A stretch of DNA of 50,460 nt from assembly GCA_044342325.1 (NCBI GenBank), contig JBIIPZ010000020.1, positions 1 to 50,460 on the forward strand, written 5' to 3'. Below are positions 1-50,460 of this stretch, piece after piece; the stretch's first letter is position 1; every line of letters begins with the position of its first letter. Under the pieces are notes generated by a model that searched no databases, was not told where the DNA came from, and was given only the letters and a program-made list of their open reading frames with translations. The stretch is from Terrimicrobiaceae bacterium (GTDB lineage Bacteria > Verrucomicrobiota > Verrucomicrobiia > Chthoniobacterales > Terrimicrobiaceae). The position numbers and the translations under genes were made by a program.

Positions 1-18
1 GAATGATGACCGCATTCA

Positions 19-92
19 GCACCCGTAGCTCAATTGGATAGAGTGACGGTCTCCGAAGCCGTAGGTTGTGGGTTCGACCCCCGCCGGGTGCA
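19..92 (+). tRNA. tRNA-Arg (anticodon CCG)
   Basis: Acceptor stem GCACCCG/CGGGTGC plus discriminator A; D arm TAGCTCAATTGGATAGAG; anticodon arm ACGGT-CTCCGAA-GCCGT; T loop GGTTCGACCC; CCA not encoded. Confidence 0.95.
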
Positions 93-223
93 AAATTTTG
101 CGGGTGGATCATTTTTGGTGTTGCGCTAAAATCCCGATTCATTACTCTGCACGACCTGTCTTTTCCAAAAGCGACTGAACCAAACAAGCCGATGGAAGCG
201 ACGAAAAACCCACAAACCCTTTT

Positions 224-298
224 GCCAGGGTAGCTCAGAGGTAGAGCAGGGGACTCATAAGCCCTTGGTCGGGAGTTCAATTCTCCCCCCTGGCACCA
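224..298 (+). tRNA. tRNA with CAU anticodon (Ile2/lysidine type or elongator Met; not initiator)
   Basis: GCCAGGG/CCCTGGC acceptor stem, anticodon loop CTCATAA, T loop GTTCAATT, encoded ACCA end; G1-C72 is paired, so not fMet. Confidence 0.93.
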
Positions 299-307
299 AC
301 ATATTTT

Positions 308-580
308 ATGGCCAATACAAAATCAGCAGAAAAAAGCGCCCGCCAAAGCGAGAAGCGCCACGCCCGCAATACAGCCGTGATCACAGCTATCAAATCACGC
401 CAGAAGAAGCTTCGTGCCGTCATCTCCAGCGGTGACGCGGCAGCGGCCAAGGTCGAATTCGACGGTCTCTCCTCCGCTCTCGACAAGGCAGCCAAGCGCG
501 GCATCATTCATCGCAATGTGGCGAACCGCCGCAAGAGCCGCCTGAACAAGGCTGTGATCGCTGCGAAAGCCGCGAAGTAA
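308..580 (+). CDS. rpsT: 30S ribosomal protein S20
   Basis: MANTKSAEK...[22 protein letters not shown] signature, 90 aa, basic. Confidence 0.97.
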
Positions 581-602
581 GATTTCGTCATTTCCCCCTC
601 CT

Positions 603-650
603 TCGAACGGCGCGATCCGCAACAACGGACGCGCCGTTCGATATTTTTTT
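603..650 (+). terminator. Rho-independent terminator after rpsT
   Basis: TCGAACGGCGCG...CGCGCCGTTCGA hairpin followed by TATTTTTTT. Confidence 0.8.
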
Positions 651-687
651 GCCGTGCCGGCGCACGGCGAATTTGTTTGATTCAGGC

Positions 688-1473
688 ATGGCACCGAAAC
701 GGCCGCGTTCCGTATTAAAGACGCGACAGTCTCTTTACTCGACTCTCACTGGGGTGGAGGTCGGTTATGTCCCGAAGCGTTGGGTGAAATTTCCGACCGG
801 TGTTCTGCTTCTCCTGCCGGCGGCTGTTCTCACGCTCACATTTTATGGGGCGTTTTTAAAAAGCGCAGCCCATGGCGGATTTTTGGGCAGCGAGGAGGTG
901 CGGGGTTTTGCGATTGGAGGGTTGGTCGGCCTGCTCTGGTTTTTTTCCTGCACCCCGTTGCGTTTGCTTTATGTGATGGGCCATGAACTCACTCATGCGC
1001 TGTGGGTCTGGATTCATGGTGGGCGGGTGCATGATTTCCATGTGCGGGAGGATGGGGGCCATGTGGTGACGGACAGGACGAATACCTTGATCATCCTCGC
1101 GCCGTATTTCTTCCCCTTCTACACGCTCTGCTGGGTCGCGGCGTATGGATTTGCGCTCTTCTGTTTTGATCTGCAGGGATTCCCCAGCCTGTTGTATTTT
1201 GGTCTGGGCTTCACTTGGTTTCTGCATCTCGCCTACACGGTGTGGATGATTCAAAAAGGCCAGCCCGACCTCGAATACGGCGGCGCCTTTTTTTCCCTCA
1301 CTGTGATCTATCTGGCGAACCTCTGCTTCATCTCGGCGCTTCTGGTTATCGCTTCTCCAAGCGTTAGCTGGATTGGGTTTGCGGGCGATCTTTTGCACAA
1401 TGCCACCGAGGTATCCGCCGTGATCGTGCGGGTCGTGGAGATCGCCATTCAGAGCCTCTCGCGCTTGGCGTAG
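688..1473 (+). CDS. Membrane zinc metallopeptidase-like protein (M50/M50B-like)
   Basis: Several hydrophobic segments, GHELTH (HExxH), GGHV, LAPYFFP; ATG at 688 preferred as start. Confidence 0.7.
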   Translation: MAPKRPRSVLKTRQSLYSTLTGVEVGYVPKRWVKFPTGVLLLLPAAVLTLTFYGAFLKSAAHGGFLGSEEVRGFAIGGLVGLLWFFSCTPLRLLYVMGHELTHALWVWIHGGRVHDFHVREDGGHVVTDRTNTLIILAPYFFPFYTLCWVAAYGFALFCFDLQGFPSLLYFGLGFTWFLHLAYTVWMIQKGQPDLEYGGAFFSLTVIYLANLCFISALLVIASPSVSWIGFAGDLLHNATEVSAVIVRVVEIAIQSLSRLA

Positions 1474-1482
1474 GAGGATTTT

Positions 1483-1803
1483 TCAGGCGGTCTTTTCGCA
1501 ACTCGCGACCACCCAAGCCGAGTAGGCTTGCAAGGCTTGAGCCGCCTCAAAGGCGGCGATCTCGGGGGTCTCGTAAGGGTGCAGGGAACGGAGTTCGGAC
1601 TCGAAGTCTGTTGCTCCTGTTTTTGGGATTTTAAAAATCACCACCACCTCGGCGGATTCTTCTATGGCATCCCTCCAGCGATAGATGGATCGTGCGCCGG
1701 GAATGATCGTGCCGCAGGCGGCTGATTTTTTCTCAACGAGCTGACGGATGATGCTTGCAGCCGTGGATTCGTCAGGGAGCGTGGTGACGACAAAGAGGAT
1801 CAT
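1483..1803 (-). CDS. cutA: Divalent-cation tolerance protein CutA
   Basis: LVEKKSAAC, SIYRW, LHPYETPEI motifs. Confidence 0.92.
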   Translation of the reverse strand: MILFVVTTLPDESTAASIIRQLVEKKSAACGTIIPGARSIYRWRDAIEESAEVVVIFKIPKTGATDFESELRSLHPYETPEIAAFEAAQALQAYSAWVVASCEKTA

Positions 1804-2897
1804 GCCGCAACCGGGGCGGGTTCGCGTGTGATCCAGCCTCCACCGACGACGACATCGCCATCATAGAAGACAGCCGCTTGGCCGGGTGTGATGGCACGCT
1901 GCGGGGTGTCGAGTTGGATACGGGCCTTGCCGCCGGGCAGGGCTTGAACGGTTGCCTCTGCACCGGGATGCGCGTAGCGGATTTTCACTGTGATGCGCTC
2001 GCTGGCGCCGGGTTCGCCACGTAGCCAATTTGTGCGGTCCACTTCGAAGCCCTCGCGCACCAGGTCTTCTTCGTCGCCGACGATGACGCGGTTGGTCTGC
2101 GGGTCGATGTCGATGACATAGCGTGGGCGTGGGGAGCCGCCTGGGAGGCCCTTGCGCTGGCCGATAGTAAACATTTCTATGCCCTCGTGGTCGGCGATGA
2201 AATTGCCCTTTGTGTCGTAGATGCCGCCCTTGTGGAATTCCTCTTCGCCGAGGTGTCCTCGAAGGAAGGCTTTGTAGTCATTGCCCGGCACGAAGCAGAT
2301 TTCTTGGCTGTCCACCTTGTCAGCGACCTTCAGCCCGAGTTCGCGTGCGATCTCGCGGATTTCGGGTTTTTCCATTCCTCCCAGCGGCGTGAGGGCGTGT
2401 TGGAGTTGATCCTGACCAAGGCTGAAAAGGAAATACGATTGGTCTTTGCGGGCGTCGCGACCTTTGCGAAGGACGGCGTGGTTCTCGTGATGGTCAATGA
2501 TCGCGTAGTGTCCGGTGGCGATGAAGTCGGCGCCGAGCGAGCGGGCTTTTGTGCGAAGATTGCCGAATTTGAGATGCTCGTTGCACATCACACACGGGTT
2601 CGGTGTGCGACCCTTTTTGTATTCGCTGGCGAAGTAATCGATGACGATTTTTTCGAAGTTGTCGGCCTCATCGACGACATAGTGTGGGATGCCCAGCTTG
2701 TGGGCGACGCCGCGTGCATCGGCGATGGCCGAGGGGCCGCAGCATTTGTCTTCAGCGCGGGAGATGCAATCCTGCGGCCAGACTTTCATGGTCACGCCGA
2801 TAACCTCCCATCCATCGCGCTGCAAAAGCGCAGCCGCCACGCTGGAATCCACACCGCCGCTCATTCCGAGCAGCACCCTTCTACCATTGCCTTTCAT
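1800..2897 (-). CDS. mnmA: tRNA 2-thiouridine(34) synthase MnmA
   Basis: SGGVDS PP-loop, TPNPCVMCN, ATGHYA, KDQSYFL, SQEICF, TIGQRKGL, TPGQAAVFY; start set to ATG 2897. Confidence 0.97.
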   Translation of the reverse strand: MKGNGRRVLLGMSGGVDSSVAAALLQRDGWEVIGVTMKVWPQDCISRAEDKCCGPSAIADARGVAHKLGIPHYVVDEADNFEKIVIDYFASEYKKGRTPNPCVMCNEHLKFGNLRTKARSLGADFIATGHYAIIDHHENHAVLRKGRDARKDQSYFLFSLGQDQLQHALTPLGGMEKPEIREIARELGLKVADKVDSQEICFVPGNDYKAFLRGHLGEEEFHKGGIYDTKGNFIADHEGIEMFTIGQRKGLPGGSPRPRYVIDIDPQTNRVIVGDEEDLVREGFEVDRTNWLRGEPGASERITVKIRYAHPGAEATVQALPGGKARIQLDTPQRAITPGQAAVFYDGDVVVGGGWITREPAPVAA

Positions 2898-2904
2898 GAG
2901 AACG

Positions 2905-2933
2905 AGCATAAGGAGCGGCGGCGGTGGCGTCAA
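2905..2933 (-). promoter_or_regulatory. sigma70-type promoter for mnmA (leaderless geometry)
   Basis: Minus strand TTGACG-17 nt-TATGCT, 7 nt before the ATG. Confidence 0.7.
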
Positions 2934-3047
2934 ACCGCAGGCGCTTGGGCGGGAGACACGATTCTTGCGAAAGTCCGCCTTGGCGATTAGCAATAGTGGC
3001 ATCCTGAGAACAGGATGCGGAGCCGCGCCGTCCACTGCGGCCTTTCT

Positions 3048-5132
3048 ATGGCCACGGATTTCTCGAATAAAAACAATTTTATCAACCGCGAGTTGAGCTG
3101 GTTGGAATTCAACCAGCGCGTGCTGGATCAGGCATTTGACGAAGCGAACCCGCTTCTGGAACGCTTGAAGTTTCTGTGCATCGTCAGCTCGAATCTGGAT
3201 GAATTTTTCGAGGTCCGAGTTGCGGGTCTCAAGCAGCAGCAACAGACTGGCTCCACCGACACTGGGCCGGATGGCCTTTCCGCCGCCGAGACGCTGGCCC
3301 GAATCAGCGTGCGCGCCAGAAAGATGGTTGATGACCAATACCGCTGCTGGCGCGACCACATCGCTCCCGCGCTGCAACAGGAGAAAATCCGTTTTCACAA
3401 CTACCCCGAGGTTCCGGAGTCCGAGAGGGAGTATTTCGAGAAGTTTTTCCGCGAGACCGTTTACCCTGTTTTGACTCCGCTGGCGGTAGATCCCGCGCAT
3501 CCTTTCCCGCAGCTTCTGAACAAGAGCCTGAATGTCATTGTGGAGTTGGAGGGCGAGGATCTGAGCACCGACATCGCCGTCGTGCAAGCGCCGCGCATCC
3601 TTCCGCGGCTGGTGCCTTTTTCTTCGAAGGTGGATGGCGACGACTATGTTTTTCTGGGAAACATCATCCAGGCGCATGTGCAGTCGCTCTTCCGTGGGGT
3701 GAAGGTGAAGGGGACGCACCTTTTCCGTGTGACTCGCAACAGCAATCTTTATGTGGACGAGGAGGAGGCCAGCAATCTACTGCACGCGATCGAGGAGGAG
3801 CTTCGCAAGGTCAAGCGCGGGGCGGCTGTGAGGCTCGAGGTCAAAGACGATTGTCCCGAGCATGTGCAGCGCCGGTTGCTTGAGATTTTCAACCTCGAGC
3901 AGGAGGATGTATTCCGCATCGATGGTCCCCTCAACTTCTCGCGTCTCATGCCGCTGGCGCTGCAGTTGGATCGTCCCGACCTTCGCTACAAGCGCTTCAC
4001 GCCTTGCTCTGTGGTTTCATTGGATACGGAAGCGGATTTGTTTTTCCATATTCGGAAGGGCGACATCTTGCTGCACCATCCGTATGACAGCTTCCAGACG
4101 GTCGTCGATTTTCTGGCGCAGGCGGCGGAGGATCCCCAGGTGTTGGCGATCAAGCAGACGCTTTACCGCACCAGTTCGGACTCGCCGATTGTGCAGGCGC
4201 TGATCACAGCGGCAAGGAATGGCAAGCAGGTGACGGCCGTCATCGAGTTGAAGGCGCGTTTCGACGAGGCGGCGAATATCCAGTGGGCGCGCATGATGCG
4301 GGAGGCGGGAGTGGATGTTGTGTATGGTGTGACCGGACTTAAGACGCATGCGAAGGCGATGTTGATTATCCGCAGCGAGGGCGAGCGGATCCGGCGCTAC
4401 GCCCATATGGGGACGGGGAATTATCATCCCTCGACGGCGAAAATTTACACCGACTTGAGTCTGCTCACCTGCCGCGAGGAGCTCACGAGTGAACTGGCGG
4501 AGACCTTCAACTGCCTTACCGGCGTGTCGCGTTTTCCGGCGATGAAGGAGTTACTGGTCGCGCCATGGTCGCTTTACGAGGGCTTTCAGGAACTCATCGA
4601 AAACGAAATCGGCCATGCCTGGGCAGGGCGGCCATGCGGGATTTATGCGAAGGTCAACTCGCTTGTGGAAGAGGGCATCATCGAAGCGCTCTACCGTGCT
4701 TCCGCAGCTGGTGTTCCGATTCGCCTCCTTGTGCGAGGCATGTGTGCCATCAAGGTCGGTATTCCGGGAGTGAGCGAAAACATCGAGGTTCGCAGCCTGG
4801 TCGGTCGCTTCCTCGAGCACAGCAGAATTTTTCAGTTTGTGAACGGTGGCGAGAACCGCATTCTTTTGGGCAGTGCGGATTGGATGCCAAGAAACCTCTT
4901 CCGCCGTGTGGAAACGATCTTCCCGGTTACTGCACCGGGAATGAAGCAACATGTGCAGGAAATTCTGGATTGGTTCTGGCGCGACAATGCGAAGGCACAG
5001 GTCATGCAGACCGACGGAACCTATCGTTTTCGAGAGCGCGTTGAGGGCGAGGCTCCCTTCGATGCGCAGGCAGAGTTTCTTGCGGATGCCCAGCGGCGCC
5101 GCAAAAACCAGACGAAGACCATCGAGCGCTGA
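3048..5132 (+). CDS. ppk1: Polyphosphate kinase 1
   Basis: NRELSWLEFNQRVL, NLDEFFEVRVAGL, HHPYDSF, ELKARFDE, LKTHAK, GRFLEHSR, SADWMPRNL. Confidence 0.97.
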   Translation: MATDFSNKNNFINRELSWLEFNQRVLDQAFDEANPLLERLKFLCIVSSNLDEFFEVRVAGLKQQQQTGSTDTGPDGLSAAETLARISVRARKMVDDQYRCWRDHIAPALQQEKIRFHNYPEVPESEREYFEKFFRETVYPVLTPLAVDPAHPFPQLLNKSLNVIVELEGEDLSTDIAVVQAPRILPRLVPFSSKVDGDDYVFLGNIIQAHVQSLFRGVKVKGTHLFRVTRNSNLYVDEEEASNLLHAIEEELRKVKRGAAVRLEVKDDCPEHVQRRLLEIFNLEQEDVFRIDGPLNFSRLMPLALQLDRPDLRYKRFTPCSVVSLDTEADLFFHIRKGDILLHHPYDSFQTVVDFLAQAAEDPQVLAIKQTLYRTSSDSPIVQALITAARNGKQVTAVIELKARFDEAANIQWARMMREAGVDVVYGVTGLKTHAKAMLIIRSEGERIRRYAHMGTGNYHPSTAKIYTDLSLLTCREELTSELAETFNCLTGVSRFPAMKELLVAPWSLYEGFQELIENEIGHAWAGRPCGIYAKVNSLVEEGIIEALYRASAAGVPIRLLVRGMCAIKVGIPGVSENIEVRSLVGRFLEHSRIFQFVNGGENRILLGSADWMPRNLFRRVETIFPVTAPGMKQHVQEILDWFWRDNAKAQVMQTDGTYRFRERVEGEAPFDAQAEFLADAQRRRKNQTKTIER

Positions 5133-5142
5133 GTGCGGGATG

Positions 5143-5171
5143 TTGCAGTGGGGACGGCCGATTGTTAACTT
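5143..5171 (+). promoter_or_regulatory. sigma70-type promoter (leaderless geometry)
   Basis: TTGCAG-17 nt-TAACTT, 8 nt before ATG 5180. Confidence 0.55.
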
Positions 5172-5179
5172 ACCAGTGT

Positions 5180-5500
5180 ATGCCAAACTACGATTACGAG
5201 TGCGAAAAGTGCGGAAAAACCTTTGAGGCCTTCCAGTCCATGAAGGACAAGGCGTTTGAAACTTGTCCGGAGGCCTCCTGCCTTATGGATACCTGGGGGC
5301 AGGGTAAGGTGCGCCGCCTTTTGGGAACCGGCGCGGGACTCATTTTCAAGGGATCCGGATTCTACATCACAGACTACCGCAGCGAGGGCTACAAGCAGGC
5401 AGCTAAGAAAGACAGCGGCGATGGTGGATCAGCCAAGACCGAATCCAAACCCGCTGCGCCCGCAGCAGCTCCTGCGCCCTCATCCACTCCCAAGACATGA
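5180..5500 (+). CDS. FmdB-family zinc-ribbon protein
   Basis: MPNYDYECEKCG...CP...FKGSGFYITDY with a low-complexity tail. Confidence 0.9.
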   Translation: MPNYDYECEKCGKTFEAFQSMKDKAFETCPEASCLMDTWGQGKVRRLLGTGAGLIFKGSGFYITDYRSEGYKQAAKKDSGDGGSAKTESKPAAPAAAPAPSSTPKT

Positions 5501-6282
5501 AAATTTGCACTGCCTGCAACACAGAGAACGACGACACGCGCGTCTTCTGTCTGGAATGTGGGCAACGGCTGCCGCAGCCCGTGGCGGCGGCATCGGTTGG
5601 CCTCAAGCAAGCTGCTGCCGGGGCTTCGGCTCCGCCTCTGCCTTCATTAAAGCCGGTAAAAAAACAAATTCCGCGCAAGCCTTCGAACACGGCTCGAAAC
5701 TTGTTTAGTCTGTTTGGGAATCTCCTTTTCTGGGCAGTTCTCGCTGGGATGGTTTTCGGGATTTATCTCATTTCCCAGACGCCTCCTGTCATACGACCTG
5801 CGGTGGAAAAGGATGCCACCGCCTCTGCTGCTTTGGCTTCTTTCTTTCGCAAGGCTTCGACAACGCCGGGCGGGGCTTGGATGGGCAGCGAGGATTCCAT
5901 CAACAGGTTTCTCTTGGAAAATGTGAAACTCGTTCCGGTTGCCGCTCCTCTCGGTATTCACTCGGAATTCAAGCGCTGTTTCGTGCAGTTGGGCGAGGGG
6001 CATCTGGATTTTGTCATGGAGCAATCTCTCGAAGACTATCCGCTCTACTTTTCGCTTCAGCTTGAACCATACTCTCAAGACGGTGATTTGAAGGTTCGCG
6101 TTCTTGGAGCCTCGCTTGGCAAGCTTCCCGTTCCTGCTTTTGTTGCGCCCTATATTCTAGCGATTTGGCGGCCGTGTTTCGACTCGCTGGGGGCGATTGT
6201 GGAAACATTGGATTCCGCCAGTTCCGCCTCGGTCACTCCGAAAAGCCTGGTTGTGCGATGGCCTGGAAAAGGCGACTCCTGA
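5497..6282 (+). CDS. Zinc-ribbon membrane protein, unknown function
   Basis: N-terminal CTAC...FCLECG, one TM segment, ATGA overlap with the upstream gene. Confidence 0.75.
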   Translation: MKICTACNTENDDTRVFCLECGQRLPQPVAAASVGLKQAAAGASAPPLPSLKPVKKQIPRKPSNTARNLFSLFGNLLFWAVLAGMVFGIYLISQTPPVIRPAVEKDATASAALASFFRKASTTPGGAWMGSEDSINRFLLENVKLVPVAAPLGIHSEFKRCFVQLGEGHLDFVMEQSLEDYPLYFSLQLEPYSQDGDLKVRVLGASLGKLPVPAFVAPYILAIWRPCFDSLGAIVETLDSASSASVTPKSLVVRWPGKGDS

Positions 6283-7523
6283 TCTTGTTGGCTGCAGGAG
6301 TTCCTCTCCTTTACGCCGAACCGGCGCGTGTCGCCAATGCTTCGCTTGCCGCCTCCTCATCAAGCCGAAGTGGTGCATTTATCGCCTTCTCCCAAGACCG
6401 CGACCTTCGAAACAGAATGCTTCGCGCGGCCGACGATGCACTGCTTGAGTGGGAGAAAATCCATGAGACCAAGGCTGGCTCTGCGTCGCCGATTATTCTT
6501 AACGACAAAACTCGCTCTGCCATTCCAAGGGGTGGAGGTTCCGTTGTGCCTCTAATTTTTGAAACGGAGACCGGCATGAAGGTGCAGGTCGATCTCTACG
6601 ATGAAGCCGCGCTTCGCAGCGGAGGCTTCGATGCGGGAGTCCTCTCAGCCCTTGCGCTCCACGCCATGCATCGCGATCAGCCTCCGCGCGCGGGGAAGTC
6701 CTTTGCGTTGCCTCCACCATGGTTCATTGAGGGGCTTGCCGAGGAGGTGCGCCGATCGCGGGATGGTGCGCCGGACGGAGTCTTCTCGGCGCTCATCCAG
6801 AGCGGGCGACCGCCGGAGTTGGAGGCGTTTTTTCGACAGAAGCCGGAAATCCTCGATGCGGCTTCGATTATTCTCTACCGCGCCCAGGCGGTGTCTCTCT
6901 TGCGTGTTTTAAAAAAGGCGGACGGATCGAAAAAAGGCTTCGCCGCCTTGTTTACAGATCCAGCATTTTCCAGAGGAGGGGAGGATCCGATCCGCTCTGC
7001 ATTTCCTTCGTTCGGTTCGCGGAGTGAACTTTCCAAACTTTGGACGCTGAACATTGCGCGCAGCTCGCTGCCGCCGCGCATGGCCTCGCTCACCGTCGGG
7101 CAGAGTGAGCGCGAGTTGGTGGAACTTTTAAAATCCGTCAATGGCGGGCAGACTCTCTCTGAGGCAGCCAAGGCGAAGGGGGGAGCTTTTCTCATGCGGG
7201 AATGCGTGGTGCGGCTTTTTAATCTGGAATTCCGCGCACATCCGCTCTTCCAGCCAATCTTGGAGCAGTATCGAAACATCGCCTCTCTGCTCGCCAGCAA
7301 GCCGAGGGCTGCGGTCTCGGTTAAAATCCAAGAACTGGAGAACACCCGCGTGCTTCTCGTTGAGCGCTCTGAAAAAATTGCGGATTACTTGAATTGGTTT
7401 GAAGTCACTCAGCTTGATGAGGCTCGAAGCCTCCGCGATGAAAAGCCGGGCAGCAACGGCTCGATGCCTTTTAATAATCCCTATGCGCTGTATCTGGATA
7501 GTTTGGAAGCGAGAGGTTGGTGA
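6258..7523 (+). CDS. Exported hypothetical protein with a degenerate gluzincin-like motif
   Basis: Signal-like MAWKRRLLILLAAG; PPWFIEGLAE present without an upstream HExxH. Confidence 0.65.
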   Translation: MAWKRRLLILLAAGVPLLYAEPARVANASLAASSSSRSGAFIAFSQDRDLRNRMLRAADDALLEWEKIHETKAGSASPIILNDKTRSAIPRGGGSVVPLIFETETGMKVQVDLYDEAALRSGGFDAGVLSALALHAMHRDQPPRAGKSFALPPPWFIEGLAEEVRRSRDGAPDGVFSALIQSGRPPELEAFFRQKPEILDAASIILYRAQAVSLLRVLKKADGSKKGFAALFTDPAFSRGGEDPIRSAFPSFGSRSELSKLWTLNIARSSLPPRMASLTVGQSERELVELLKSVNGGQTLSEAAKAKGGAFLMRECVVRLFNLEFRAHPLFQPILEQYRNIASLLASKPRAAVSVKIQELENTRVLLVERSEKIADYLNWFEVTQLDEARSLRDEKPGSNGSMPFNNPYALYLDSLEARGW

Positions 7524-7541
7524 ATCTTCCCGAAAATGAAA

Positions 7542-7570
7542 TTGAAGTCAGACATGTGCATTATTAACTT
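7542..7570 (+). promoter_or_regulatory. sigma70-type promoter (leaderless geometry)
   Basis: TTGAAG-17 nt-TAACTT, 8 nt before ATG 7579. Confidence 0.55.
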
Positions 7571-7578
7571 TTATTTCA

Positions 7579-7980
7579 ATGAAACTACCACTGCTGAAAC
7601 CACTCACGGAAATCGTCATCATTGAGACTCGTTCCTTTCCTCAGGAAGGTTTGCAGGATTCTTCCGAAGTTATGGAGGTCTCCTTGGAGGCGATCATTGA
7701 CGAATTTCTTTTAAAGTTGGGGCAATCAAACGCCCATGTTTTGGGGGTCGTCATCCAATTGCTAACATGTGGCAAGGTGCGCGTTGATTTTCGTGATTAC
7801 AACCTCCGCTTGGAGCTGGGTCCGAGTGAAAATCTCATGGAGCGTTCGCAAGCCGTGGCTGTTTTTGATGACTATATCAAACGCCGTAAAAACTCCGATG
7901 CTGATCGTTCGGTTGATGTGACGCAAAAAATCATGGTTCAGGCACCGAGGGTTGCGTTGCCGAGGGCTGGTCAGCGCTGA
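7579..7980 (+). CDS. Hypothetical protein
   Basis: 133-aa ORF filling the gap, promoter-like element upstream, convergent with the flagellar cluster. Confidence 0.6.
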   Translation: MKLPLLKPLTEIVIIETRSFPQEGLQDSSEVMEVSLEAIIDEFLLKLGQSNAHVLGVVIQLLTCGKVRVDFRDYNLRLELGPSENLMERSQAVAVFDDYIKRRKNSDADRSVDVTQKIMVQAPRVALPRAGQR

Positions 7981-7984
7981 AGTC

Positions 7985-10096
7985 TCAAGCGCCGCTTCCC
8001 GTGCGGCGGGTGAGTTCGTCGCGGCGGGCGGTTTGGATTTCTTTTTCGAGGGCTTGTCGAGCGTTTTGGCGGTCTTTGAGTTCTTGCATGAAGGAGGATT
8101 GCAGGGCTTCGCGATCCTTGAGCAGGGCTACGACCTCGTCGCGGGCCTGGACGATGAGCGGTTCCACGGCTTTGGCTTCTGGGCTTTCGGGGGTCTGTGT
8201 GAGGAGTGGCTCAAAAGGTTTCACCGCCTCGCCGAGCCAGCGGATGACGCAGTCTGCTCGCCTTGTCGCGGCGAGGTTGTTCGAAAGCGAGATGTCGCTG
8301 GCGGCGATTTTTTTAAAGTAATCGATCGCCTCGTTTGCCGTGGGAGTCAGGACGGCAACTTGGTAGGAGCTTGTGGCAGGTCCGCGCGACTCTTCCGGCG
8401 GATTCACAGGAATGGCTCTGGCGACTTGCGGCTCTTTTTGCGGAGCGGGTGCAGGCGCTGGGGTCTCCTGTGGCGTTGGTTGCGGGAGAGTTTCTTGTGT
8501 TGGGATAACGGCGATCGCGGAGGGTTTTGGTGGTTGTTGCGGCGTGGTAGCCGAGGCCATGGGAGTTGTGGAGGCTTGCTCTGGAGCCAGCTGAGGCGTG
8601 GCAGCGGGCTCCGGCTTCGGAGGTTCGGGAGTGGGAGCCAGGGCGAGATCCACGACAGGCGGGGTTTCCAATGGCTCGCTGTCGAGCAGTGGAGGAGCAG
8701 GCTTGGTCAGGAAAGCAGTTGGTGCAGGGGCCTGGGGGTCGGCGATGCGTGCGGGAGGGAGGACGGGTTCTGGAGTGTCCGGCGGCTCGTAGGTGGCGGT
8801 ATTTTCAGCTTGAGGAGGGAGGCCCAGGTCATTGAGGAGGTCAACTGTATCGTCTGGGGCAGCTGCCTTCGGAGCACTCGAGAGGAGGGCGTTTCCTGCC
8901 GGTTCGAAGGACATCTCCGGCAGCGGGGTGTCGAAATCGACTTTCTGTATCTCGGCAAACAGAGCTGCATTTGATGCCTTCTTTTTTTTGCTGACGCGAA
9001 TGAAACGCGGATCCTCCCATTGGCCGAGAAAGCGGCTGGGATCATGGAAGAGGGGCGGGGCTTTGCCTGGCGAGAAGCGTCGGGGATCGCTGATGGCGCG
9101 CTGCATGAGGTCGCCAGAGAGTTTGAGGTCCGAGCCGGGGGCGGTTTTTCTGAGTTGGTCGGCGAGGTAGGGCATGGTGCGGACGGCGAATCCCTTGAAG
9201 GGGTTTTGCACATTGTCGCGCGGGTTTTCCGCTTTGAAATTTTGGATAGCCTGAAGACTGCCGCCCGAGAGGATGTTGCTCAGGTTGACTCGGAGGGGAG
9301 GCACGGATTTCCGGGAGGCTGTGCCGGCGATCGGGCTGTATTGGCGCGATGGGAGGCTGTCGAGGAGGGCGAAGTAATCGAGTTGTCCGTTGCGGCCGCC
9401 TTGTTGGACGAGGTGGTGGTAAAGATCGTCCATGCGACCGGCGTAGGGACGGAGAAAAATGCCGTCCGCAACCAGGTGCTCGCCTACATCTGCGGCGTAG
9501 ATGCGGGTGAAGAGACTTTGGAGCTCGGCGAATTTTTGCGAAGACCAGCCCGCATTGCGTGAAGAGTCGAGAGCCTGTGCTCGGGAGGGTTCCAGGGGAA
9601 CGATCCATGCGGGGAGTTCGCGGTCGAGTGCGATGGGGCGCCCGCCGAGGCCAATGATGGCATCGATGTTGCGGAAGTTCCCGCCGGTGAGTCGGGATCC
9701 ATCGAAATTTATGGTATCGGCCGGCGGGAATTTCGAGGCTGCGGCAGCCTGCTCGGCTGTGTCGGGATTTTCCGCCAGAAAAATGTCGGCTAGCTGGTTA
9801 AGGGTCGTCGGCTGAAGGCGTGGGAGGAGGCGGTCGAATTTCGTGAGAAGGATGATGGAAAGAGCGGCCTGAGTGGTGCGCTGACGCTCGGAATCAGGAA
9901 GATCTCTTGCAGCGCGGGCAAGCGCGGTGGCGGTCGCAGCGGATTGTTGAAGGACGGGAACAGCCTTTTCCTGCGACGCGGTGGCATCTGCAGCCCTCAG
10001 GGGAGTGCTGGCGAAGATGAGAGCCGAAATCCCAGCAAAGCCCAGCATTACCGTCTTCTTTCCAGCTTCGCAGGCTCTCGGGAGAGATCTTGTCAT
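7985..10096 (-). CDS. Large exported protein with Pro/Ala/Thr-rich linker and C-terminal coiled coil
   Basis: 703 aa, signal-like MLGFAGISALIFASTPLRA; co-oriented just downstream of the motAB genes. Confidence 0.75.
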   Translation of the reverse strand: MTRSLPRACEAGKKTVMLGFAGISALIFASTPLRAADATASQEKAVPVLQQSAATATALARAARDLPDSERQRTTQAALSIILLTKFDRLLPRLQPTTLNQLADIFLAENPDTAEQAAAASKFPPADTINFDGSRLTGGNFRNIDAIIGLGGRPIALDRELPAWIVPLEPSRAQALDSSRNAGWSSQKFAELQSLFTRIYAADVGEHLVADGIFLRPYAGRMDDLYHHLVQQGGRNGQLDYFALLDSLPSRQYSPIAGTASRKSVPPLRVNLSNILSGGSLQAIQNFKAENPRDNVQNPFKGFAVRTMPYLADQLRKTAPGSDLKLSGDLMQRAISDPRRFSPGKAPPLFHDPSRFLGQWEDPRFIRVSKKKKASNAALFAEIQKVDFDTPLPEMSFEPAGNALLSSAPKAAAPDDTVDLLNDLGLPPQAENTATYEPPDTPEPVLPPARIADPQAPAPTAFLTKPAPPLLDSEPLETPPVVDLALAPTPEPPKPEPAATPQLAPEQASTTPMASATTPQQPPKPSAIAVIPTQETLPQPTPQETPAPAPAPQKEPQVARAIPVNPPEESRGPATSSYQVAVLTPTANEAIDYFKKIAASDISLSNNLAATRRADCVIRWLGEAVKPFEPLLTQTPESPEAKAVEPLIVQARDEVVALLKDREALQSSFMQELKDRQNARQALEKEIQTARRDELTRRTGSGA

Positions 10097-10137
10097 CTCA
10101 ATAGAAGATCAGATAGCCCTCCTGCTGGCGGTGCGGG

Positions 10138-10428
10138 TCAATAGTTGCACTGCAGGGTGATTTTCTCCCCGCAGGTGCATGTGATGACGATATGGCCGAT
10201 GCGCCCCTCGGTATCGGGAACGAGTTCGACTTGGGGTTCGGAGGAGCCCTGCATTGTGATGGACTCGGGGAGGGATTGGCTGTCGAGATCGATGTCGGAA
10301 AGGTTGATGCTATCCGGGTGGATATGGGGCGTGTTGATCGGCGGCAGAGGAGTTGAAGCTACAGAAGACTCTGCGCGGCGATTGGATGCGCCTCCTGCGA
10401 GCGGACGACCTTGGAGAAAATCCTTCAT
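10138..10428 (-). CDS. Small hypothetical protein with a C-terminal CxCG...C motif
   Basis: 96 aa, 4-nt overlap with the motB stop, ends HIVITCTCGEKITLQCNY. Confidence 0.75.
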   Translation of the reverse strand: MKDFLQGRPLAGGASNRRAESSVASTPLPPINTPHIHPDSINLSDIDLDSQSLPESITMQGSSEPQVELVPDTEGRIGHIVITCTCGEKITLQCNY

Positions 10429-11210
10429 CGGGCGGTGGGATTGGGAGTGGCTGGAGCGGCTCCTGGACTTGGGGCAGGAGTTGGTTGAGGAGCTGATTGC
10501 GTGAGCGAAAGGCTAACGGTGATGCGTTGGTTATCCTCGGAGTCCGCTGGAACATTTGGGAGCGGCTGGGAATCTCCGCAGCCGGCGATGCGTTTCATTT
10601 TTTCCGGCGTCATGGCGTAATACTCTAGGAGGCGTCGTGCTGCATTGGCGCGGTCGGTGCTCAGTTCCCAGGGCGTGTAGTTTTTATTCGGTCCTAGGTC
10701 GAGCCCCTTGGGAGTGTGGCCCTCGAGGTAAACTTGAAAGCTGTAGCGTTGAATGAGCCAGGAGAGGTTTTGGAAGACGAAGTTGCCCCATTCGGTGAAC
10801 TCTGTGGTGTTGTCCTTGAAGAGCGGCTTCTTCGTGCGGTTGTAGATTTCCATTTTCAGCCCGTCGTCGGTGATGGTGATCTCGATGGGCCTTTTCTCCT
10901 CGTCGTTGACATTGAGGAGTCGGTTGAAGTCACGCGCGATGGCACGAAGGAAACCCTGATTCTCGGTATGGGTCTGGTCGTTGAGTGAGGCATCCTTGCG
11001 GGTGGCTTGGATTTCCTTCTCCATGACGCCCCATGTGGTCGGCCAGTTCTTGTTGGTGGGATCCTTGAAGTAGAGTGATGTGTAAACAAGGATCTCTGGC
11101 TTGAAGTTGGCAATCCACAGAACGAGGAAGAGGGCCATCATGGACGTGACGAAGTCCGCGTAGGCGACTTTCCACGCTCCGCCGTGGTGTTCGTGTTTTT
11201 TCTTGGCCAT
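10425..11210 (-). CDS. motB: Flagellar stator protein MotB
   Basis: HGGAWKVAYADFVTSMMALF TM with the conserved Asp; OmpA-like EGHT...WELSTDRANAARR. Confidence 0.95.
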   Translation of the reverse strand: MAKKKHEHHGGAWKVAYADFVTSMMALFLVLWIANFKPEILVYTSLYFKDPTNKNWPTTWGVMEKEIQATRKDASLNDQTHTENQGFLRAIARDFNRLLNVNDEEKRPIEITITDDGLKMEIYNRTKKPLFKDNTTEFTEWGNFVFQNLSWLIQRYSFQVYLEGHTPKGLDLGPNKNYTPWELSTDRANAARRLLEYYAMTPEKMKRIAGCGDSQPLPNVPADSEDNQRITVSLSLTQSAPQPTPAPSPGAAPATPNPTAR

Positions 11211-11215
11211 GAATA

Positions 11216-12082
11216 TTAGTTGCCGGGGGTGCCGACATTTTTGACCATTTCTTCGACGGCTTCCGCTGTGGGTTGGAAGGCGGGATCAATGGCACGGCGG
11301 GCGGCCTCGATGGCCATGATGGGGGCCATGCCGCCAGTGAAGCCCAGCACACCCTTCATGATGACCGCGTAGTATTGGAGTTCATAAACATTGTTGAGCT
11401 TGATGCGGGCGGCGAGGGGGTTAATGAACCCGTAGGCTCCGAGCACGCCGAGGAAGGTTCCGACGAGCGCTGCGGCGACCTTCTGGCCGACTTTTTCGGG
11501 GCCCATGGCAATCGCGGCCATGGTGTTGATGATGCCCATAACAGCAGCCACGATACCGATGCCCGGCAGGGAGTCGCCGACGAGGTTGAGAATGTGAATC
11601 GGCTGGACGGCATCCTCTTCCTTGGCTTCAAAGTCGGCATGGAGGAGGCCACCGAGTTGCTCGGGCTTGAGGCGGCCGTCGATGACCGGTTTCAAGCTGT
11701 TTGTGAGAAACTCCAGGCGCTCGTGGTCGTTGATGAAGGAAGGGTATTTCGAGAGGATGGGGCTCTCTTTGGGAGACATGACATCGTCTTCAATCGCGAT
11801 CAAACCGCCGCGGCGGGCTTTGCTGAAGAGTTCGTAGAGGAGTTTGAGGAGGTCGGTGTAATCGGATGTCGGAACGGCCTGATTGCGGAAGGCGACCTTG
11901 ATTTTTTTGACGATGTTTTTCAGCAACGATACCGGACTGGCGATGACCATGAGGCCGATCGAAATGCCGATGATGATCACATAGTCCGAAATCGGGAAAA
12001 GGAGGCCTAGTTTGCCGCCGGCCATCATAAAGCCGCCGAGTGTCGAACCGAGAACGATAATATAACCTATTATGAGAATCAT
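11216..12082 (-). CDS. motA: Flagellar stator protein MotA
   Basis: KARRGGLIAIE, LPGIGIVAAVMG, AAALVGTFLG...YG. Confidence 0.95.
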   Translation of the reverse strand: MILIIGYIIVLGSTLGGFMMAGGKLGLLFPISDYVIIIGISIGLMVIASPVSLLKNIVKKIKVAFRNQAVPTSDYTDLLKLLYELFSKARRGGLIAIEDDVMSPKESPILSKYPSFINDHERLEFLTNSLKPVIDGRLKPEQLGGLLHADFEAKEEDAVQPIHILNLVGDSLPGIGIVAAVMGIINTMAAIAMGPEKVGQKVAAALVGTFLGVLGAYGFINPLAARIKLNNVYELQYYAVIMKGVLGFTGGMAPIMAIEAARRAIDPAFQPTAEAVEEMVKNVGTPGN

Positions 12083-12133
12083 GAGTGGTGGATGGTTGTT
12101 TTGTTTTTTGAGAGTGTGGGATCAGGGTGAAAA

Positions 12134-12928
12134 TCAGCGTTCCATGGCTTTGCGGATGTAAGCCTTCAGGCCGAGAACCGCCTGAGTGTGGATTTGGCAG
12201 ATACGGGATTCTGTGACTCCGAAAACCTTGGCGATCTCTGCGAGGCGGAGGTTTTCAAAGTAATACATGGCGAGAATTTTCCTCTGCATGTCGGGAAGCA
12301 TCTGAAGGCGCTCCACGACGAGCTTGATGAGTTCCTGTTTCAGCGCGATGTCGCGGGCATTCGGCTGGTTCTCGTCGGCGATGACTTCGTGCAGGCTGGA
12401 GTCTTCGTCGTCTCCAGCCAGCGCGTCGAGTTCCACATAGCTGAGCGGGCGAACTTCATCGAGTAGGATCGAGTATTCCTCGCTGGAGATACCGAGTTCA
12501 TCGGCGATTTCCGCTTCAGTGGCAGGGCGGCCGGCGTTTTGCTCGAAGGCGGAGATGACATCGGTGAGCTTTTTGGCTTTGACGCGGAGTGTGCGGGACA
12601 TCCAGTCGACGCGGCGGAGTTCGTCGAGCACAGCCCCTCGGACGCGCATGGCGGCGTAGGCGGCGAAGGTAACGCCGTGTGTGGGGTCGAAGCGGCGTTG
12701 GGCTTGAATGAGGCCGAGGAGACCTACCGAGTAGAGGTCATCGACATCGAGATGTGCTGGGAGGCTGGCACGCATGCGGTCCACCACGGAGCGGACGAGA
12801 GGCATGTGGTTTTTAAGAGTCTCCTCTTCGCTGCCCTGTGAGACACCGCCGTAGGCACGCCATGCCGCCGTGTATTTTTGAGCATCGGGCCGGGGAGGGG
12901 ACATGATGGGTTCGGCGAGTTGCTGCAT
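12134..12928 (-). CDS. fliA: sigma28 (FliA/WhiG family) sigma factor
   Basis: DDLYSVGLLGL, RVRGAVLDELRRVDW, GVTESRICQIHTQA. Confidence 0.95.
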   Translation of the reverse strand: MQQLAEPIMSPPRPDAQKYTAAWRAYGGVSQGSEEETLKNHMPLVRSVVDRMRASLPAHLDVDDLYSVGLLGLIQAQRRFDPTHGVTFAAYAAMRVRGAVLDELRRVDWMSRTLRVKAKKLTDVISAFEQNAGRPATEAEIADELGISSEEYSILLDEVRPLSYVELDALAGDDEDSSLHEVIADENQPNARDIALKQELIKLVVERLQMLPDMQRKILAMYYFENLRLAEIAKVFGVTESRICQIHTQAVLGLKAYIRKAMER

Positions 12929-12930
12929 GG

Positions 12931-13212
12931 TTAGGCGGCCGGTTGGGCAGGCGTCTCAGGCATGCTGTCCTGTGGCGGCTGGGCTTCCTCCGCAGTGGCT
13001 TTTTCGATATCGCGGAGGCGGGCCTTCTCGGCCACGACTTGCTTGGCGCAGTATTCGACAATAAATCGGAAAACTCTGAAGAGCAGTGCTGTAAGGACGC
13101 AGCCGATGGTCGCATTGAACACTGTGTCTTCAAGGTTTTTGCCTGCAATAAGGCTCACCAGAAAGGCGAGAATGAAGCCGGTGAAGCCTCCGATGAGCGT
13201 GAAGTATTGCAT
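12931..13212 (-). CDS. Small two-TM protein, FlgV-like by size and position
   Basis: 93 aa, two N-terminal TMs and a charged tail, directly upstream of fliA. Confidence 0.65.
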   Translation of the reverse strand: MQYFTLIGGFTGFILAFLVSLIAGKNLEDTVFNATIGCVLTALLFRVFRFIVEYCAKQVVAEKARLRDIEKATAEEAQPPQDSMPETPAQPAA

Positions 13213-13247
13213 GTGGGTCGGTGGATATAAAAAATCGCTTAGTTCAT

Positions 13248-13263
13248 AGCAATTCTTGCGCCA
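13248..13263 (-). promoter_or_regulatory. sigma54 -24/-12 promoter for the flgV-like-fliA-motAB operon
   Basis: Minus strand TGGCGCAAGAATTGCT (GG-N10-GC). Confidence 0.85.
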
Positions 13264-13377
13264 AAAAACGAAATGCTAGAAACATGGGGCGATGGCATGA
13301 AAAACAACAAATAAACAGCATTTTTCAGCTTTTTTTGAATTTTTTAAGTGCGGAGTGGAAAAATCTGCCGATGGGGA

Positions 13378-15552
13378 TCAAGCGGCTGCAGGCATGCGTT
13401 CAGCTGGTGGGGGAACGATGATGCCTGTATTTTGGATTTCGGTTTGCGAGGGAAGTTCTTGGTAGGAGAGAACGATGAGTTTGGGCAGGGAGGGCTCGAA
13501 GAAGCGCTTGAAGGCCAGGCGGAGTTCGGCCGTGAGAATGGTGATGGGTGAGAGACCTTGCTCGGCGAGGGAGTTTGAGCGGATGGTGAGTTCGCGGAGG
13601 AGGTATTGCGCGGTGTTCGGATCGAGCGCGAGGGTGGTCTCGAAATGGGAGCGCTGGATGCGGGTCATCAGGGTTTGCTCAAGGCGTGGATCGATGGTGA
13701 TGCACTTGATGAGACCAGGCTCGGACTCGTATTGGCTGATGAAGTAGGTGCCGAGGCGGCGGCGGACCTGCTCGGAGAGTTCGTCTGGGTTTTTTGTGAC
13801 CGGTGCATAGTCGGCGAGCGTCTCCAGAATGAGCGGCAGGTTTTTGATCGGCACGCCCTCGCGGAGGAGGTTTTGCAGGACGCGCTGGATGATGCCGAGG
13901 TTGACCAGGTCGGGGAGGAGTTCGGCGATGAGTGCGGGGTTGGACTCTTTGACGCGGTCGATGAGGGACTGGACTTCCTGACGCGTGAGGATGAGGTGGG
14001 AGACTTGTTTGAGGGTTTCCGCGAGGTGGGTGATCATCACGGATGTGGCATCCACGACGCTGTAGCCATTGATTTCGGCGGTGCGTTTTTCTTCTTCTGC
14101 GATCCAGACGGCTTCAATGCCGAAGACGGGTTCGCGTGTGGGGACGCCTTTGAGGTTGACCATGCTGCCGGAGACATTCATGGCAAGCCAGCGGTTGGGG
14201 ATCACTGAGGCGCGGGCAAAGGATTTGCCCCGGAGGAGGAAGTTGTATTCGTTCGGCTCAAGTTCCAGACTGTCGCGGATGGCGATCGGAGGAATGACCA
14301 TGCCGTTGTCGCGGGCAAAGCCTTTGCGAACGCCGGTGATGCGGTCGAGGAGGTCGCCGCCTTGGGTTTTATCGGCAAGGCGGAGGAGTCCATAGCCTAC
14401 TTCGATGGAGAGGACTTCGGCTTCGATGAGCTTGTGGAGATCTTCCGGGCCGGTATTGGCGGGGGATCCTTGACCACCTGCGGCTACTTGCTGACCTCCT
14501 TGGTTGGCATTTCCTCCACCAGGTGCGGGAAGTGCAAGGGTGCTGCCTTTGGCGCCGGCCGCGAGCGGGTTTTGGGATTGTTTTTTCAGCATATAGGCCA
14601 CGAAGCCTGTGATGCCGCCGAGTATGAGGAAAGGGGCTGCCGGCATGCCGGGGGCGAGGGCGAGAGCCGCTATGAGGCCGGAGGCGATGCCTACGGCGCG
14701 AGGGTAGGCTCCGAGTTGTTTTCCTATCTGGGCTCCGAGGCTGTTGTCGCCTTGGGCGCGAGTCACGAGCAAACCGGCGGCAACGGAGATGACCAGCGCG
14801 GGGACTTGGGAAACAAGGCCGTCACCGATGGAAAGGAGTGTGTATTTTTGGAGGGCTTGGTCGATGGGCATGCCCTTTTGGAGCATGCCGATGCCGAATC
14901 CGCCGATGACGTTGATGAAGGTGATGAGGATGCCGGCCACGGCATCGCCTCGCACGAACTTGCTGGCACCGTCCATCGCACCGTAGAAGTCGGCTTCTTT
15001 TTGGACTTTGAGTCGGCGGGATGTGGCGGTGAGTTCATCGATGATGCCGGCGTTGAGTTCGGCGTCGATGGCCATCTGTTTACCCGGCATCGCGTCCAGG
15101 GTGAATCGTGCGGCGACCTCGGCGATACGGCCCGCGCCCTTGGTGATGACGACGAAATTGATGATGACGAGAATGATGAAAACGACGGCTCCGACGATGT
15201 AGTTGCCTTGGATGAGCACATGGCCGAAGGCTTCGATGACATTTCCGGCGAAGCCGTCGAGCAGGATGAGTCGCGTGGAGGCGATGTTCAGCGCCAATCG
15301 CAGCAGGGTGACGGCAAGGAGAATAGTTGGGAAGGCGGAGAACTCCGGAGGATCCTTCACATAGATGATCACGAGCAGGATCAGCAGCGAGATGCCGATG
15401 TTTACGGACAGTAAAAAATCAAGGGCCCATGTTGGAACCGGGATGACCAGCAGGAGTATGATGGCAAAGAGGCCAAGAGTGAAGATTAGGTCGGTCTGTT
15501 TGAGCAGATCGCTCCACTTGAATCTTGAGGTTTGGGCGTTTGCGGTGGCCAT
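13378..15552 (-). CDS. flhA: Flagellar export gate protein FlhA
   Basis: RIAEVAARFTLDAMPGKQMAIDAEL, FYGAMDGASKFVRGDA, LLSIGDGLVSQ. Confidence 0.97.
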   Translation of the reverse strand: MATANAQTSRFKWSDLLKQTDLIFTLGLFAIILLLVIPVPTWALDFLLSVNIGISLLILLVIIYVKDPPEFSAFPTILLAVTLLRLALNIASTRLILLDGFAGNVIEAFGHVLIQGNYIVGAVVFIILVIINFVVITKGAGRIAEVAARFTLDAMPGKQMAIDAELNAGIIDELTATSRRLKVQKEADFYGAMDGASKFVRGDAVAGILITFINVIGGFGIGMLQKGMPIDQALQKYTLLSIGDGLVSQVPALVISVAAGLLVTRAQGDNSLGAQIGKQLGAYPRAVGIASGLIAALALAPGMPAAPFLILGGITGFVAYMLKKQSQNPLAAGAKGSTLALPAPGGGNANQGGQQVAAGGQGSPANTGPEDLHKLIEAEVLSIEVGYGLLRLADKTQGGDLLDRITGVRKGFARDNGMVIPPIAIRDSLELEPNEYNFLLRGKSFARASVIPNRWLAMNVSGSMVNLKGVPTREPVFGIEAVWIAEEEKRTAEINGYSVVDATSVMITHLAETLKQVSHLILTRQEVQSLIDRVKESNPALIAELLPDLVNLGIIQRVLQNLLREGVPIKNLPLILETLADYAPVTKNPDELSEQVRRRLGTYFISQYESEPGLIKCITIDPRLEQTLMTRIQRSHFETTLALDPNTAQYLLRELTIRSNSLAEQGLSPITILTAELRLAFKRFFEPSLPKLIVLSYQELPSQTEIQNTGIIVPPPAERMPAAA

Positions 15553-15564
15553 GTGGCGGACGGA

Positions 15565-16659
15565 TCAGGATTTCAGACGGCGGGATTTGAGTTGGTAGAA
15601 GTAGTAGCGGTGTGTGCGGTAAACGTAACCAAGAATTTCGGCTATGGCTTGGTAAAGTTGGGCTGGAATGGGTTTGCCGACCTGACCGAATTTGTAAAGT
15701 GCACGGGCAATCGGTTTGTTTTCCACTGTGGGGACTTCGTGTTTCGATCCGATGGCCTTGATGCGTTGGGCAAATATATTTTGGCCTTTGGCAAGAACGA
15801 CAGGGGCCGCATCCACGCCGCGCTCGTATTTCAGAGCCACCGCGTAGTGCGTCGGATTTGTGACGATCACATCGGCATTCGGCACATCGGCGAGCATCTG
15901 TTTTTGCATCAGTCGGCGGGCCATGGCGCGTTGGGCCATCTTAACATTTGGGTCGCCCATAGCTTGGCGATTCTCGTCCTTGATCTCCTGCTTGGTCATC
16001 ATGAGATCCTTTTCGGTTTTTTTAAGTTGGAAGATGTAGTGGAGGAGGGCGAGTCCGCCCATGGCGAGGGCGAGTCGGAAGAAAAGGGAGAGCGTCGAGT
16101 CGTAGATGAAGCTCCCGATGCGGAAAACGGGAACTGGAGTGAAGAAGATCGGGTCGGCGAGGATTTGTTTGACGCTACCGTAGATGAGGACTCCTACGAC
16201 GAGACACTTTCCCGATTCCACGAATAGCTTAACGATGCCCTGTTTGCTGAAGATGCGTTGGAATCCGGTTACGGGGTTGAGCTTTTCAAATTTGAAGCCT
16301 GCCACCTCTGGAGTTGCTTTGAAATGGGTCTGGAGTCCTCCGGCGAGGATGCTGGCAACGGTTGTGGCCAAGAACATCGGGGCTAGTAGACCGAACATGG
16401 TCAGGAAGGCCATGCCGGTCCATTGTGGGATGACATCGCTGATGATTTGGTATTTTTCGAGGTTGCCGAGGATGCTGGCCACCATTTCGGTCATGTAGCG
16501 GGATTGGCTGTCCAGCGTGAAAAGGAAAACGAAGTAGGCTGCGACGAGGCCAAACACAACCTGAATCTCAGGCGCCTGGGCGAATTGCCCCTTGTTGTGG
16601 GCCTCCGACAGTTTTTTCTCTGTCGGTTTCTCTGTTGCGTTGTCGTTTTCGTTCGCCAT
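15565..16659 (-). CDS. flhB: Flagellar export switch protein FlhB
   Basis: TEKPTEKK start, KLNPVTG, autocleavage motif TNPTHYAVAL. Confidence 0.96.
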   Translation of the reverse strand: MANENDNATEKPTEKKLSEAHNKGQFAQAPEIQVVFGLVAAYFVFLFTLDSQSRYMTEMVASILGNLEKYQIISDVIPQWTGMAFLTMFGLLAPMFLATTVASILAGGLQTHFKATPEVAGFKFEKLNPVTGFQRIFSKQGIVKLFVESGKCLVVGVLIYGSVKQILADPIFFTPVPVFRIGSFIYDSTLSLFFRLALAMGGLALLHYIFQLKKTEKDLMMTKQEIKDENRQAMGDPNVKMAQRAMARRLMQKQMLADVPNADVIVTNPTHYAVALKYERGVDAAPVVLAKGQNIFAQRIKAIGSKHEVPTVENKPIARALYKFGQVGKPIPAQLYQAIAEILGYVYRTHRYYFYQLKSRRLKS

Positions 16660-16666
16660 CGCAGTT

Positions 16667-17425
16667 TTACCTCAGAAAATGAAGCATCAACTCCGGCAGG
16701 TGTTGCATATCGCGGAGGATGTATTGAATGGTGAGCCCGAGCGTCATGGAAAAGACAGTCAGACCAGCGAGAATTTGAACGGGGAAGCTGAGCATGAAAA
16801 CATTCCAGCTCGGCGCTGCACGACCAAGGACGGAGAAGGCCATGTTCACCAGGAAGCTGATCGCCAGAAGTGGCGCGGAAATTTGAACGGCGAGAAGAAA
16901 GATTCGCCCGCTCGCGGCAAGCACCGTGTCAAACGACTGGGGCGCAAAAATCGCGCTCGGAGGAAAAACCTCAAAGCTCCGCGCGAAGGCCAGCAGGCAG
17001 AATTGATACGCACCGGTCACCAGAAAGAGCACGGTTCCGAGGGAAAAAAGCATCGTGTTTGGTGGAGTCGCCGAGGTGCGTGTAATGGGATCGATGTTCG
17101 TGCTCATCGAGAGTCCAATCTGCACAGCTATGATTTCACCCGCCATTTCCAAAGCGTAGAGCAGGAATCGCACCGCAAATCCCATGAGGAGACCGGTAAG
17201 GACTTCATGGATGACTTGCATCACCACAATAAACCAATGTCCAGGCACTCCTCCGAAATCACCGAAAATCGGGGCAAGCAGGTAGGCAAGTATTGCCGCC
17301 ATGGCAATGCGCACCGTGGAAGGAATCATACTCCCTGAAAAAACTGGGAGGATTAGAAAAAGTCCGCTGGCTCTGAGAAAAATCAGCAATCCGGGGTAGA
17401 TATCCTCGACATGGATCGTGATCAT
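16667..17425 (-). CDS. fliR: Flagellar export protein FliR
   Basis: Multi-TM; AGEIIAVQIGLS, LGRAAPSWNVF. Confidence 0.94.
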   Translation of the reverse strand: MITIHVEDIYPGLLIFLRASGLFLILPVFSGSMIPSTVRIAMAAILAYLLAPIFGDFGGVPGHWFIVVMQVIHEVLTGLLMGFAVRFLLYALEMAGEIIAVQIGLSMSTNIDPITRTSATPPNTMLFSLGTVLFLVTGAYQFCLLAFARSFEVFPPSAIFAPQSFDTVLAASGRIFLLAVQISAPLLAISFLVNMAFSVLGRAAPSWNVFMLSFPVQILAGLTVFSMTLGLTIQYILRDMQHLPELMLHFLR

Positions 17426-17691
17426 CTCGTCATTTCCGGGATTTTATTGATGAAAAAAACCGTGAACTGCATCAGTTGGCGAAGCATCCAAGGGGCTCCG
17501 ATGACGATAATTGCACCGACTGCGATCAGCTTTGGAGCGAAGCTCAGCGTAGGTTCTTGAATGCTGGTCACGGCTTGAAAAAGGCTGATGACCACGCCCA
17601 CGATGACCGCTGCCAAGATGATCGGAGTCGTCACGAGCAGGGACACCGTGATGAGCGAGCGGAGCATTTCGATGGCGGTCTCTTGATTCAT
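17422..17691 (-). CDS. fliQ: Flagellar export protein FliQ
   Basis: ISLFQAVTSIQEPTLSFAPK; start ATG 17691 overlaps the fliP stop. Confidence 0.95.
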   Translation of the reverse strand: MNQETAIEMLRSLITVSLLVTTPIILAAVIVGVVISLFQAVTSIQEPTLSFAPKLIAVGAIIVIGAPWMLRQLMQFTVFFINKIPEMTR

Positions 17692-18563
17692 GAGGCAAAA
17701 CTTTGAACCAGAGAACGAACCACGAGCTGCCAACCATCCACGAGGACGAAAAGCAGAAGCTTCAAAGGAAGCGCCACCATCGTAGGCGGCATCATCATCA
17801 TGCCCATGGACATAAGAGTAGATGCTACCAGGAAGTCAATGACCAGAAACGGAATAAAAATAAGGAATCCCATCTGGAATGCGGTTCGGAGTTCGCTAAT
17901 CACAAATGCAGGCAGCACCACGCGCATTGGGAGGTCTTTCAGGTCTGTGCGGCCCATGCCCGCAAGGTCTAGAAAGAAATCGATTTCACCAGGGCGGGTT
18001 TGGCGCAACATGAAATTCCGGATTGGCTCGACGGCGCGGTCCATCGCCTCGTTGGAGCTTATCTGCTCGTTCATGTAGGGATTGATAGCCTGCTCTTGAA
18101 TCTGTTGCCAGACGGGGGCCATGATGAAAAATGTGATGAACATCGACAGGCCAATGAGAAGCTGGTTGGCTGGGGCGCTTGGAACGCCGAGCGCCGTGCG
18201 GACAAAACCCAGAACGATCACGATGCGGGTGAAGCTGGTCATGAGCATGATGAGCGATGGCGCCAGCGTGAGCAGGGTCATCACGATGACGATCTGGATC
18301 GCAGTGCTCAAGTTTTGGCGGTCATTGCCATTTCCGATCTGCAGGTTTACGAATGGCGTGCCTGGAGCCGAAACCGAAGGAGGTTGTGGCGCGGTCGGAG
18401 CTGTTGGAGCCCTCGGAGCTGCTGGCGCGGTCGGGGAGCTGAGCAAAGGCGGAAATGGCGTCGGTCCAGGTGCTGGAGTCTGTGCAGTCGCCGATGACGC
18501 GAGCAGGGCGAGCAACAGAGCCAGCAGAAACGGCTTAAAGTAGGAAAAGCGGAAAAATGTCAT
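17688..18563 (-). CDS. fliP: Flagellar export protein FliP
   Basis: MTSFTRIVIVL, PAFVISELRTAFQMGF, MGMMMMPP, LFVLVDGW; signal peptide and Pro-rich linker. Confidence 0.96.
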   Translation of the reverse strand: MTFFRFSYFKPFLLALLLALLASSATAQTPAPGPTPFPPLLSSPTAPAAPRAPTAPTAPQPPSVSAPGTPFVNLQIGNGNDRQNLSTAIQIVIVMTLLTLAPSLIMLMTSFTRIVIVLGFVRTALGVPSAPANQLLIGLSMFITFFIMAPVWQQIQEQAINPYMNEQISSNEAMDRAVEPIRNFMLRQTRPGEIDFFLDLAGMGRTDLKDLPMRVVLPAFVISELRTAFQMGFLIFIPFLVIDFLVASTLMSMGMMMMPPTMVALPLKLLLFVLVDGWQLVVRSLVQSFAS

Positions 18564-18598
18564 GCCGATGTGTATGTGAAGCCGGGCAAAGAGGGGAG

Positions 18599-18617
18599 CA
18601 CAGGCGTCCCGCCTGTG
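18599..18617. repeat. REP-like palindrome in the fliO-fliP spacer
   Basis: CACAGGCG-TCC-CGCCTGTG, a perfect 8-bp inverted repeat. Confidence 0.6.
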
Positions 18618-18726
18618 TAAGGCACTGTTGAAGTAGTCCCAAAAAGCTGATATTCAGGGATGCATGGTGTGCCGCGGAAAAGTAGGCGAGCGCAGGTGGA
18701 TTCCGATTGGCGACAGGCTGTTCGTC

Positions 18727-19272
18727 TCACTGGACAGCTCCTTTTTTTTCGGATTGGTCCATGAGTCTGGCAAAATCCGCTGGATTCGTCGAAACGGAGT
18801 CCAGTGGACAGAGATAATCGATTTTTCCCGGCGTCACTCCAAGCAGCATGCGGGTGTCATCGTAGCCCACTACGATAAGAAATTGGCGGTTTCCGAGCGG
18901 GCGCATCTCTAATACTTGAAGTTTGCGTTCTTCTTTGGAGCGATTGCGGTGCAGTGGGATGCCGAATTTAATGAGATAAATCGCCGCGCCGGCGAGTGCG
19001 GCTAAAAGGGTGATATAGCCAAGCAACCGCCCAAATTCATTCATTCCGGGCGTTGCGGGTGTGATCGATTTCTTTTCAGTGGGTATAGCTGACGGCTTAC
19101 CCGAATCCGAAGGGGGGGGCTGATTTGCGCTTTCAGTATTCTGGGCCGGCGCAGGTGTGGTAAAATTTTCAGCCGCAGGCGCGCTTGCTGGCTCCTCCGT
19201 GGCTTGGAGCAGTGGGAATTGGAGACATGCGAGAGCCGCCACGAGGGCGAGCCTCCACGCAAAGTTCCTCAT
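18727..19272 (-). CDS. fliO: Flagellar protein FliO/FliZ
   Basis: TM followed by KLQVLEMRPLGNRQFLIVV...MLLGVT; lies between fliN and fliP. Confidence 0.88.
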   Translation of the reverse strand: MRNFAWRLALVAALACLQFPLLQATEEPASAPAAENFTTPAPAQNTESANQPPPSDSGKPSAIPTEKKSITPATPGMNEFGRLLGYITLLAALAGAAIYLIKFGIPLHRNRSKEERKLQVLEMRPLGNRQFLIVVGYDDTRMLLGVTPGKIDYLCPLDSVSTNPADFARLMDQSEKKGAVQ

Positions 19273-19529
19273 GCCGCGTCTCCGACGATCTGGGTGATTT
19301 TGATGCCGAAATTTTCGTCCACCACCACGACTTCACCGCGTGCGATGAGTTTGTCGTTCACATAAAGGCCGACTGGTTCGCTGGCAAGTTGGTCGAGTTG
19401 AAGCACGGTGCCTTCGCCGAGTTCCACGACATCCCTCATTGGTAGCATGCAGGAGCCGATGCGGACGGTGAGATCGACTTTGACATCGAGGATGACGGAG
19501 AGGTTTTTGGCGTCGTTAATGGTGCTCAT
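19269..19529 (-). CDS. fliN: C-ring protein FliN
   Basis: SpoA domain LYVNDKLIARGEVVVVDENFGIKIT. Confidence 0.95.
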   Translation of the reverse strand: MSTINDAKNLSVILDVKVDLTVRIGSCMLPMRDVVELGEGTVLQLDQLASEPVGLYVNDKLIARGEVVVVDENFGIKITQIVGDAA

Positions 19530-20524
19530 TGTTTTTGGGCAGGTTGGATTTCGGAAGTGATTTGGATGGCAACATGGCCGTTTTCGCAGCCGGCTTGCGC
19601 ACTGAATCGTGGGGCATTGGCTATACGGACGCGGGTGTTGTTAAGAGTGGTTTTCGGCATTTCCAGCACATCTCCGACTCGAAGGCGGAGAACATCGCTT
19701 ACATTCACGCCGGGCACTTCCCAGTCGGCGACGAGGGGCACGGAAATTTGGTTGTAGGAGCTCCGCCACTGCTGGGGCTTGATGTCGGGCTGAGCTTGCA
19801 AGTCGCGTGAGCGGCGGCTGTGCATGTTTTTTGCGATCGGCTCGAGCATGTTGTAGGGCACGCCGATTTGGATGAGTTCCACATTGTCACCTGCCAGCGC
19901 CTCGATCGTGAGGGCGAGCATGACAGTATCATTGGAGCAGGCTTGCAGGAAACGCGGATTGTTTTCGTGGCCGATTTGGCGCCCGCTGTATTGGCGCTCA
20001 TCCTTCCATTGACGGCACCATTCATTGACAATGATATCAACGATTTCCTCGAGGAGGGCGATTTCGATTTCGGTGAGGTAGCGTTCTTCGTCGGAGGTGC
20101 TGCCGCGACCGCCCAGCATGCGGTTGGTCATGCTAATAGCGAGACGCGGATGGATTTCCAGAATTCCGATACCTGGAAGCTGATCGACCTTGAAGAGGGA
20201 AATATGGGTCGGATTCTTCATCGAGTCCGCAAATTTCCCGTAGGGCATGGTCGTGAGCTTTGCTAGTTTCAGGCTCATGTCTGCACGCAGAAGCGAGGAA
20301 AAACGCGCGGAAATTGTTGAAATAAAACCGGTATGGATTGTCCGAATACGACGAATCTCCGCCTCGGCCAAGTGGATCGGCGTGCGGAAGTCGAACGCCT
20401 TGGGTTGAACCTGATTGGCGGTCGGAAATCGTGAGCCGTCGAAGCGGTAAATCGATGGAGCAGAAGACTGCGCCGCTTCTGCGACGAGTCTGTCGATATC
20501 GGATTGGTTAAGAGTTCCGGCCAT
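19526..20524 (-). CDS. fliM: C-ring protein FliM
   Basis: N-terminal LNQSDIDRLV, FDFR, RMLGG, LTEIE, C-terminal SpoA domain LRVGDVL. Confidence 0.93.
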   Translation of the reverse strand: MAGTLNQSDIDRLVAEAAQSSAPSIYRFDGSRFPTANQVQPKAFDFRTPIHLAEAEIRRIRTIHTGFISTISARFSSLLRADMSLKLAKLTTMPYGKFADSMKNPTHISLFKVDQLPGIGILEIHPRLAISMTNRMLGGRGSTSDEERYLTEIEIALLEEIVDIIVNEWCRQWKDERQYSGRQIGHENNPRFLQACSNDTVMLALTIEALAGDNVELIQIGVPYNMLEPIAKNMHSRRSRDLQAQPDIKPQQWRSSYNQISVPLVADWEVPGVNVSDVLRLRVGDVLEMPKTTLNNTRVRIANAPRFSAQAGCENGHVAIQITSEIQPAQKQ

Positions 20525-20563
20525 ATCAGGTATAAGGGTGGAAAAGCGCTACGGGATGCGCTG

Positions 20564-21085
20564 TTATTGGATCACGAATTCGGAGAAATAAATTTGGTCG
20601 ATCACCTCGGCTCCGAGGAGGCTGTTGAATTTGGCTATGAGTTGCTTGCGGACGGCCTCGCGACCATTTGGATTGTCCAGTGCTGATGGCGCTTGGGAGG
20701 AAAGAATAGTGATCGCCGCATCGCGCAGCGGGGATTCATTTTCCTTCATGATGTTGCTAATCTTGGAATCCGCGCTCGCCACCTTGAAATTGGTTCGCAG
20801 ATAGCGCGAGTTTCCGCTTCCGGAGAGGTTCACCACGAGTCCACCAAATTCTGCGGTGTGCTCGCCCAGGGCGGAAACCGTTTTCGGAGTCTTCGCAGCG
20901 TGGTCGTCGGCATGCTTTGCCGTGCCTGCCGCTGCTTTGAGTTTGGGCAGGATGACAAAATCCATGACTCCGTATACCAATGCCGGAACAAGGATCACGA
21001 CGGCTATCACGGGCATCAAGGGATTCCCGGATTTCTTCGGGGCGGCAAAGTTTTGGTTGGCTGTATCTGCTTCGTTGGCTGGCAT
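20564..21085 (-). CDS. fliL: Flagellar basal body-associated protein FliL
   Basis: Single TM, VVNLS...RYL, LRDAAITIL, IYFSEFVIQ. Confidence 0.93.
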   Translation of the reverse strand: MPANEADTANQNFAAPKKSGNPLMPVIAVVILVPALVYGVMDFVILPKLKAAAGTAKHADDHAAKTPKTVSALGEHTAEFGGLVVNLSGSGNSRYLRTNFKVASADSKISNIMKENESPLRDAAITILSSQAPSALDNPNGREAVRKQLIAKFNSLLGAEVIDQIYFSEFVIQ

Positions 21086-21116
21086 ATTGTTTGTTTTGTT
21101 TTTTAAATTGAGACGA

Positions 21117-21923
21117 TTAGCGTTTGAGGTTTACGATCTCCTCCATCACGGAGTCGGAGACGGTAATCACACGGGAGCTCGCCTGAAAAGCACGCTGGGC
21201 AACTATGAGGTCGGCAAATTGTTGGGTCAAGTCGACATTAGAGAGTTCCAAAGTGCCTTGTATGATGTCGCTTTGGCCGGGAGTAATAGCTTGTTCTGCA
21301 CCGGCAGCTAAGTTAACGTTGCTGAGCAGGTTTTCGCTCTCTCGTTTAAGACCATTTGGATTTGCAAAATTGAAAAGGCCGATGGTAGCAACTTCCTTTT
21401 CAATTGTTCCATTAAGTCTTGCCACATCGATTTTTCCGTCTTTGTTAACTTTGAAGGAAGCTATTGTCGTTGGCGAGCCGATAGTAATATTCCCACCACC
21501 TTGGCTTTGAACATTTAAACCTGCATTGGTAAGGAGGTTGCCAGTGTCATCAAGAATGAAATCTCCTGCACGAGTGTAGAATGATTCGGTTGTAGTTTGA
21601 TTTGAAACCTTGAAAAACCCTTTTCCGCTTATACCCAAATCAGTTGGTCCTCCTGTTGTATTTAGGACACCTTGGGTGAATTGTTGACTAATACTCGCGA
21701 CAGACGATCCCGTGCCGACTTGCATTGAATTTGATCCCCCAACTCCGTCAGCACCAGCACTGGATTCGCGAAGGGTCATGCTGAAGTTGTCTTGATTCGT
21801 AACGCGGGATCCCTTGAAACCCGTTGTATTCACATTCGCAATGTTGTCACCGATGACCTCGAGGCTTTTGCTAAAGGTTTTTACGGCGGAGACGCCACTA
21901 TTAAAGGAGTTTAGGAGTGCCAT
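21117..21923 (-). CDS. flgE: Flagellar hook protein FlgE (short, 268 aa)
   Basis: IGDNIANVNTTGFK, FTQG, YTRAGDF, GTLELSNVDLTQQF...QRAFQASSRVIT; directly after flgD. Confidence 0.85.
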   Translation of the reverse strand: MALLNSFNSGVSAVKTFSKSLEVIGDNIANVNTTGFKGSRVTNQDNFSMTLRESSAGADGVGGSNSMQVGTGSSVASISQQFTQGVLNTTGGPTDLGISGKGFFKVSNQTTTESFYTRAGDFILDDTGNLLTNAGLNVQSQGGGNITIGSPTTIASFKVNKDGKIDVARLNGTIEKEVATIGLFNFANPNGLKRESENLLSNVNLAAGAEQAITPGQSDIIQGTLELSNVDLTQQFADLIVAQRAFQASSRVITVSDSVMEEIVNLKR

Positions 21924-21958
21924 AAGATTATTTAGTTTGTTGGTTTACGGCAATATTT

Positions 21959-22450
21959 TCAAAGTTGTGTCGCGGCCGACATTGTGTTGTTGGAAGCGGG
22001 GGTTTCAGGGACTGCCGGGGGGGGAGGTGTGGAAATACCTGTTATCAATTTTGTTTCGTAAGTTTTTCCATTGATGACGATAGCAGGCTTGCCATCTTTG
22101 AGCTTGATTGCTTCGACTATGCCTGTTGTATCACCGGTTGCATCGGTAATTGTAACTTGTCGGCCAAGATACGAAGGTGCCGAGGCGAGTTTTTGGTCGG
22201 TTGTGAAGGATTCAAACGACTTCGAAAGGGTGCGCATTTGCTCCAGTGAAGTGAAATTCGCCATCTGGGAGATGAACTCCGTGTCCTTCATCGGATTCAT
22301 CGGATCTTGGGATGTAAGCTGCGTTGTTAGCAGCTTCATAAAGTCATCTGCGCCGAGCATTTGCTTCCCAGTATTTTTTTGCATCGCCAAGCCTGTGATT
22401 GGGTCTTTGGCTGGAGTAGATGGGGTAGGGGTTACGGATGAAATAGCCAT
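21959..22450 (-). CDS. flgD: Hook capping protein FlgD
   Basis: DFMKLLTTQLTSQDPMNPMKDTEFISQMANFTSLEQM. Confidence 0.95.
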   Translation of the reverse strand: MAISSVTPTPSTPAKDPITGLAMQKNTGKQMLGADDFMKLLTTQLTSQDPMNPMKDTEFISQMANFTSLEQMRTLSKSFESFTTDQKLASAPSYLGRQVTITDATGDTTGIVEAIKLKDGKPAIVINGKTYETKLITGISTPPPPAVPETPASNNTMSAATQL

Positions 22451-22460
22451 TTTTTAGAAA

Positions 22461-23645
22461 TTATGCCCAAAGGTTGAGTTTACCCTGTCGGATCGTATTT
22501 GCAGGGTTTTGATGGACGGGAGCAGGTTGCTTGACGCTCGCGGATGTCGGCCTGCCGGCTACAGCGGCAATATCTGAATCCGGTTGATATTGGCGTTGGT
22601 TTCCTTGATCAAAAGGTGTGCTATTTTGACGGGCGAGACCGTCTTGGAAATTGGATTCTCCAAATTGAAGGTTGGGGGTCCGGTGCGTGGCCGTAAATTC
22701 CGGCCAAGCTTTTTGGAGAGCTTCGCGGAGCTCGGGAGATTCCGTGATGAAAGTCGAGCGGATTTCTCCTGCGCGGATATTGAGGCGAATGCGCACCGAC
22801 TCGCCATCGCCCACTGGTAGGTCGAGTTGAATTTGGGATTGGCCTGATTGCTTGAATTTTTCAAGCTCCGGTGGAAGGGTTTTTAAAAGGGCAGAAGCCT
22901 TTGCAGATGGGCTTGCTGAGTTGGAACGAGTGTCTATTGGTGTGGCTGCTGAGGGATTGCCGGATGTAAGTTGAGAGAAGTTGGATTCGGATTCTGAATT
23001 GGAACCGGAAACGGATGTGACAGCAGAGCGATCGAGCGAAGCAACTGAAGCGAGGCGGCTCACCGAAGTGATGGCAGACTCGCGGCCCATGTTTGGAGTC
23101 GCAGCCCCTTGCGTTTCGTCAAATGTAGCGAGCGAGATCATCTCATCCTCTTTCGTAGCATTTTCCATGCCATCGGCGTTTTTTTTAGCCGTATCGAGAA
23201 TGTTGGAGTAGGTCGTGTCGGCTTCGGATTTTTCCTGAGCGATTTCAGAGTCGATTTCCTCTGCGACTTCTTTTTGAGTTTCTTTTTGCTTCAAGCTCTG
23301 CGTGGTTGCATCCTGCGCATCCGGTTTATCCGATGGAGTTTGTTTTGTTGGATTTCCCTCTAGGGAGGGGGCGGCGACTTCTGGTAGATCGGATTGAGCA
23401 GGTGTTTGTGTAGGTGCGGCAACCACCGCCGCATCTTCCATGCGTCGGCGTTTCTTGGCAGCTTCAGCCTCCTCTAATTCTTTTTCCTGTTGTTCCTTGG
23501 GATCGTTTTTTGGAATGAAGCTCTCGAAGGATGGAAGTTGGGATCCATTAGGAACGGCAGGCAGCTGAAAAAGACCTGCACTATCCAAGTTGCGGGCCTC
23601 CAGTGAGCCGGACTTCGTCTGCGGAGTTGGAAGCGGGGAGGTCAT
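22461..23645 (-). CDS. fliK: Hook-length control protein FliK-like
   Basis: Long low-complexity S/T/A/P/E region and a C-terminal domain VRIRLNIRAGEIRSTFITESPELREAL; upstream of flgD. Confidence 0.78.
   Translation of the reverse strand: MTSPLPTPQTKSGSLEARNLDSAGLFQLPAVPNGSQLPSFESFIPKNDPKEQQEKELEEAEAAKKRRRMEDAAVVAAPTQTPAQSDLPEVAAPSLEGNPTKQTPSDKPDAQDATTQSLKQKETQKEVAEEIDSEIAQEKSEADTTYSNILDTAKKNADGMENATKEDEMISLATFDETQGAATPNMGRESAITSVSRLASVASLDRSAVTSVSGSNSESESNFSQLTSGNPSAATPIDTRSNSASPSAKASALLKTLPPELEKFKQSGQSQIQLDLPVGDGESVRIRLNIRAGEIRSTFITESPELREALQKAWPEFTATHRTPNLQFGESNFQDGLARQNSTPFDQGNQRQYQPDSDIAAVAGRPTSASVKQPAPVHQNPANTIRQGKLNLWA
23157..23172 (-). promoter_or_regulatory. Candidate internal sigma54 promoter within fliK
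   Basis: Minus strand TGGCATGGAAAATGCT (GG-N10-GC); in-frame ATG at 23141. Confidence 0.5.
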
Positions 23646-24337
23646 CGTGTTGCTTGGGTGGTGTCGTTTTTAAAGAGGCGGAGTTGGTCGCTGATGGTGG
23701 CCGCGCGGTTGGCGAGGGTGGTTTTGGAGTCGGCCGGGGCGGCGGGGTCTTTGGTTTTAGCCATTTCTCCGAGAATTTTGGCGACGATATCGGCTTTCAT
23801 GGTGGCGAGGAGTTTGACGATGTTGGCATCGGACATCTGGGAGAGAATGGCGACGGCTTCGGCGGGTTTCATAATCGCGTAGCTGCGGGCCAGGTTGCGG
23901 ATATTGGATTTCTCGGTGCTCACGAGCTCGGTGGTCTGGGAGGTGAGGTCATCGCGCATTTTCTCAATCTCGCCGCGGAGGCGGAGGAGTTCCTCGCGGA
24001 GGCGGAGGAGTTCCTGTTTCTCGGCGGCGATGCGCATTTCGACGGCTCCGAGGTCCTTAGTCTTAACCTCGTAGCCGGTGCGCTGTTTTTGGAGTTCCTG
24101 GATGAGATTATCGATTTCGGCGGTGTAGAAATCCCAGTCCTTGGATTGGGATTTGATTTTTGTCCGCGTGGCTGGAGGCTCCGGAGGCAGGGTGGTCACG
24201 GATGGCCACTTGAGCAGGAGGACGCCTGCGGCGGTGGCAGTGCCTAGGATCACGGCGAGGAGGATGAGGCCCCAGCTGGAGGAGGGCTTCTGGTCGGCTT
24301 CGGAGAACGGATTGAGTGTGGGTGTGTTGGCGTTCAT
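23642..24337 (-). CDS. MotE/YlxF/FlbB-like flagellar protein
   Basis: N-terminal TM, coiled coil, MgtE-N-like LARSYAIMKPAEAVAILSQM...MKADIVAKILGEM; between fliJ and fliK. Confidence 0.82.
   Translation of the reverse strand: MNANTPTLNPFSEADQKPSSSWGLILLAVILGTATAAGVLLLKWPSVTTLPPEPPATRTKIKSQSKDWDFYTAEIDNLIQELQKQRTGYEVKTKDLGAVEMRIAAEKQELLRLREELLRLRGEIEKMRDDLTSQTTELVSTEKSNIRNLARSYAIMKPAEAVAILSQMSDANIVKLLATMKADIVAKILGEMAKTKDPAAPADSKTTLANRAATISDQLRLFKNDTTQATR
23974..24015. repeat. Perfect 21-bp tandem duplication (one heptad)
   Basis: CGCGGAGGCGGAGGAGTTCCT x2, within the ELLRLREELLRLR coding stretch. Confidence 0.85.
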
Positions 24338-24781
24338 TTATGGGATGGCGGTTTGGAGAAAGCGGGTTGCGGTGACGAAGTCTTCAAGTTGTTTTTCCTC
24401 GGCGCGGGCGGCTTCGAGTTGGATGTTGGCGAGCCATTTTTCGCGCAGTTTGAGCACGAGTTGGTGGTCGCGGTCGGCGGCGATGAGGAGTTCGCGTTTG
24501 GCGTCGACTTTTTGCTCTTCTTGCGCGAGACGGTTTTGAAGTGTGCGTAGGAGGTCGCGTTGGGCATTGAGGGCGTTCCAGCCTTGTTCGCGCACCCAGG
24601 CGGGGAAACGCTCGCCGCTGATCATGCGGGTGAGTTCTTCCAAGCGGGCGGTGGCCTCAGCGACACGGGCTGCGGCGAGATCGCGGTCACGAACGGCGGC
24701 GGCAAAGATTTCCGAGGCCTTGTCTTTAGCCTTCTCTCGCAGGTCGAGCACGGTCTGGAGACTGTATTTTTTCCGGGTCAT
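24338..24781 (-). CDS. fliJ: Flagellar export stalk protein FliJ
   Basis: 147-aa coiled coil, YSLQTVLDLR start, EEKQLED end, follows fliI. Confidence 0.85.
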   Translation of the reverse strand: MTRKKYSLQTVLDLREKAKDKASEIFAAAVRDRDLAAARVAEATARLEELTRMISGERFPAWVREQGWNALNAQRDLLRTLQNRLAQEEQKVDAKRELLIAADRDHQLVLKLREKWLANIQLEAARAEEKQLEDFVTATRFLQTAIP

Positions 24782-26106
24782 GCGACGATTTTTGCGAGTT
24801 CGGTGAAGCTTTTATCCCTCGTCCATTTGTCTTCGATGGGTTGGCGAAGGAGGTTGCGCAGGAGCGGGGTTTTCTCGATGGCGAGGTCCACATGGGCGTT
24901 GCTGCCCTTCGTGTAGGCGCCGATGGTGATGACATCCTCGTTTTTGCGGTAGGCCGCGAGGAGGTCGCGCGCTGTGCCGATGGATTGCAACTCCTCCTTC
25001 GAGCAGATTTCGAGGGTCACACGGCTAACGCTTTCCAAAACATCCACTGCCGGGAAGTGGTTTGCAGTGGCCAAGGCCCGGCTGAGAACCACATGGCCAT
25101 CCAAAATGCCTCGAACGGCGTCGGCGATCGGTTCGTTCATGTCGTCGCCATCGACCAGAACGGTGTAGAGGGCTGTGATCGACCCCTGCTCGGCATTGCC
25201 CGTGCGCTCAAGCAGGCGGGGCAGGACGGAGAAAACAGAAGGCGTGTAGCCGCGGCTGGTGGGGGGTTCTCCTACGGCCAGACCGATTTCGCGCTGGGCC
25301 ATGGCGTAGCGGGTCACAGAGTCCATCATGAAGAGGACTTTTTTGCCTTCGTCGCGGAAATGCTCGGCGATGGCTGTGGCGATGTGCGCGGCGCGGCGGC
25401 GGATGAGGGCCGGTTGGTCGGAGGTCGAGACGACGATGATCGAGCGCGCCATGCCTTCCGGGCCGAGATCTTTTTCGATGAACTCGCGCAGTTCACGCCC
25501 ACGCTCGCCGATAAGGGCGATGACATTGATATCCGACTCGGCTCCACGGGCGATCATGCCGAGGAGGGTAGATTTGCCGACTCCCGAGCCTGCGAAAATA
25601 CCGAGGCGCTGACCACGGCCCACAGGGGTGAAAAGGTCGAGGGATTTCACGCCGGTTTGGAAGGGCTTGAGAATCCGCTGGCGGGTGAGGGGATTGGGCG
25701 GCTGGCAATGCAGCGGGCGTAGGGTGCCGCCAGGAAGTGGGCCTTTGCCATCGATGGGGCGGCCTATGCCGTCAATGATTCGGCCTATAAGGGCGTCGCT
25801 GACATTGATACCCGCCGCACGGCCTGTGGCGGCGACTTCGCATCCAGCGTGAATCTCCTGCATTTCGCCCAATGGCATGAGAAGAACGCGGTGGTCGCGG
25901 AAGCCGACCACTTCGGCTTGAAGGCCGTTCAGGCGGGGCGAGCGAATTTCGCAGATGTCGCCAAGGGAAACATTCGGCCCGACGGATTCGATCACGAGTC
26001 CCGTGACCTGCACGACTTCGCCCATCCTCACCAGCGGGGTGGTGGATTCGATGCGACCGCGCAGGTTTTGCATGAGCGCGGGCAGAATGGGCGAGCGTTG
26101 GTTCAT
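24778..26106 (-). CDS. fliI: Flagellar export ATPase FliI
   Basis: Walker A AGSGVGKS, IGERGRE, MDSVTRYAMAQREIG, ILDGHVVLSR. Confidence 0.96.
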   Translation of the reverse strand: MNQRSPILPALMQNLRGRIESTTPLVRMGEVVQVTGLVIESVGPNVSLGDICEIRSPRLNGLQAEVVGFRDHRVLLMPLGEMQEIHAGCEVAATGRAAGINVSDALIGRIIDGIGRPIDGKGPLPGGTLRPLHCQPPNPLTRQRILKPFQTGVKSLDLFTPVGRGQRLGIFAGSGVGKSTLLGMIARGAESDINVIALIGERGRELREFIEKDLGPEGMARSIIVVSTSDQPALIRRRAAHIATAIAEHFRDEGKKVLFMMDSVTRYAMAQREIGLAVGEPPTSRGYTPSVFSVLPRLLERTGNAEQGSITALYTVLVDGDDMNEPIADAVRGILDGHVVLSRALATANHFPAVDVLESVSRVTLEICSKEELQSIGTARDLLAAYRKNEDVITIGAYTKGSNAHVDLAIEKTPLLRNLLRQPIEDKWTRDKSFTELAKIVA

Positions 26107-26705
26107 TTCAGTGACCGGGCCACATTTTGAAGTTTCGTAAGAACGCGGGCATCAATCATGCCAAACCGGCTCTTTGCAACGCAATCGCCCGGCGTGAGTT
26201 CGGGGTCCGCCGTCAATTTGATGCCGGGGTATTTCTGCTCCAGTTCGGCATCGACTCCTCGGACCAAGGCGAGGTCTTGAGGATGGAGTCGGAGTTCCAC
26301 GTCGGTCGAGCCGGGGGCTACTTCGGCGAGGGTTTCGGCAATGGTCTTGCGAACGGTTTCCGCATCAGGCTTGAAGCCTGCTAGCACGCGGTGGGTGATC
26401 TCGAGAATGAGATCCGGCAAAATCTGGGAAACTTCGTGGGCGAGGGTTTCTGACTGTGCGGCAAGGTTCTTGAAAACGGCATCCTGTAGCTGGGCGACTT
26501 CGGCGCGCTGCTCGGCGATCTGGTTTGTGAGCGCCTCGGTGGCCTCATGGAAGCCCCGGTTGTAGGCCTCTTGGCAGGCGGCATCGTGCTCTTCGAGGCT
26601 CACGCGCGTGTCCACCGGCTCCTCCGCAGCGGCAAGAATTTCCTGCACGATGGTGATGGCCACCGGCACGGCGGTGAAGTCGATCGCTTTAGCCTGCAGA
26701 TTCAC
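26103..26705 (-). CDS. fliH: Flagellar assembly protein FliH
   Basis: AYNRGFHEA, LRLHPQD, DPELTPGDC...GMIDAR; GTG 26705 preceded by AGGAGG. Confidence 0.88.
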   Translation of the reverse strand: MNLQAKAIDFTAVPVAITIVQEILAAAEEPVDTRVSLEEHDAACQEAYNRGFHEATEALTNQIAEQRAEVAQLQDAVFKNLAAQSETLAHEVSQILPDLILEITHRVLAGFKPDAETVRKTIAETLAEVAPGSTDVELRLHPQDLALVRGVDAELEQKYPGIKLTADPELTPGDCVAKSRFGMIDARVLTKLQNVARSLK

Positions 26706-27711
26706 TGGAGTCCTCCTGGGAGATATCAATCTCTCCGGCTTCGGAGAGTTGCATGATCTGGGCGATGATGCGGTCCTGAGCTGCCTCAATATCCTTATTG
26801 CGGACGGGGCCCTGGATTTCGATTTCTTCCTTGAGTGACTCTGAAGCTCGTTTCGACATGGCGCCGAAGAACACGAGTTTGACGGCCTCGGAGGCGTTTT
26901 TCATCGCCACGGCGAGTTCCTGTGTTTCCACATCGCGCAGCAGGCGCTGCACATCGCGTTGAGTGAGGGTGGCGATATCTTCGAAATTGAAAAGCCGTTT
27001 GCGGATCGCTTCGCCCAGTTCGGCGTTGCGCTCCTCGATGCGGCCGAGAAGATTTTTGCTGAGTTCCTTGTCGAGGGACTTGAGGAGCTGTGCGGCTGCC
27101 TGTGCGCCGCCGCGTTTATGCATGCTGTATTGCTGCGAACCGCTGGAGAGGTGCTTGCCAAGACTGCGCAGCACTTTATTGATCAGTTCGCTCGAGATGG
27201 AATCCATCGTTCCCAAGCGCTCCACGATCTCCTCGCGGGCTTCAGGTGAAAACAAGGGGATGATCTGCGAAACCTGACGGGCATCGAGATAGGAAAGAAT
27301 GAACGCGACGGTCTGGGGCTGCTCATTTTTGATGATGTTGAAAATCTGCCGCGTATCCATCTGGCTGAGTTCGCGGACGGCATCGATCGAGTTGCTGGCT
27401 GGAAGGGCCCGCAGAAGGATGCTGGAAGCGGCTTGAGGACCTCGGGCTGCCTCGAGGGCGCGCTGGGCAAACGCCATGCCACCTAGGGCCGTGGAGAGGC
27501 CGTCGCCGATCAGGCCGCAAAATTCGTCGAGGACTTTCTCTTGGAGCTTGAAATCCACGACATCCATCGTGGCCATTTCGCGAGCCACAGCTTCGATCTC
27601 CGGGTCGCGAAGTTGTTTCATCAGCTCGGGAGCCAAGTCGGGGCCGACAATGATGAAAAACGCAGCGAGTTTCTGCGTTTTGGACATCGTTTCAAATTCA
27701 GCGGTAGGCAT
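26689..27711 (-). CDS. fliG: Rotor protein FliG
   Basis: QKLAAF, EQPQTVAFILSYL, LFNFEDI, MSKRASESLKEEIE..GPVR. Confidence 0.95.
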   Translation of the reverse strand: MPTAEFETMSKTQKLAAFFIIVGPDLAPELMKQLRDPEIEAVAREMATMDVVDFKLQEKVLDEFCGLIGDGLSTALGGMAFAQRALEAARGPQAASSILLRALPASNSIDAVRELSQMDTRQIFNIIKNEQPQTVAFILSYLDARQVSQIIPLFSPEAREEIVERLGTMDSISSELINKVLRSLGKHLSSGSQQYSMHKRGGAQAAAQLLKSLDKELSKNLLGRIEERNAELGEAIRKRLFNFEDIATLTQRDVQRLLRDVETQELAVAMKNASEAVKLVFFGAMSKRASESLKEEIEIQGPVRNKDIEAAQDRIIAQIMQLSEAGEIDISQEDSSESAG

Positions 27712-27714
27712 GGC

Positions 27715-29322
27715 TTAAGAGTTGTTTTTGTCGATGAGCCACTCGCGGAGGGTGGCTCCCACATTTTCCGGTTTTTGGCGGATGAGTGAGTTGAGAAGTT
27801 CCGGCGAGACCTTGAGGTTTTTTGCGGCCGGAAGGAAGGATGCGGGGTCTTCAGCGCCACCGATGTCCGGCAGTGCGCCCGCTGGTTGCGGTGTGTTGGT
27901 TTCTTCGTTCACAAGTTCAAAGGAAATTTCCTCAGGCTTCGCGCGGCGGAGCATGAAGAAGAAAATAGCGAAGACGATGCCGGCGATGGCCAGGGCGGCG
28001 ATCGGGCGGATCATTTCGACATAGCCGCTCACTTGGTCTGTGAGAGGAGCTCCAGCTGTCACCGATGATGGGAAGGCCACTTCCTTGATGGAAACAAAAG
28101 AGGCAGGATTTTCGTTCTTTGGAACTTCGATGCCCAAGGCATTGATCACCATACTGCGAAGTTCATTGATCTGCTCAGGTGTGCGAGGGGTGAGTTCACC
28201 GGTCTCAGAGGATTTTTCCGCTAGGAACACTGCTGCGGTGATCCTTGTGATTTCACCGGGGTTTTTAACCGTGTTCGTGAGAGTTTTATTGATCTCGTAG
28301 CTCTGCGTCTTGGACGAGCGGGAGGTATTGCTTGCCTTCGTTGGGCCGGGCTTGTTGGCCTGAGCCGGTTGGGTTGCTGTATTCGCCGCGACCCCTGCTC
28401 CTTGGGTCTGCTCCGCACTGCTTTCATTGGTGGAGGAGCTGTCCTCGACCGTGACCTCCTGTCGTGGAACCTGACCCTCCGGGTCGAAACGCTCCTCGGT
28501 CATCGTTGCTGCCTCGGTGTTGATTGTTGCCGAAACGCGAACCACGGAATTTCCGGCACCCAGAACCTTCGCGAGCATGCTTTCGACCTTTGAGGCAAGA
28601 TATTCCTCGGTTTGTTGCTTATATTTCACCACACTTGCCGCATTGCCCAGCTGGGGGTCGGATTTCAAATCTTCGGAAAGAACATTGCCTGCGTTGTCAA
28701 TCACTGCGACATCATCCACTTTCAGGCCTTCTACTGAGCTGGCTACCAGCGAGCGGATGGAATTGACGGCGGCCTTGTCAAGTTGGGCGCTGCCGGTGTC
28801 CACAAAAACCGAAGCTGTTGGACGAGAGTCTGTAGTCCGAACTAAGAGTCGGCTCTCGGGAAGGACAACCATGACGCGTGCGGACTTGACGCCCTGCATC
28901 TGGGCCACCGTGCGGCTCAGCTCGCCTTGGAGGGCGCGGGTGTAGTTCGTGCGCTGAACGAAGTCACTGATGCCGAAATTGCTTCGATCGAAGATTTCAA
29001 ATCCCACGCCGTCTGCGGTTGGGAGACCCTTTGCTGCCAAGTTCATGCGGACTCGGTAAACATCCTTGGAATCCACATAGATCGAGCTTCCTCCCCCGCC
29101 GATTTGAAATGGGATGCTCTGCTCCTCGAGTTCTTTGACCACCTCGGCGGCTTCTTTTTCGCCGAGTTTGCCGTAGAGGAGCTTCATATCAGGCTTTTGG
29201 GCCCAGAAGAGCATGGCACCGATCCCCAATATCACTGCGACGCCTGCGGCGGATACAATGACACGGTGGGTCGGGCTCAGTTCGCTCCAAATTTTGGTAA
29301 TTTGCTGGAGTGCTTGTTTCAT
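27715..29322 (-). CDS. fliF: MS-ring protein FliF
   Basis: GFEIFD, RALQGELSRT, PTASV, two TM segments. Confidence 0.95.
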   Translation of the reverse strand: MKQALQQITKIWSELSPTHRVIVSAAGVAVILGIGAMLFWAQKPDMKLLYGKLGEKEAAEVVKELEEQSIPFQIGGGGSSIYVDSKDVYRVRMNLAAKGLPTADGVGFEIFDRSNFGISDFVQRTNYTRALQGELSRTVAQMQGVKSARVMVVLPESRLLVRTTDSRPTASVFVDTGSAQLDKAAVNSIRSLVASSVEGLKVDDVAVIDNAGNVLSEDLKSDPQLGNAASVVKYKQQTEEYLASKVESMLAKVLGAGNSVVRVSATINTEAATMTEERFDPEGQVPRQEVTVEDSSSTNESSAEQTQGAGVAANTATQPAQANKPGPTKASNTSRSSKTQSYEINKTLTNTVKNPGEITRITAAVFLAEKSSETGELTPRTPEQINELRSMVINALGIEVPKNENPASFVSIKEVAFPSSVTAGAPLTDQVSGYVEMIRPIAALAIAGIVFAIFFFMLRRAKPEEISFELVNEETNTPQPAGALPDIGGAEDPASFLPAAKNLKVSPELLNSLIRQKPENVGATLREWLIDKNNS

Positions 29323-29361
29323 CCTATCGAGACAACGAGTAGTGTTTTAGCGCCAAGTAAC

Positions 29362-29721
29362 TCAGACTTGGGCGCGCATGAGTTCCTGATAGCTCTCCAC
29401 GAGCTTGTTGCGAAGCTCGACCATGAGCGTGAAAGCCACGCTGGATTCTTGGCCGGCGATCATGGCTTGGTGAAGATTCGTGGCTTCGCCTGTGAGGACT
29501 TTAGTTTTCTCAGTGGCGGATGTTTTCATTTTGTCGTCCACATCAGTAACAAATTTTTTCATCATGTTACCGAATGGATCCGCACCGCCGACTTGTGTTC
29601 CTCCTGCGGATAAACCAGATTCTTTCAGCGAGTTGGTGCGCTCGATGTCGGGCTGGAAATTCCGCATGGTGAGCGGGGCTGTCATGGTAGGAATGTTGGA
29701 GGGGATGGCGGAGATGTTCAT
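29362..29721 (-). CDS. fliE: Hook-basal body protein FliE
   Basis: LHQAMIA...VELRNKLVESYQELMRAQV. Confidence 0.93.
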   Translation of the reverse strand: MNISAIPSNIPTMTAPLTMRNFQPDIERTNSLKESGLSAGGTQVGGADPFGNMMKKFVTDVDDKMKTSATEKTKVLTGEATNLHQAMIAGQESSVAFTLMVELRNKLVESYQELMRAQV

Positions 29722-29741
29722 ATTTAAAGGTTTCTAAAATG

Positions 29742-30152
29742 TTAGCGGCCGATGGAAAGGGCTTGGGTGGCCAACTGGCGGGCGTTGCGCACGACGGCGA
29801 GGTTGGCTTCGTAGGAGCGGGTGGCTGTGACCATGTCCACCATTTCAAATGGAATATTTACATTCGGCATGGTGACATTGCCGTCATCGTCCGCGTGAGG
29901 GTGCTGCGGGTTGTTGATGATCTCGCCGGGGGTTTCATCGCGTTTGATTTCCGAAAGGCGAACGCCCTGCATATTCGGACCGGCCGCGGCGTCGAGAAGG
30001 GATTCGAATGCCACTATGCGGCGCTGGTAGGGCTTGCCGTCGATACCCTTGGTCGTGTTGGCGTTCGCGATATTCTGCGAAACGATATCGACGCGCATTT
30101 TTTCGGCGTCGAGAGCGCTGCCGGTGATGCTGCTGGCGGAAATGACATTCAT
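29742..30152 (-). CDS. flgC: Proximal rod protein FlgC
   Basis: SQNIANANTT, PYQRR, HPHAD, PNVN, RSYEAN. Confidence 0.95.
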   Translation of the reverse strand: MNVISASSITGSALDAEKMRVDIVSQNIANANTTKGIDGKPYQRRIVAFESLLDAAAGPNMQGVRLSEIKRDETPGEIINNPQHPHADDDGNVTMPNVNIPFEMVDMVTATRSYEANLAVVRNARQLATQALSIGR

Positions 30153-30188
30153 AATAAGAAGATTTTTTCTGCGATTGATTTAGGAAAA

Positions 30189-30578
30189 TCAGGCTGGGCG
30201 GCCCGTGATGGCGTGACGGAGTTGTTTTAACGAACCGCTGGCAAAGTCTGTGAGCACATTGAAATTCATCGTGTTTTTTGTGAGGCCAAGAAGCTCGCTA
30301 TCAATCTGCACATTGTTTCCATCGGCGCGGGTCGATGGGGTGAGCGTATCGACTTCGGTGCGGGGCGAGGCCTCCGCAATTTCATCGGCATTGCGGGATT
30401 TGATGCTGGCGCGCAACTCATCTTCGAACGACCTGCTCATGTCCACGCGCTTGTAGCCCGGGGTCGAAACATTGGCGAGGTTACTAGCGATCGATGCGTG
30501 GCGAAGAGCCGAAACATCCATCATTTTTTTCACAGCGGTATAATTATCGCTGCTGAAGAGAGAGGCCACCATTTCCAT
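30189..30578 (-). CDS. flgB: Proximal rod protein FlgB
   Basis: IASNLANVSTPGYKRVD, DGNNVQID; start could be 30578 or 30572. Confidence 0.94.
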   Translation of the reverse strand: MEMVASLFSSDNYTAVKKMMDVSALRHASIASNLANVSTPGYKRVDMSRSFEDELRASIKSRNADEIAEASPRTEVDTLTPSTRADGNNVQIDSELLGLTKNTMNFNVLTDFASGSLKQLRHAITGRPA

Positions 30579-30590
30579 GACTCTATGTTT

Positions 30591-30606
30591 AGCAGAACCT
30601 GTGCCA
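30591..30606 (-). promoter_or_regulatory. sigma54 -24/-12 promoter of the flgB operon
   Basis: Minus strand TGGCACAGGTTCTGCT. Confidence 0.82.
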
Positions 30607-30679
30607 GCTTCCGGAGGGCTCGTAAAAAGACACTCCGGGCTTGATTTTCAAGGTGCGATGCAACTTGAAAAAATGGGCA

Positions 30680-30726
30680 TGGCAGAAGATGCCACGGTGG
30701 GATTTCTAAAACGGCAAAACTTGCCG
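30680..30726. promoter_or_regulatory. Tandem palindromic enhancer-like sites (GGCA-N5-TGCC)
   Basis: TGGCAGAAGATGCCA (30680-30694) and CGGCAAAACTTGCCG (30712-30726), centres 32 bp apart, 75-120 bp upstream of the -24 box. Confidence 0.7.
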
Positions 30727-30861
30727 AGTTGTTCTTTGAGTGGGTGGTTGGGCTGGATCAACGGGCTTCACTCTGGCCAGAAACGCATCTTAGAAATCCT
30801 GGCGTGCAAAGAAATAGTGTGAGACGCAAAAGCCAAGAGAGCATGGGCGTCCAGTTCGAGT

Positions 30862-30876
30862 TGGCACTGATTGCCA
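30862..30876. promoter_or_regulatory. Third GGCA-N5-TGCC palindrome
   Basis: TGGCACTGATTGCCA in the same intergenic region. Confidence 0.55.
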
Positions 30877-31085
30877 TCTCGAATGCGGCATGTGTTTTCC
30901 CCCACTGCTCGATTTTTTGTCGATGATATCAGCGCGTCTCAATCTCGCAGTTGATTCAGATCAGCGATTAGAATTTCAGTCCGCAAGCCGGAGGGAGTAG
31001 GGCAAATGCAACGCTACCGGAATGCTCGCGGTATCAAAAAATGGACGGCTTCCCGCGCATCGAGAACCGAATATTGAATCAGGGC

Positions 31086-31595
31086 TTAAGCTTGGAGCGT
31101 AGCCTTGGCGCCCGGCACAATGTGCATTGAGCCGCCTGGTTCCTTCGATGAGGCCAGTCCGCTAGGATAAGCGATCTTTGCGCTTTCAATAATCGAAATG
31201 GCTTTTTGAGCGGTTTCCTTGAGGTTTCCGTCCAATTTAAAAATCTTCTCGGTTCCATCGGCCTTCTTGAGAGCCACATTTCCATCAGGCAGGAATTTCA
31301 GATCGAACGGCTCCGAGCTTCCTTCCAGCGCCTTCGCAATTTCAGGGGATTGAAGAATTTTCTGCGACATTTGTTGCAGTGTCATTTCGACATCCGAGCG
31401 GCTGCCGATCCCCTCGGCGCTGAGGCGCTGCATGTTTTTGTATTCTGGAGTGTTCGTGGCTTTGGCGAGAACTTGTGCAAAAGCGGCTTTTTTCATTTCC
31501 GCCGCACTCGGAGCCTTCTCGGCCGAGTTGCCGGCGATGCTGCCCAAAATATTGCTGCCCAGTTTTGCGGCTGTGATGGCGAGGAGAGGATTCAT
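31086..31595 (-). CDS. Hypothetical protein with its own sigma54 promoter
   Basis: 169 aa, no clear Sec signal or TM, S/A-rich N-terminus with FAQVL. Confidence 0.75.
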   Translation of the reverse strand: MNPLLAITAAKLGSNILGSIAGNSAEKAPSAAEMKKAAFAQVLAKATNTPEYKNMQRLSAEGIGSRSDVEMTLQQMSQKILQSPEIAKALEGSSEPFDLKFLPDGNVALKKADGTEKIFKLDGNLKETAQKAISIIESAKIAYPSGLASSKEPGGSMHIVPGAKATLQA

Positions 31596-31613
31596 AGTGT
31601 TGTTCGATTACTC

Positions 31614-31629
31614 AGCAACTCCTGTGCCA
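31614..31629 (-). promoter_or_regulatory. sigma54 -24/-12 promoter
   Basis: Minus strand TGGCACAGGAGTTGCT. Confidence 0.85.
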
Positions 31630-31686
31630 CAGCAGGAAATTGGCATCACCCATCTCTCAGTCATGCCGCTGAGGTTCCTGCAAAAC

Positions 31687-33153
31687 TCAGCGCGCCACTG
31701 CGCTGGGCGGGGCGATTTGGTTTGCGGCTTGCTGGGTGGATTCAGAAGGGGATGGGGGGGTGGCTGCGGGTTTTTCGGTTTTCAGGAAGGCGGGTTGTAG
31801 GTCGCTGCCTGGGGTTTCCTTGTCGAGGAGGGGGTAGAGGTCGCGTTCGGTTTTTTCGAGCCAGTCGAGGTTATCGAGGCGCCATTGGGCCATGTCGCGG
31901 AGGGTGGCGAGGTTCATGCCGACCATGGCGTCGCCTTCGGCGGCGGGGGCATTGACCGGGATTTTGTCGATGATGTAGCGGTAGGCTTCGCGGGCACGGG
32001 CGTGGTGCCGGAGGCGTTCGAAGCAGAGGCCGATCTGGTAGACCGTGGGACCACGCCAATTCGGGGCATCGTTGAGTTCGGCGAGTTTTTGATAGACGGA
32101 AAGGGCGCCGAGCGTGTCGCCGGTCTCGTAGAGTTCGTTGGCGATTTCGTTTCCAGTTTTGCGCTGCCAGTAGGCCCATACGGCAGGTTTCTTCTTTCCG
32201 AATTCGCGGCCGGCTTGGAGGAGCTTGATGGTTTCCTTCATGGCTTCCTCTTTTCGGCCAAGGGAGCGGAGGGACTGCACGCGGAGATACTGGGCTTCTG
32301 GGGCAAGGGGGCTGGTGGGGTAGGTGGCAAGGAAGCCTTCAGCGCCTGTGAGGGAGTTTGTGAATTGGCCTGAGAGGTAAGAAATGTAAGCGGAACGGAA
32401 GGCAACTTCGCTGGCTTCGGCTTGTGTCATTTTCACGAGCTTCAGGCGCGAATAGAGTTCGGCAGCGGCCTTGTAGTCGCCGGCGGAAAAGTGCGTATGC
32501 GCGATCTCCATTTTTGCCCGCAGTGAGGAGTCGGTGTATTCCTCGCCGGTTTTGACTTGGAGCGCTGAATACAAAACGCTGTAAAATTTGTTCAAGGCAC
32601 TGGAGTAGGCGCCGTTCTCGCGGTAAATCCGCCCGAGTCGCAGAAGCGTGTCGGGAGCCTCTGGATCGCTTGGGAAGAGATTGACGAACTGCTCGTAAAC
32701 AACGGCGGCCTTGGCGGGTTGTTTTTGTTTATCCTCCAAATTGCGGGCCATGAGCAACAGGGCGTTGCGTTTTTGTTTTTCAGGAGCAGACAGGCGGAGG
32801 ATTTGGTTGAATAATTTTTCCGCCTGAGCCGGGTCGCCATTCTCTATGGCCTGCTGCATTTCCTGCTCGAGCGCTTCTACGCTGGCTCCGCTGGCCATGA
32901 GGCTCGGAGCGTAGGCGGGATTCTCATCAAGCTCGACTTCCAGTGCATCAAATTCGATCGGCACAGCCATGCCGGCTGGGCTTGCGGTGGGCGTGAGAGA
33001 ATTCTGCAGGGGGGGGGCGGCGTGGCTTTCCATCAAGGCCGGTGCCGCTGCGCTCTGCGGCGCGGCATCTGGAGCGATGGGCGGTGGGGCGGCGATTTCC
33101 GCATGGGCTGCGGCTGCGAGGAAGAGTGCGGAAAGTCCGGTAAGGCGGCGCAT
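31687..33153 (-). CDS. Exported tetratricopeptide-repeat protein
   Basis: Sec signal MRRLTGLSALFLAAAAHA; TPR-like repeats (AAVVYEQFVNLFPSDPEAPDTLLRLG, FLATYPTSPLAPEAQY, YQIGLCFERL). Confidence 0.85.
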   Translation of the reverse strand: MRRLTGLSALFLAAAAHAEIAAPPPIAPDAAPQSAAAPALMESHAAPPLQNSLTPTASPAGMAVPIEFDALEVELDENPAYAPSLMASGASVEALEQEMQQAIENGDPAQAEKLFNQILRLSAPEKQKRNALLLMARNLEDKQKQPAKAAVVYEQFVNLFPSDPEAPDTLLRLGRIYRENGAYSSALNKFYSVLYSALQVKTGEEYTDSSLRAKMEIAHTHFSAGDYKAAAELYSRLKLVKMTQAEASEVAFRSAYISYLSGQFTNSLTGAEGFLATYPTSPLAPEAQYLRVQSLRSLGRKEEAMKETIKLLQAGREFGKKKPAVWAYWQRKTGNEIANELYETGDTLGALSVYQKLAELNDAPNWRGPTVYQIGLCFERLRHHARAREAYRYIIDKIPVNAPAAEGDAMVGMNLATLRDMAQWRLDNLDWLEKTERDLYPLLDKETPGSDLQPAFLKTEKPAATPPSPSESTQQAANQIAPPSAVAR

Positions 33154-33155
33154 GG

Positions 33156-33653
33156 TTATTCGACTTTGTATGAGGTGCTGCTGACGGGTTGGTTGGCCGC
33201 GTTTGCGGGCCGGAAAACGGTGTCAAAGAAGGATCCCAGAACGGTCTCTCCAGCGGGGCCATCCCCTGCGCCTTGGAAGAAGTCCTGCGTCTGCTCGTTG
33301 TTGATGAACTTCGGCGTCGTGCTGTCAACGACTCTGGACTCGCTCACGGAATCGGAGTCGCTTGCCATCGCGGGCACATCGTCCTTCTCGGGGATGTTGA
33401 CTATGGTTTTTGGAAGAAGAGGGGGCTTGCGGCGTGCGTTGGTATCCTGCGCAACACGCATCGGGGCGGGCTTTGGCAGCTTTTGCGGCATCGCCGAGAC
33501 CTGCGGGCTTGTTTTTTTCTTTGGAGAGGAGGAGCAAGAGCTCAAACTCAATGATACTAGGCTGAAGACCAAGGCCAAGCTCGCGAGAGAGAGACCCCGA
33601 TGTAACGCGGCGGAAAGCGCGGATTTTTGGTCGGTTGATTGGATGGGGCGCAT
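33156..33653 (-). CDS. Putative lipoprotein, largely low-complexity
   Basis: Hydrophobic stretch ending LSLSSC (lipobox-like); ATG 33653 lies just downstream of the sigma54 motif. Confidence 0.65.
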   Translation of the reverse strand: MRPIQSTDQKSALSAALHRGLSLASLALVFSLVSLSLSSCSSSPKKKTSPQVSAMPQKLPKPAPMRVAQDTNARRKPPLLPKTIVNIPEKDDVPAMASDSDSVSESRVVDSTTPKFINNEQTQDFFQGAGDGPAGETVLGSFFDTVFRPANAANQPVSSTSYKVE

Positions 33654-33671
33654 ATGAAGTTCCATGTGTTC

Positions 33672-33687
33672 AGCAACTCCCGTGCCA
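33672..33687 (-). promoter_or_regulatory. sigma54 -24/-12 promoter for the lipoprotein-TPR operon
   Basis: Minus strand TGGCACGGGAGTTGCT, full consensus. Confidence 0.88.
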
Positions 33688-33810
33688 TACGGAGAACTGA
33701 ACCTGACGCTAAAAACTAAAGAGAAAGCCTGCCCCGGCAAGCCGAAAGTTCTAGTTTGCCTACTGCTTTCAGTCGCCGGCGCGCGGGGCGAGTTCGGAGG
33801 CATTTGTTCA

Positions 33811-33826
33811 AGGCATGAAAATTGCT
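33811..33826 (+). promoter_or_regulatory. sigma54 -24/-12 promoter, divergent
   Basis: AGGCATGAAAATTGCT, 12 nt before ATG 33839. Confidence 0.72.
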
Positions 33827-33838
33827 GTGTAGGGGAGT

Positions 33839-34588
33839 ATGACATTTCGAATCCTTTGTCTTTTGGCCGCCCTCTCCCTCGTGGCCTGCTCGAATCCTTC
33901 TACTCGCGCCGTAAATGATAAACCCAATCGCTCTGGCCGAATTCAGCAGATTTCTGATCCGACGATGTCGCTTCCGCCGCAGGATCTCTCCGCAAGCGCT
34001 GGCATTCGCTGGCCTGCGGGAATGCGCCGTCTTGCAGTCCTCCCCATTTATTCCACGCGGCCGATCGACCAGACCCAGCGCGATATGGATGGCATTTTCC
34101 GCGCGGAGTTGTCGAAGGTCGTGAAATACGAGATCGTTCAAGTCAGTCGCACTGACATGGCATCGCTCATCAATCGCGAGGCGGTTTCCTCTTCCGAGAT
34201 TATCCCCTCATCCGTCATGGCCATGTTGCGCCAGAAATACGGAGCCGATGCCGTTCTTTTCACGGACTTTACGCTCTTCCGTCCCTACCGTCCGCTTGCT
34301 ATCGGGGTGAGGTCGAAGATTGTGGATGTCAAAACAATGGAAATCCTGTGGATGGCGGATGGTATTCTTGATTCGGCGGAACCCGATGTCTCCGAGTTAG
34401 CTACCCAGTTTTCCGACTCGGGACTCCAGATGCGATATGTCAGCGACAAGATTCCCAAGGGCAGGCAGCGTGAGCAGGGAAGCGGAAACCAAATCATCCT
34501 TCAAAGCCCGCGCCTGTATGCCGCCTTTGTGGCCCACGAGGCTTTTTCGAGTCTTGCTCCAGCGCCGGTTGCCGCGCCTGCACGGTAA
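33839..34588 (+). CDS. Lipoprotein of CsgG/LpoB/GNA1162/FlgO-like fold
   Basis: Lipobox LVAC; RRLAVLPI, YGADAVLF, SKIVDVKTMEILW. Confidence 0.75.
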   Translation: MTFRILCLLAALSLVACSNPSTRAVNDKPNRSGRIQQISDPTMSLPPQDLSASAGIRWPAGMRRLAVLPIYSTRPIDQTQRDMDGIFRAELSKVVKYEIVQVSRTDMASLINREAVSSSEIIPSSVMAMLRQKYGADAVLFTDFTLFRPYRPLAIGVRSKIVDVKTMEILWMADGILDSAEPDVSELATQFSDSGLQMRYVSDKIPKGRQREQGSGNQIILQSPRLYAAFVAHEAFSSLAPAPVAAPAR

Positions 34589-35364
34589 TGAGCGGATTCT
34601 TTGATACAACCGCTCGTGGAGCGGATTCGTCAGACTCTCTGGAAAAAAAAACGCAAAGCCGCGCTTCCAACGAAATCAACGCCGCTCTCACTCCAGGCCT
34701 GATTCACGAGGTCAATAACATACTCACCGGCATTTACTTCAATCTCGAAAGCTGCCGCGAAGTGCTCGACGCTTCTCATCCGCTGGCTGAGAGCGTCCAG
34801 GAAATCCAAGTCGGCGTCGAACGCATCAAGGAAGTGCTTGGCCGCATCACGCAGATTTACCTCAACGCCGCAGAGCGCGAGCAAACATATCACGAAGCCC
34901 AAGCCCTTGTTGCCGGTCAGGTCGACCTTCTGCGCATTGTTTTTCCAAAAACAGCCAGCATCACCCTGACCGCTCCCGAGTCGGCCCTTTATATCAACGT
35001 CTCCGAATACGCTTTCCGTGTGGCTTTGCTGACTTTGGCTACCTGCTTGAGGGGGCTCTATCCCGAGGGCAAGATCGAAATTCCGATGGCTGTTCTGTGC
35101 CCGGAGGATTTGTCGGAAGCGGATTTTGGAAAATCCACCTCGGCGGGTGATTGCGTTGGCGTTTCCTTTCGATTGCCTTGCGTGGCCCTTTCTGTTGCGG
35201 AAATCGATGATTTCCAGACGAGGAATCAATCTTCAGATCTTTCCATGGCTGCGGCGGAGGTTCTCGTTGGCGAAGCGGGCGGACGCCTGCTATTCTCTAA
35301 GGGCGAGTCTCCTCACACCTCCGATGTGGTGATGCTTTTTCCTCTGCACAACCTCAATACCTAA
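34588..35364 (+). CDS. Sensorless pseudo-histidine kinase / phosphotransferase-like protein
   Basis: H-box LIHEVNNILTGI near the N-terminus; no recognisable N, G1, F or G2 boxes. Confidence 0.7.
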   Translation: MSGFFDTTARGADSSDSLEKKTQSRASNEINAALTPGLIHEVNNILTGIYFNLESCREVLDASHPLAESVQEIQVGVERIKEVLGRITQIYLNAAEREQTYHEAQALVAGQVDLLRIVFPKTASITLTAPESALYINVSEYAFRVALLTLATCLRGLYPEGKIEIPMAVLCPEDLSEADFGKSTSAGDCVGVSFRLPCVALSVAEIDDFQTRNQSSDLSMAAAEVLVGEAGGRLLFSKGESPHTSDVVMLFPLHNLNT

Positions 35365-35379
35365 CCTGACTCCCAACCC

Positions 35380-36639
35380 GTGAACAAATCCTCTTACTCC
35401 ATTCTGTCTATCGACGACGACCCGATCATCCTCAAAGTCCTTGAGGATCTGGTGACGCGGGCTGGCTATCATTCCATGACCACCACGAGTGGCGAGGAGG
35501 CCCTGCATTTGGCGGTGGATCGCAAATTCGCCGTGATCATTGCCGATCACAACATGCCGGACATGATGGGCTCGGAGTTGCTTAATCGCATCGCGCGGAT
35601 TCAGCCCTCGGCCTCGCGTATATTGATTACAGGCATCAAGTCGCTCGATGTCGTCACCTCGGCGGTGAATAGCGGTGAGATTTTCCGCTTTGTTACGAAG
35701 CCGTGGATTTCCGCTGAAATGATCGCCACTCTGCACAACGCTGTGCAGCGTTACGAGCTCATCGAGTCCAACCGATCCCTCGAAAAAACAACGCAGGAGT
35801 TGAACGAACGCCTCTCTGCGGCAAACCTCCAGCTCGAGCGCCAGCTCAAGGAACTCGAGGCGGGGAAAAAAGAAATCGACCTGTCTCATGAGGCGCTGAA
35901 AACAAACTTCAGCCGCTCGCTGGAGCTGTGCCAGCGTATCCTCACGACATTCAATCCCCTCCTCGGCGAACAGGCTAAGGCCGCCACGGGGATCTGCCAG
36001 ATCATGGCGCAGACCCACTATTTCAACGAGGAGCAAAAGCATGTGCTGGATGTGAGCGCGCGGCTCTACGACATCGGCCTCACCGCCGTGCCGCACGGAT
36101 TCATGTCCGCTGTTCAAAACAACTCCGAGGACATGTCGCCGGAGTTGAAGACGGTTTTCCTCAACCACACGATCCATGCACAGACTCTGGCATCCTTTGT
36201 GGACCTCCTGAAGCCGGTGGGGGAAACGATTCGCGCCCACCACGAGCGCTTCGATGGAACCGGTTTTCCTGATGGCCTCGCCGGGGAGATGATTCCCTGG
36301 ACGGCGCGCTGCCTCGCGGTTGTTGTCTATTATGTGACCTGCGGACTTCCTCAGGAGCAGGCCGTGGATCGCATCCTCGAGCAGTCGGGCACGGCTTTCG
36401 ATCCCGATGCCACCAGGCTTTTCCTCAAGTGTGCCCAGGCGACCCCCCTGCCGCGTCTGGTTCGCGAAGTGATGGTGGACGAGTTGGATGTCGGCATGCA
36501 ACTCGCCTCCGGCATTTACAGTCCCACTGGCGTTCTGCTCGTCGCCGAGGGCTACCATCTCGACGAAAATACCATCGCAAAAATCCGGAACTACAACAGT
36601 TCCTCGACACTCCTCCGTCAGTTGCTGGTTTATTGCTGA
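35380..36639 (+). CDS. Response regulator with a degenerate HD-GYP domain
   Basis: REC (IDDD, ADHNMP, TG, KPW), coiled coil, LYDIG, HHERFDGTGFPDGL. Confidence 0.88.
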   Translation: MNKSSYSILSIDDDPIILKVLEDLVTRAGYHSMTTTSGEEALHLAVDRKFAVIIADHNMPDMMGSELLNRIARIQPSASRILITGIKSLDVVTSAVNSGEIFRFVTKPWISAEMIATLHNAVQRYELIESNRSLEKTTQELNERLSAANLQLERQLKELEAGKKEIDLSHEALKTNFSRSLELCQRILTTFNPLLGEQAKAATGICQIMAQTHYFNEEQKHVLDVSARLYDIGLTAVPHGFMSAVQNNSEDMSPELKTVFLNHTIHAQTLASFVDLLKPVGETIRAHHERFDGTGFPDGLAGEMIPWTARCLAVVVYYVTCGLPQEQAVDRILEQSGTAFDPDATRLFLKCAQATPLPRLVREVMVDELDVGMQLASGIYSPTGVLLVAEGYHLDENTIAKIRNYNSSSTLLRQLLVYC

Positions 36640-38204
36640 GAGACGCGGCCTTCCAGCAGGCTGCCGACTTTGGATATCAGATCACCCACGGAGAACGGCT
36701 TTCGGAGGAAGGCAAAGTCCGTTTCGTGTTCCTTGGCTATTTCCTGCTGATCTGGGTATCCCGAGGTCAGGAGAAAAGTTGTCTCCGGCCATTTTTTTTC
36801 GATCTTGCGGGCCAGTTGAAGTCCCCCCATGCGAGGCATGACCATGTCGGTGAAAACCAAATCCGGCGCGAATGCCTCATTGTCTTCGAAATAGGAAAGC
36901 GCCGTCTCGCCGTCCTCTGCCTCCACAACGCGGTGGCCAAGGCGTTGCAAGACGGTGCGGGCGAAGCTTCGAATGGCTGAGTCGTCCTCCACCAGAAGGA
37001 TCGTGGCCGGAGCGGTTGTTCTCCCCACGGTATGGATATCGGCCTTGGGCGGGGCTTCCTGGACGCTGGGCAGAAAGAGATCCAATCGGCTCAAACCATG
37101 CGCAGCACTTGGGATCTCAAGCCGACCTTCGTTTTCTTCGATAACCTCTGCCGCTGTGGCGATGTTACGGTTTTTTTCGAGGGTTTTTGAAACTCCTCGG
37201 CCTGATTTTGGAGAGTAGGTCAGTGAGACGCGGGCATAATTGCCTGGCGGCAGGGATTTTTGCGCGATGCGGCGGGCGTCTTGAATCACATCCCGGGCTA
37301 CATTGATTTTGAGTTGCCCGCCTTGGGACATCACTTCACGTGCGGCTACGGCGAGGTTGATGAAAACTTGTTCGATTTGGCTGCGGTCGGCCTGCACGGC
37401 GGGCAGGCCGGGCTCGATGTCGATGACCAGTTCGATCTGTTCGCCCAGCAGGCGGCGCAGCATTTTGACGACATCATTTAAAAGCTCGCCGATATTGATC
37501 GAGCCTCGGCGAATGGCCGGAGGTTTGCTAAAGGCGAGAAGCTGGTTCGTGAGTGAGGAGGCGCGGAGCGCGGCCTTTTCGATCTCCCCCACGAAGCCGG
37601 TCAGTTCGTTTGTCTCCGGCATTTCATCCCTGAGGATTTGTGCGTAGCCGATCACGACGGAGAGCATGTTGTTGAAATCATGCGCCACGCCGCCAGTGAG
37701 CTTGCTGAAGGCCTCAGCGCGCTGCGATCTGCTGAGGCGTGCTTCCATCTCACGCAAATCCGCGACATCCGTGATCACCGAGCAGAGCACGGGGCTGCTC
37801 CCTTCTGCCGGAGCTATGAAGTATCCACGCTCGAGAAGAATGGTGTAGAGACCGCTCTTTTTTCGTGCCCTGTATTCCGCTTCAAACGGCCCGCCTTCGG
37901 CAAGAACACGCTCGATTTCGCGGCGGTAGGCCATGCGGTCGTCTGGATGGATGAGGAGCATCCAGATTTCAAATTGTCCGGCTATCTCGTGCGGGAAAAT
38001 TCCAAGAATCCGCTCCATCGCGCCCGAGTAGATCGTTTCATCCACGGCAGTGTCCCATTCGCGCAAGATCTGCTCTGCAGACTGCATGGCCCCCTCCATG
38101 CGCAGTTTCCACTGCCGGAGTTTTCGGAGTTCCGACTTCAACGCGTCATCATTCAGAGGAGGCGTCGAGACGGTCTCAGAGATGTTTGGATTTGAGCGAT
38201 GCAC
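36630..38204 (-). CDS. PAS-domain hybrid histidine kinase-like protein (CckA-like) with a degenerate ATPase domain
   Basis: PAS3 (IHPDDR), H-box AHDFNNML, N-box NLAVAAR, C-terminal REC (VEDD, TDMVMP, SGY, KPF). Confidence 0.87.
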   Translation of the reverse strand: MHRSNPNISETVSTPPLNDDALKSELRKLRQWKLRMEGAMQSAEQILREWDTAVDETIYSGAMERILGIFPHEIAGQFEIWMLLIHPDDRMAYRREIERVLAEGGPFEAEYRARKKSGLYTILLERGYFIAPAEGSSPVLCSVITDVADLREMEARLSRSQRAEAFSKLTGGVAHDFNNMLSVVIGYAQILRDEMPETNELTGFVGEIEKAALRASSLTNQLLAFSKPPAIRRGSINIGELLNDVVKMLRRLLGEQIELVIDIEPGLPAVQADRSQIEQVFINLAVAAREVMSQGGQLKINVARDVIQDARRIAQKSLPPGNYARVSLTYSPKSGRGVSKTLEKNRNIATAAEVIEENEGRLEIPSAAHGLSRLDLFLPSVQEAPPKADIHTVGRTTAPATILLVEDDSAIRSFARTVLQRLGHRVVEAEDGETALSYFEDNEAFAPDLVFTDMVMPRMGGLQLARKIEKKWPETTFLLTSGYPDQQEIAKEHETDFAFLRKPFSVGDLISKVGSLLEGRVSQQ

Positions 38205-38254
38205 AATTGGTTTTCCTTCGCAAAAGTAAGCCTCAGGTCATTTGTGCAAAAGGA

Positions 38255-39922
38255 CTATTTTCCGGAAAGGAGGGCCTTCGCGTGTTTTCGGGCGGATTCG
38301 GCCTGTCCACCAAGCATTCGTGCGATTTCGCTGATGCGGTCCGGTCCGGTGGTGGATACTAAAGTCGTCCGGGTGCGCTCGCCGCTGGTGTCCTTGGAGA
38401 CCATGAATTGCGACTTGGCTGAAGCCGCGACCTGCGGGAGGTGGGTGATGCAGAAGACTTGGTGCGATGCGGCGAGTTCTTTCATCTTGGCTCCAACCTT
38501 GGCTCCGATTTCTCCACCGACATTGGCGTCGATCTCGTCGAAAATCAGCACGGGAACGCTGTCCTGCGCGGCGAGAGAGGTCTTCAAGGCTAGCATGACT
38601 CGCGAAATCTCGCCGCTGGATGCGATCGCGCGAAGCGGGCGCTCGGGCTCGCCGGGATTCGGTGCGAAGAGAAAATCCACCTGCTCGATGCCTAGAGGAG
38701 ACGCCTCCTCGAGGTCTTCGAAAATGATCGAGAATCCAGCTTTTGCAAATCCCAGGTCGGCCAGATGGGTCTTCACCAGTTCAGAGAGCTTGGGAGAGGC
38801 TTTGCGCCGTGCTTGGCTGAGCTTCTTCGCAGCGGAGTCGAGGGCTTTTCGAGCTTCGGATATTTCGCCATCCAGGCCCGCGCCGCGTTCCTCGCGATTT
38901 TTCAGCTGTGACAGTTTCGCGGAGGCATCCGCCCCGAATTCGATCACTGCTTCGACAGTGGAGCCGTATTTTCGTTTCAGGCTCTGGATGGTGTCGAGCC
39001 GGGCCTCGATGGTCTCCAGACTCTTGGGATCCGCATCCAGAGTCGATGAATAGCGGTCGATATCCCTTGTCAGGTCCTGCAGTGATTCAAAAATGGCAGC
39101 CGCAGCAGTGCTCAGGGGTTCCGTTTGCGCATCCAAGCGCTGGAGTTCCCTCGCTAACCGCGACACATCTCCCCAGCGGGATGTGAGCGAGTCCTCGGAT
39201 TCCGAGAGCAGGCCGGTGAGATCGGCGCAAATCGAGCAAAGGCGGTGCGCGTTGGCTCCCGTGCGTTGGCGTGAGAGGAGTTGATCCTCTTCACCTGGTT
39301 GTAGCGCGGCTTCGTCGATTTCGGCGACTTGGTGGGAGAGAAGATCGAGTTCCCTCGCGAGGGCCTCGGCATTTTCCGTGAGGCGCTTTTTTTCAGTCGT
39401 GAGGTGCATCCACTCGCGGCGCCGAGCGGCATAATTCGAGCGAAGCGACTCCGCTCCCGCGAAGGAGTCCAAAACCAACATTTGCTGATCCCTTGAAAAA
39501 AGGCTCTGGTGGTCGTGCGGACCATGCAGATCTACTAGCAAATCCCCGAGCTGCCGCAGCAGGGTTAGCGTGCAAGGGGAGCCGTTCACAAACTGCTTAC
39601 CCGCGCCGCCAGTGGACACTGTGCGCTTGATGACCAGAGCGCCATCCTCGCAGGATTCCGCCCCGCCTTCCTCGATTATGCCATGCACGCGGGACTCTGC
39701 CGGGATTTGAAAAAGCCCCTCCACCGCGCAGGCATCGGCCCCCGCGCGCACCAGCGACTTCTCGGCCCTCTCGCCGAGCAGGAGTTTCACCGCGCCGAGG
39801 ATGATGGATTTTCCTGCACCGGTCTCGCCGGTGATTGCGACAAAGCCTGCAGGAGGCTCCCAAAGGAGGTCTTCCACGAGAGCGAGATTGCGGATGCGAA
39901 GAGATGCCAGCGTTGCGGACAT
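38255..39922 (-). CDS. recN: DNA repair protein RecN
   Basis: ITGETGAGKS, LHGPHDHQ, ASSGEISRVML, FDEIDA, CITHLPQVAA, EIARMLGG. Confidence 0.96.
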   Translation of the reverse strand: MSATLASLRIRNLALVEDLLWEPPAGFVAITGETGAGKSIILGAVKLLLGERAEKSLVRAGADACAVEGLFQIPAESRVHGIIEEGGAESCEDGALVIKRTVSTGGAGKQFVNGSPCTLTLLRQLGDLLVDLHGPHDHQSLFSRDQQMLVLDSFAGAESLRSNYAARRREWMHLTTEKKRLTENAEALARELDLLSHQVAEIDEAALQPGEEDQLLSRQRTGANAHRLCSICADLTGLLSESEDSLTSRWGDVSRLARELQRLDAQTEPLSTAAAAIFESLQDLTRDIDRYSSTLDADPKSLETIEARLDTIQSLKRKYGSTVEAVIEFGADASAKLSQLKNREERGAGLDGEISEARKALDSAAKKLSQARRKASPKLSELVKTHLADLGFAKAGFSIIFEDLEEASPLGIEQVDFLFAPNPGEPERPLRAIASSGEISRVMLALKTSLAAQDSVPVLIFDEIDANVGGEIGAKVGAKMKELAASHQVFCITHLPQVAASAKSQFMVSKDTSGERTRTTLVSTTGPDRISEIARMLGGQAESARKHAKALLSGK

Positions 39923-39969
39923 TCGTCGACTATGCCACCCTCTGTTGCGAATTCCAAGCGATGCAACAG

Positions 39970-40743
39970 ATGCAAATCACATTTTTAGGAACAGGGACCT
40001 CGCACGGTATTCCAGTGATCGGATGCGCTTGCCAAGTCTGTAAATCCGTCGATCCGCGCGACAAGCGCCTTCGCACCTCCATCCATGTCCAGACGCCCGG
40101 CTTTTCTTTCATCGTGGACACGACGCCGGATTTCCGCACCCAGTGCCTAAGGGAGGAGATCTCCCGTGTTGATGCGGTGCTCTACACCCATGCCCATGTC
40201 GACCACATTCTTGGATTTGATGATCTGAGGCGCTTCTGCGAACTGGAAAATAAAAACATGCCGATCTTCGGATCCGCGCCAACCCTCGAAAGCCTCGCCC
40301 GCGTCTTTCAATACGCATTTGACGGCACCGCACGGTTTCCCAATTACATTCGCCCCGAACCTCAGGTGGTGGATGGTCCCTTCTCGCTGGGTGGGCTTGA
40401 TATCGTGCCTGTCGAGTTGCCCCATGGTCGCATGACCACGAATGGCTTTGTCTTTGAAAAAAACGGCCGACGCCTCTTTGCTTATTACACCGATTGTGCC
40501 GAGGTGCCTCCTGCTGCCGAAGAAGCGGCGAGAGGTGTTGAGGTGCTCGTCATCGATGCGCTGAGACACCACTCCCACCAAACTCACTTCACCGTCCAGG
40601 GCGCGCTTGATGCCGCACGCCGCATCGGTGCCCGCCAAACCTATTTCATTCACATGTGCCACGAACTCGGCCACGCCGAGACTGAGGCTAGCCTCGCTCC
40701 GGATGTTCGACTCGCCTACGATGGTCTTCGCCTTCATCTCTAA
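39970..40743 (+). CDS. Metallo-beta-lactamase-fold hydrolase (PhnP-like)
   Basis: FLGTGTSHGIPVIGC.C..C, THAHVDH, HMCH, AYDG. Confidence 0.92.
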   Translation: MQITFLGTGTSHGIPVIGCACQVCKSVDPRDKRLRTSIHVQTPGFSFIVDTTPDFRTQCLREEISRVDAVLYTHAHVDHILGFDDLRRFCELENKNMPIFGSAPTLESLARVFQYAFDGTARFPNYIRPEPQVVDGPFSLGGLDIVPVELPHGRMTTNGFVFEKNGRRLFAYYTDCAEVPPAAEEAARGVEVLVIDALRHHSHQTHFTVQGALDAARRIGARQTYFIHMCHELGHAETEASLAPDVRLAYDGLRLHL

Positions 40744-42349
40744 ACGCGCCGTCCTGCTCGTGCTGCTGATGTGTCTCTCGGCGGCATCCGCTTTTGCAAG
40801 GAATAGCCTGTCGGCTGCAACACTGGTTCTTTTCAATTCGAGCGACCCGGAGTCCGAGGAACTCGCCCGCTACTATGCCCTGAAGCGGGACATCCCTCCT
40901 GATCAGATTGTGGGGCTCTCCTGCCCGGCCTCGGAGGAAATCTCTCGCGCCGATTTCGATCGCACCATTGCCGCTCCGCTGCGGGAAAAAATGGAATCCA
41001 ACGGTTGGTGGAAAACCGCGCGCGTCGAGGGTAACAAAAAAGCCGTGGTGGAAACTTCCATTCGCTTTGTGGCCATCATGCGAGGCATGCCACTCAAAAT
41101 TGCAGCGGATCCATCCATTCGTCCGCCCACGGACACGCGTAACATCCCGCCAGCGATCTCATCGCGCAACGACGCGTCGGTGGATAGCGAGATTGCCGCG
41201 CTTGGTGTAAAGGATTGGATGCCCGCAAGTGTGGTGGAGAATCCCTACTTTGGCCGCTTCACACAGATTCTGGATGACTCGGTTTTTCCTGGAATGCTGC
41301 TTCCAGCGCGCCTCGATGCCCCCACTGGCTCGATGGTGCGGGCCATGATTGACGACTCCCTCATGGCGGAAAAAGAAGGTCTCTGGGGTTGGGCCTATAT
41401 TGATGGCAGGGACATAACCAGCGGCGGCTACACCGAGGGTGATAATTGGATGCGCCATCTGGTCGAAATCCTCCGCCAGCGCGGTGTGCCGACGATTTTT
41501 GACAACCTGCCCTCCACGCTTGGAGAAGACTTCCCCGTGACCGATGCGGCTGTTTATTTCGGTTGGTATGCGGGCGATGCGACGGGGCCCTTTGCTCGGC
41601 AGGATTTTCAATTCAAGCCCGGAGCTATAGCGGTCCACCTGCACTCCTACAGTGCGAGCACACTTCGCAGCACGACCAACAATTGGTGCGGGCCACTCAT
41701 CGCACGCGGCGCGGCAGCCACGCTGGGCAATGTTTACGAACCCTACCTCTCGCTCACGGCGAACCTGGATGTTTTTCAGGATCGGCTCATGAGTGGACTG
41801 ACTCTGGCCGAGAGCGCCTACATGTCGATGCGCGCCCTTTCTTGGATGGGTGTGGTGATCGGTGATCCGCTCTATCGACCTTACACGGTTTGGAATGAAT
41901 TTTACGATCCGAGGAATCGTCCGCCAAATCCCTGGCGACGATTCCGTAGCATCACGCTGAATGCAAAAGGTAACATTCTGGATGCCGTTGTTCCTCTCTA
42001 TGAGGCTGCCCGAGAAACGGGCGATGGAATGTTTCTGGAAGCTCTTGGGGCCGCTCAATTCGATGCTTGGAATGCCTCGGCTTCAGTGGGTTCCTTTCGC
42101 GACGCGCTGACTTTCACTTCGAATCCCGAGGCGCGTCGGCGTATCGAGATGGAGACCTCCGCTGCCATGCGGCGCATCGAGGCAGCATCGGAGGTGGCCC
42201 ACAAAGCTGCCGCGCCCGTTCCTCTGATGCCGGATTCGCGCATTCCGGCGGATAACGGCACCGGGCATGATTCATCACTCGTCAAACCCGCTCCAAGCTT
42301 GCCGCAGATTCCTGCGGAAATTCCCAACTTGCCCTATCCCGACCTGTGA
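40721..42349 (+). CDS. TIGR03790-family exported protein
   Basis: Signal peptide; YFGWY, PGAIAVHLHSYSA, GNVYEPYL, LSWM..GDPLYRP; start uncertain. Confidence 0.8.
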   Translation: MVFAFISKRAVLLVLLMCLSAASAFARNSLSAATLVLFNSSDPESEELARYYALKRDIPPDQIVGLSCPASEEISRADFDRTIAAPLREKMESNGWWKTARVEGNKKAVVETSIRFVAIMRGMPLKIAADPSIRPPTDTRNIPPAISSRNDASVDSEIAALGVKDWMPASVVENPYFGRFTQILDDSVFPGMLLPARLDAPTGSMVRAMIDDSLMAEKEGLWGWAYIDGRDITSGGYTEGDNWMRHLVEILRQRGVPTIFDNLPSTLGEDFPVTDAAVYFGWYAGDATGPFARQDFQFKPGAIAVHLHSYSASTLRSTTNNWCGPLIARGAAATLGNVYEPYLSLTANLDVFQDRLMSGLTLAESAYMSMRALSWMGVVIGDPLYRPYTVWNEFYDPRNRPPNPWRRFRSITLNAKGNILDAVVPLYEAARETGDGMFLEALGAAQFDAWNASASVGSFRDALTFTSNPEARRRIEMETSAAMRRIEAASEVAHKAAAPVPLMPDSRIPADNGTGHDSSLVKPAPSLPQIPAEIPNLPYPDL

Positions 42350-43641
42350 AAGCACTCGATGGTTCCCGCTATGAATCCGCTCGGCGGTCATGCCACCTCC
42401 GCGAAGGCGGCATGCGACAGGGCGAAATCGAAATTCAAGCCAGGCTCTTCAATGGCGAATACGGAACGAAATGGCGCACGACAGACGGCGAGGCGTTTGA
42501 AATTCTCCACTTCGGGGAATGGAATCGCGAGGCGGGGCCTGACTTCAAAGGCGCAGTCATCCACTTTGAAAAATCCGGCGAAAAAACGGGGGATATCGAG
42601 GTCGACCGCGAGGCCCGCGATTGGGAGCGCCACGGCCATGCTCTAAATCCCTCGTTCTCCGACGTCATTCTTCACCTTTTTATCGAGGGCTCCCGCGAGC
42701 AGGCTTTCGCCCGGACTCTTGAGCATCGTGCGGTGACACAAGCGCGCCTGGTGGTGGATACGCCTCCAGAACCAAATGAAACGAATCTCGCAGAGTATGT
42801 GAGCATCGAGGATGCCGTGCACATGATTTCCGAGGCGGCGGAGTTTCGGCTTCGAAACAAGCACTCCGCTCATGCCCGCGCCATTTCGCTGCATGGGGCC
42901 GAAGCCGCGATGTTCCACGCCATCGCCACCGGTCTCGGCTACAAGAACAACGCGATCCCGTTCTTGCTCACTGCCCAGCGCGCCGGTCTGCGCCGTGCGG
43001 GTGGTGTGTCAGGAGAAGCCCTGCTGTTCGGCCTTGCCGGCTTTTTGGAGCCGCGATCTTTCGATGACGCAGACGATGTGACCCGCCGCTACCTCAAGCC
43101 CCTCTGGGACGAGTGGTGGACTATACGCGATGCCATGACGCGAATCGTGCTCGATTCGAAAATGTGGAAACTCTCAGGCATACGGCCTTCGAACCACCCT
43201 CACCGCCGCTTGGGCGCTCTCGCCGCAGTCGCAACCGGCTTTGCCTCCCTCAGAAAAGCCACCCAGGAAAGTGGAGCCAAGGGATTCCGCGCTTTCCTGG
43301 AAAATCTCGACCATCCCTACTGGCGGCGACACTGGAATCTCCGCGCCGCCGAACTCTCCAAACCCGTCGCCCTCATCGGCAGTGACCGCATCACAGACCT
43401 TCTCATTAATGCCTTTCTCCCCTCACAGTCACTCGACATAGCCCGCAGTGAGTTGGAGCGCCTTCGCGGCCCCTATCCAAGCGGTCGGCTCCTTCGTGCG
43501 AGCAATTGGCTGGTTGGAAATGCGGAACCGAAGCTCATGCGAACGGCTAAGGATCAACAGGGGCTTCTTCAATTGCACTCGGACTTCTTAGCCTTGTCGC
43601 CAGTGGAGGCCTTGGAGCGAATCCTCTCCGGTCGTGCCTAA
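42346..43641 (+). CDS. DUF2851-family protein
   Basis: GEWNREAGPDF, GDIE, WERHGH..NP.F..VILH, RPSNHPHRRL. Confidence 0.8.
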   Translation: MKALDGSRYESARRSCHLREGGMRQGEIEIQARLFNGEYGTKWRTTDGEAFEILHFGEWNREAGPDFKGAVIHFEKSGEKTGDIEVDREARDWERHGHALNPSFSDVILHLFIEGSREQAFARTLEHRAVTQARLVVDTPPEPNETNLAEYVSIEDAVHMISEAAEFRLRNKHSAHARAISLHGAEAAMFHAIATGLGYKNNAIPFLLTAQRAGLRRAGGVSGEALLFGLAGFLEPRSFDDADDVTRRYLKPLWDEWWTIRDAMTRIVLDSKMWKLSGIRPSNHPHRRLGALAAVATGFASLRKATQESGAKGFRAFLENLDHPYWRRHWNLRAAELSKPVALIGSDRITDLLINAFLPSQSLDIARSELERLRGPYPSGRLLRASNWLVGNAEPKLMRTAKDQQGLLQLHSDFLALSPVEALERILSGRA

Positions 43642-44006
43642 GCCTTGAGGCACGACCAGCGCACTGCCACATACCGCGTTTCAGGCAGGATAAATTTCCG
43701 GATTTCCACTTCGGCCGAGGTTGCAGCAAATTCCTTTAAAATCATCTCGCAGATTTCCTGTGCGAGGGACTCGATGAGTCGCCTCGGGCGCTCTGCGGCG
43801 ACTTCCGAGACGCGCTGGCAGACGGCGGCATAGTCGACCGTGAGGTTGATGTCGTCCTGCATCTCCGCAAAACTCCTCGTCGGCTGGATGCGGATATCAA
43901 TTTCGATTTCCTGCGCATCCATCCGCTCCGCATCCGGCACGCCGATCCAAGTTTTGACCCGCAGCGAATCGATGCGAATTTCGCTCAGAAGAGGCGTGGT
44001 TTTCAT
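43638..44006 (-). CDS. folB: Dihydroneopterin aldolase
   Basis: IGVPDAER..Q, TVDYAAV, LIESLAQEI. Confidence 0.9.
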   Translation of the reverse strand: MKTTPLLSEIRIDSLRVKTWIGVPDAERMDAQEIEIDIRIQPTRSFAEMQDDINLTVDYAAVCQRVSEVAAERPRRLIESLAQEICEMILKEFAATSAEVEIRKFILPETRYVAVRWSCLKA

Positions 44007-44617
44007 AGCAATTGCTGCACGGCCGCGATGTCACGGGCGATGATTGTTGGCTTCGCCGGAATGAGCTTTTCAATGTGGTCGAATCCCGAAAGCACAGCGA
44101 CATCCAGCACGCCGCCATGGCGGGCGGTTTCGATATCATGCACCATGTCGCCCACGAACATCGTCTCCTTCGGATCAAGCGAGTGGGTTTCCAGGATTTC
44201 GCGAATCTTTTCCCGCTTGTCCATGATCTCGGTGTAGGCGACCTGGAAGTATTTTTCGACGTCGAGCCGACCGGCTTGGATTTTAAAATGCGAGGTCTTG
44301 ATTGTGCTGAGCAAAAAAGTTCTTCGACCCGTTGCGTTGCAGAATTTCAAGAAATCCAGCGCTCCTGGTAGCAGGTCGATTCGGTCATTTAAGCCAAGGA
44401 AAAATTTTTCGTAGAGCGCCTCCAGACCCTCGGTCGTGGCCTCGGGCAGAAGGTCTGCATAGAACCCGGAAAAAGGTAAGCGGAAGTGCTGCCGGAATTC
44501 GTCGAGTGTGAGTGGATCCCTCCCATGCTCTGCAAAAATCAGGTTCGTCGCCTCGAGCACCGCAGCGAGATCGTCCGCAAGAGTGCCGGACCAGTCGAGA
44601 AGCACATTTCGAATCAT
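44003..44617 (-). CDS. HAD-family hydrolase (phosphoglycolate phosphatase-like)
   Basis: LLDWSGTLAD, FVGDMVHDIETA. Confidence 0.88.
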   Translation of the reverse strand: MIRNVLLDWSGTLADDLAAVLEATNLIFAEHGRDPLTLDEFRQHFRLPFSGFYADLLPEATTEGLEALYEKFFLGLNDRIDLLPGALDFLKFCNATGRRTFLLSTIKTSHFKIQAGRLDVEKYFQVAYTEIMDKREKIREILETHSLDPKETMFVGDMVHDIETARHGGVLDVAVLSGFDHIEKLIPAKPTIIARDIAAVQQLL

Positions 44618-44620
44618 GTT

Positions 44621-45901
44621 TTAAAAAGTAATCGCTAAGCGTGCGCCAATGACAAACGCATTGGGAGCGGAATTGTCGCCGCCCGGATTCACAATAAGCT
44701 GGGCATCCGGTTGCAAGATGCACCACGGCGTCAGGACGCATTGGTAGGTGGCCTCAAGGACCATCTCGGAGACCGCGCCATCTCCACCGGCGGCTCCGAT
44801 GTCCTTCCGCGCCTCGGGGCTCAGCGCGGCAAAGCCATAAGCCAGTCCGAAGGAATCCTCATCCCGGCCGGGTATCAGGCCTTTGTAGGTGAACCCCATG
44901 TCGAAGAAGAAATCGACCACATTCCTGTCAGGTGGAGCGAAGCCTGTGCGTCCAAAAAATCCCAACCCCTCGTCGCTGTCGGGTGTGCTGTCCGCCTTCT
45001 CGCGAAACAGCATTTGGTCCAGCAGCAGGTAGAACCCCGAGTTCCCCGATGATGTCGCGTCCGTCAGGGCGTCCGCATATTGCCCGCTTTGAAACCAAGC
45101 ACCCGCCTTCACAAAGCCCGGTAGGAATTTGCAGGCGCCGTCTTTGCCCCAATACAGCTGCGCTTCATTCATCCAAGTGAATCCATTTTGCGCATCCAGC
45201 CTCCAACGGAAACCATGGCGGTTCACATCCTGCGCGAAGACATTTCCCTGATAAACCGCCGACAGGAAAGTGAAGGACTCCACCGGCGTGAATGCAATCC
45301 TCGCACCCGGAGCGCCAACAGGAGAGGCAGCCGCGCCGTTCGGTATGTTCGATCCCGCCAGGGCCGTCCAACCAAATTCCGCATTGATAAAAAGACTCCC
45401 ATAGTCGGAGACAATAAACTCCGAATCCGCCGTGATCTGACCTGCGCGAATCGACAGCTTTTCATCCAGCAAATCTTGCTGCAGCCACAGCTCCAGGCAA
45501 CGCAGCGTGTCGAATCCAGCAATGTTCGAAATCGTGAGAAAATTGCCAACCAGTTCCTGGCTCGCATCCTGCCCTCTCAGCCAGAGCCATGTCGTGCTGG
45601 CCTTGGCCCCATGCCAGCCTAAGATTTTCTCCAAATCCAACTCCGACCCCATATCCAGCAGCCCAGTATAAACCGACCCTGTCCGAAGCCCACCCGCAGT
45701 ATTTCCCCAGACCTCCGCCGTGTAGCTTGCAAAAAACTCCACCCCCCGATCCGACAGCGCTGGCTTCGTGCCAAACCACTCTCCAGTCAGCGTCTCACGA
45801 GACAAAAACGGCGCGGCGACATCTTGAGTCGTGTCATCCTCCGCCGCGCGAAGGAGCAGCGTTGAAAGAAGACAGCATAGAATGGAAATAGCGCACCTCA
45901 T
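44621..45901 (-). CDS. OprB-family carbohydrate porin
   Basis: TLTGEWFG, LDLEKILGWHG, LQPDAQLIVNPGG, terminal Phe; signal peptide from ATG 45901. Confidence 0.88.
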   Translation of the reverse strand: MRCAISILCCLLSTLLLRAAEDDTTQDVAAPFLSRETLTGEWFGTKPALSDRGVEFFASYTAEVWGNTAGGLRTGSVYTGLLDMGSELDLEKILGWHGAKASTTWLWLRGQDASQELVGNFLTISNIAGFDTLRCLELWLQQDLLDEKLSIRAGQITADSEFIVSDYGSLFINAEFGWTALAGSNIPNGAAASPVGAPGARIAFTPVESFTFLSAVYQGNVFAQDVNRHGFRWRLDAQNGFTWMNEAQLYWGKDGACKFLPGFVKAGAWFQSGQYADALTDATSSGNSGFYLLLDQMLFREKADSTPDSDEGLGFFGRTGFAPPDRNVVDFFFDMGFTYKGLIPGRDEDSFGLAYGFAALSPEARKDIGAAGGDGAVSEMVLEATYQCVLTPWCILQPDAQLIVNPGGDNSAPNAFVIGARLAITF

Positions 45902-46002
45902 CTCCAAACCCTCTTTGATTTCCCGCACAGCGGTCAAGGCAACGATCACAACAATCCACCCCCACAAAAGATCGGGCGCGCAATCCGCGCCCATCAAGCG
46001 CT

Positions 46003-46260
46003 CTATCTACCTGCCTTGCTTGCGAGGCTGAGCATTTCTTTTGCGCCAGCCAGCAATCTCTCGACACTCAAATCGCAATCCAATGATTCCCAGTGAAGCG
46101 AGTGGTCGAAAACTTCCATTTCCTGCCGCTCTTGCTCTGTTGCCAGAAGAAGAGTTGGCACATGCTCCAATGGCATGACCACGGTGATGCCCGAGTCCAG
46201 CTTCACTTTGAGCTGGGAGGGCGTGATCTCGGCATTAAGAATTTTGGGAGGCGGATTCAT
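46003..46260 (-). CDS. DUF2442-family protein (putative antitoxin)
   Basis: LKVKLDSG...P.LL.AT..ER...LHWESLDCDLSVERLL. Confidence 0.8.
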   Translation of the reverse strand: MNPPPKILNAEITPSQLKVKLDSGITVVMPLEHVPTLLLATEQERQEMEVFDHSLHWESLDCDLSVERLLAGAKEMLSLASKAGR

Positions 46261-46298
46261 TTCTTACTGGTTAAGCAACCAAGGGTTCTAAATCCAAT

Positions 46299-46754
46299 TC
46301 AGGACCTGCTCCGCAATAACTCTTGGGCATCGATCAAATCTTTGCTGCGGCCGGAGGCTTTTTTATTGCGGAGCAATTCCTCCAATCCAATGAACCTCAT
46401 TTTTCGGCCCAAATAGTCGCATTCTACTGCTGTTTTGCGGCATTCATCAAAGGTCACACCATCGATGCCTGTGAGGACTTGGATTTTTCTCGGTTCCCGC
46501 CCGATTTCGATGATGAACGAGGGCTTGAGGAAATCCTGTTTTTCAATCCCGATCTCGCCAAACCCGAATTCTTGGAAGACTTCCATCAATCGTTGGGCAT
46601 TCATCTCGCTCACCGCGACAAAGAAATCAATATCTCCCGTGTATCTCGGAAAACCGTGAAAGCCGACCGCGTAGCCTCCAACGACGAGATACTCAACAGA
46701 CTTTTTTTCCAATAGCGTAATGAAGTCGAGAAAGTCGGGATTCAGGTTTTCCAT
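46299..46754 (-). CDS. Nucleotidyltransferase-fold protein
   Basis: YLVVGGYAV..HG.PRYTGDIDF, NKKASGRSKDLID. Confidence 0.82.
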   Translation of the reverse strand: MENLNPDFLDFITLLEKKSVEYLVVGGYAVGFHGFPRYTGDIDFFVAVSEMNAQRLMEVFQEFGFGEIGIEKQDFLKPSFIIEIGREPRKIQVLTGIDGVTFDECRKTAVECDYLGRKMRFIGLEELLRNKKASGRSKDLIDAQELLRSRS

Positions 46755-46883
46755 CGTCGTGGGCTTGGCAAATCACCGCCATGGCCGCCAGTCGTTCCTG
46801 GGGAGTTGATTTCAACCAAGGATTTTCACGCTCGCGCAGGCTTTCCAGAGGGCGCTTGGTGACTGTTTTTTCAATCGGCATGG
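46682..46883. repeat. Direct repeat copy 1 (202 bp)
   Basis: Near-identical to 47448-47648. Confidence 0.92.
46693..46881 (-). CDS. Small partner protein of the nucleotidyltransferase
   Basis: 62 aa, WLKSTPQERL motif, overlaps the NTase start. Confidence 0.65.
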   Translation of the reverse strand: MPIEKTVTKRPLESLRERENPWLKSTPQERLAAMAVICQAHDDGKPESRLSRLHYAIGKKVC

Positions 46884-46909
46884 TTTTTTTAAAGTTAGAC
46901 TAATCGAAT

Positions 46910-47212
46910 TCACTTTCTGCTTTTCAATTCCTTGTGAATCCAAACCGGATTTTTGCGAAGATCCAGAATTGCAAAAACCTCGGTGCCAGTGGGCGTTTCG
47001 CGGTAGTAGATTCCGAATGGAAATCTCTCCGAGAGCAGGCGATGGAATCCAAAATGTTTGGAATGGATTCCGTGGAAAAGTCCCAAGCTCTCGATGTCGG
47101 AAACAATGGTATCTTCAAAATAATCTCCAACTCCATTTTCTTGCAGGTCGTAAAACTTGCGCCCTTGCTCGATGTCCTCAGCCGCTTCTTCGAGGACAAC
47201 AATCTTCCTCAT
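46910..47212 (-). CDS. ParE/RelE-family toxin
   Basis: AAEDIEQG..FY....G.GDYF, RFPFGIYY, FAILDLRKNP. Confidence 0.85.
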   Translation of the reverse strand: MRKIVVLEEAAEDIEQGRKFYDLQENGVGDYFEDTIVSDIESLGLFHGIHSKHFGFHRLLSERFPFGIYYRETPTGTEVFAILDLRKNPVWIHKELKSRK

Positions 47213-47427
47213 GATCGTTTTGACGCCAGTCGGGCCTTGAGCTCAGGAATTGTCAGGAATTTTCCTCCGCCAGCTTCCACTTTTGCCAAGCGTTCGGAGA
47301 GAACTTCCCCATGCCACTCAGGAGAAGGGAGTTTGTCTTCCGATGCAGAAAAAGAGCGCCATAGCAACTCCATCGCCTGCAGGCGCTCGGTTGTGCTCAT
47401 ACTTTGGATTTCGGCCTCGGCTAACAT
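47209..47427 (-). CDS. Addiction-module antitoxin (TIGR02574-like)
   Basis: MSTTERLQAMELLW, SPEWHGEVLSER; 4-nt overlap with the toxin. Confidence 0.82.
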   Translation of the reverse strand: MLAEAEIQSMSTTERLQAMELLWRSFSASEDKLPSPEWHGEVLSERLAKVEAGGGKFLTIPELKARLASKRS

Positions 47428-47436
47428 CGGAATAAG

Positions 47437-47646
47437 CTAAATTATCGCGACGAGATACTCAACAGACTTTTTTCCAACAGCGTAATGAAGTCGAGAAAGT
47501 CGGGATTCAGGTTTTCCATCGTCGTGGGTTTGGTAAATCACCGCCATGGCGGAAAGGCGTTCCTGGGGAGTTGATTTCAACCAAGGATTTTCACGCTCGC
47601 GCAGGCTTTCCAGAGTGCGCTTGGTGTCTGTTTTTTCAATCGGCAT
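47437..47646 (-). pseudogene. Duplicated partner gene frameshift-fused to a truncated NTase remnant
   Basis: Matches 46693-46881, then shifts into KKSVEYLV of the NTase frame and stops. Confidence 0.65.
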
Positions 47647-47648
47647 GG
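47448..47648. repeat. Direct repeat copy 2 (201 bp)
   Basis: Copy of the partner gene plus the NTase 5' end, with a T7-to-T6 deletion. Confidence 0.92.
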
Positions 47649-47664
47649 GAGATTATAAGACAAA

Positions 47665-47835
47665 TCACTTCGTAAGACCTTTTGCACAGGCATGCTCCAG
47701 AGTGATAGAGATGACATGACCGGAAGCGTCCAAATCCAAGGTGATATCCTCTGATAACTCCCTTGTTTCGGTTGGTGTGCCTGCACCGAGTTCTAAAAGC
47801 GCAGTGTCGGTGTCTTCAAAGTAATTGATTTTCAT
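47665..47835 (-). CDS. DUF2283-family protein (56 aa, absent from the ORF track)
   Basis: Hand translation MKINYFEDTDTALLELGAGTPTETRELSEDITLDLDASGHVISITLEHACAKGLTK. Confidence 0.72.
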   Translation of the reverse strand: MKINYFEDTDTALLELGAGTPTETRELSEDITLDLDASGHVISITLEHACAKGLTK

Positions 47836-47846
47836 CGAGCGTCGTT

Positions 47847-48059
47847 TTACGCGACTTGCTCCACTTCGAATGGGAGTCTGCGAAGGTTCAGTTTGTTCAG
47901 GCTCATGTGCTTGGAGGCTTGATCAATGTCGATGCCAATAGCGTGGCCTTTATCGTCGATATCCACAACAATGCCTTCTTCAATTTCTCGGGTATCAAAT
48001 CCGGGGCGTTGCGCCAATTCGATGTAAAGACTGTCCGTTTCTTGAAAATATTTAAACAT
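47847..48059 (-). CDS. DUF2283-family protein
   Basis: YFQETDSLYIEL...IVVDIDDKGHAIGIDI; start at 48059 or 48065. Confidence 0.8.
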   Translation of the reverse strand: MFKYFQETDSLYIELAQRPGFDTREIEEGIVVDIDDKGHAIGIDIDQASKHMSLNKLNLRRLPFEVEQVA

Positions 48060-48236
48060 CAACATAATCTGCGGCTGCAAGTTTTGTCTTTGGTCGGCGC
48101 ACTTTAGTATTGATACCTCATCAATTGAGAATGCATTGAAAGGATCGAAATTCTCACAAGTCATCCATGAGTGGATGAAATTCTGCTAATAGACTTATTA
48201 ATAAACACTTATTAAATGTCTGGAGGCAAGTTTTGA

Positions 48237-50237
48237 TCAATCTCGAGGGTTAATTATTATTAGATCATTGGACTGTTGGAACTTAGCATTTGCCAATGTG
48301 CAAATGCGACTCAAAATATCTAAGAAAACTTCGTCTTTAAAATTAAAATAAATTTTATTTTTTTCAAGATTTGTTCTATCAATATTATTAACAATTAAAT
48401 TGATTTCGAGTCCAGTATTTTTTTTGACTTCGTTAACTAATTTATTAATAGCTTCAATGCCAGTAATTCCCGATACATTAAATTCGCTAAAAACTGGATT
48501 TGTGTCTTTTCGTATTTCCACCTTTGTAACTTCACTTTCAGGAATTTTTGGAAGCAAATTTGAGTTGATTTCACTAATTAAAGTTTTTACATCAAGGGAA
48601 TCGGAAGGGGCGATTTCAGCAGATTTAAGAAGCATATTTAATACTTGGGCAGAAAAATGTGTTCTGTTAGTATGCGTAGCAGCCTCACTAAATGATAAAG
48701 CTTCTCTAAGCATACCATTGCAAGCCATGACTATAGGGTAATTGTAAAGTTTGATTGATCTCATGGCATTAATATTGTCTCTTTCGTGACCGACCTGGAC
48801 AATTCCTGAAGCCTCTGCAAAATTACCAACCGTGAAAACATGGTTGCCCAGTATTATTTCTACAGGAAGGGCAAACAGATTCTCAATATTTGCACTGGGG
48901 AGAATTAATGCTATGCAGCCTTCAGCAAAAGCTGCTGTGGCTTTTTGGTAGATTCCTCCTACAGCGCGAACATCACCAAAGCGTCTTACAGACCCTGTCA
49001 CTGCAATTCGCTTATCAATTGGTATTTTTTTAATAAATGATAGAGTGGAAAGTCCCAAAGCAACGCCCGCAGAATCGCCGCCGTAAGCGAGGTTATAAGA
49101 TTTATCAAAAGCGATTGAAATAGCCGATCTAAATAAATTAGGATCGTAATTTGCCTCAATCAAATCTAAAGAGTCTTTAATTGATGCTTTGGAGGCTTTG
49201 TCGATATATGCTTCTGCTTCTGTGTCGCTTGTATTAATAGAAACTTGCTTATCATTTGATCCGAAGTAATTTTCCAAACCTACTTCAGGTTTTTTTTCAA
49301 AATGCTTTTTGGGCCCAAGTGAGACAGAATACGTGTTAACTTTTCCTTGATTTGTGGCACTTGAAACCACTAATCCAGATACAGCTCCAGTTCGTCCATT
49401 GTTTAATTCCTTATAACAGTCTGGATAAAAAATTCCTTTTGAATTCTTGACCGATAAATTTTTGCAATTCTCCAAATCAGAAGAATCAAAAAACAACATT
49501 GTCTTAGGTAGACTAAATTTAAAAGCAGTAGGCGAGTTCCGCAATTGAATAACTTTATCTACATATTGCTTTGTTATTTTTTCCGCTAAAATTTGCCTAA
49601 CTATTTCACGCCTATCTCCATGATTGTCATATAGTTGAATTGATGCCGATATGCCTTCTTGGTTTTGTTCGGTATTTAAAACATTTGAAGTCTCGCTTAC
49701 TTTTCGAATCAAGGCTTTATATTCATCAATCTCCAAATTATTTTTGGATTGATCTTTCTTGAATTTTTCAATGCCTGATTTTACTAGTCTTCTCTCATCC
49801 TCAGAAATATCTATTCTGAGGTTTGTGAACGCGCTAGTGTAGGCCTCATATGTGCGAAGCAATATGAGTAAGTTATCGAACATAATTTTATCTAAAATGA
49901 CTTTTGGAGTATTTGTAGCGAAAAGCTCCTCTATTTCAGCAGGATATTCCTCACAAGTTGATAAAAAAGTGGACGCGCAATCGCTTGCTTTTTGAATAAT
50001 TTCATTTTGTATGTTATCTAAATCATATTTAAGCGTTGAGACAAGTGCAGGGTCCGGAGGTCTAAGGGAACTCCCGGAAGCCGCATTTTTCATTCTGAAT
50101 TCAAGTGACTTAAACTTTGATATATAATTTGTTATTTCAGAATTAGTAGAATTGTATTTTTTTTCGTTGTTGGCAATATACTTTGCCATATTGTGAAGCT
50201 TTGCGTGTAGCTGAGATTGCGAAGACTTTGGTCTCAA
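48237..50237 (-). CDS. AT-rich protein with a Lon (S16) protease domain, probably 5'-truncated
   Basis: GGDSAG (catalytic Ser), IAVTGSV...VRAVGGIYQKA (catalytic Lys); no Walker motifs; frame stays open to 50351 with no ATG/GTG/TTG. Confidence 0.8.
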   Translation of the reverse strand: MRPKSSQSQLHAKLHNMAKYIANNEKKYNSTNSEITNYISKFKSLEFRMKNAASGSSLRPPDPALVSTLKYDLDNIQNEIIQKASDCASTFLSTCEEYPAEIEELFATNTPKVILDKIMFDNLLILLRTYEAYTSAFTNLRIDISEDERRLVKSGIEKFKKDQSKNNLEIDEYKALIRKVSETSNVLNTEQNQEGISASIQLYDNHGDRREIVRQILAEKITKQYVDKVIQLRNSPTAFKFSLPKTMLFFDSSDLENCKNLSVKNSKGIFYPDCYKELNNGRTGAVSGLVVSSATNQGKVNTYSVSLGPKKHFEKKPEVGLENYFGSNDKQVSINTSDTEAEAYIDKASKASIKDSLDLIEANYDPNLFRSAISIAFDKSYNLAYGGDSAGVALGLSTLSFIKKIPIDKRIAVTGSVRRFGDVRAVGGIYQKATAAFAEGCIALILPSANIENLFALPVEIILGNHVFTVGNFAEASGIVQVGHERDNINAMRSIKLYNYPIVMACNGMLREALSFSEAATHTNRTHFSAQVLNMLLKSAEIAPSDSLDVKTLISEINSNLLPKIPESEVTKVEIRKDTNPVFSEFNVSGITGIEAINKLVNEVKKNTGLEINLIVNNIDRTNLEKNKIYFNFKDEVFLDILSRICTLANAKFQQSNDLIIINPRD

Positions 50238-50340
50238 TTGAGCGCTTAAAATAGTGTAGCTTTTAGAGCCAAGTATTGCGTTGATTTCGTTTTGGTAGTC
50301 AAATTCGGCAGTTGAAGAATCAGCAAAATATTTCCTACCT

Positions 50341-50460
50341 GGCTGATTGACTCAAGTGCCCACAATATGTAGTATTCTCTGGTATGTCAGAACGCAGGGA
50401 CCCGAAGTATCCTAAGAATTTTGAGGAATTTCTTGATTGGTTTTCCACGGAAGAGAATTG
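50341..50460 (+). mobile_element. Left end of an IS1595-family insertion sequence (runs off the window)
   Basis: Terminus-like GGCTGATT, TTGACT-17-TAGTAT promoter, ORF from 50384 MSERRDPKYPKNFEEFLDWFSTEEN resembling IS1595 transposase N-termini. Confidence 0.7.

Follow-up and report, generated by a model that had tools for sequence, protein, structure and literature searches.

The window, a stretch of DNA of 50,460 nucleotides, contains the core genes of a conventional flagellum, complete and spanning the outer membrane, and its host is a freshwater Verrucomicrobiota bacterium. The flagellar regulon is spread across several contigs: the distal rod, the L/P rings and the hook-filament junction are encoded outside the window, as are FliW, the cap, FliS, about nine flagellins and the chemotaxis genes. 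We regard the locus as a known machine with an undescribed, apparently order-specific accessory set. The overall reading, that is, a complete conventional flagellum with a split regulon, a sigma54-sigma28 cascade and flagellum-dedicated accessory genes, is the one we favour and consider rather probable.

The gene content claimed for the window in an earlier note proved to be real when 54 of its ORFs were scanned with Pfam (two batches, 35 + 19). All Pfam-matched flagellar genes lie on the minus strand and span 10425-30578; the gene order on this strand is flgBC-fliEFGHIJ-(FlbB-like)-fliK-flgDE-fliLMNOPQR-flhBA-(93 aa)-fliA-motAB-(96 aa)-(703 aa). The families matched are FlgB, FlgC, FliE, FliF, FliG, FliH, FliI, FliJ-like, FliK-like, FlgD, a 268-aa FlgE-type protein, FliL, FliM, FliN, FliO, FliP, FliQ, FliR, FlhB, FlhA, a FliA-type sigma factor, MotA and MotB. 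Housekeeping genes form the edges of the block, ppk and a tRNA methyltransferase gene on one side and recN on the other.

10425..11210, minus: motB, MotB_plug and OmpA domains, conserved Asp
11216..12082, minus: motA, MotA_N and MotA_ExbB
12134..12928, minus: fliA, sigma28-type sigma factor (TIGR02479 FliA_WhiG, 230.8 bits, cut-off 189.6)
13378-15552, minus: flhA, export gate (Pfam FHIPEP)
15565-16659, minus: flhB, export gate (Pfam Bac_export_2)
16667-17425, minus: fliR, export gate (Pfam Bac_export_1)
17422-17733, minus: fliQ, export gate (Pfam Bac_export_3)
17688-18563, minus: fliP, export gate (Pfam FliP)
18727-19272, minus: fliO, export gate (Pfam FliO)
19269-19529, minus: fliN (Pfam)
19526-20524, minus: fliM (Pfam)
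20564-21085, minus: fliL (Pfam)
21117-21923, minus: flgE, short 268-aa hook protein (TIGR03506 FlgEFG, 195.5 bits, above cut-off)
21959-22450, minus: flgD (Pfam)
22461-23645, minus: fliK-like (Pfam)
23642..24337, minus: FlbB/MotE/YlxF-like E-ring protein (NCBIfam collar_FlbB, Pfam MgtE_N)
24338-24781, minus: fliJ (Pfam)
24778-26106, minus: fliI (Pfam)
26103-26789, minus: fliH (Pfam)
26689-27711, minus: fliG (Pfam)
27715-29322, minus: fliF (Pfam)
29362-29721, minus: fliE (Pfam)
29742-30152, minus: flgC (Pfam)
30189-30578, minus: flgB (Pfam)

The torque residues had been described as intact, and they can be read in all three sequences: the Asp of MotB within YADFVTSMM, KARRGGLIAIEDD and two Pro in the MotA translation, and MSKRASESLKEEIEIQGPVR in that of FliG. 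Which residues matter we take, as an assumption, from work on E. coli. The FlbB/MotE/YlxF-like protein is laid out as an N-terminal membrane helix, a coiled coil and an MgtE_N-like head. It matched NCBIfam collar_FlbB with E 9.6e-12 (a score of 45 bits where the cut-off is 110) and Pfam MgtE_N with E 0.0011, and its gene position was matched by profile in 10 of 10 flagellar loci of other families. The FlbB/MotE-type E-ring family is described in PMC13023049. The cluster contains this known type of E-ring protein and three layers of undescribed genes.

When the 54 ORFs were scanned, no match was obtained in the window for FlgA/H/I, FlgK/L, flagellin, FliD/S, FlgN, SRP54-type FlhF or Che families, nor for FlgF/G as a second rod pair, which bears out the lack of distal-rod, ring, filament and che genes reported for the window. 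A 50-kb window devoid of these genes is the one observation behind reading the locus as a filament-less, hook-only or reduced flagellum-derived rotary or secretion machine. Whole-genome searches (2.93 Mb, 86% complete) found the filament, distal-rod, L/P-ring and che genes on other contigs, as open frames scoring above the family cut-offs. Contig C24 carries an operon flgF-flgG-flgA-flgH-flgI-108aa-flgN-flgK-flgL-fliW, whose FlgF, FlgG and FlgK are among the five Flg_bbr_C matches of the genome; the flgE of the window is the sole hook candidate among these five. The fliD and fliS genes were located on C39, and Flagellin_N gave ten matches, on C9 (six), C20, C44, C12 and C24, nine of them apart from flgL. 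Chemotaxis is represented genome-wide by CheW/CheA genes (five matches for CheW domains) and four MCP matches. Moreover, relatives from other families have flgF-flgG within this cluster, immediately after motB. The earlier note had set a second flgFGAHI, flgKL and fliCD locus beforehand as the finding that speaks against a filament-less machine, and such a set is present. Its caveat that the absent genes may sit elsewhere in the genome was correct; the implied absence from the organism was not upheld. With the missing genes located elsewhere in the genome, the filament-less or hook-only reading drops out; we rejected it and assign it practically no probability. A genome-wide search with the Pfam FlgM model, at E values as high as 1, gave no FlgM; since the genome is only 86% complete, the gene may be unassembled or too divergent.

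The 703-aa, 96-aa CxC, 169-aa and TPR proteins and the two lipoproteins pointed out earlier all exist as described. They are listed here along with a 93-aa protein and the signalling genes that follow.

7985..10096, minus: u703, 703-aa exported protein with signal peptide, encoded last, behind motB and the 96-aa ORF
10138..10428, minus: u96, 96-aa protein, conserved MKDFLQGR N-terminus and C-terminal CxC...C motif
12931..13212, minus: u93, 93-aa protein encoded between flhA and fliA, two membrane helices predicted
31086..31595, minus: u169, 169-aa protein without a known family, directly upstream of flgB
31687..33153, minus: TPR488, 488-aa periplasmic TPR protein, signal peptide and TPR repeats
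33156..33653, minus: lipo165, lipoprotein with lipobox LSSC, co-oriented with TPR488
33839..34588, plus: lipo249, lipoprotein with lipobox LVAC and a TolB-N/PelC/LpoB/GNA1162/FlgT-like alpha/beta domain
34588-35364, plus: HisKA258, soluble HisKA-type protein (Pfam/NCBIfam)
35380-36639, plus: RR_HD, response regulator with HD-GYP-type HD domain (Pfam/NCBIfam)
36630..38204, minus: PAS-histidine kinase-receiver hybrid (Pfam)

Apart from generic TPR repeats, no Pfam family was found for the accessory proteins. Neither Pfam nor NCBIfam gave a match for u703, which consists of a signal peptide, a conserved N-domain of ~350 aa, a Pro-rich linker and a helical C-domain; its relatives form 75 clusters among 1.84 billion representatives, and the AlphaFold model of its domain was of low confidence (pLDDT 47.7). 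The lipo165 sequence is largely low-complexity, with two conserved peptide motifs. No classical export signal was seen in u169. Metatranscriptome contigs from four freshwater runs cover u169, TPR488 and lipo249 near-identically, with DNA carry-over possible.

The small proteins u93 and u96 appear, from profile matches and gene order, to hold fixed operon positions well outside the order of the window. Of 10 loci from other families, 4 gave a u93 profile match in the corresponding place (E 2e-12 to 1.4e-8), a place that u93 also occupies in genomes G505, G457 and G646. The start of u96, which ends in CTCGEKITLQC, overlaps the motB stop by 4 nt. It follows motB in the genus loci, G505, G457 and G646 too, and two genomes from other families gave weak matches there (E 7.8e-5 and 0.025).

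Sigma54 sites were sought with the motif TGGCAC-N5-TTGCT, allowing 0-2 mismatches.

13248..13263, minus: sigma54-like motif, one mismatch, 35 nt before u93 at the head of u93-fliA-motAB-u96-u703
30591..30606, minus: sigma54-like motif TGGCACAGGTTCTGCT, one mismatch, 12 nt before the flgB start
31614..31629, minus: exact motif TGGCACAGGAGTTGCT, 18-19 nt before u169
33672..33687, minus: exact motif TGGCACGGGAGTTGCT, 18-19 nt before lipo165-TPR488
33811..33826, plus: weaker sigma54-like motif AGGCATGAAAATTGCT, two mismatches, 12 nt before lipo249

At up to two mismatches the window gave 32 matches against 26 expected, and weight was therefore placed only on sites with 0-1 mismatch. The exact motif occurs nine times in the genome (about 2.9 expected), twice in the window and once more before a flagellin-like gene. 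On C24, a one-mismatch motif lies 14 nt before flgF. The motif before flgB is retained in 17 related loci, in most of them at 12 nt, and that before u169 in 19; the lipo165 motif is identical in four genus loci, and that upstream of lipo249 takes the form AGGCACGnAAATTGCT in three. This conservation across related loci holds although the spacer sequence varies. The earlier claim that the accessory genes are all downstream of sigma54 motifs stands for u169 and lipo165-TPR488 (exact) and for the u93 unit (one mismatch), and is weaker for lipo249, whose site has two. An rpoN gene was found on C44, and the genome has three strong sigma54 activators; that the motifs are used, we infer. Expression is probably governed by a sigma54-to-sigma28 cascade, in which the -24/-12 motifs would drive flgB, flgF, u169, lipo165-TPR488 and u93-fliA-motAB-u96-u703, and fliA, from within the cluster, would then switch on late genes. 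The motifs lie very near the start codons, so the predicted transcripts would be almost leaderless.

The co-occurrence of the accessory genes with flagella was examined in 251 genomes of the order from 79 genera, in which kin genomes are non-independent and many are incomplete MAGs. FliG_C was present in 28 of the 251 (8 genera, 4 families), and each of the four families also holds non-flagellated genera. The lipo249 gene was found in 27 of the 28 FliG-positive genomes (G583 gave no match) and in none of the 223 FliG-negative ones. The N-domain of u703 occurred in 17 genomes, 16 of the 28 with FliG and 1 of the 223 without. In genus g199, FliG is present in 1 of 9 genomes, and lipo249 and u703 in that genome alone. 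Among the 24 genomes from outside the genus in a 61-genome set of relatives, only G053 has FliG, and it alone has u703, lipo249, u169 and a strong TPR488 match; within the genus, u169 was present in 32 of 36. Strong TPR488 orthologues occurred in 36/36 genus genomes, in G053 and in 5/5 flagellated genomes of other families, and non-flagellated genomes gave only weak partial TPR matches (5/23). Six non-flagellated genomes, namely G491 and five from family f22, gave weak u703-like matches. The lipo165 gene adjoins TPR488 in the genus loci, G053, G505 and G457, and was not found in four of five other flagellated genomes searched. Hence the co-occurrence test proposed earlier was passed by lipo249, and u703, TPR488 and u169 follow flagella where tested, with synteny in several families.

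The flagellar loci of other Verrucomicrobiota families were inspected in 10 genomes, and none of lipo249, u703, TPR488 and u169 was found beside them. In a phylum-wide draw, the u703 domain was strong in 3 of 51 FliG-positive genomes, all of the window's own genus, and absent from the other 48. Flagella of the phylum therefore work without these genes, and the set appears, as judged from its distribution, to be a feature of the order and not of the PVC group or phylum as a whole. The lipo249, TPR488 and u169 genes would form a second layer, found throughout the order in flagellated members only, and u703 and lipo165 a third, in a subset of these members.

It may be argued that these are general envelope genes (Tol-Pal, BAM or peptidoglycan-related), mere neighbours of the cluster, and that the co-occurrence reflects shared ancestry of a few clades. 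TPR488 does resemble the TPR domains of YbgF/CpoB and BamD, the lipo249 fold is common to TolB-N and LpoB, and the lipoprotein/TPR block lies away from flgB in 5 of 12 genus loci. However, general envelope genes are expected in non-flagellated relatives as well, whereas lipo249 follows flagella genome by genome, the single flagellated genome of g199 included. The linkage also recurs with flagellar genes that differ by family (flgB, flgF, flhA, motB): u703 comes directly after flhA in G053 and after motB-u96 in G457, G505 and G646, where the order u93-fliA-motAB-u96-u703 is retained. The order lipo249-gap-RR_HD-u169-flgB is retained in four genomes of family f8, lipo249-HisKA-RR_HD-flgF-flgG in three of f6, and u169 directly precedes flgB in both families; in six genomes of other families, fliG is 7-11 kb away from lipo249. 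The flgB-like sigma54 motifs are conserved ahead of the accessory genes, too. We consider the neighbour explanation very improbable.

A regulatory or sensory role, linked to the flagellum but not structural, is a better-founded alternative, though still an unlikely one. An envelope-sensing module would feed the kinase-like protein, the PAS hybrid and the HD-GYP response regulator, with c-di-GMP tuning of motility, or the proteins would be assembly checkpoints or chaperones; in one option, u169 is a secreted anti-sigma28 factor. The lipo249, kinase-like and response regulator genes are co-oriented in every family examined, which suits signalling no less than a structural job, and they adjoin one another in the window as well as in families f1, f6 and f8. 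RR_HD also neighbours flgB or flgF in further families of the order and the class, and the PAS hybrid kinase travels with the lipoprotein/TPR block within the genus. The structural matches to lipo249 include LpoB, a synthase regulator; a conserved sigma54 motif of its own precedes u169 beside flgB, and FlgM went undetected. On the other hand, HisKA258 neither crosses the membrane nor has a periplasmic portion for contact with a lipoprotein, and TPR488, lipo165 and u703 lie apart from the signalling genes in several genomes. A Pfam scan of ten u169 members gave nothing beyond chance level (no FlgM, FlaG or other family), and FlgM itself may have escaped assembly or detection, as noted above.

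We return to flagellum-dedicated accessory factors, which lipo249, TPR488, u169, u703 and lipo165 very likely are. Four of the five (lipo249, lipo165, TPR488 and u703) have export or lipoprotein signals, and the five may make up or assemble a structure in the periplasm or outer membrane that surrounds the motor, a suggestion drawn from the lipo249 fold and from TPR stator scaffolds elsewhere. A stator scaffold or a bushing accessory is the likeliest job for them, put forward tentatively and by analogy. Of the earlier proposal of a PVC motor with lineage-specific scaffold parts, the flagellum-linked accessory genes stand, the PVC-wide scope does not, and the scaffold role is an inference.

TPR proteins make up stator scaffolds in Campylobacter and spirochaetes. 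The nearest curated matches of TPR488, by contrast, are non-flagellar, general envelope proteins: YbgF (82 bits, cut-off 90) and BamD, both below cut-off. The lipo249 model (core pLDDT 71-92) matched GNA1162, CT253, TolB-N, PelC, LpoB, CsgG and FlgT in Foldseek (E 7.8e-7 to 3e-5), and its top VIA-align match was a Vibrio LPHT ring chain (Z 10.1), with PelC tied (Z 9.9). The predicted fold would be that of ring-forming or peptidoglycan-associated lipoproteins; it is generic for envelope lipoproteins, the matches are tied within 1 Z unit, and the likeness of the model establishes no flagellar-family membership. In other phyla, according to PMC13023049, E-ring proteins join TPR spokes (PflA) or collar proteins.

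The window is the entire contig C37 (50,460 bp) of a 2.93-Mb source genome that comprises 78 contigs and is rated 86% complete. Genes were called by a six-frame ORF listing together with Pfam scans of 54 ORFs. A single long flagellar cluster was found on the minus strand, and the housekeeping genes ppk and recN lie at the two sides of the block. The features were as follows, with proteins named by their length in amino acids and 'u' standing for no family.

30189-30578, minus strand: flgB, then flgC, fliE, fliF, fliG, fliH, fliI and a FliJ-like gene
Between the FliJ-like and FliK-like genes, minus strand: a protein of 231 aa that combines a membrane helix and a coiled coil with an MgtE_N-like end
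Minus strand, in this order: a FliK-like gene, flgD, a 268-aa FlgE-type gene, fliL, fliM, fliN, fliO, fliP, fliQ, fliR, flhB and flhA
17422-17733, minus strand: the frame of fliQ
After flhA, minus strand: a 93-aa ORF (u93), a FliA-type sigma factor, motA and motB
Start overlapping the motB stop, minus strand: a 96-aa ORF (u96)
7985-10096, minus strand: u703, an exported protein of 703 aa, after u96 at the end of the cluster
Upstream of flgB: u169, TPR488 (a 488-aa TPR protein) and the lipoprotein lipo165
Plus strand: the lipoprotein lipo249, then a soluble HisKA-type protein and a response regulator with an HD-GYP-type domain (34588-36639 for the last two)
After the plus-strand genes, minus strand: a PAS hybrid kinase

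The listed frame of lipo165 (229 aa) starts 5' of a sigma54 motif, and the real start is the Met at 33653. By Pfam, the window encodes the MS ring (FliF), C ring (FliG/M/N), export gate (FlhA/B, FliO/P/Q/R), ATPase complex (FliH/I/J), proximal rod (FlgB/C, FliE), hook with cap and ruler (FlgE/D, FliK-like) and stator (MotA/B). The gene content described in the earlier note was accurate within the window, and the stator and rotor residues that it had called intact can be read in the window translations.

Two stretches at the margins may be noted. Between ppk and u703 (5497-7980) there are three ORFs without known family on the opposite strand, of 261 aa (with a zinc ribbon), 452 aa and 133 aa; the 133-aa ORF has a homologue near the TPR block of another genome (G008). 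Toward the contig end (46000-50460) the G+C content drops from about 57% to 35%, and a 666-aa ORF (48237-50237) carries the Lon protease C-terminal domain as its sole domain. This region is probably foreign or island DNA.

The earlier note had also considered a filament-less or hook-only machine. A profile search of the whole genome, which the note had proposed as a check, found flgF/G, flgH/I, flgK/L, flagellin, fliD/S and che genes; with distal rod, rings, filament and che genes on other contigs, this reading is refuted. Flg_bbr_C had five matches in the genome, three of them on contig C24, which carries the following row.

C24, minus strand: flgF, flgG, flgA, flgH, flgI, a 108-aa ORF, flgN, flgK, flgL and fliW

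The frames for FlgF/FlgG, FlgH/FlgI and FlgA on C24 are open and all exceed the Pfam cut-offs; FlgF scored 183.9 bits against TIGR02490 (cut-off 178.5). The 108-aa ORF (4883-5209 of C24, L014, minus strand) gave a weak hint of a FlgJ rod-binding domain (NCBIfam, E 0.0012). Ten matches to Flagellin_N were obtained, namely six in a row on C9 (418-7652), one each on C20, C44 and C12, and flgL on C24. With FliD and FliS on C39, the genome holds the hook-filament junction (FlgK/FlgL), flagellin, the cap (FliD) and the chaperones FliS, FlgN and FliW. Five places have CheW domains, and at three of these the frame is long and of CheA size; MCPsignal was found at four places. A putative FlhF, a divergent SRP54-type GTPase of 383 aa (E 1.4e-6), is encoded on C52, away from the flagellar cluster. 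For the anti-sigma28 factor FlgM no Pfam match was obtained at E up to 1 in this 86% complete genome, which does not imply absence, the family being short and divergent.

In relatives from other families, flgF-flgG directly follow motB in the same cluster, so that the split of the window cluster reflects rearrangement rather than reduction. The core operon in the window belongs to a normal and complete flagellum, which is known biology, and since the L/P-ring genes are present elsewhere in the genome, the flagellum is of the diderm type. Of the flagellins, only a separate 388-aa flagellin-like gene on C12 (67577-68064) has an exact sigma54 motif, placed 55 nt upstream; this suggests that the flagellins fall into two regulatory classes.

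We searched for sigma54 motifs using TGGCAC-N5-TTGC[AT] as the exact form, with the expectation computed from base composition. Nine exact motifs were found in the genome against about 2.9 expected, among them one before u169, one before the lipo165-TPR488 pair and the one before the C12 flagellin-like gene. Motifs with one mismatch lie 12 nt before flgB, 14 nt before flgF (C24) and 35 nt before u93. When up to two mismatches were allowed, the window gave 32 matches versus 26 expected; as this is not beyond chance, weight was placed on motif conservation. Among 32 related loci, a motif with at most one mismatch precedes flgB in 17, u169 in 19, lipo165 in 4, lipo249 in 3 and flgF in 2, and the five spacer bases differ. 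The features by which sigma54-dependent flagellar genes are recognized, i.e., an upstream GG-N10-GC element, rpoN and enhancer-binding proteins, are all present, the genome encoding rpoN and three strong sigma54 activators. The keeping of motifs before both groups in related loci supports a co-regulation of the accessory genes with the early flagellar operons, with promoter use predicted from sequence.

The distance from motif to start codon is just 11-18 nt (window 30578-30606, 31595-31629 and 33653-33687; C24 near 9451), being 12 nt for flgB in most of the 17 loci and 14 nt for flgF. Sigma54 transcription usually begins about 11-12 nt past the GC element, and mRNAs from these motifs would therefore be almost without a leader. 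Leaderless flagellar transcripts driven by sigma54 would be unusual. On C52 (about 62950-64660; L094:4958-6625, minus strand) an exact motif stands 14 nt before a 140-aa ORF without family, which is followed by the 383-aa SRP54-type GTPase.

Contigs from four freshwater metatranscriptome runs (X1-X4, from four studies) matched the cluster at 90-100% likeness. They cover u169 (1 difference in 460 bases) as well as TPR488 and lipo249 (3 differences in 536 bases). Such contigs are uninformative on strand, transcript ends and level, and uncovered parts carry no meaning; they show no more than the presence of the cluster sequences in RNA libraries, where DNA carry-over is possible.

The 231-aa protein has an N-terminal membrane helix and a coiled-coil region. 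It matched Pfam MgtE_N (E 0.0011; 20 bits, cut-off 25.9) and NCBIfam collar_FlbB (E 9.6e-12; 45 bits, cut-off 110). When ORFs around ten flagellar loci in other families were searched by profile, an FlbB-like protein was found in all ten, and its place between fliJ and fliK was kept in each. The E-ring family is recognized by an N-terminal membrane helix or signal peptide, a long helix, a C-terminal MgtE_N/ARM-like head and a gene in a flagellar operon. By these sequence features the protein probably belongs to the FlbB/MotE/FlgY/YlxF (COG3334) E-ring family, with scores under the curated cut-offs. In the available text of a 2026 review (PMC13023049), the FlbB/MotE/FlgY family is described as ancient and widespread; in other phyla, spokes formed by the TPR protein PflA, or else collar proteins, attach to it. 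One related genome (G025) has two adjoining FlbB-like matches (L034 10822-11969).

u703 consists of a signal peptide, a domain of ~350 aa (u703N), a proline-rich linker and a helical end. The domain has 83 invariant columns among nine sequences with identity down to 38%. The family is a rare one, with 75 clusters (50% identity) in a set of 1.84 billion representatives; when 45 of the 75 were scanned, 43 had no Pfam domain, one had a weak BAR_4 match and one was a 2149-aa protein with scattered matches. AlphaFold2 modeling of u703N from a nine-row alignment reached a mean pLDDT of 47.7, and no fold search was based on this model. The ESM Atlas gave no usable match for u703N, and for u169 only unnamed Verrucomicrobiota clusters (0.90-0.92). 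Profile searches of PDB sequences with u703N, lipo249 and u169 found nothing below E 0.02, and NCBIfam had nothing for u703, u169, lipo249, u96 or u93. In G025 (C4 325694-327900, L035) the u703 gene lies in three separate frames or pieces, from gene decay or assembly errors.

The lipo249 family numbers 181 proteins, all unnamed, some with the source labels Terrimicrobiaceae or Verrucomicrobiota. Foldseek placed the confident core of the lipo249 model in the alpha/beta fold of GNA1162, CT253, TolB-N, PelC, LpoB, CsgG and FlgT, with 4hrv as the top match (E 7.8e-7, 16% identity). Against the GNA1162-like/DUF799 family (PF05643) lipo249 scored E 0.0049 and 16.9 bits, under the cut-off of 25.9, and judged by the model this resemblance is a likeness of fold only. 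In VIA-align a Vibrio LPHT-ring chain with Z 10.1 took first place, on a par with PelC (Z 9.9) and others. The match covers one FlgT domain, at a level shared by unrelated lipoproteins, and no Pfam FlgT domain was detected in lipo249 at E up to 0.01. Several proteins with this fold form rings beneath the outer membrane or dock on peptidoglycan machinery; the modeled fold class is in keeping with a motor accessory, though it is no proof of one.

TPR488 is a periplasmic TPR protein with a signal peptide, nearest to YbgF/CpoB and BamD but under their cut-offs; with TIGR02795 (YbgF/CpoB) it scored 82.2 bits (cut-off 90.1, E 4e-23) over 100 of 488 residues. lipo165 is a lipoprotein, disordered over most of its length, in which two peptide motifs are strongly conserved. 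Complex prediction for TPR488 (residues 86-450) with lipo165 (residues 41-165) gave no answer (score 0.00, mark 0.32) and is evidence neither way. The N-terminus of u169 is conserved and lacks a classical signal peptide. Family membership was sought for u169 and none was detected; its identification as FlgM, FlaG or a rod-cap domain was dropped, no profile having matched.

The co-occurrence check suggested in the earlier note was run at three depths, with FliG-positive genomes taken as flagellated: (a) 61 genomes, made up of the window's own, 36 of its genus and 24 of the same order but of other genera; (b) 251 genomes drawn evenly from the order, with 79 genera among them; and (c) a phylum draw of 401 genomes. 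These genomes are relatives, not independent samples, and many are incomplete. In set (a), FliG_C was found in 33 of the 36 genus genomes and, outside the genus, only in G053. The same single genome outside the genus carries u703 (32/36 within it), lipo249 (36/36), u169 (32/36) and TPR488 (36/36; E 7e-73 in G053). Matches to TPR488 in five non-flagellated genomes of this set were weak and partial (25-30%), to far longer TPR proteins.

In set (b), 28 of 251 genomes (8 genera, 4 families) have FliG_C. The lipo249 profile found 27 genomes, all within these 28, and none of the 223 others; u703N found 17, of which 16 are FliG-positive and one is a partial match in a FliG-negative genome. In one genus (g199), FliG is present in one of nine genomes, and that genome carries both lipo249 and u703. 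TPR488 orthologues were found in all of five flagellated genomes from three other families (E 6e-89 to 3e-112), and lipo165 in one of the same five; the distribution of TPR488 and u169 rests on 61 plus 5 genomes. On these gene counts, lipo249, TPR488 and u169 span the order but are confined to flagellated genomes, and u703 and lipo165 are found in a subset of the flagellated genomes of the order. To account for this pattern, read from gene presence, several gains or losses shared with flagella are required, within families that include non-flagellated genera as well.

In set (c), FliG was present in 51 of 401 genomes, and u703N was strong only in three genomes of the window's genus. Weak u703-like matches came from five FliG-negative genomes of family f22 (5/5 of its genomes, none with FliG). 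In the one f22 genome inspected, this gene lies close to a type IV secretion coupling protein. A weak u703-like ORF of 553 aa from a non-flagellated family (G188 C1, about 198300-200000; L092:8324-9985) lies downstream of a TraG/VirD4-type coupling protein, and on this ground the wider u703 family may have arisen outside flagella.

In ten genomes of other families, profile searches of the ORFs near the flagellar clusters found none of u169, lipo249, lipo165, TPR488 and u703; upstream of flgB these loci have cheR and cheB in place of the accessory genes. u93 was found in four of the ten and u96 in one (two at E 0.025), and by their gene positions both are operon members well past this order. 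A PVC motor with lineage-specific scaffold parts, as the earlier note had envisaged, is supported in part: the accessory genes track FliG within the order, but were not found at the ten other-family loci.

Gene order points the same way as the counts. The u703 homologue directly follows flhA in G053, and the row u93-fliA-motA-motB-u96-u703 is kept in G457, G505 and G646. Across the class, most of the flagellated genomes inspected have an HD-GYP-type response regulator (46-50% identical) beside flgB or flgF, often with a HisKA protein and in other families also with cheR and cheB; it is a conserved c-di-GMP-type input next to the flagellar operon (window 34588-36639 and related loci). Four genomes of family f8 have lipo249, a gap, the response regulator, u169 and flgB; in three genomes of family f6 lipo249, HisKA, the response regulator, flgF and flgG are contiguous, and u169 precedes flgB. 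Within the genus, the block recN/PAS kinase/response regulator/HisKA/lipo249/lipo165/TPR488 is kept together, even in the 5 of 12 loci where the lipoprotein/TPR block is not beside flgB.

The accessory set is probably dedicated to the flagellum in some way. Its neighborhood would agree with a signalling or assembly-control role tied to the adjacent HD-GYP regulator, and the fold of lipo249 with a motor part; we consider the signalling or control role rather unlikely. A structural periplasmic or outer-membrane scaffold has, in our estimate, somewhat less than an even chance. As a tentative and on the whole somewhat doubtful proposal, one Verrucomicrobiota order would have assembled, out of undescribed families, a flagellar scaffold of its own in the periplasm and outer membrane. 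Its parts would be lipo249 with its PelC/FlgT fold, TPR488 tethered by the disordered lipo165, the exported u703 encoded after motB, and u169 encoded before flgB, all attached around an ancient FlbB-type E-ring.

Listing-level literature searches found no paper on these families or on Verrucomicrobiota motor structure, and no description of accessory components of PVC flagellar motors; in their available text, PMC13023049, PMC13277936 and PMC7183148 do not deal with Verrucomicrobiota motors. The comparative result is that several familyless envelope proteins follow flagella genome by genome in an order most of whose members lost them, and that they are encoded in flagellar operons with the same conserved sigma54 motif as flgB. 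Their genes offer definite candidates for study by cryo-ET and genetics.

In gene order the window resembles the Bacillus subtilis fla/che and spirochaete flgB operons, which run flgB-flgC-fliE-fliF-fliG-fliH-fliI-fliJ-(YlxF/FlbB)-fliK-flgD-flgE-fliL-fliM-fliN...flhB-flhA...sigma factor. A short hook protein (268 aa) and an FlbB/YlxF-type gene between fliJ and fliK are shared, whereas here motAB follow fliA at the cluster end and flhF, flhG and che are not inside. The flagellum here is a diderm one with L/P-ring genes elsewhere, and sigma54-type motifs stand before the operon.

TPR488 and lipo249 together recall Tol-Pal and PBP-activator proteins (YbgF/CpoB, TolB, LpoB), a YbgF-type TPR protein standing beside a lipoprotein of TolB-N/LpoB-like fold; they differ in that the TPR score is under the equivalog cut-off and the genes are missing from non-flagellated relatives, as those of housekeeping envelope systems are not. 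The H/T rings of Vibrio contain FlgT, FlgO, FlgP, MotX and MotY, FlgT being periplasmic with three domains (FlgT_N/M/C). The lipo249 model aligned with a chain of the Vibrio LPHT-ring entry 8z5n at Z 10.1 and 4.8 Å rmsd over 141 residues, and with the FlgT structure 3w1e at Foldseek E 3.1e-5. Like FlgT, lipo249 is an envelope protein seen only alongside flagella; unlike FlgT, it is a lipoprotein of one domain, with 12-14% identity. Because the Vibrio match ties with PelC, CT253, TolB-N, GNA1162 and LpoB, the modeled likeness is that of a common fold, which does not imply kinship.

Stator scaffolds of the PflA/PflB/FlcA type are periplasmic TPR proteins with a place at the motor, where they bind to FliL, MotB or the E-ring; for TPR488, the TPR repeats, the signal peptide and a flagellum-restricted distribution were observed. 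The Campylobacter/Helicobacter scaffold includes the TPR protein PflB and the FlgP lipoprotein disk. Its E-ring is formed by FlgY, with PflA as a further TPR protein, and the Borrelia collar is formed by FlbB with FlcA-FlcD (both in the available text of PMC13023049). Like the Campylobacter/Helicobacter system, the window combines a putative E-ring-family protein, a periplasmic TPR protein and lipoproteins that are flagella-only and sigma54-associated, but TPR488 and lipo249 have no sequence relation to PflA, PflB or FlgP and are limited to one Verrucomicrobiota order. The 231-aa protein appears by sequence to have the build of Borrelia FlbB and sits at the same operon position, and both accessory sets contain a TPR protein; here, by contrast, the flagellum is external with L/P rings, and the accessory proteins are unrelated in sequence. 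The accessory genes add a data point on how often motor scaffolds arose independently round a conserved E-ring. If the proposed scaffold is real, it would be an independent, convergent counterpart to the disks of Campylobacter, the H/T rings of Vibrio and the collar of spirochaetes.
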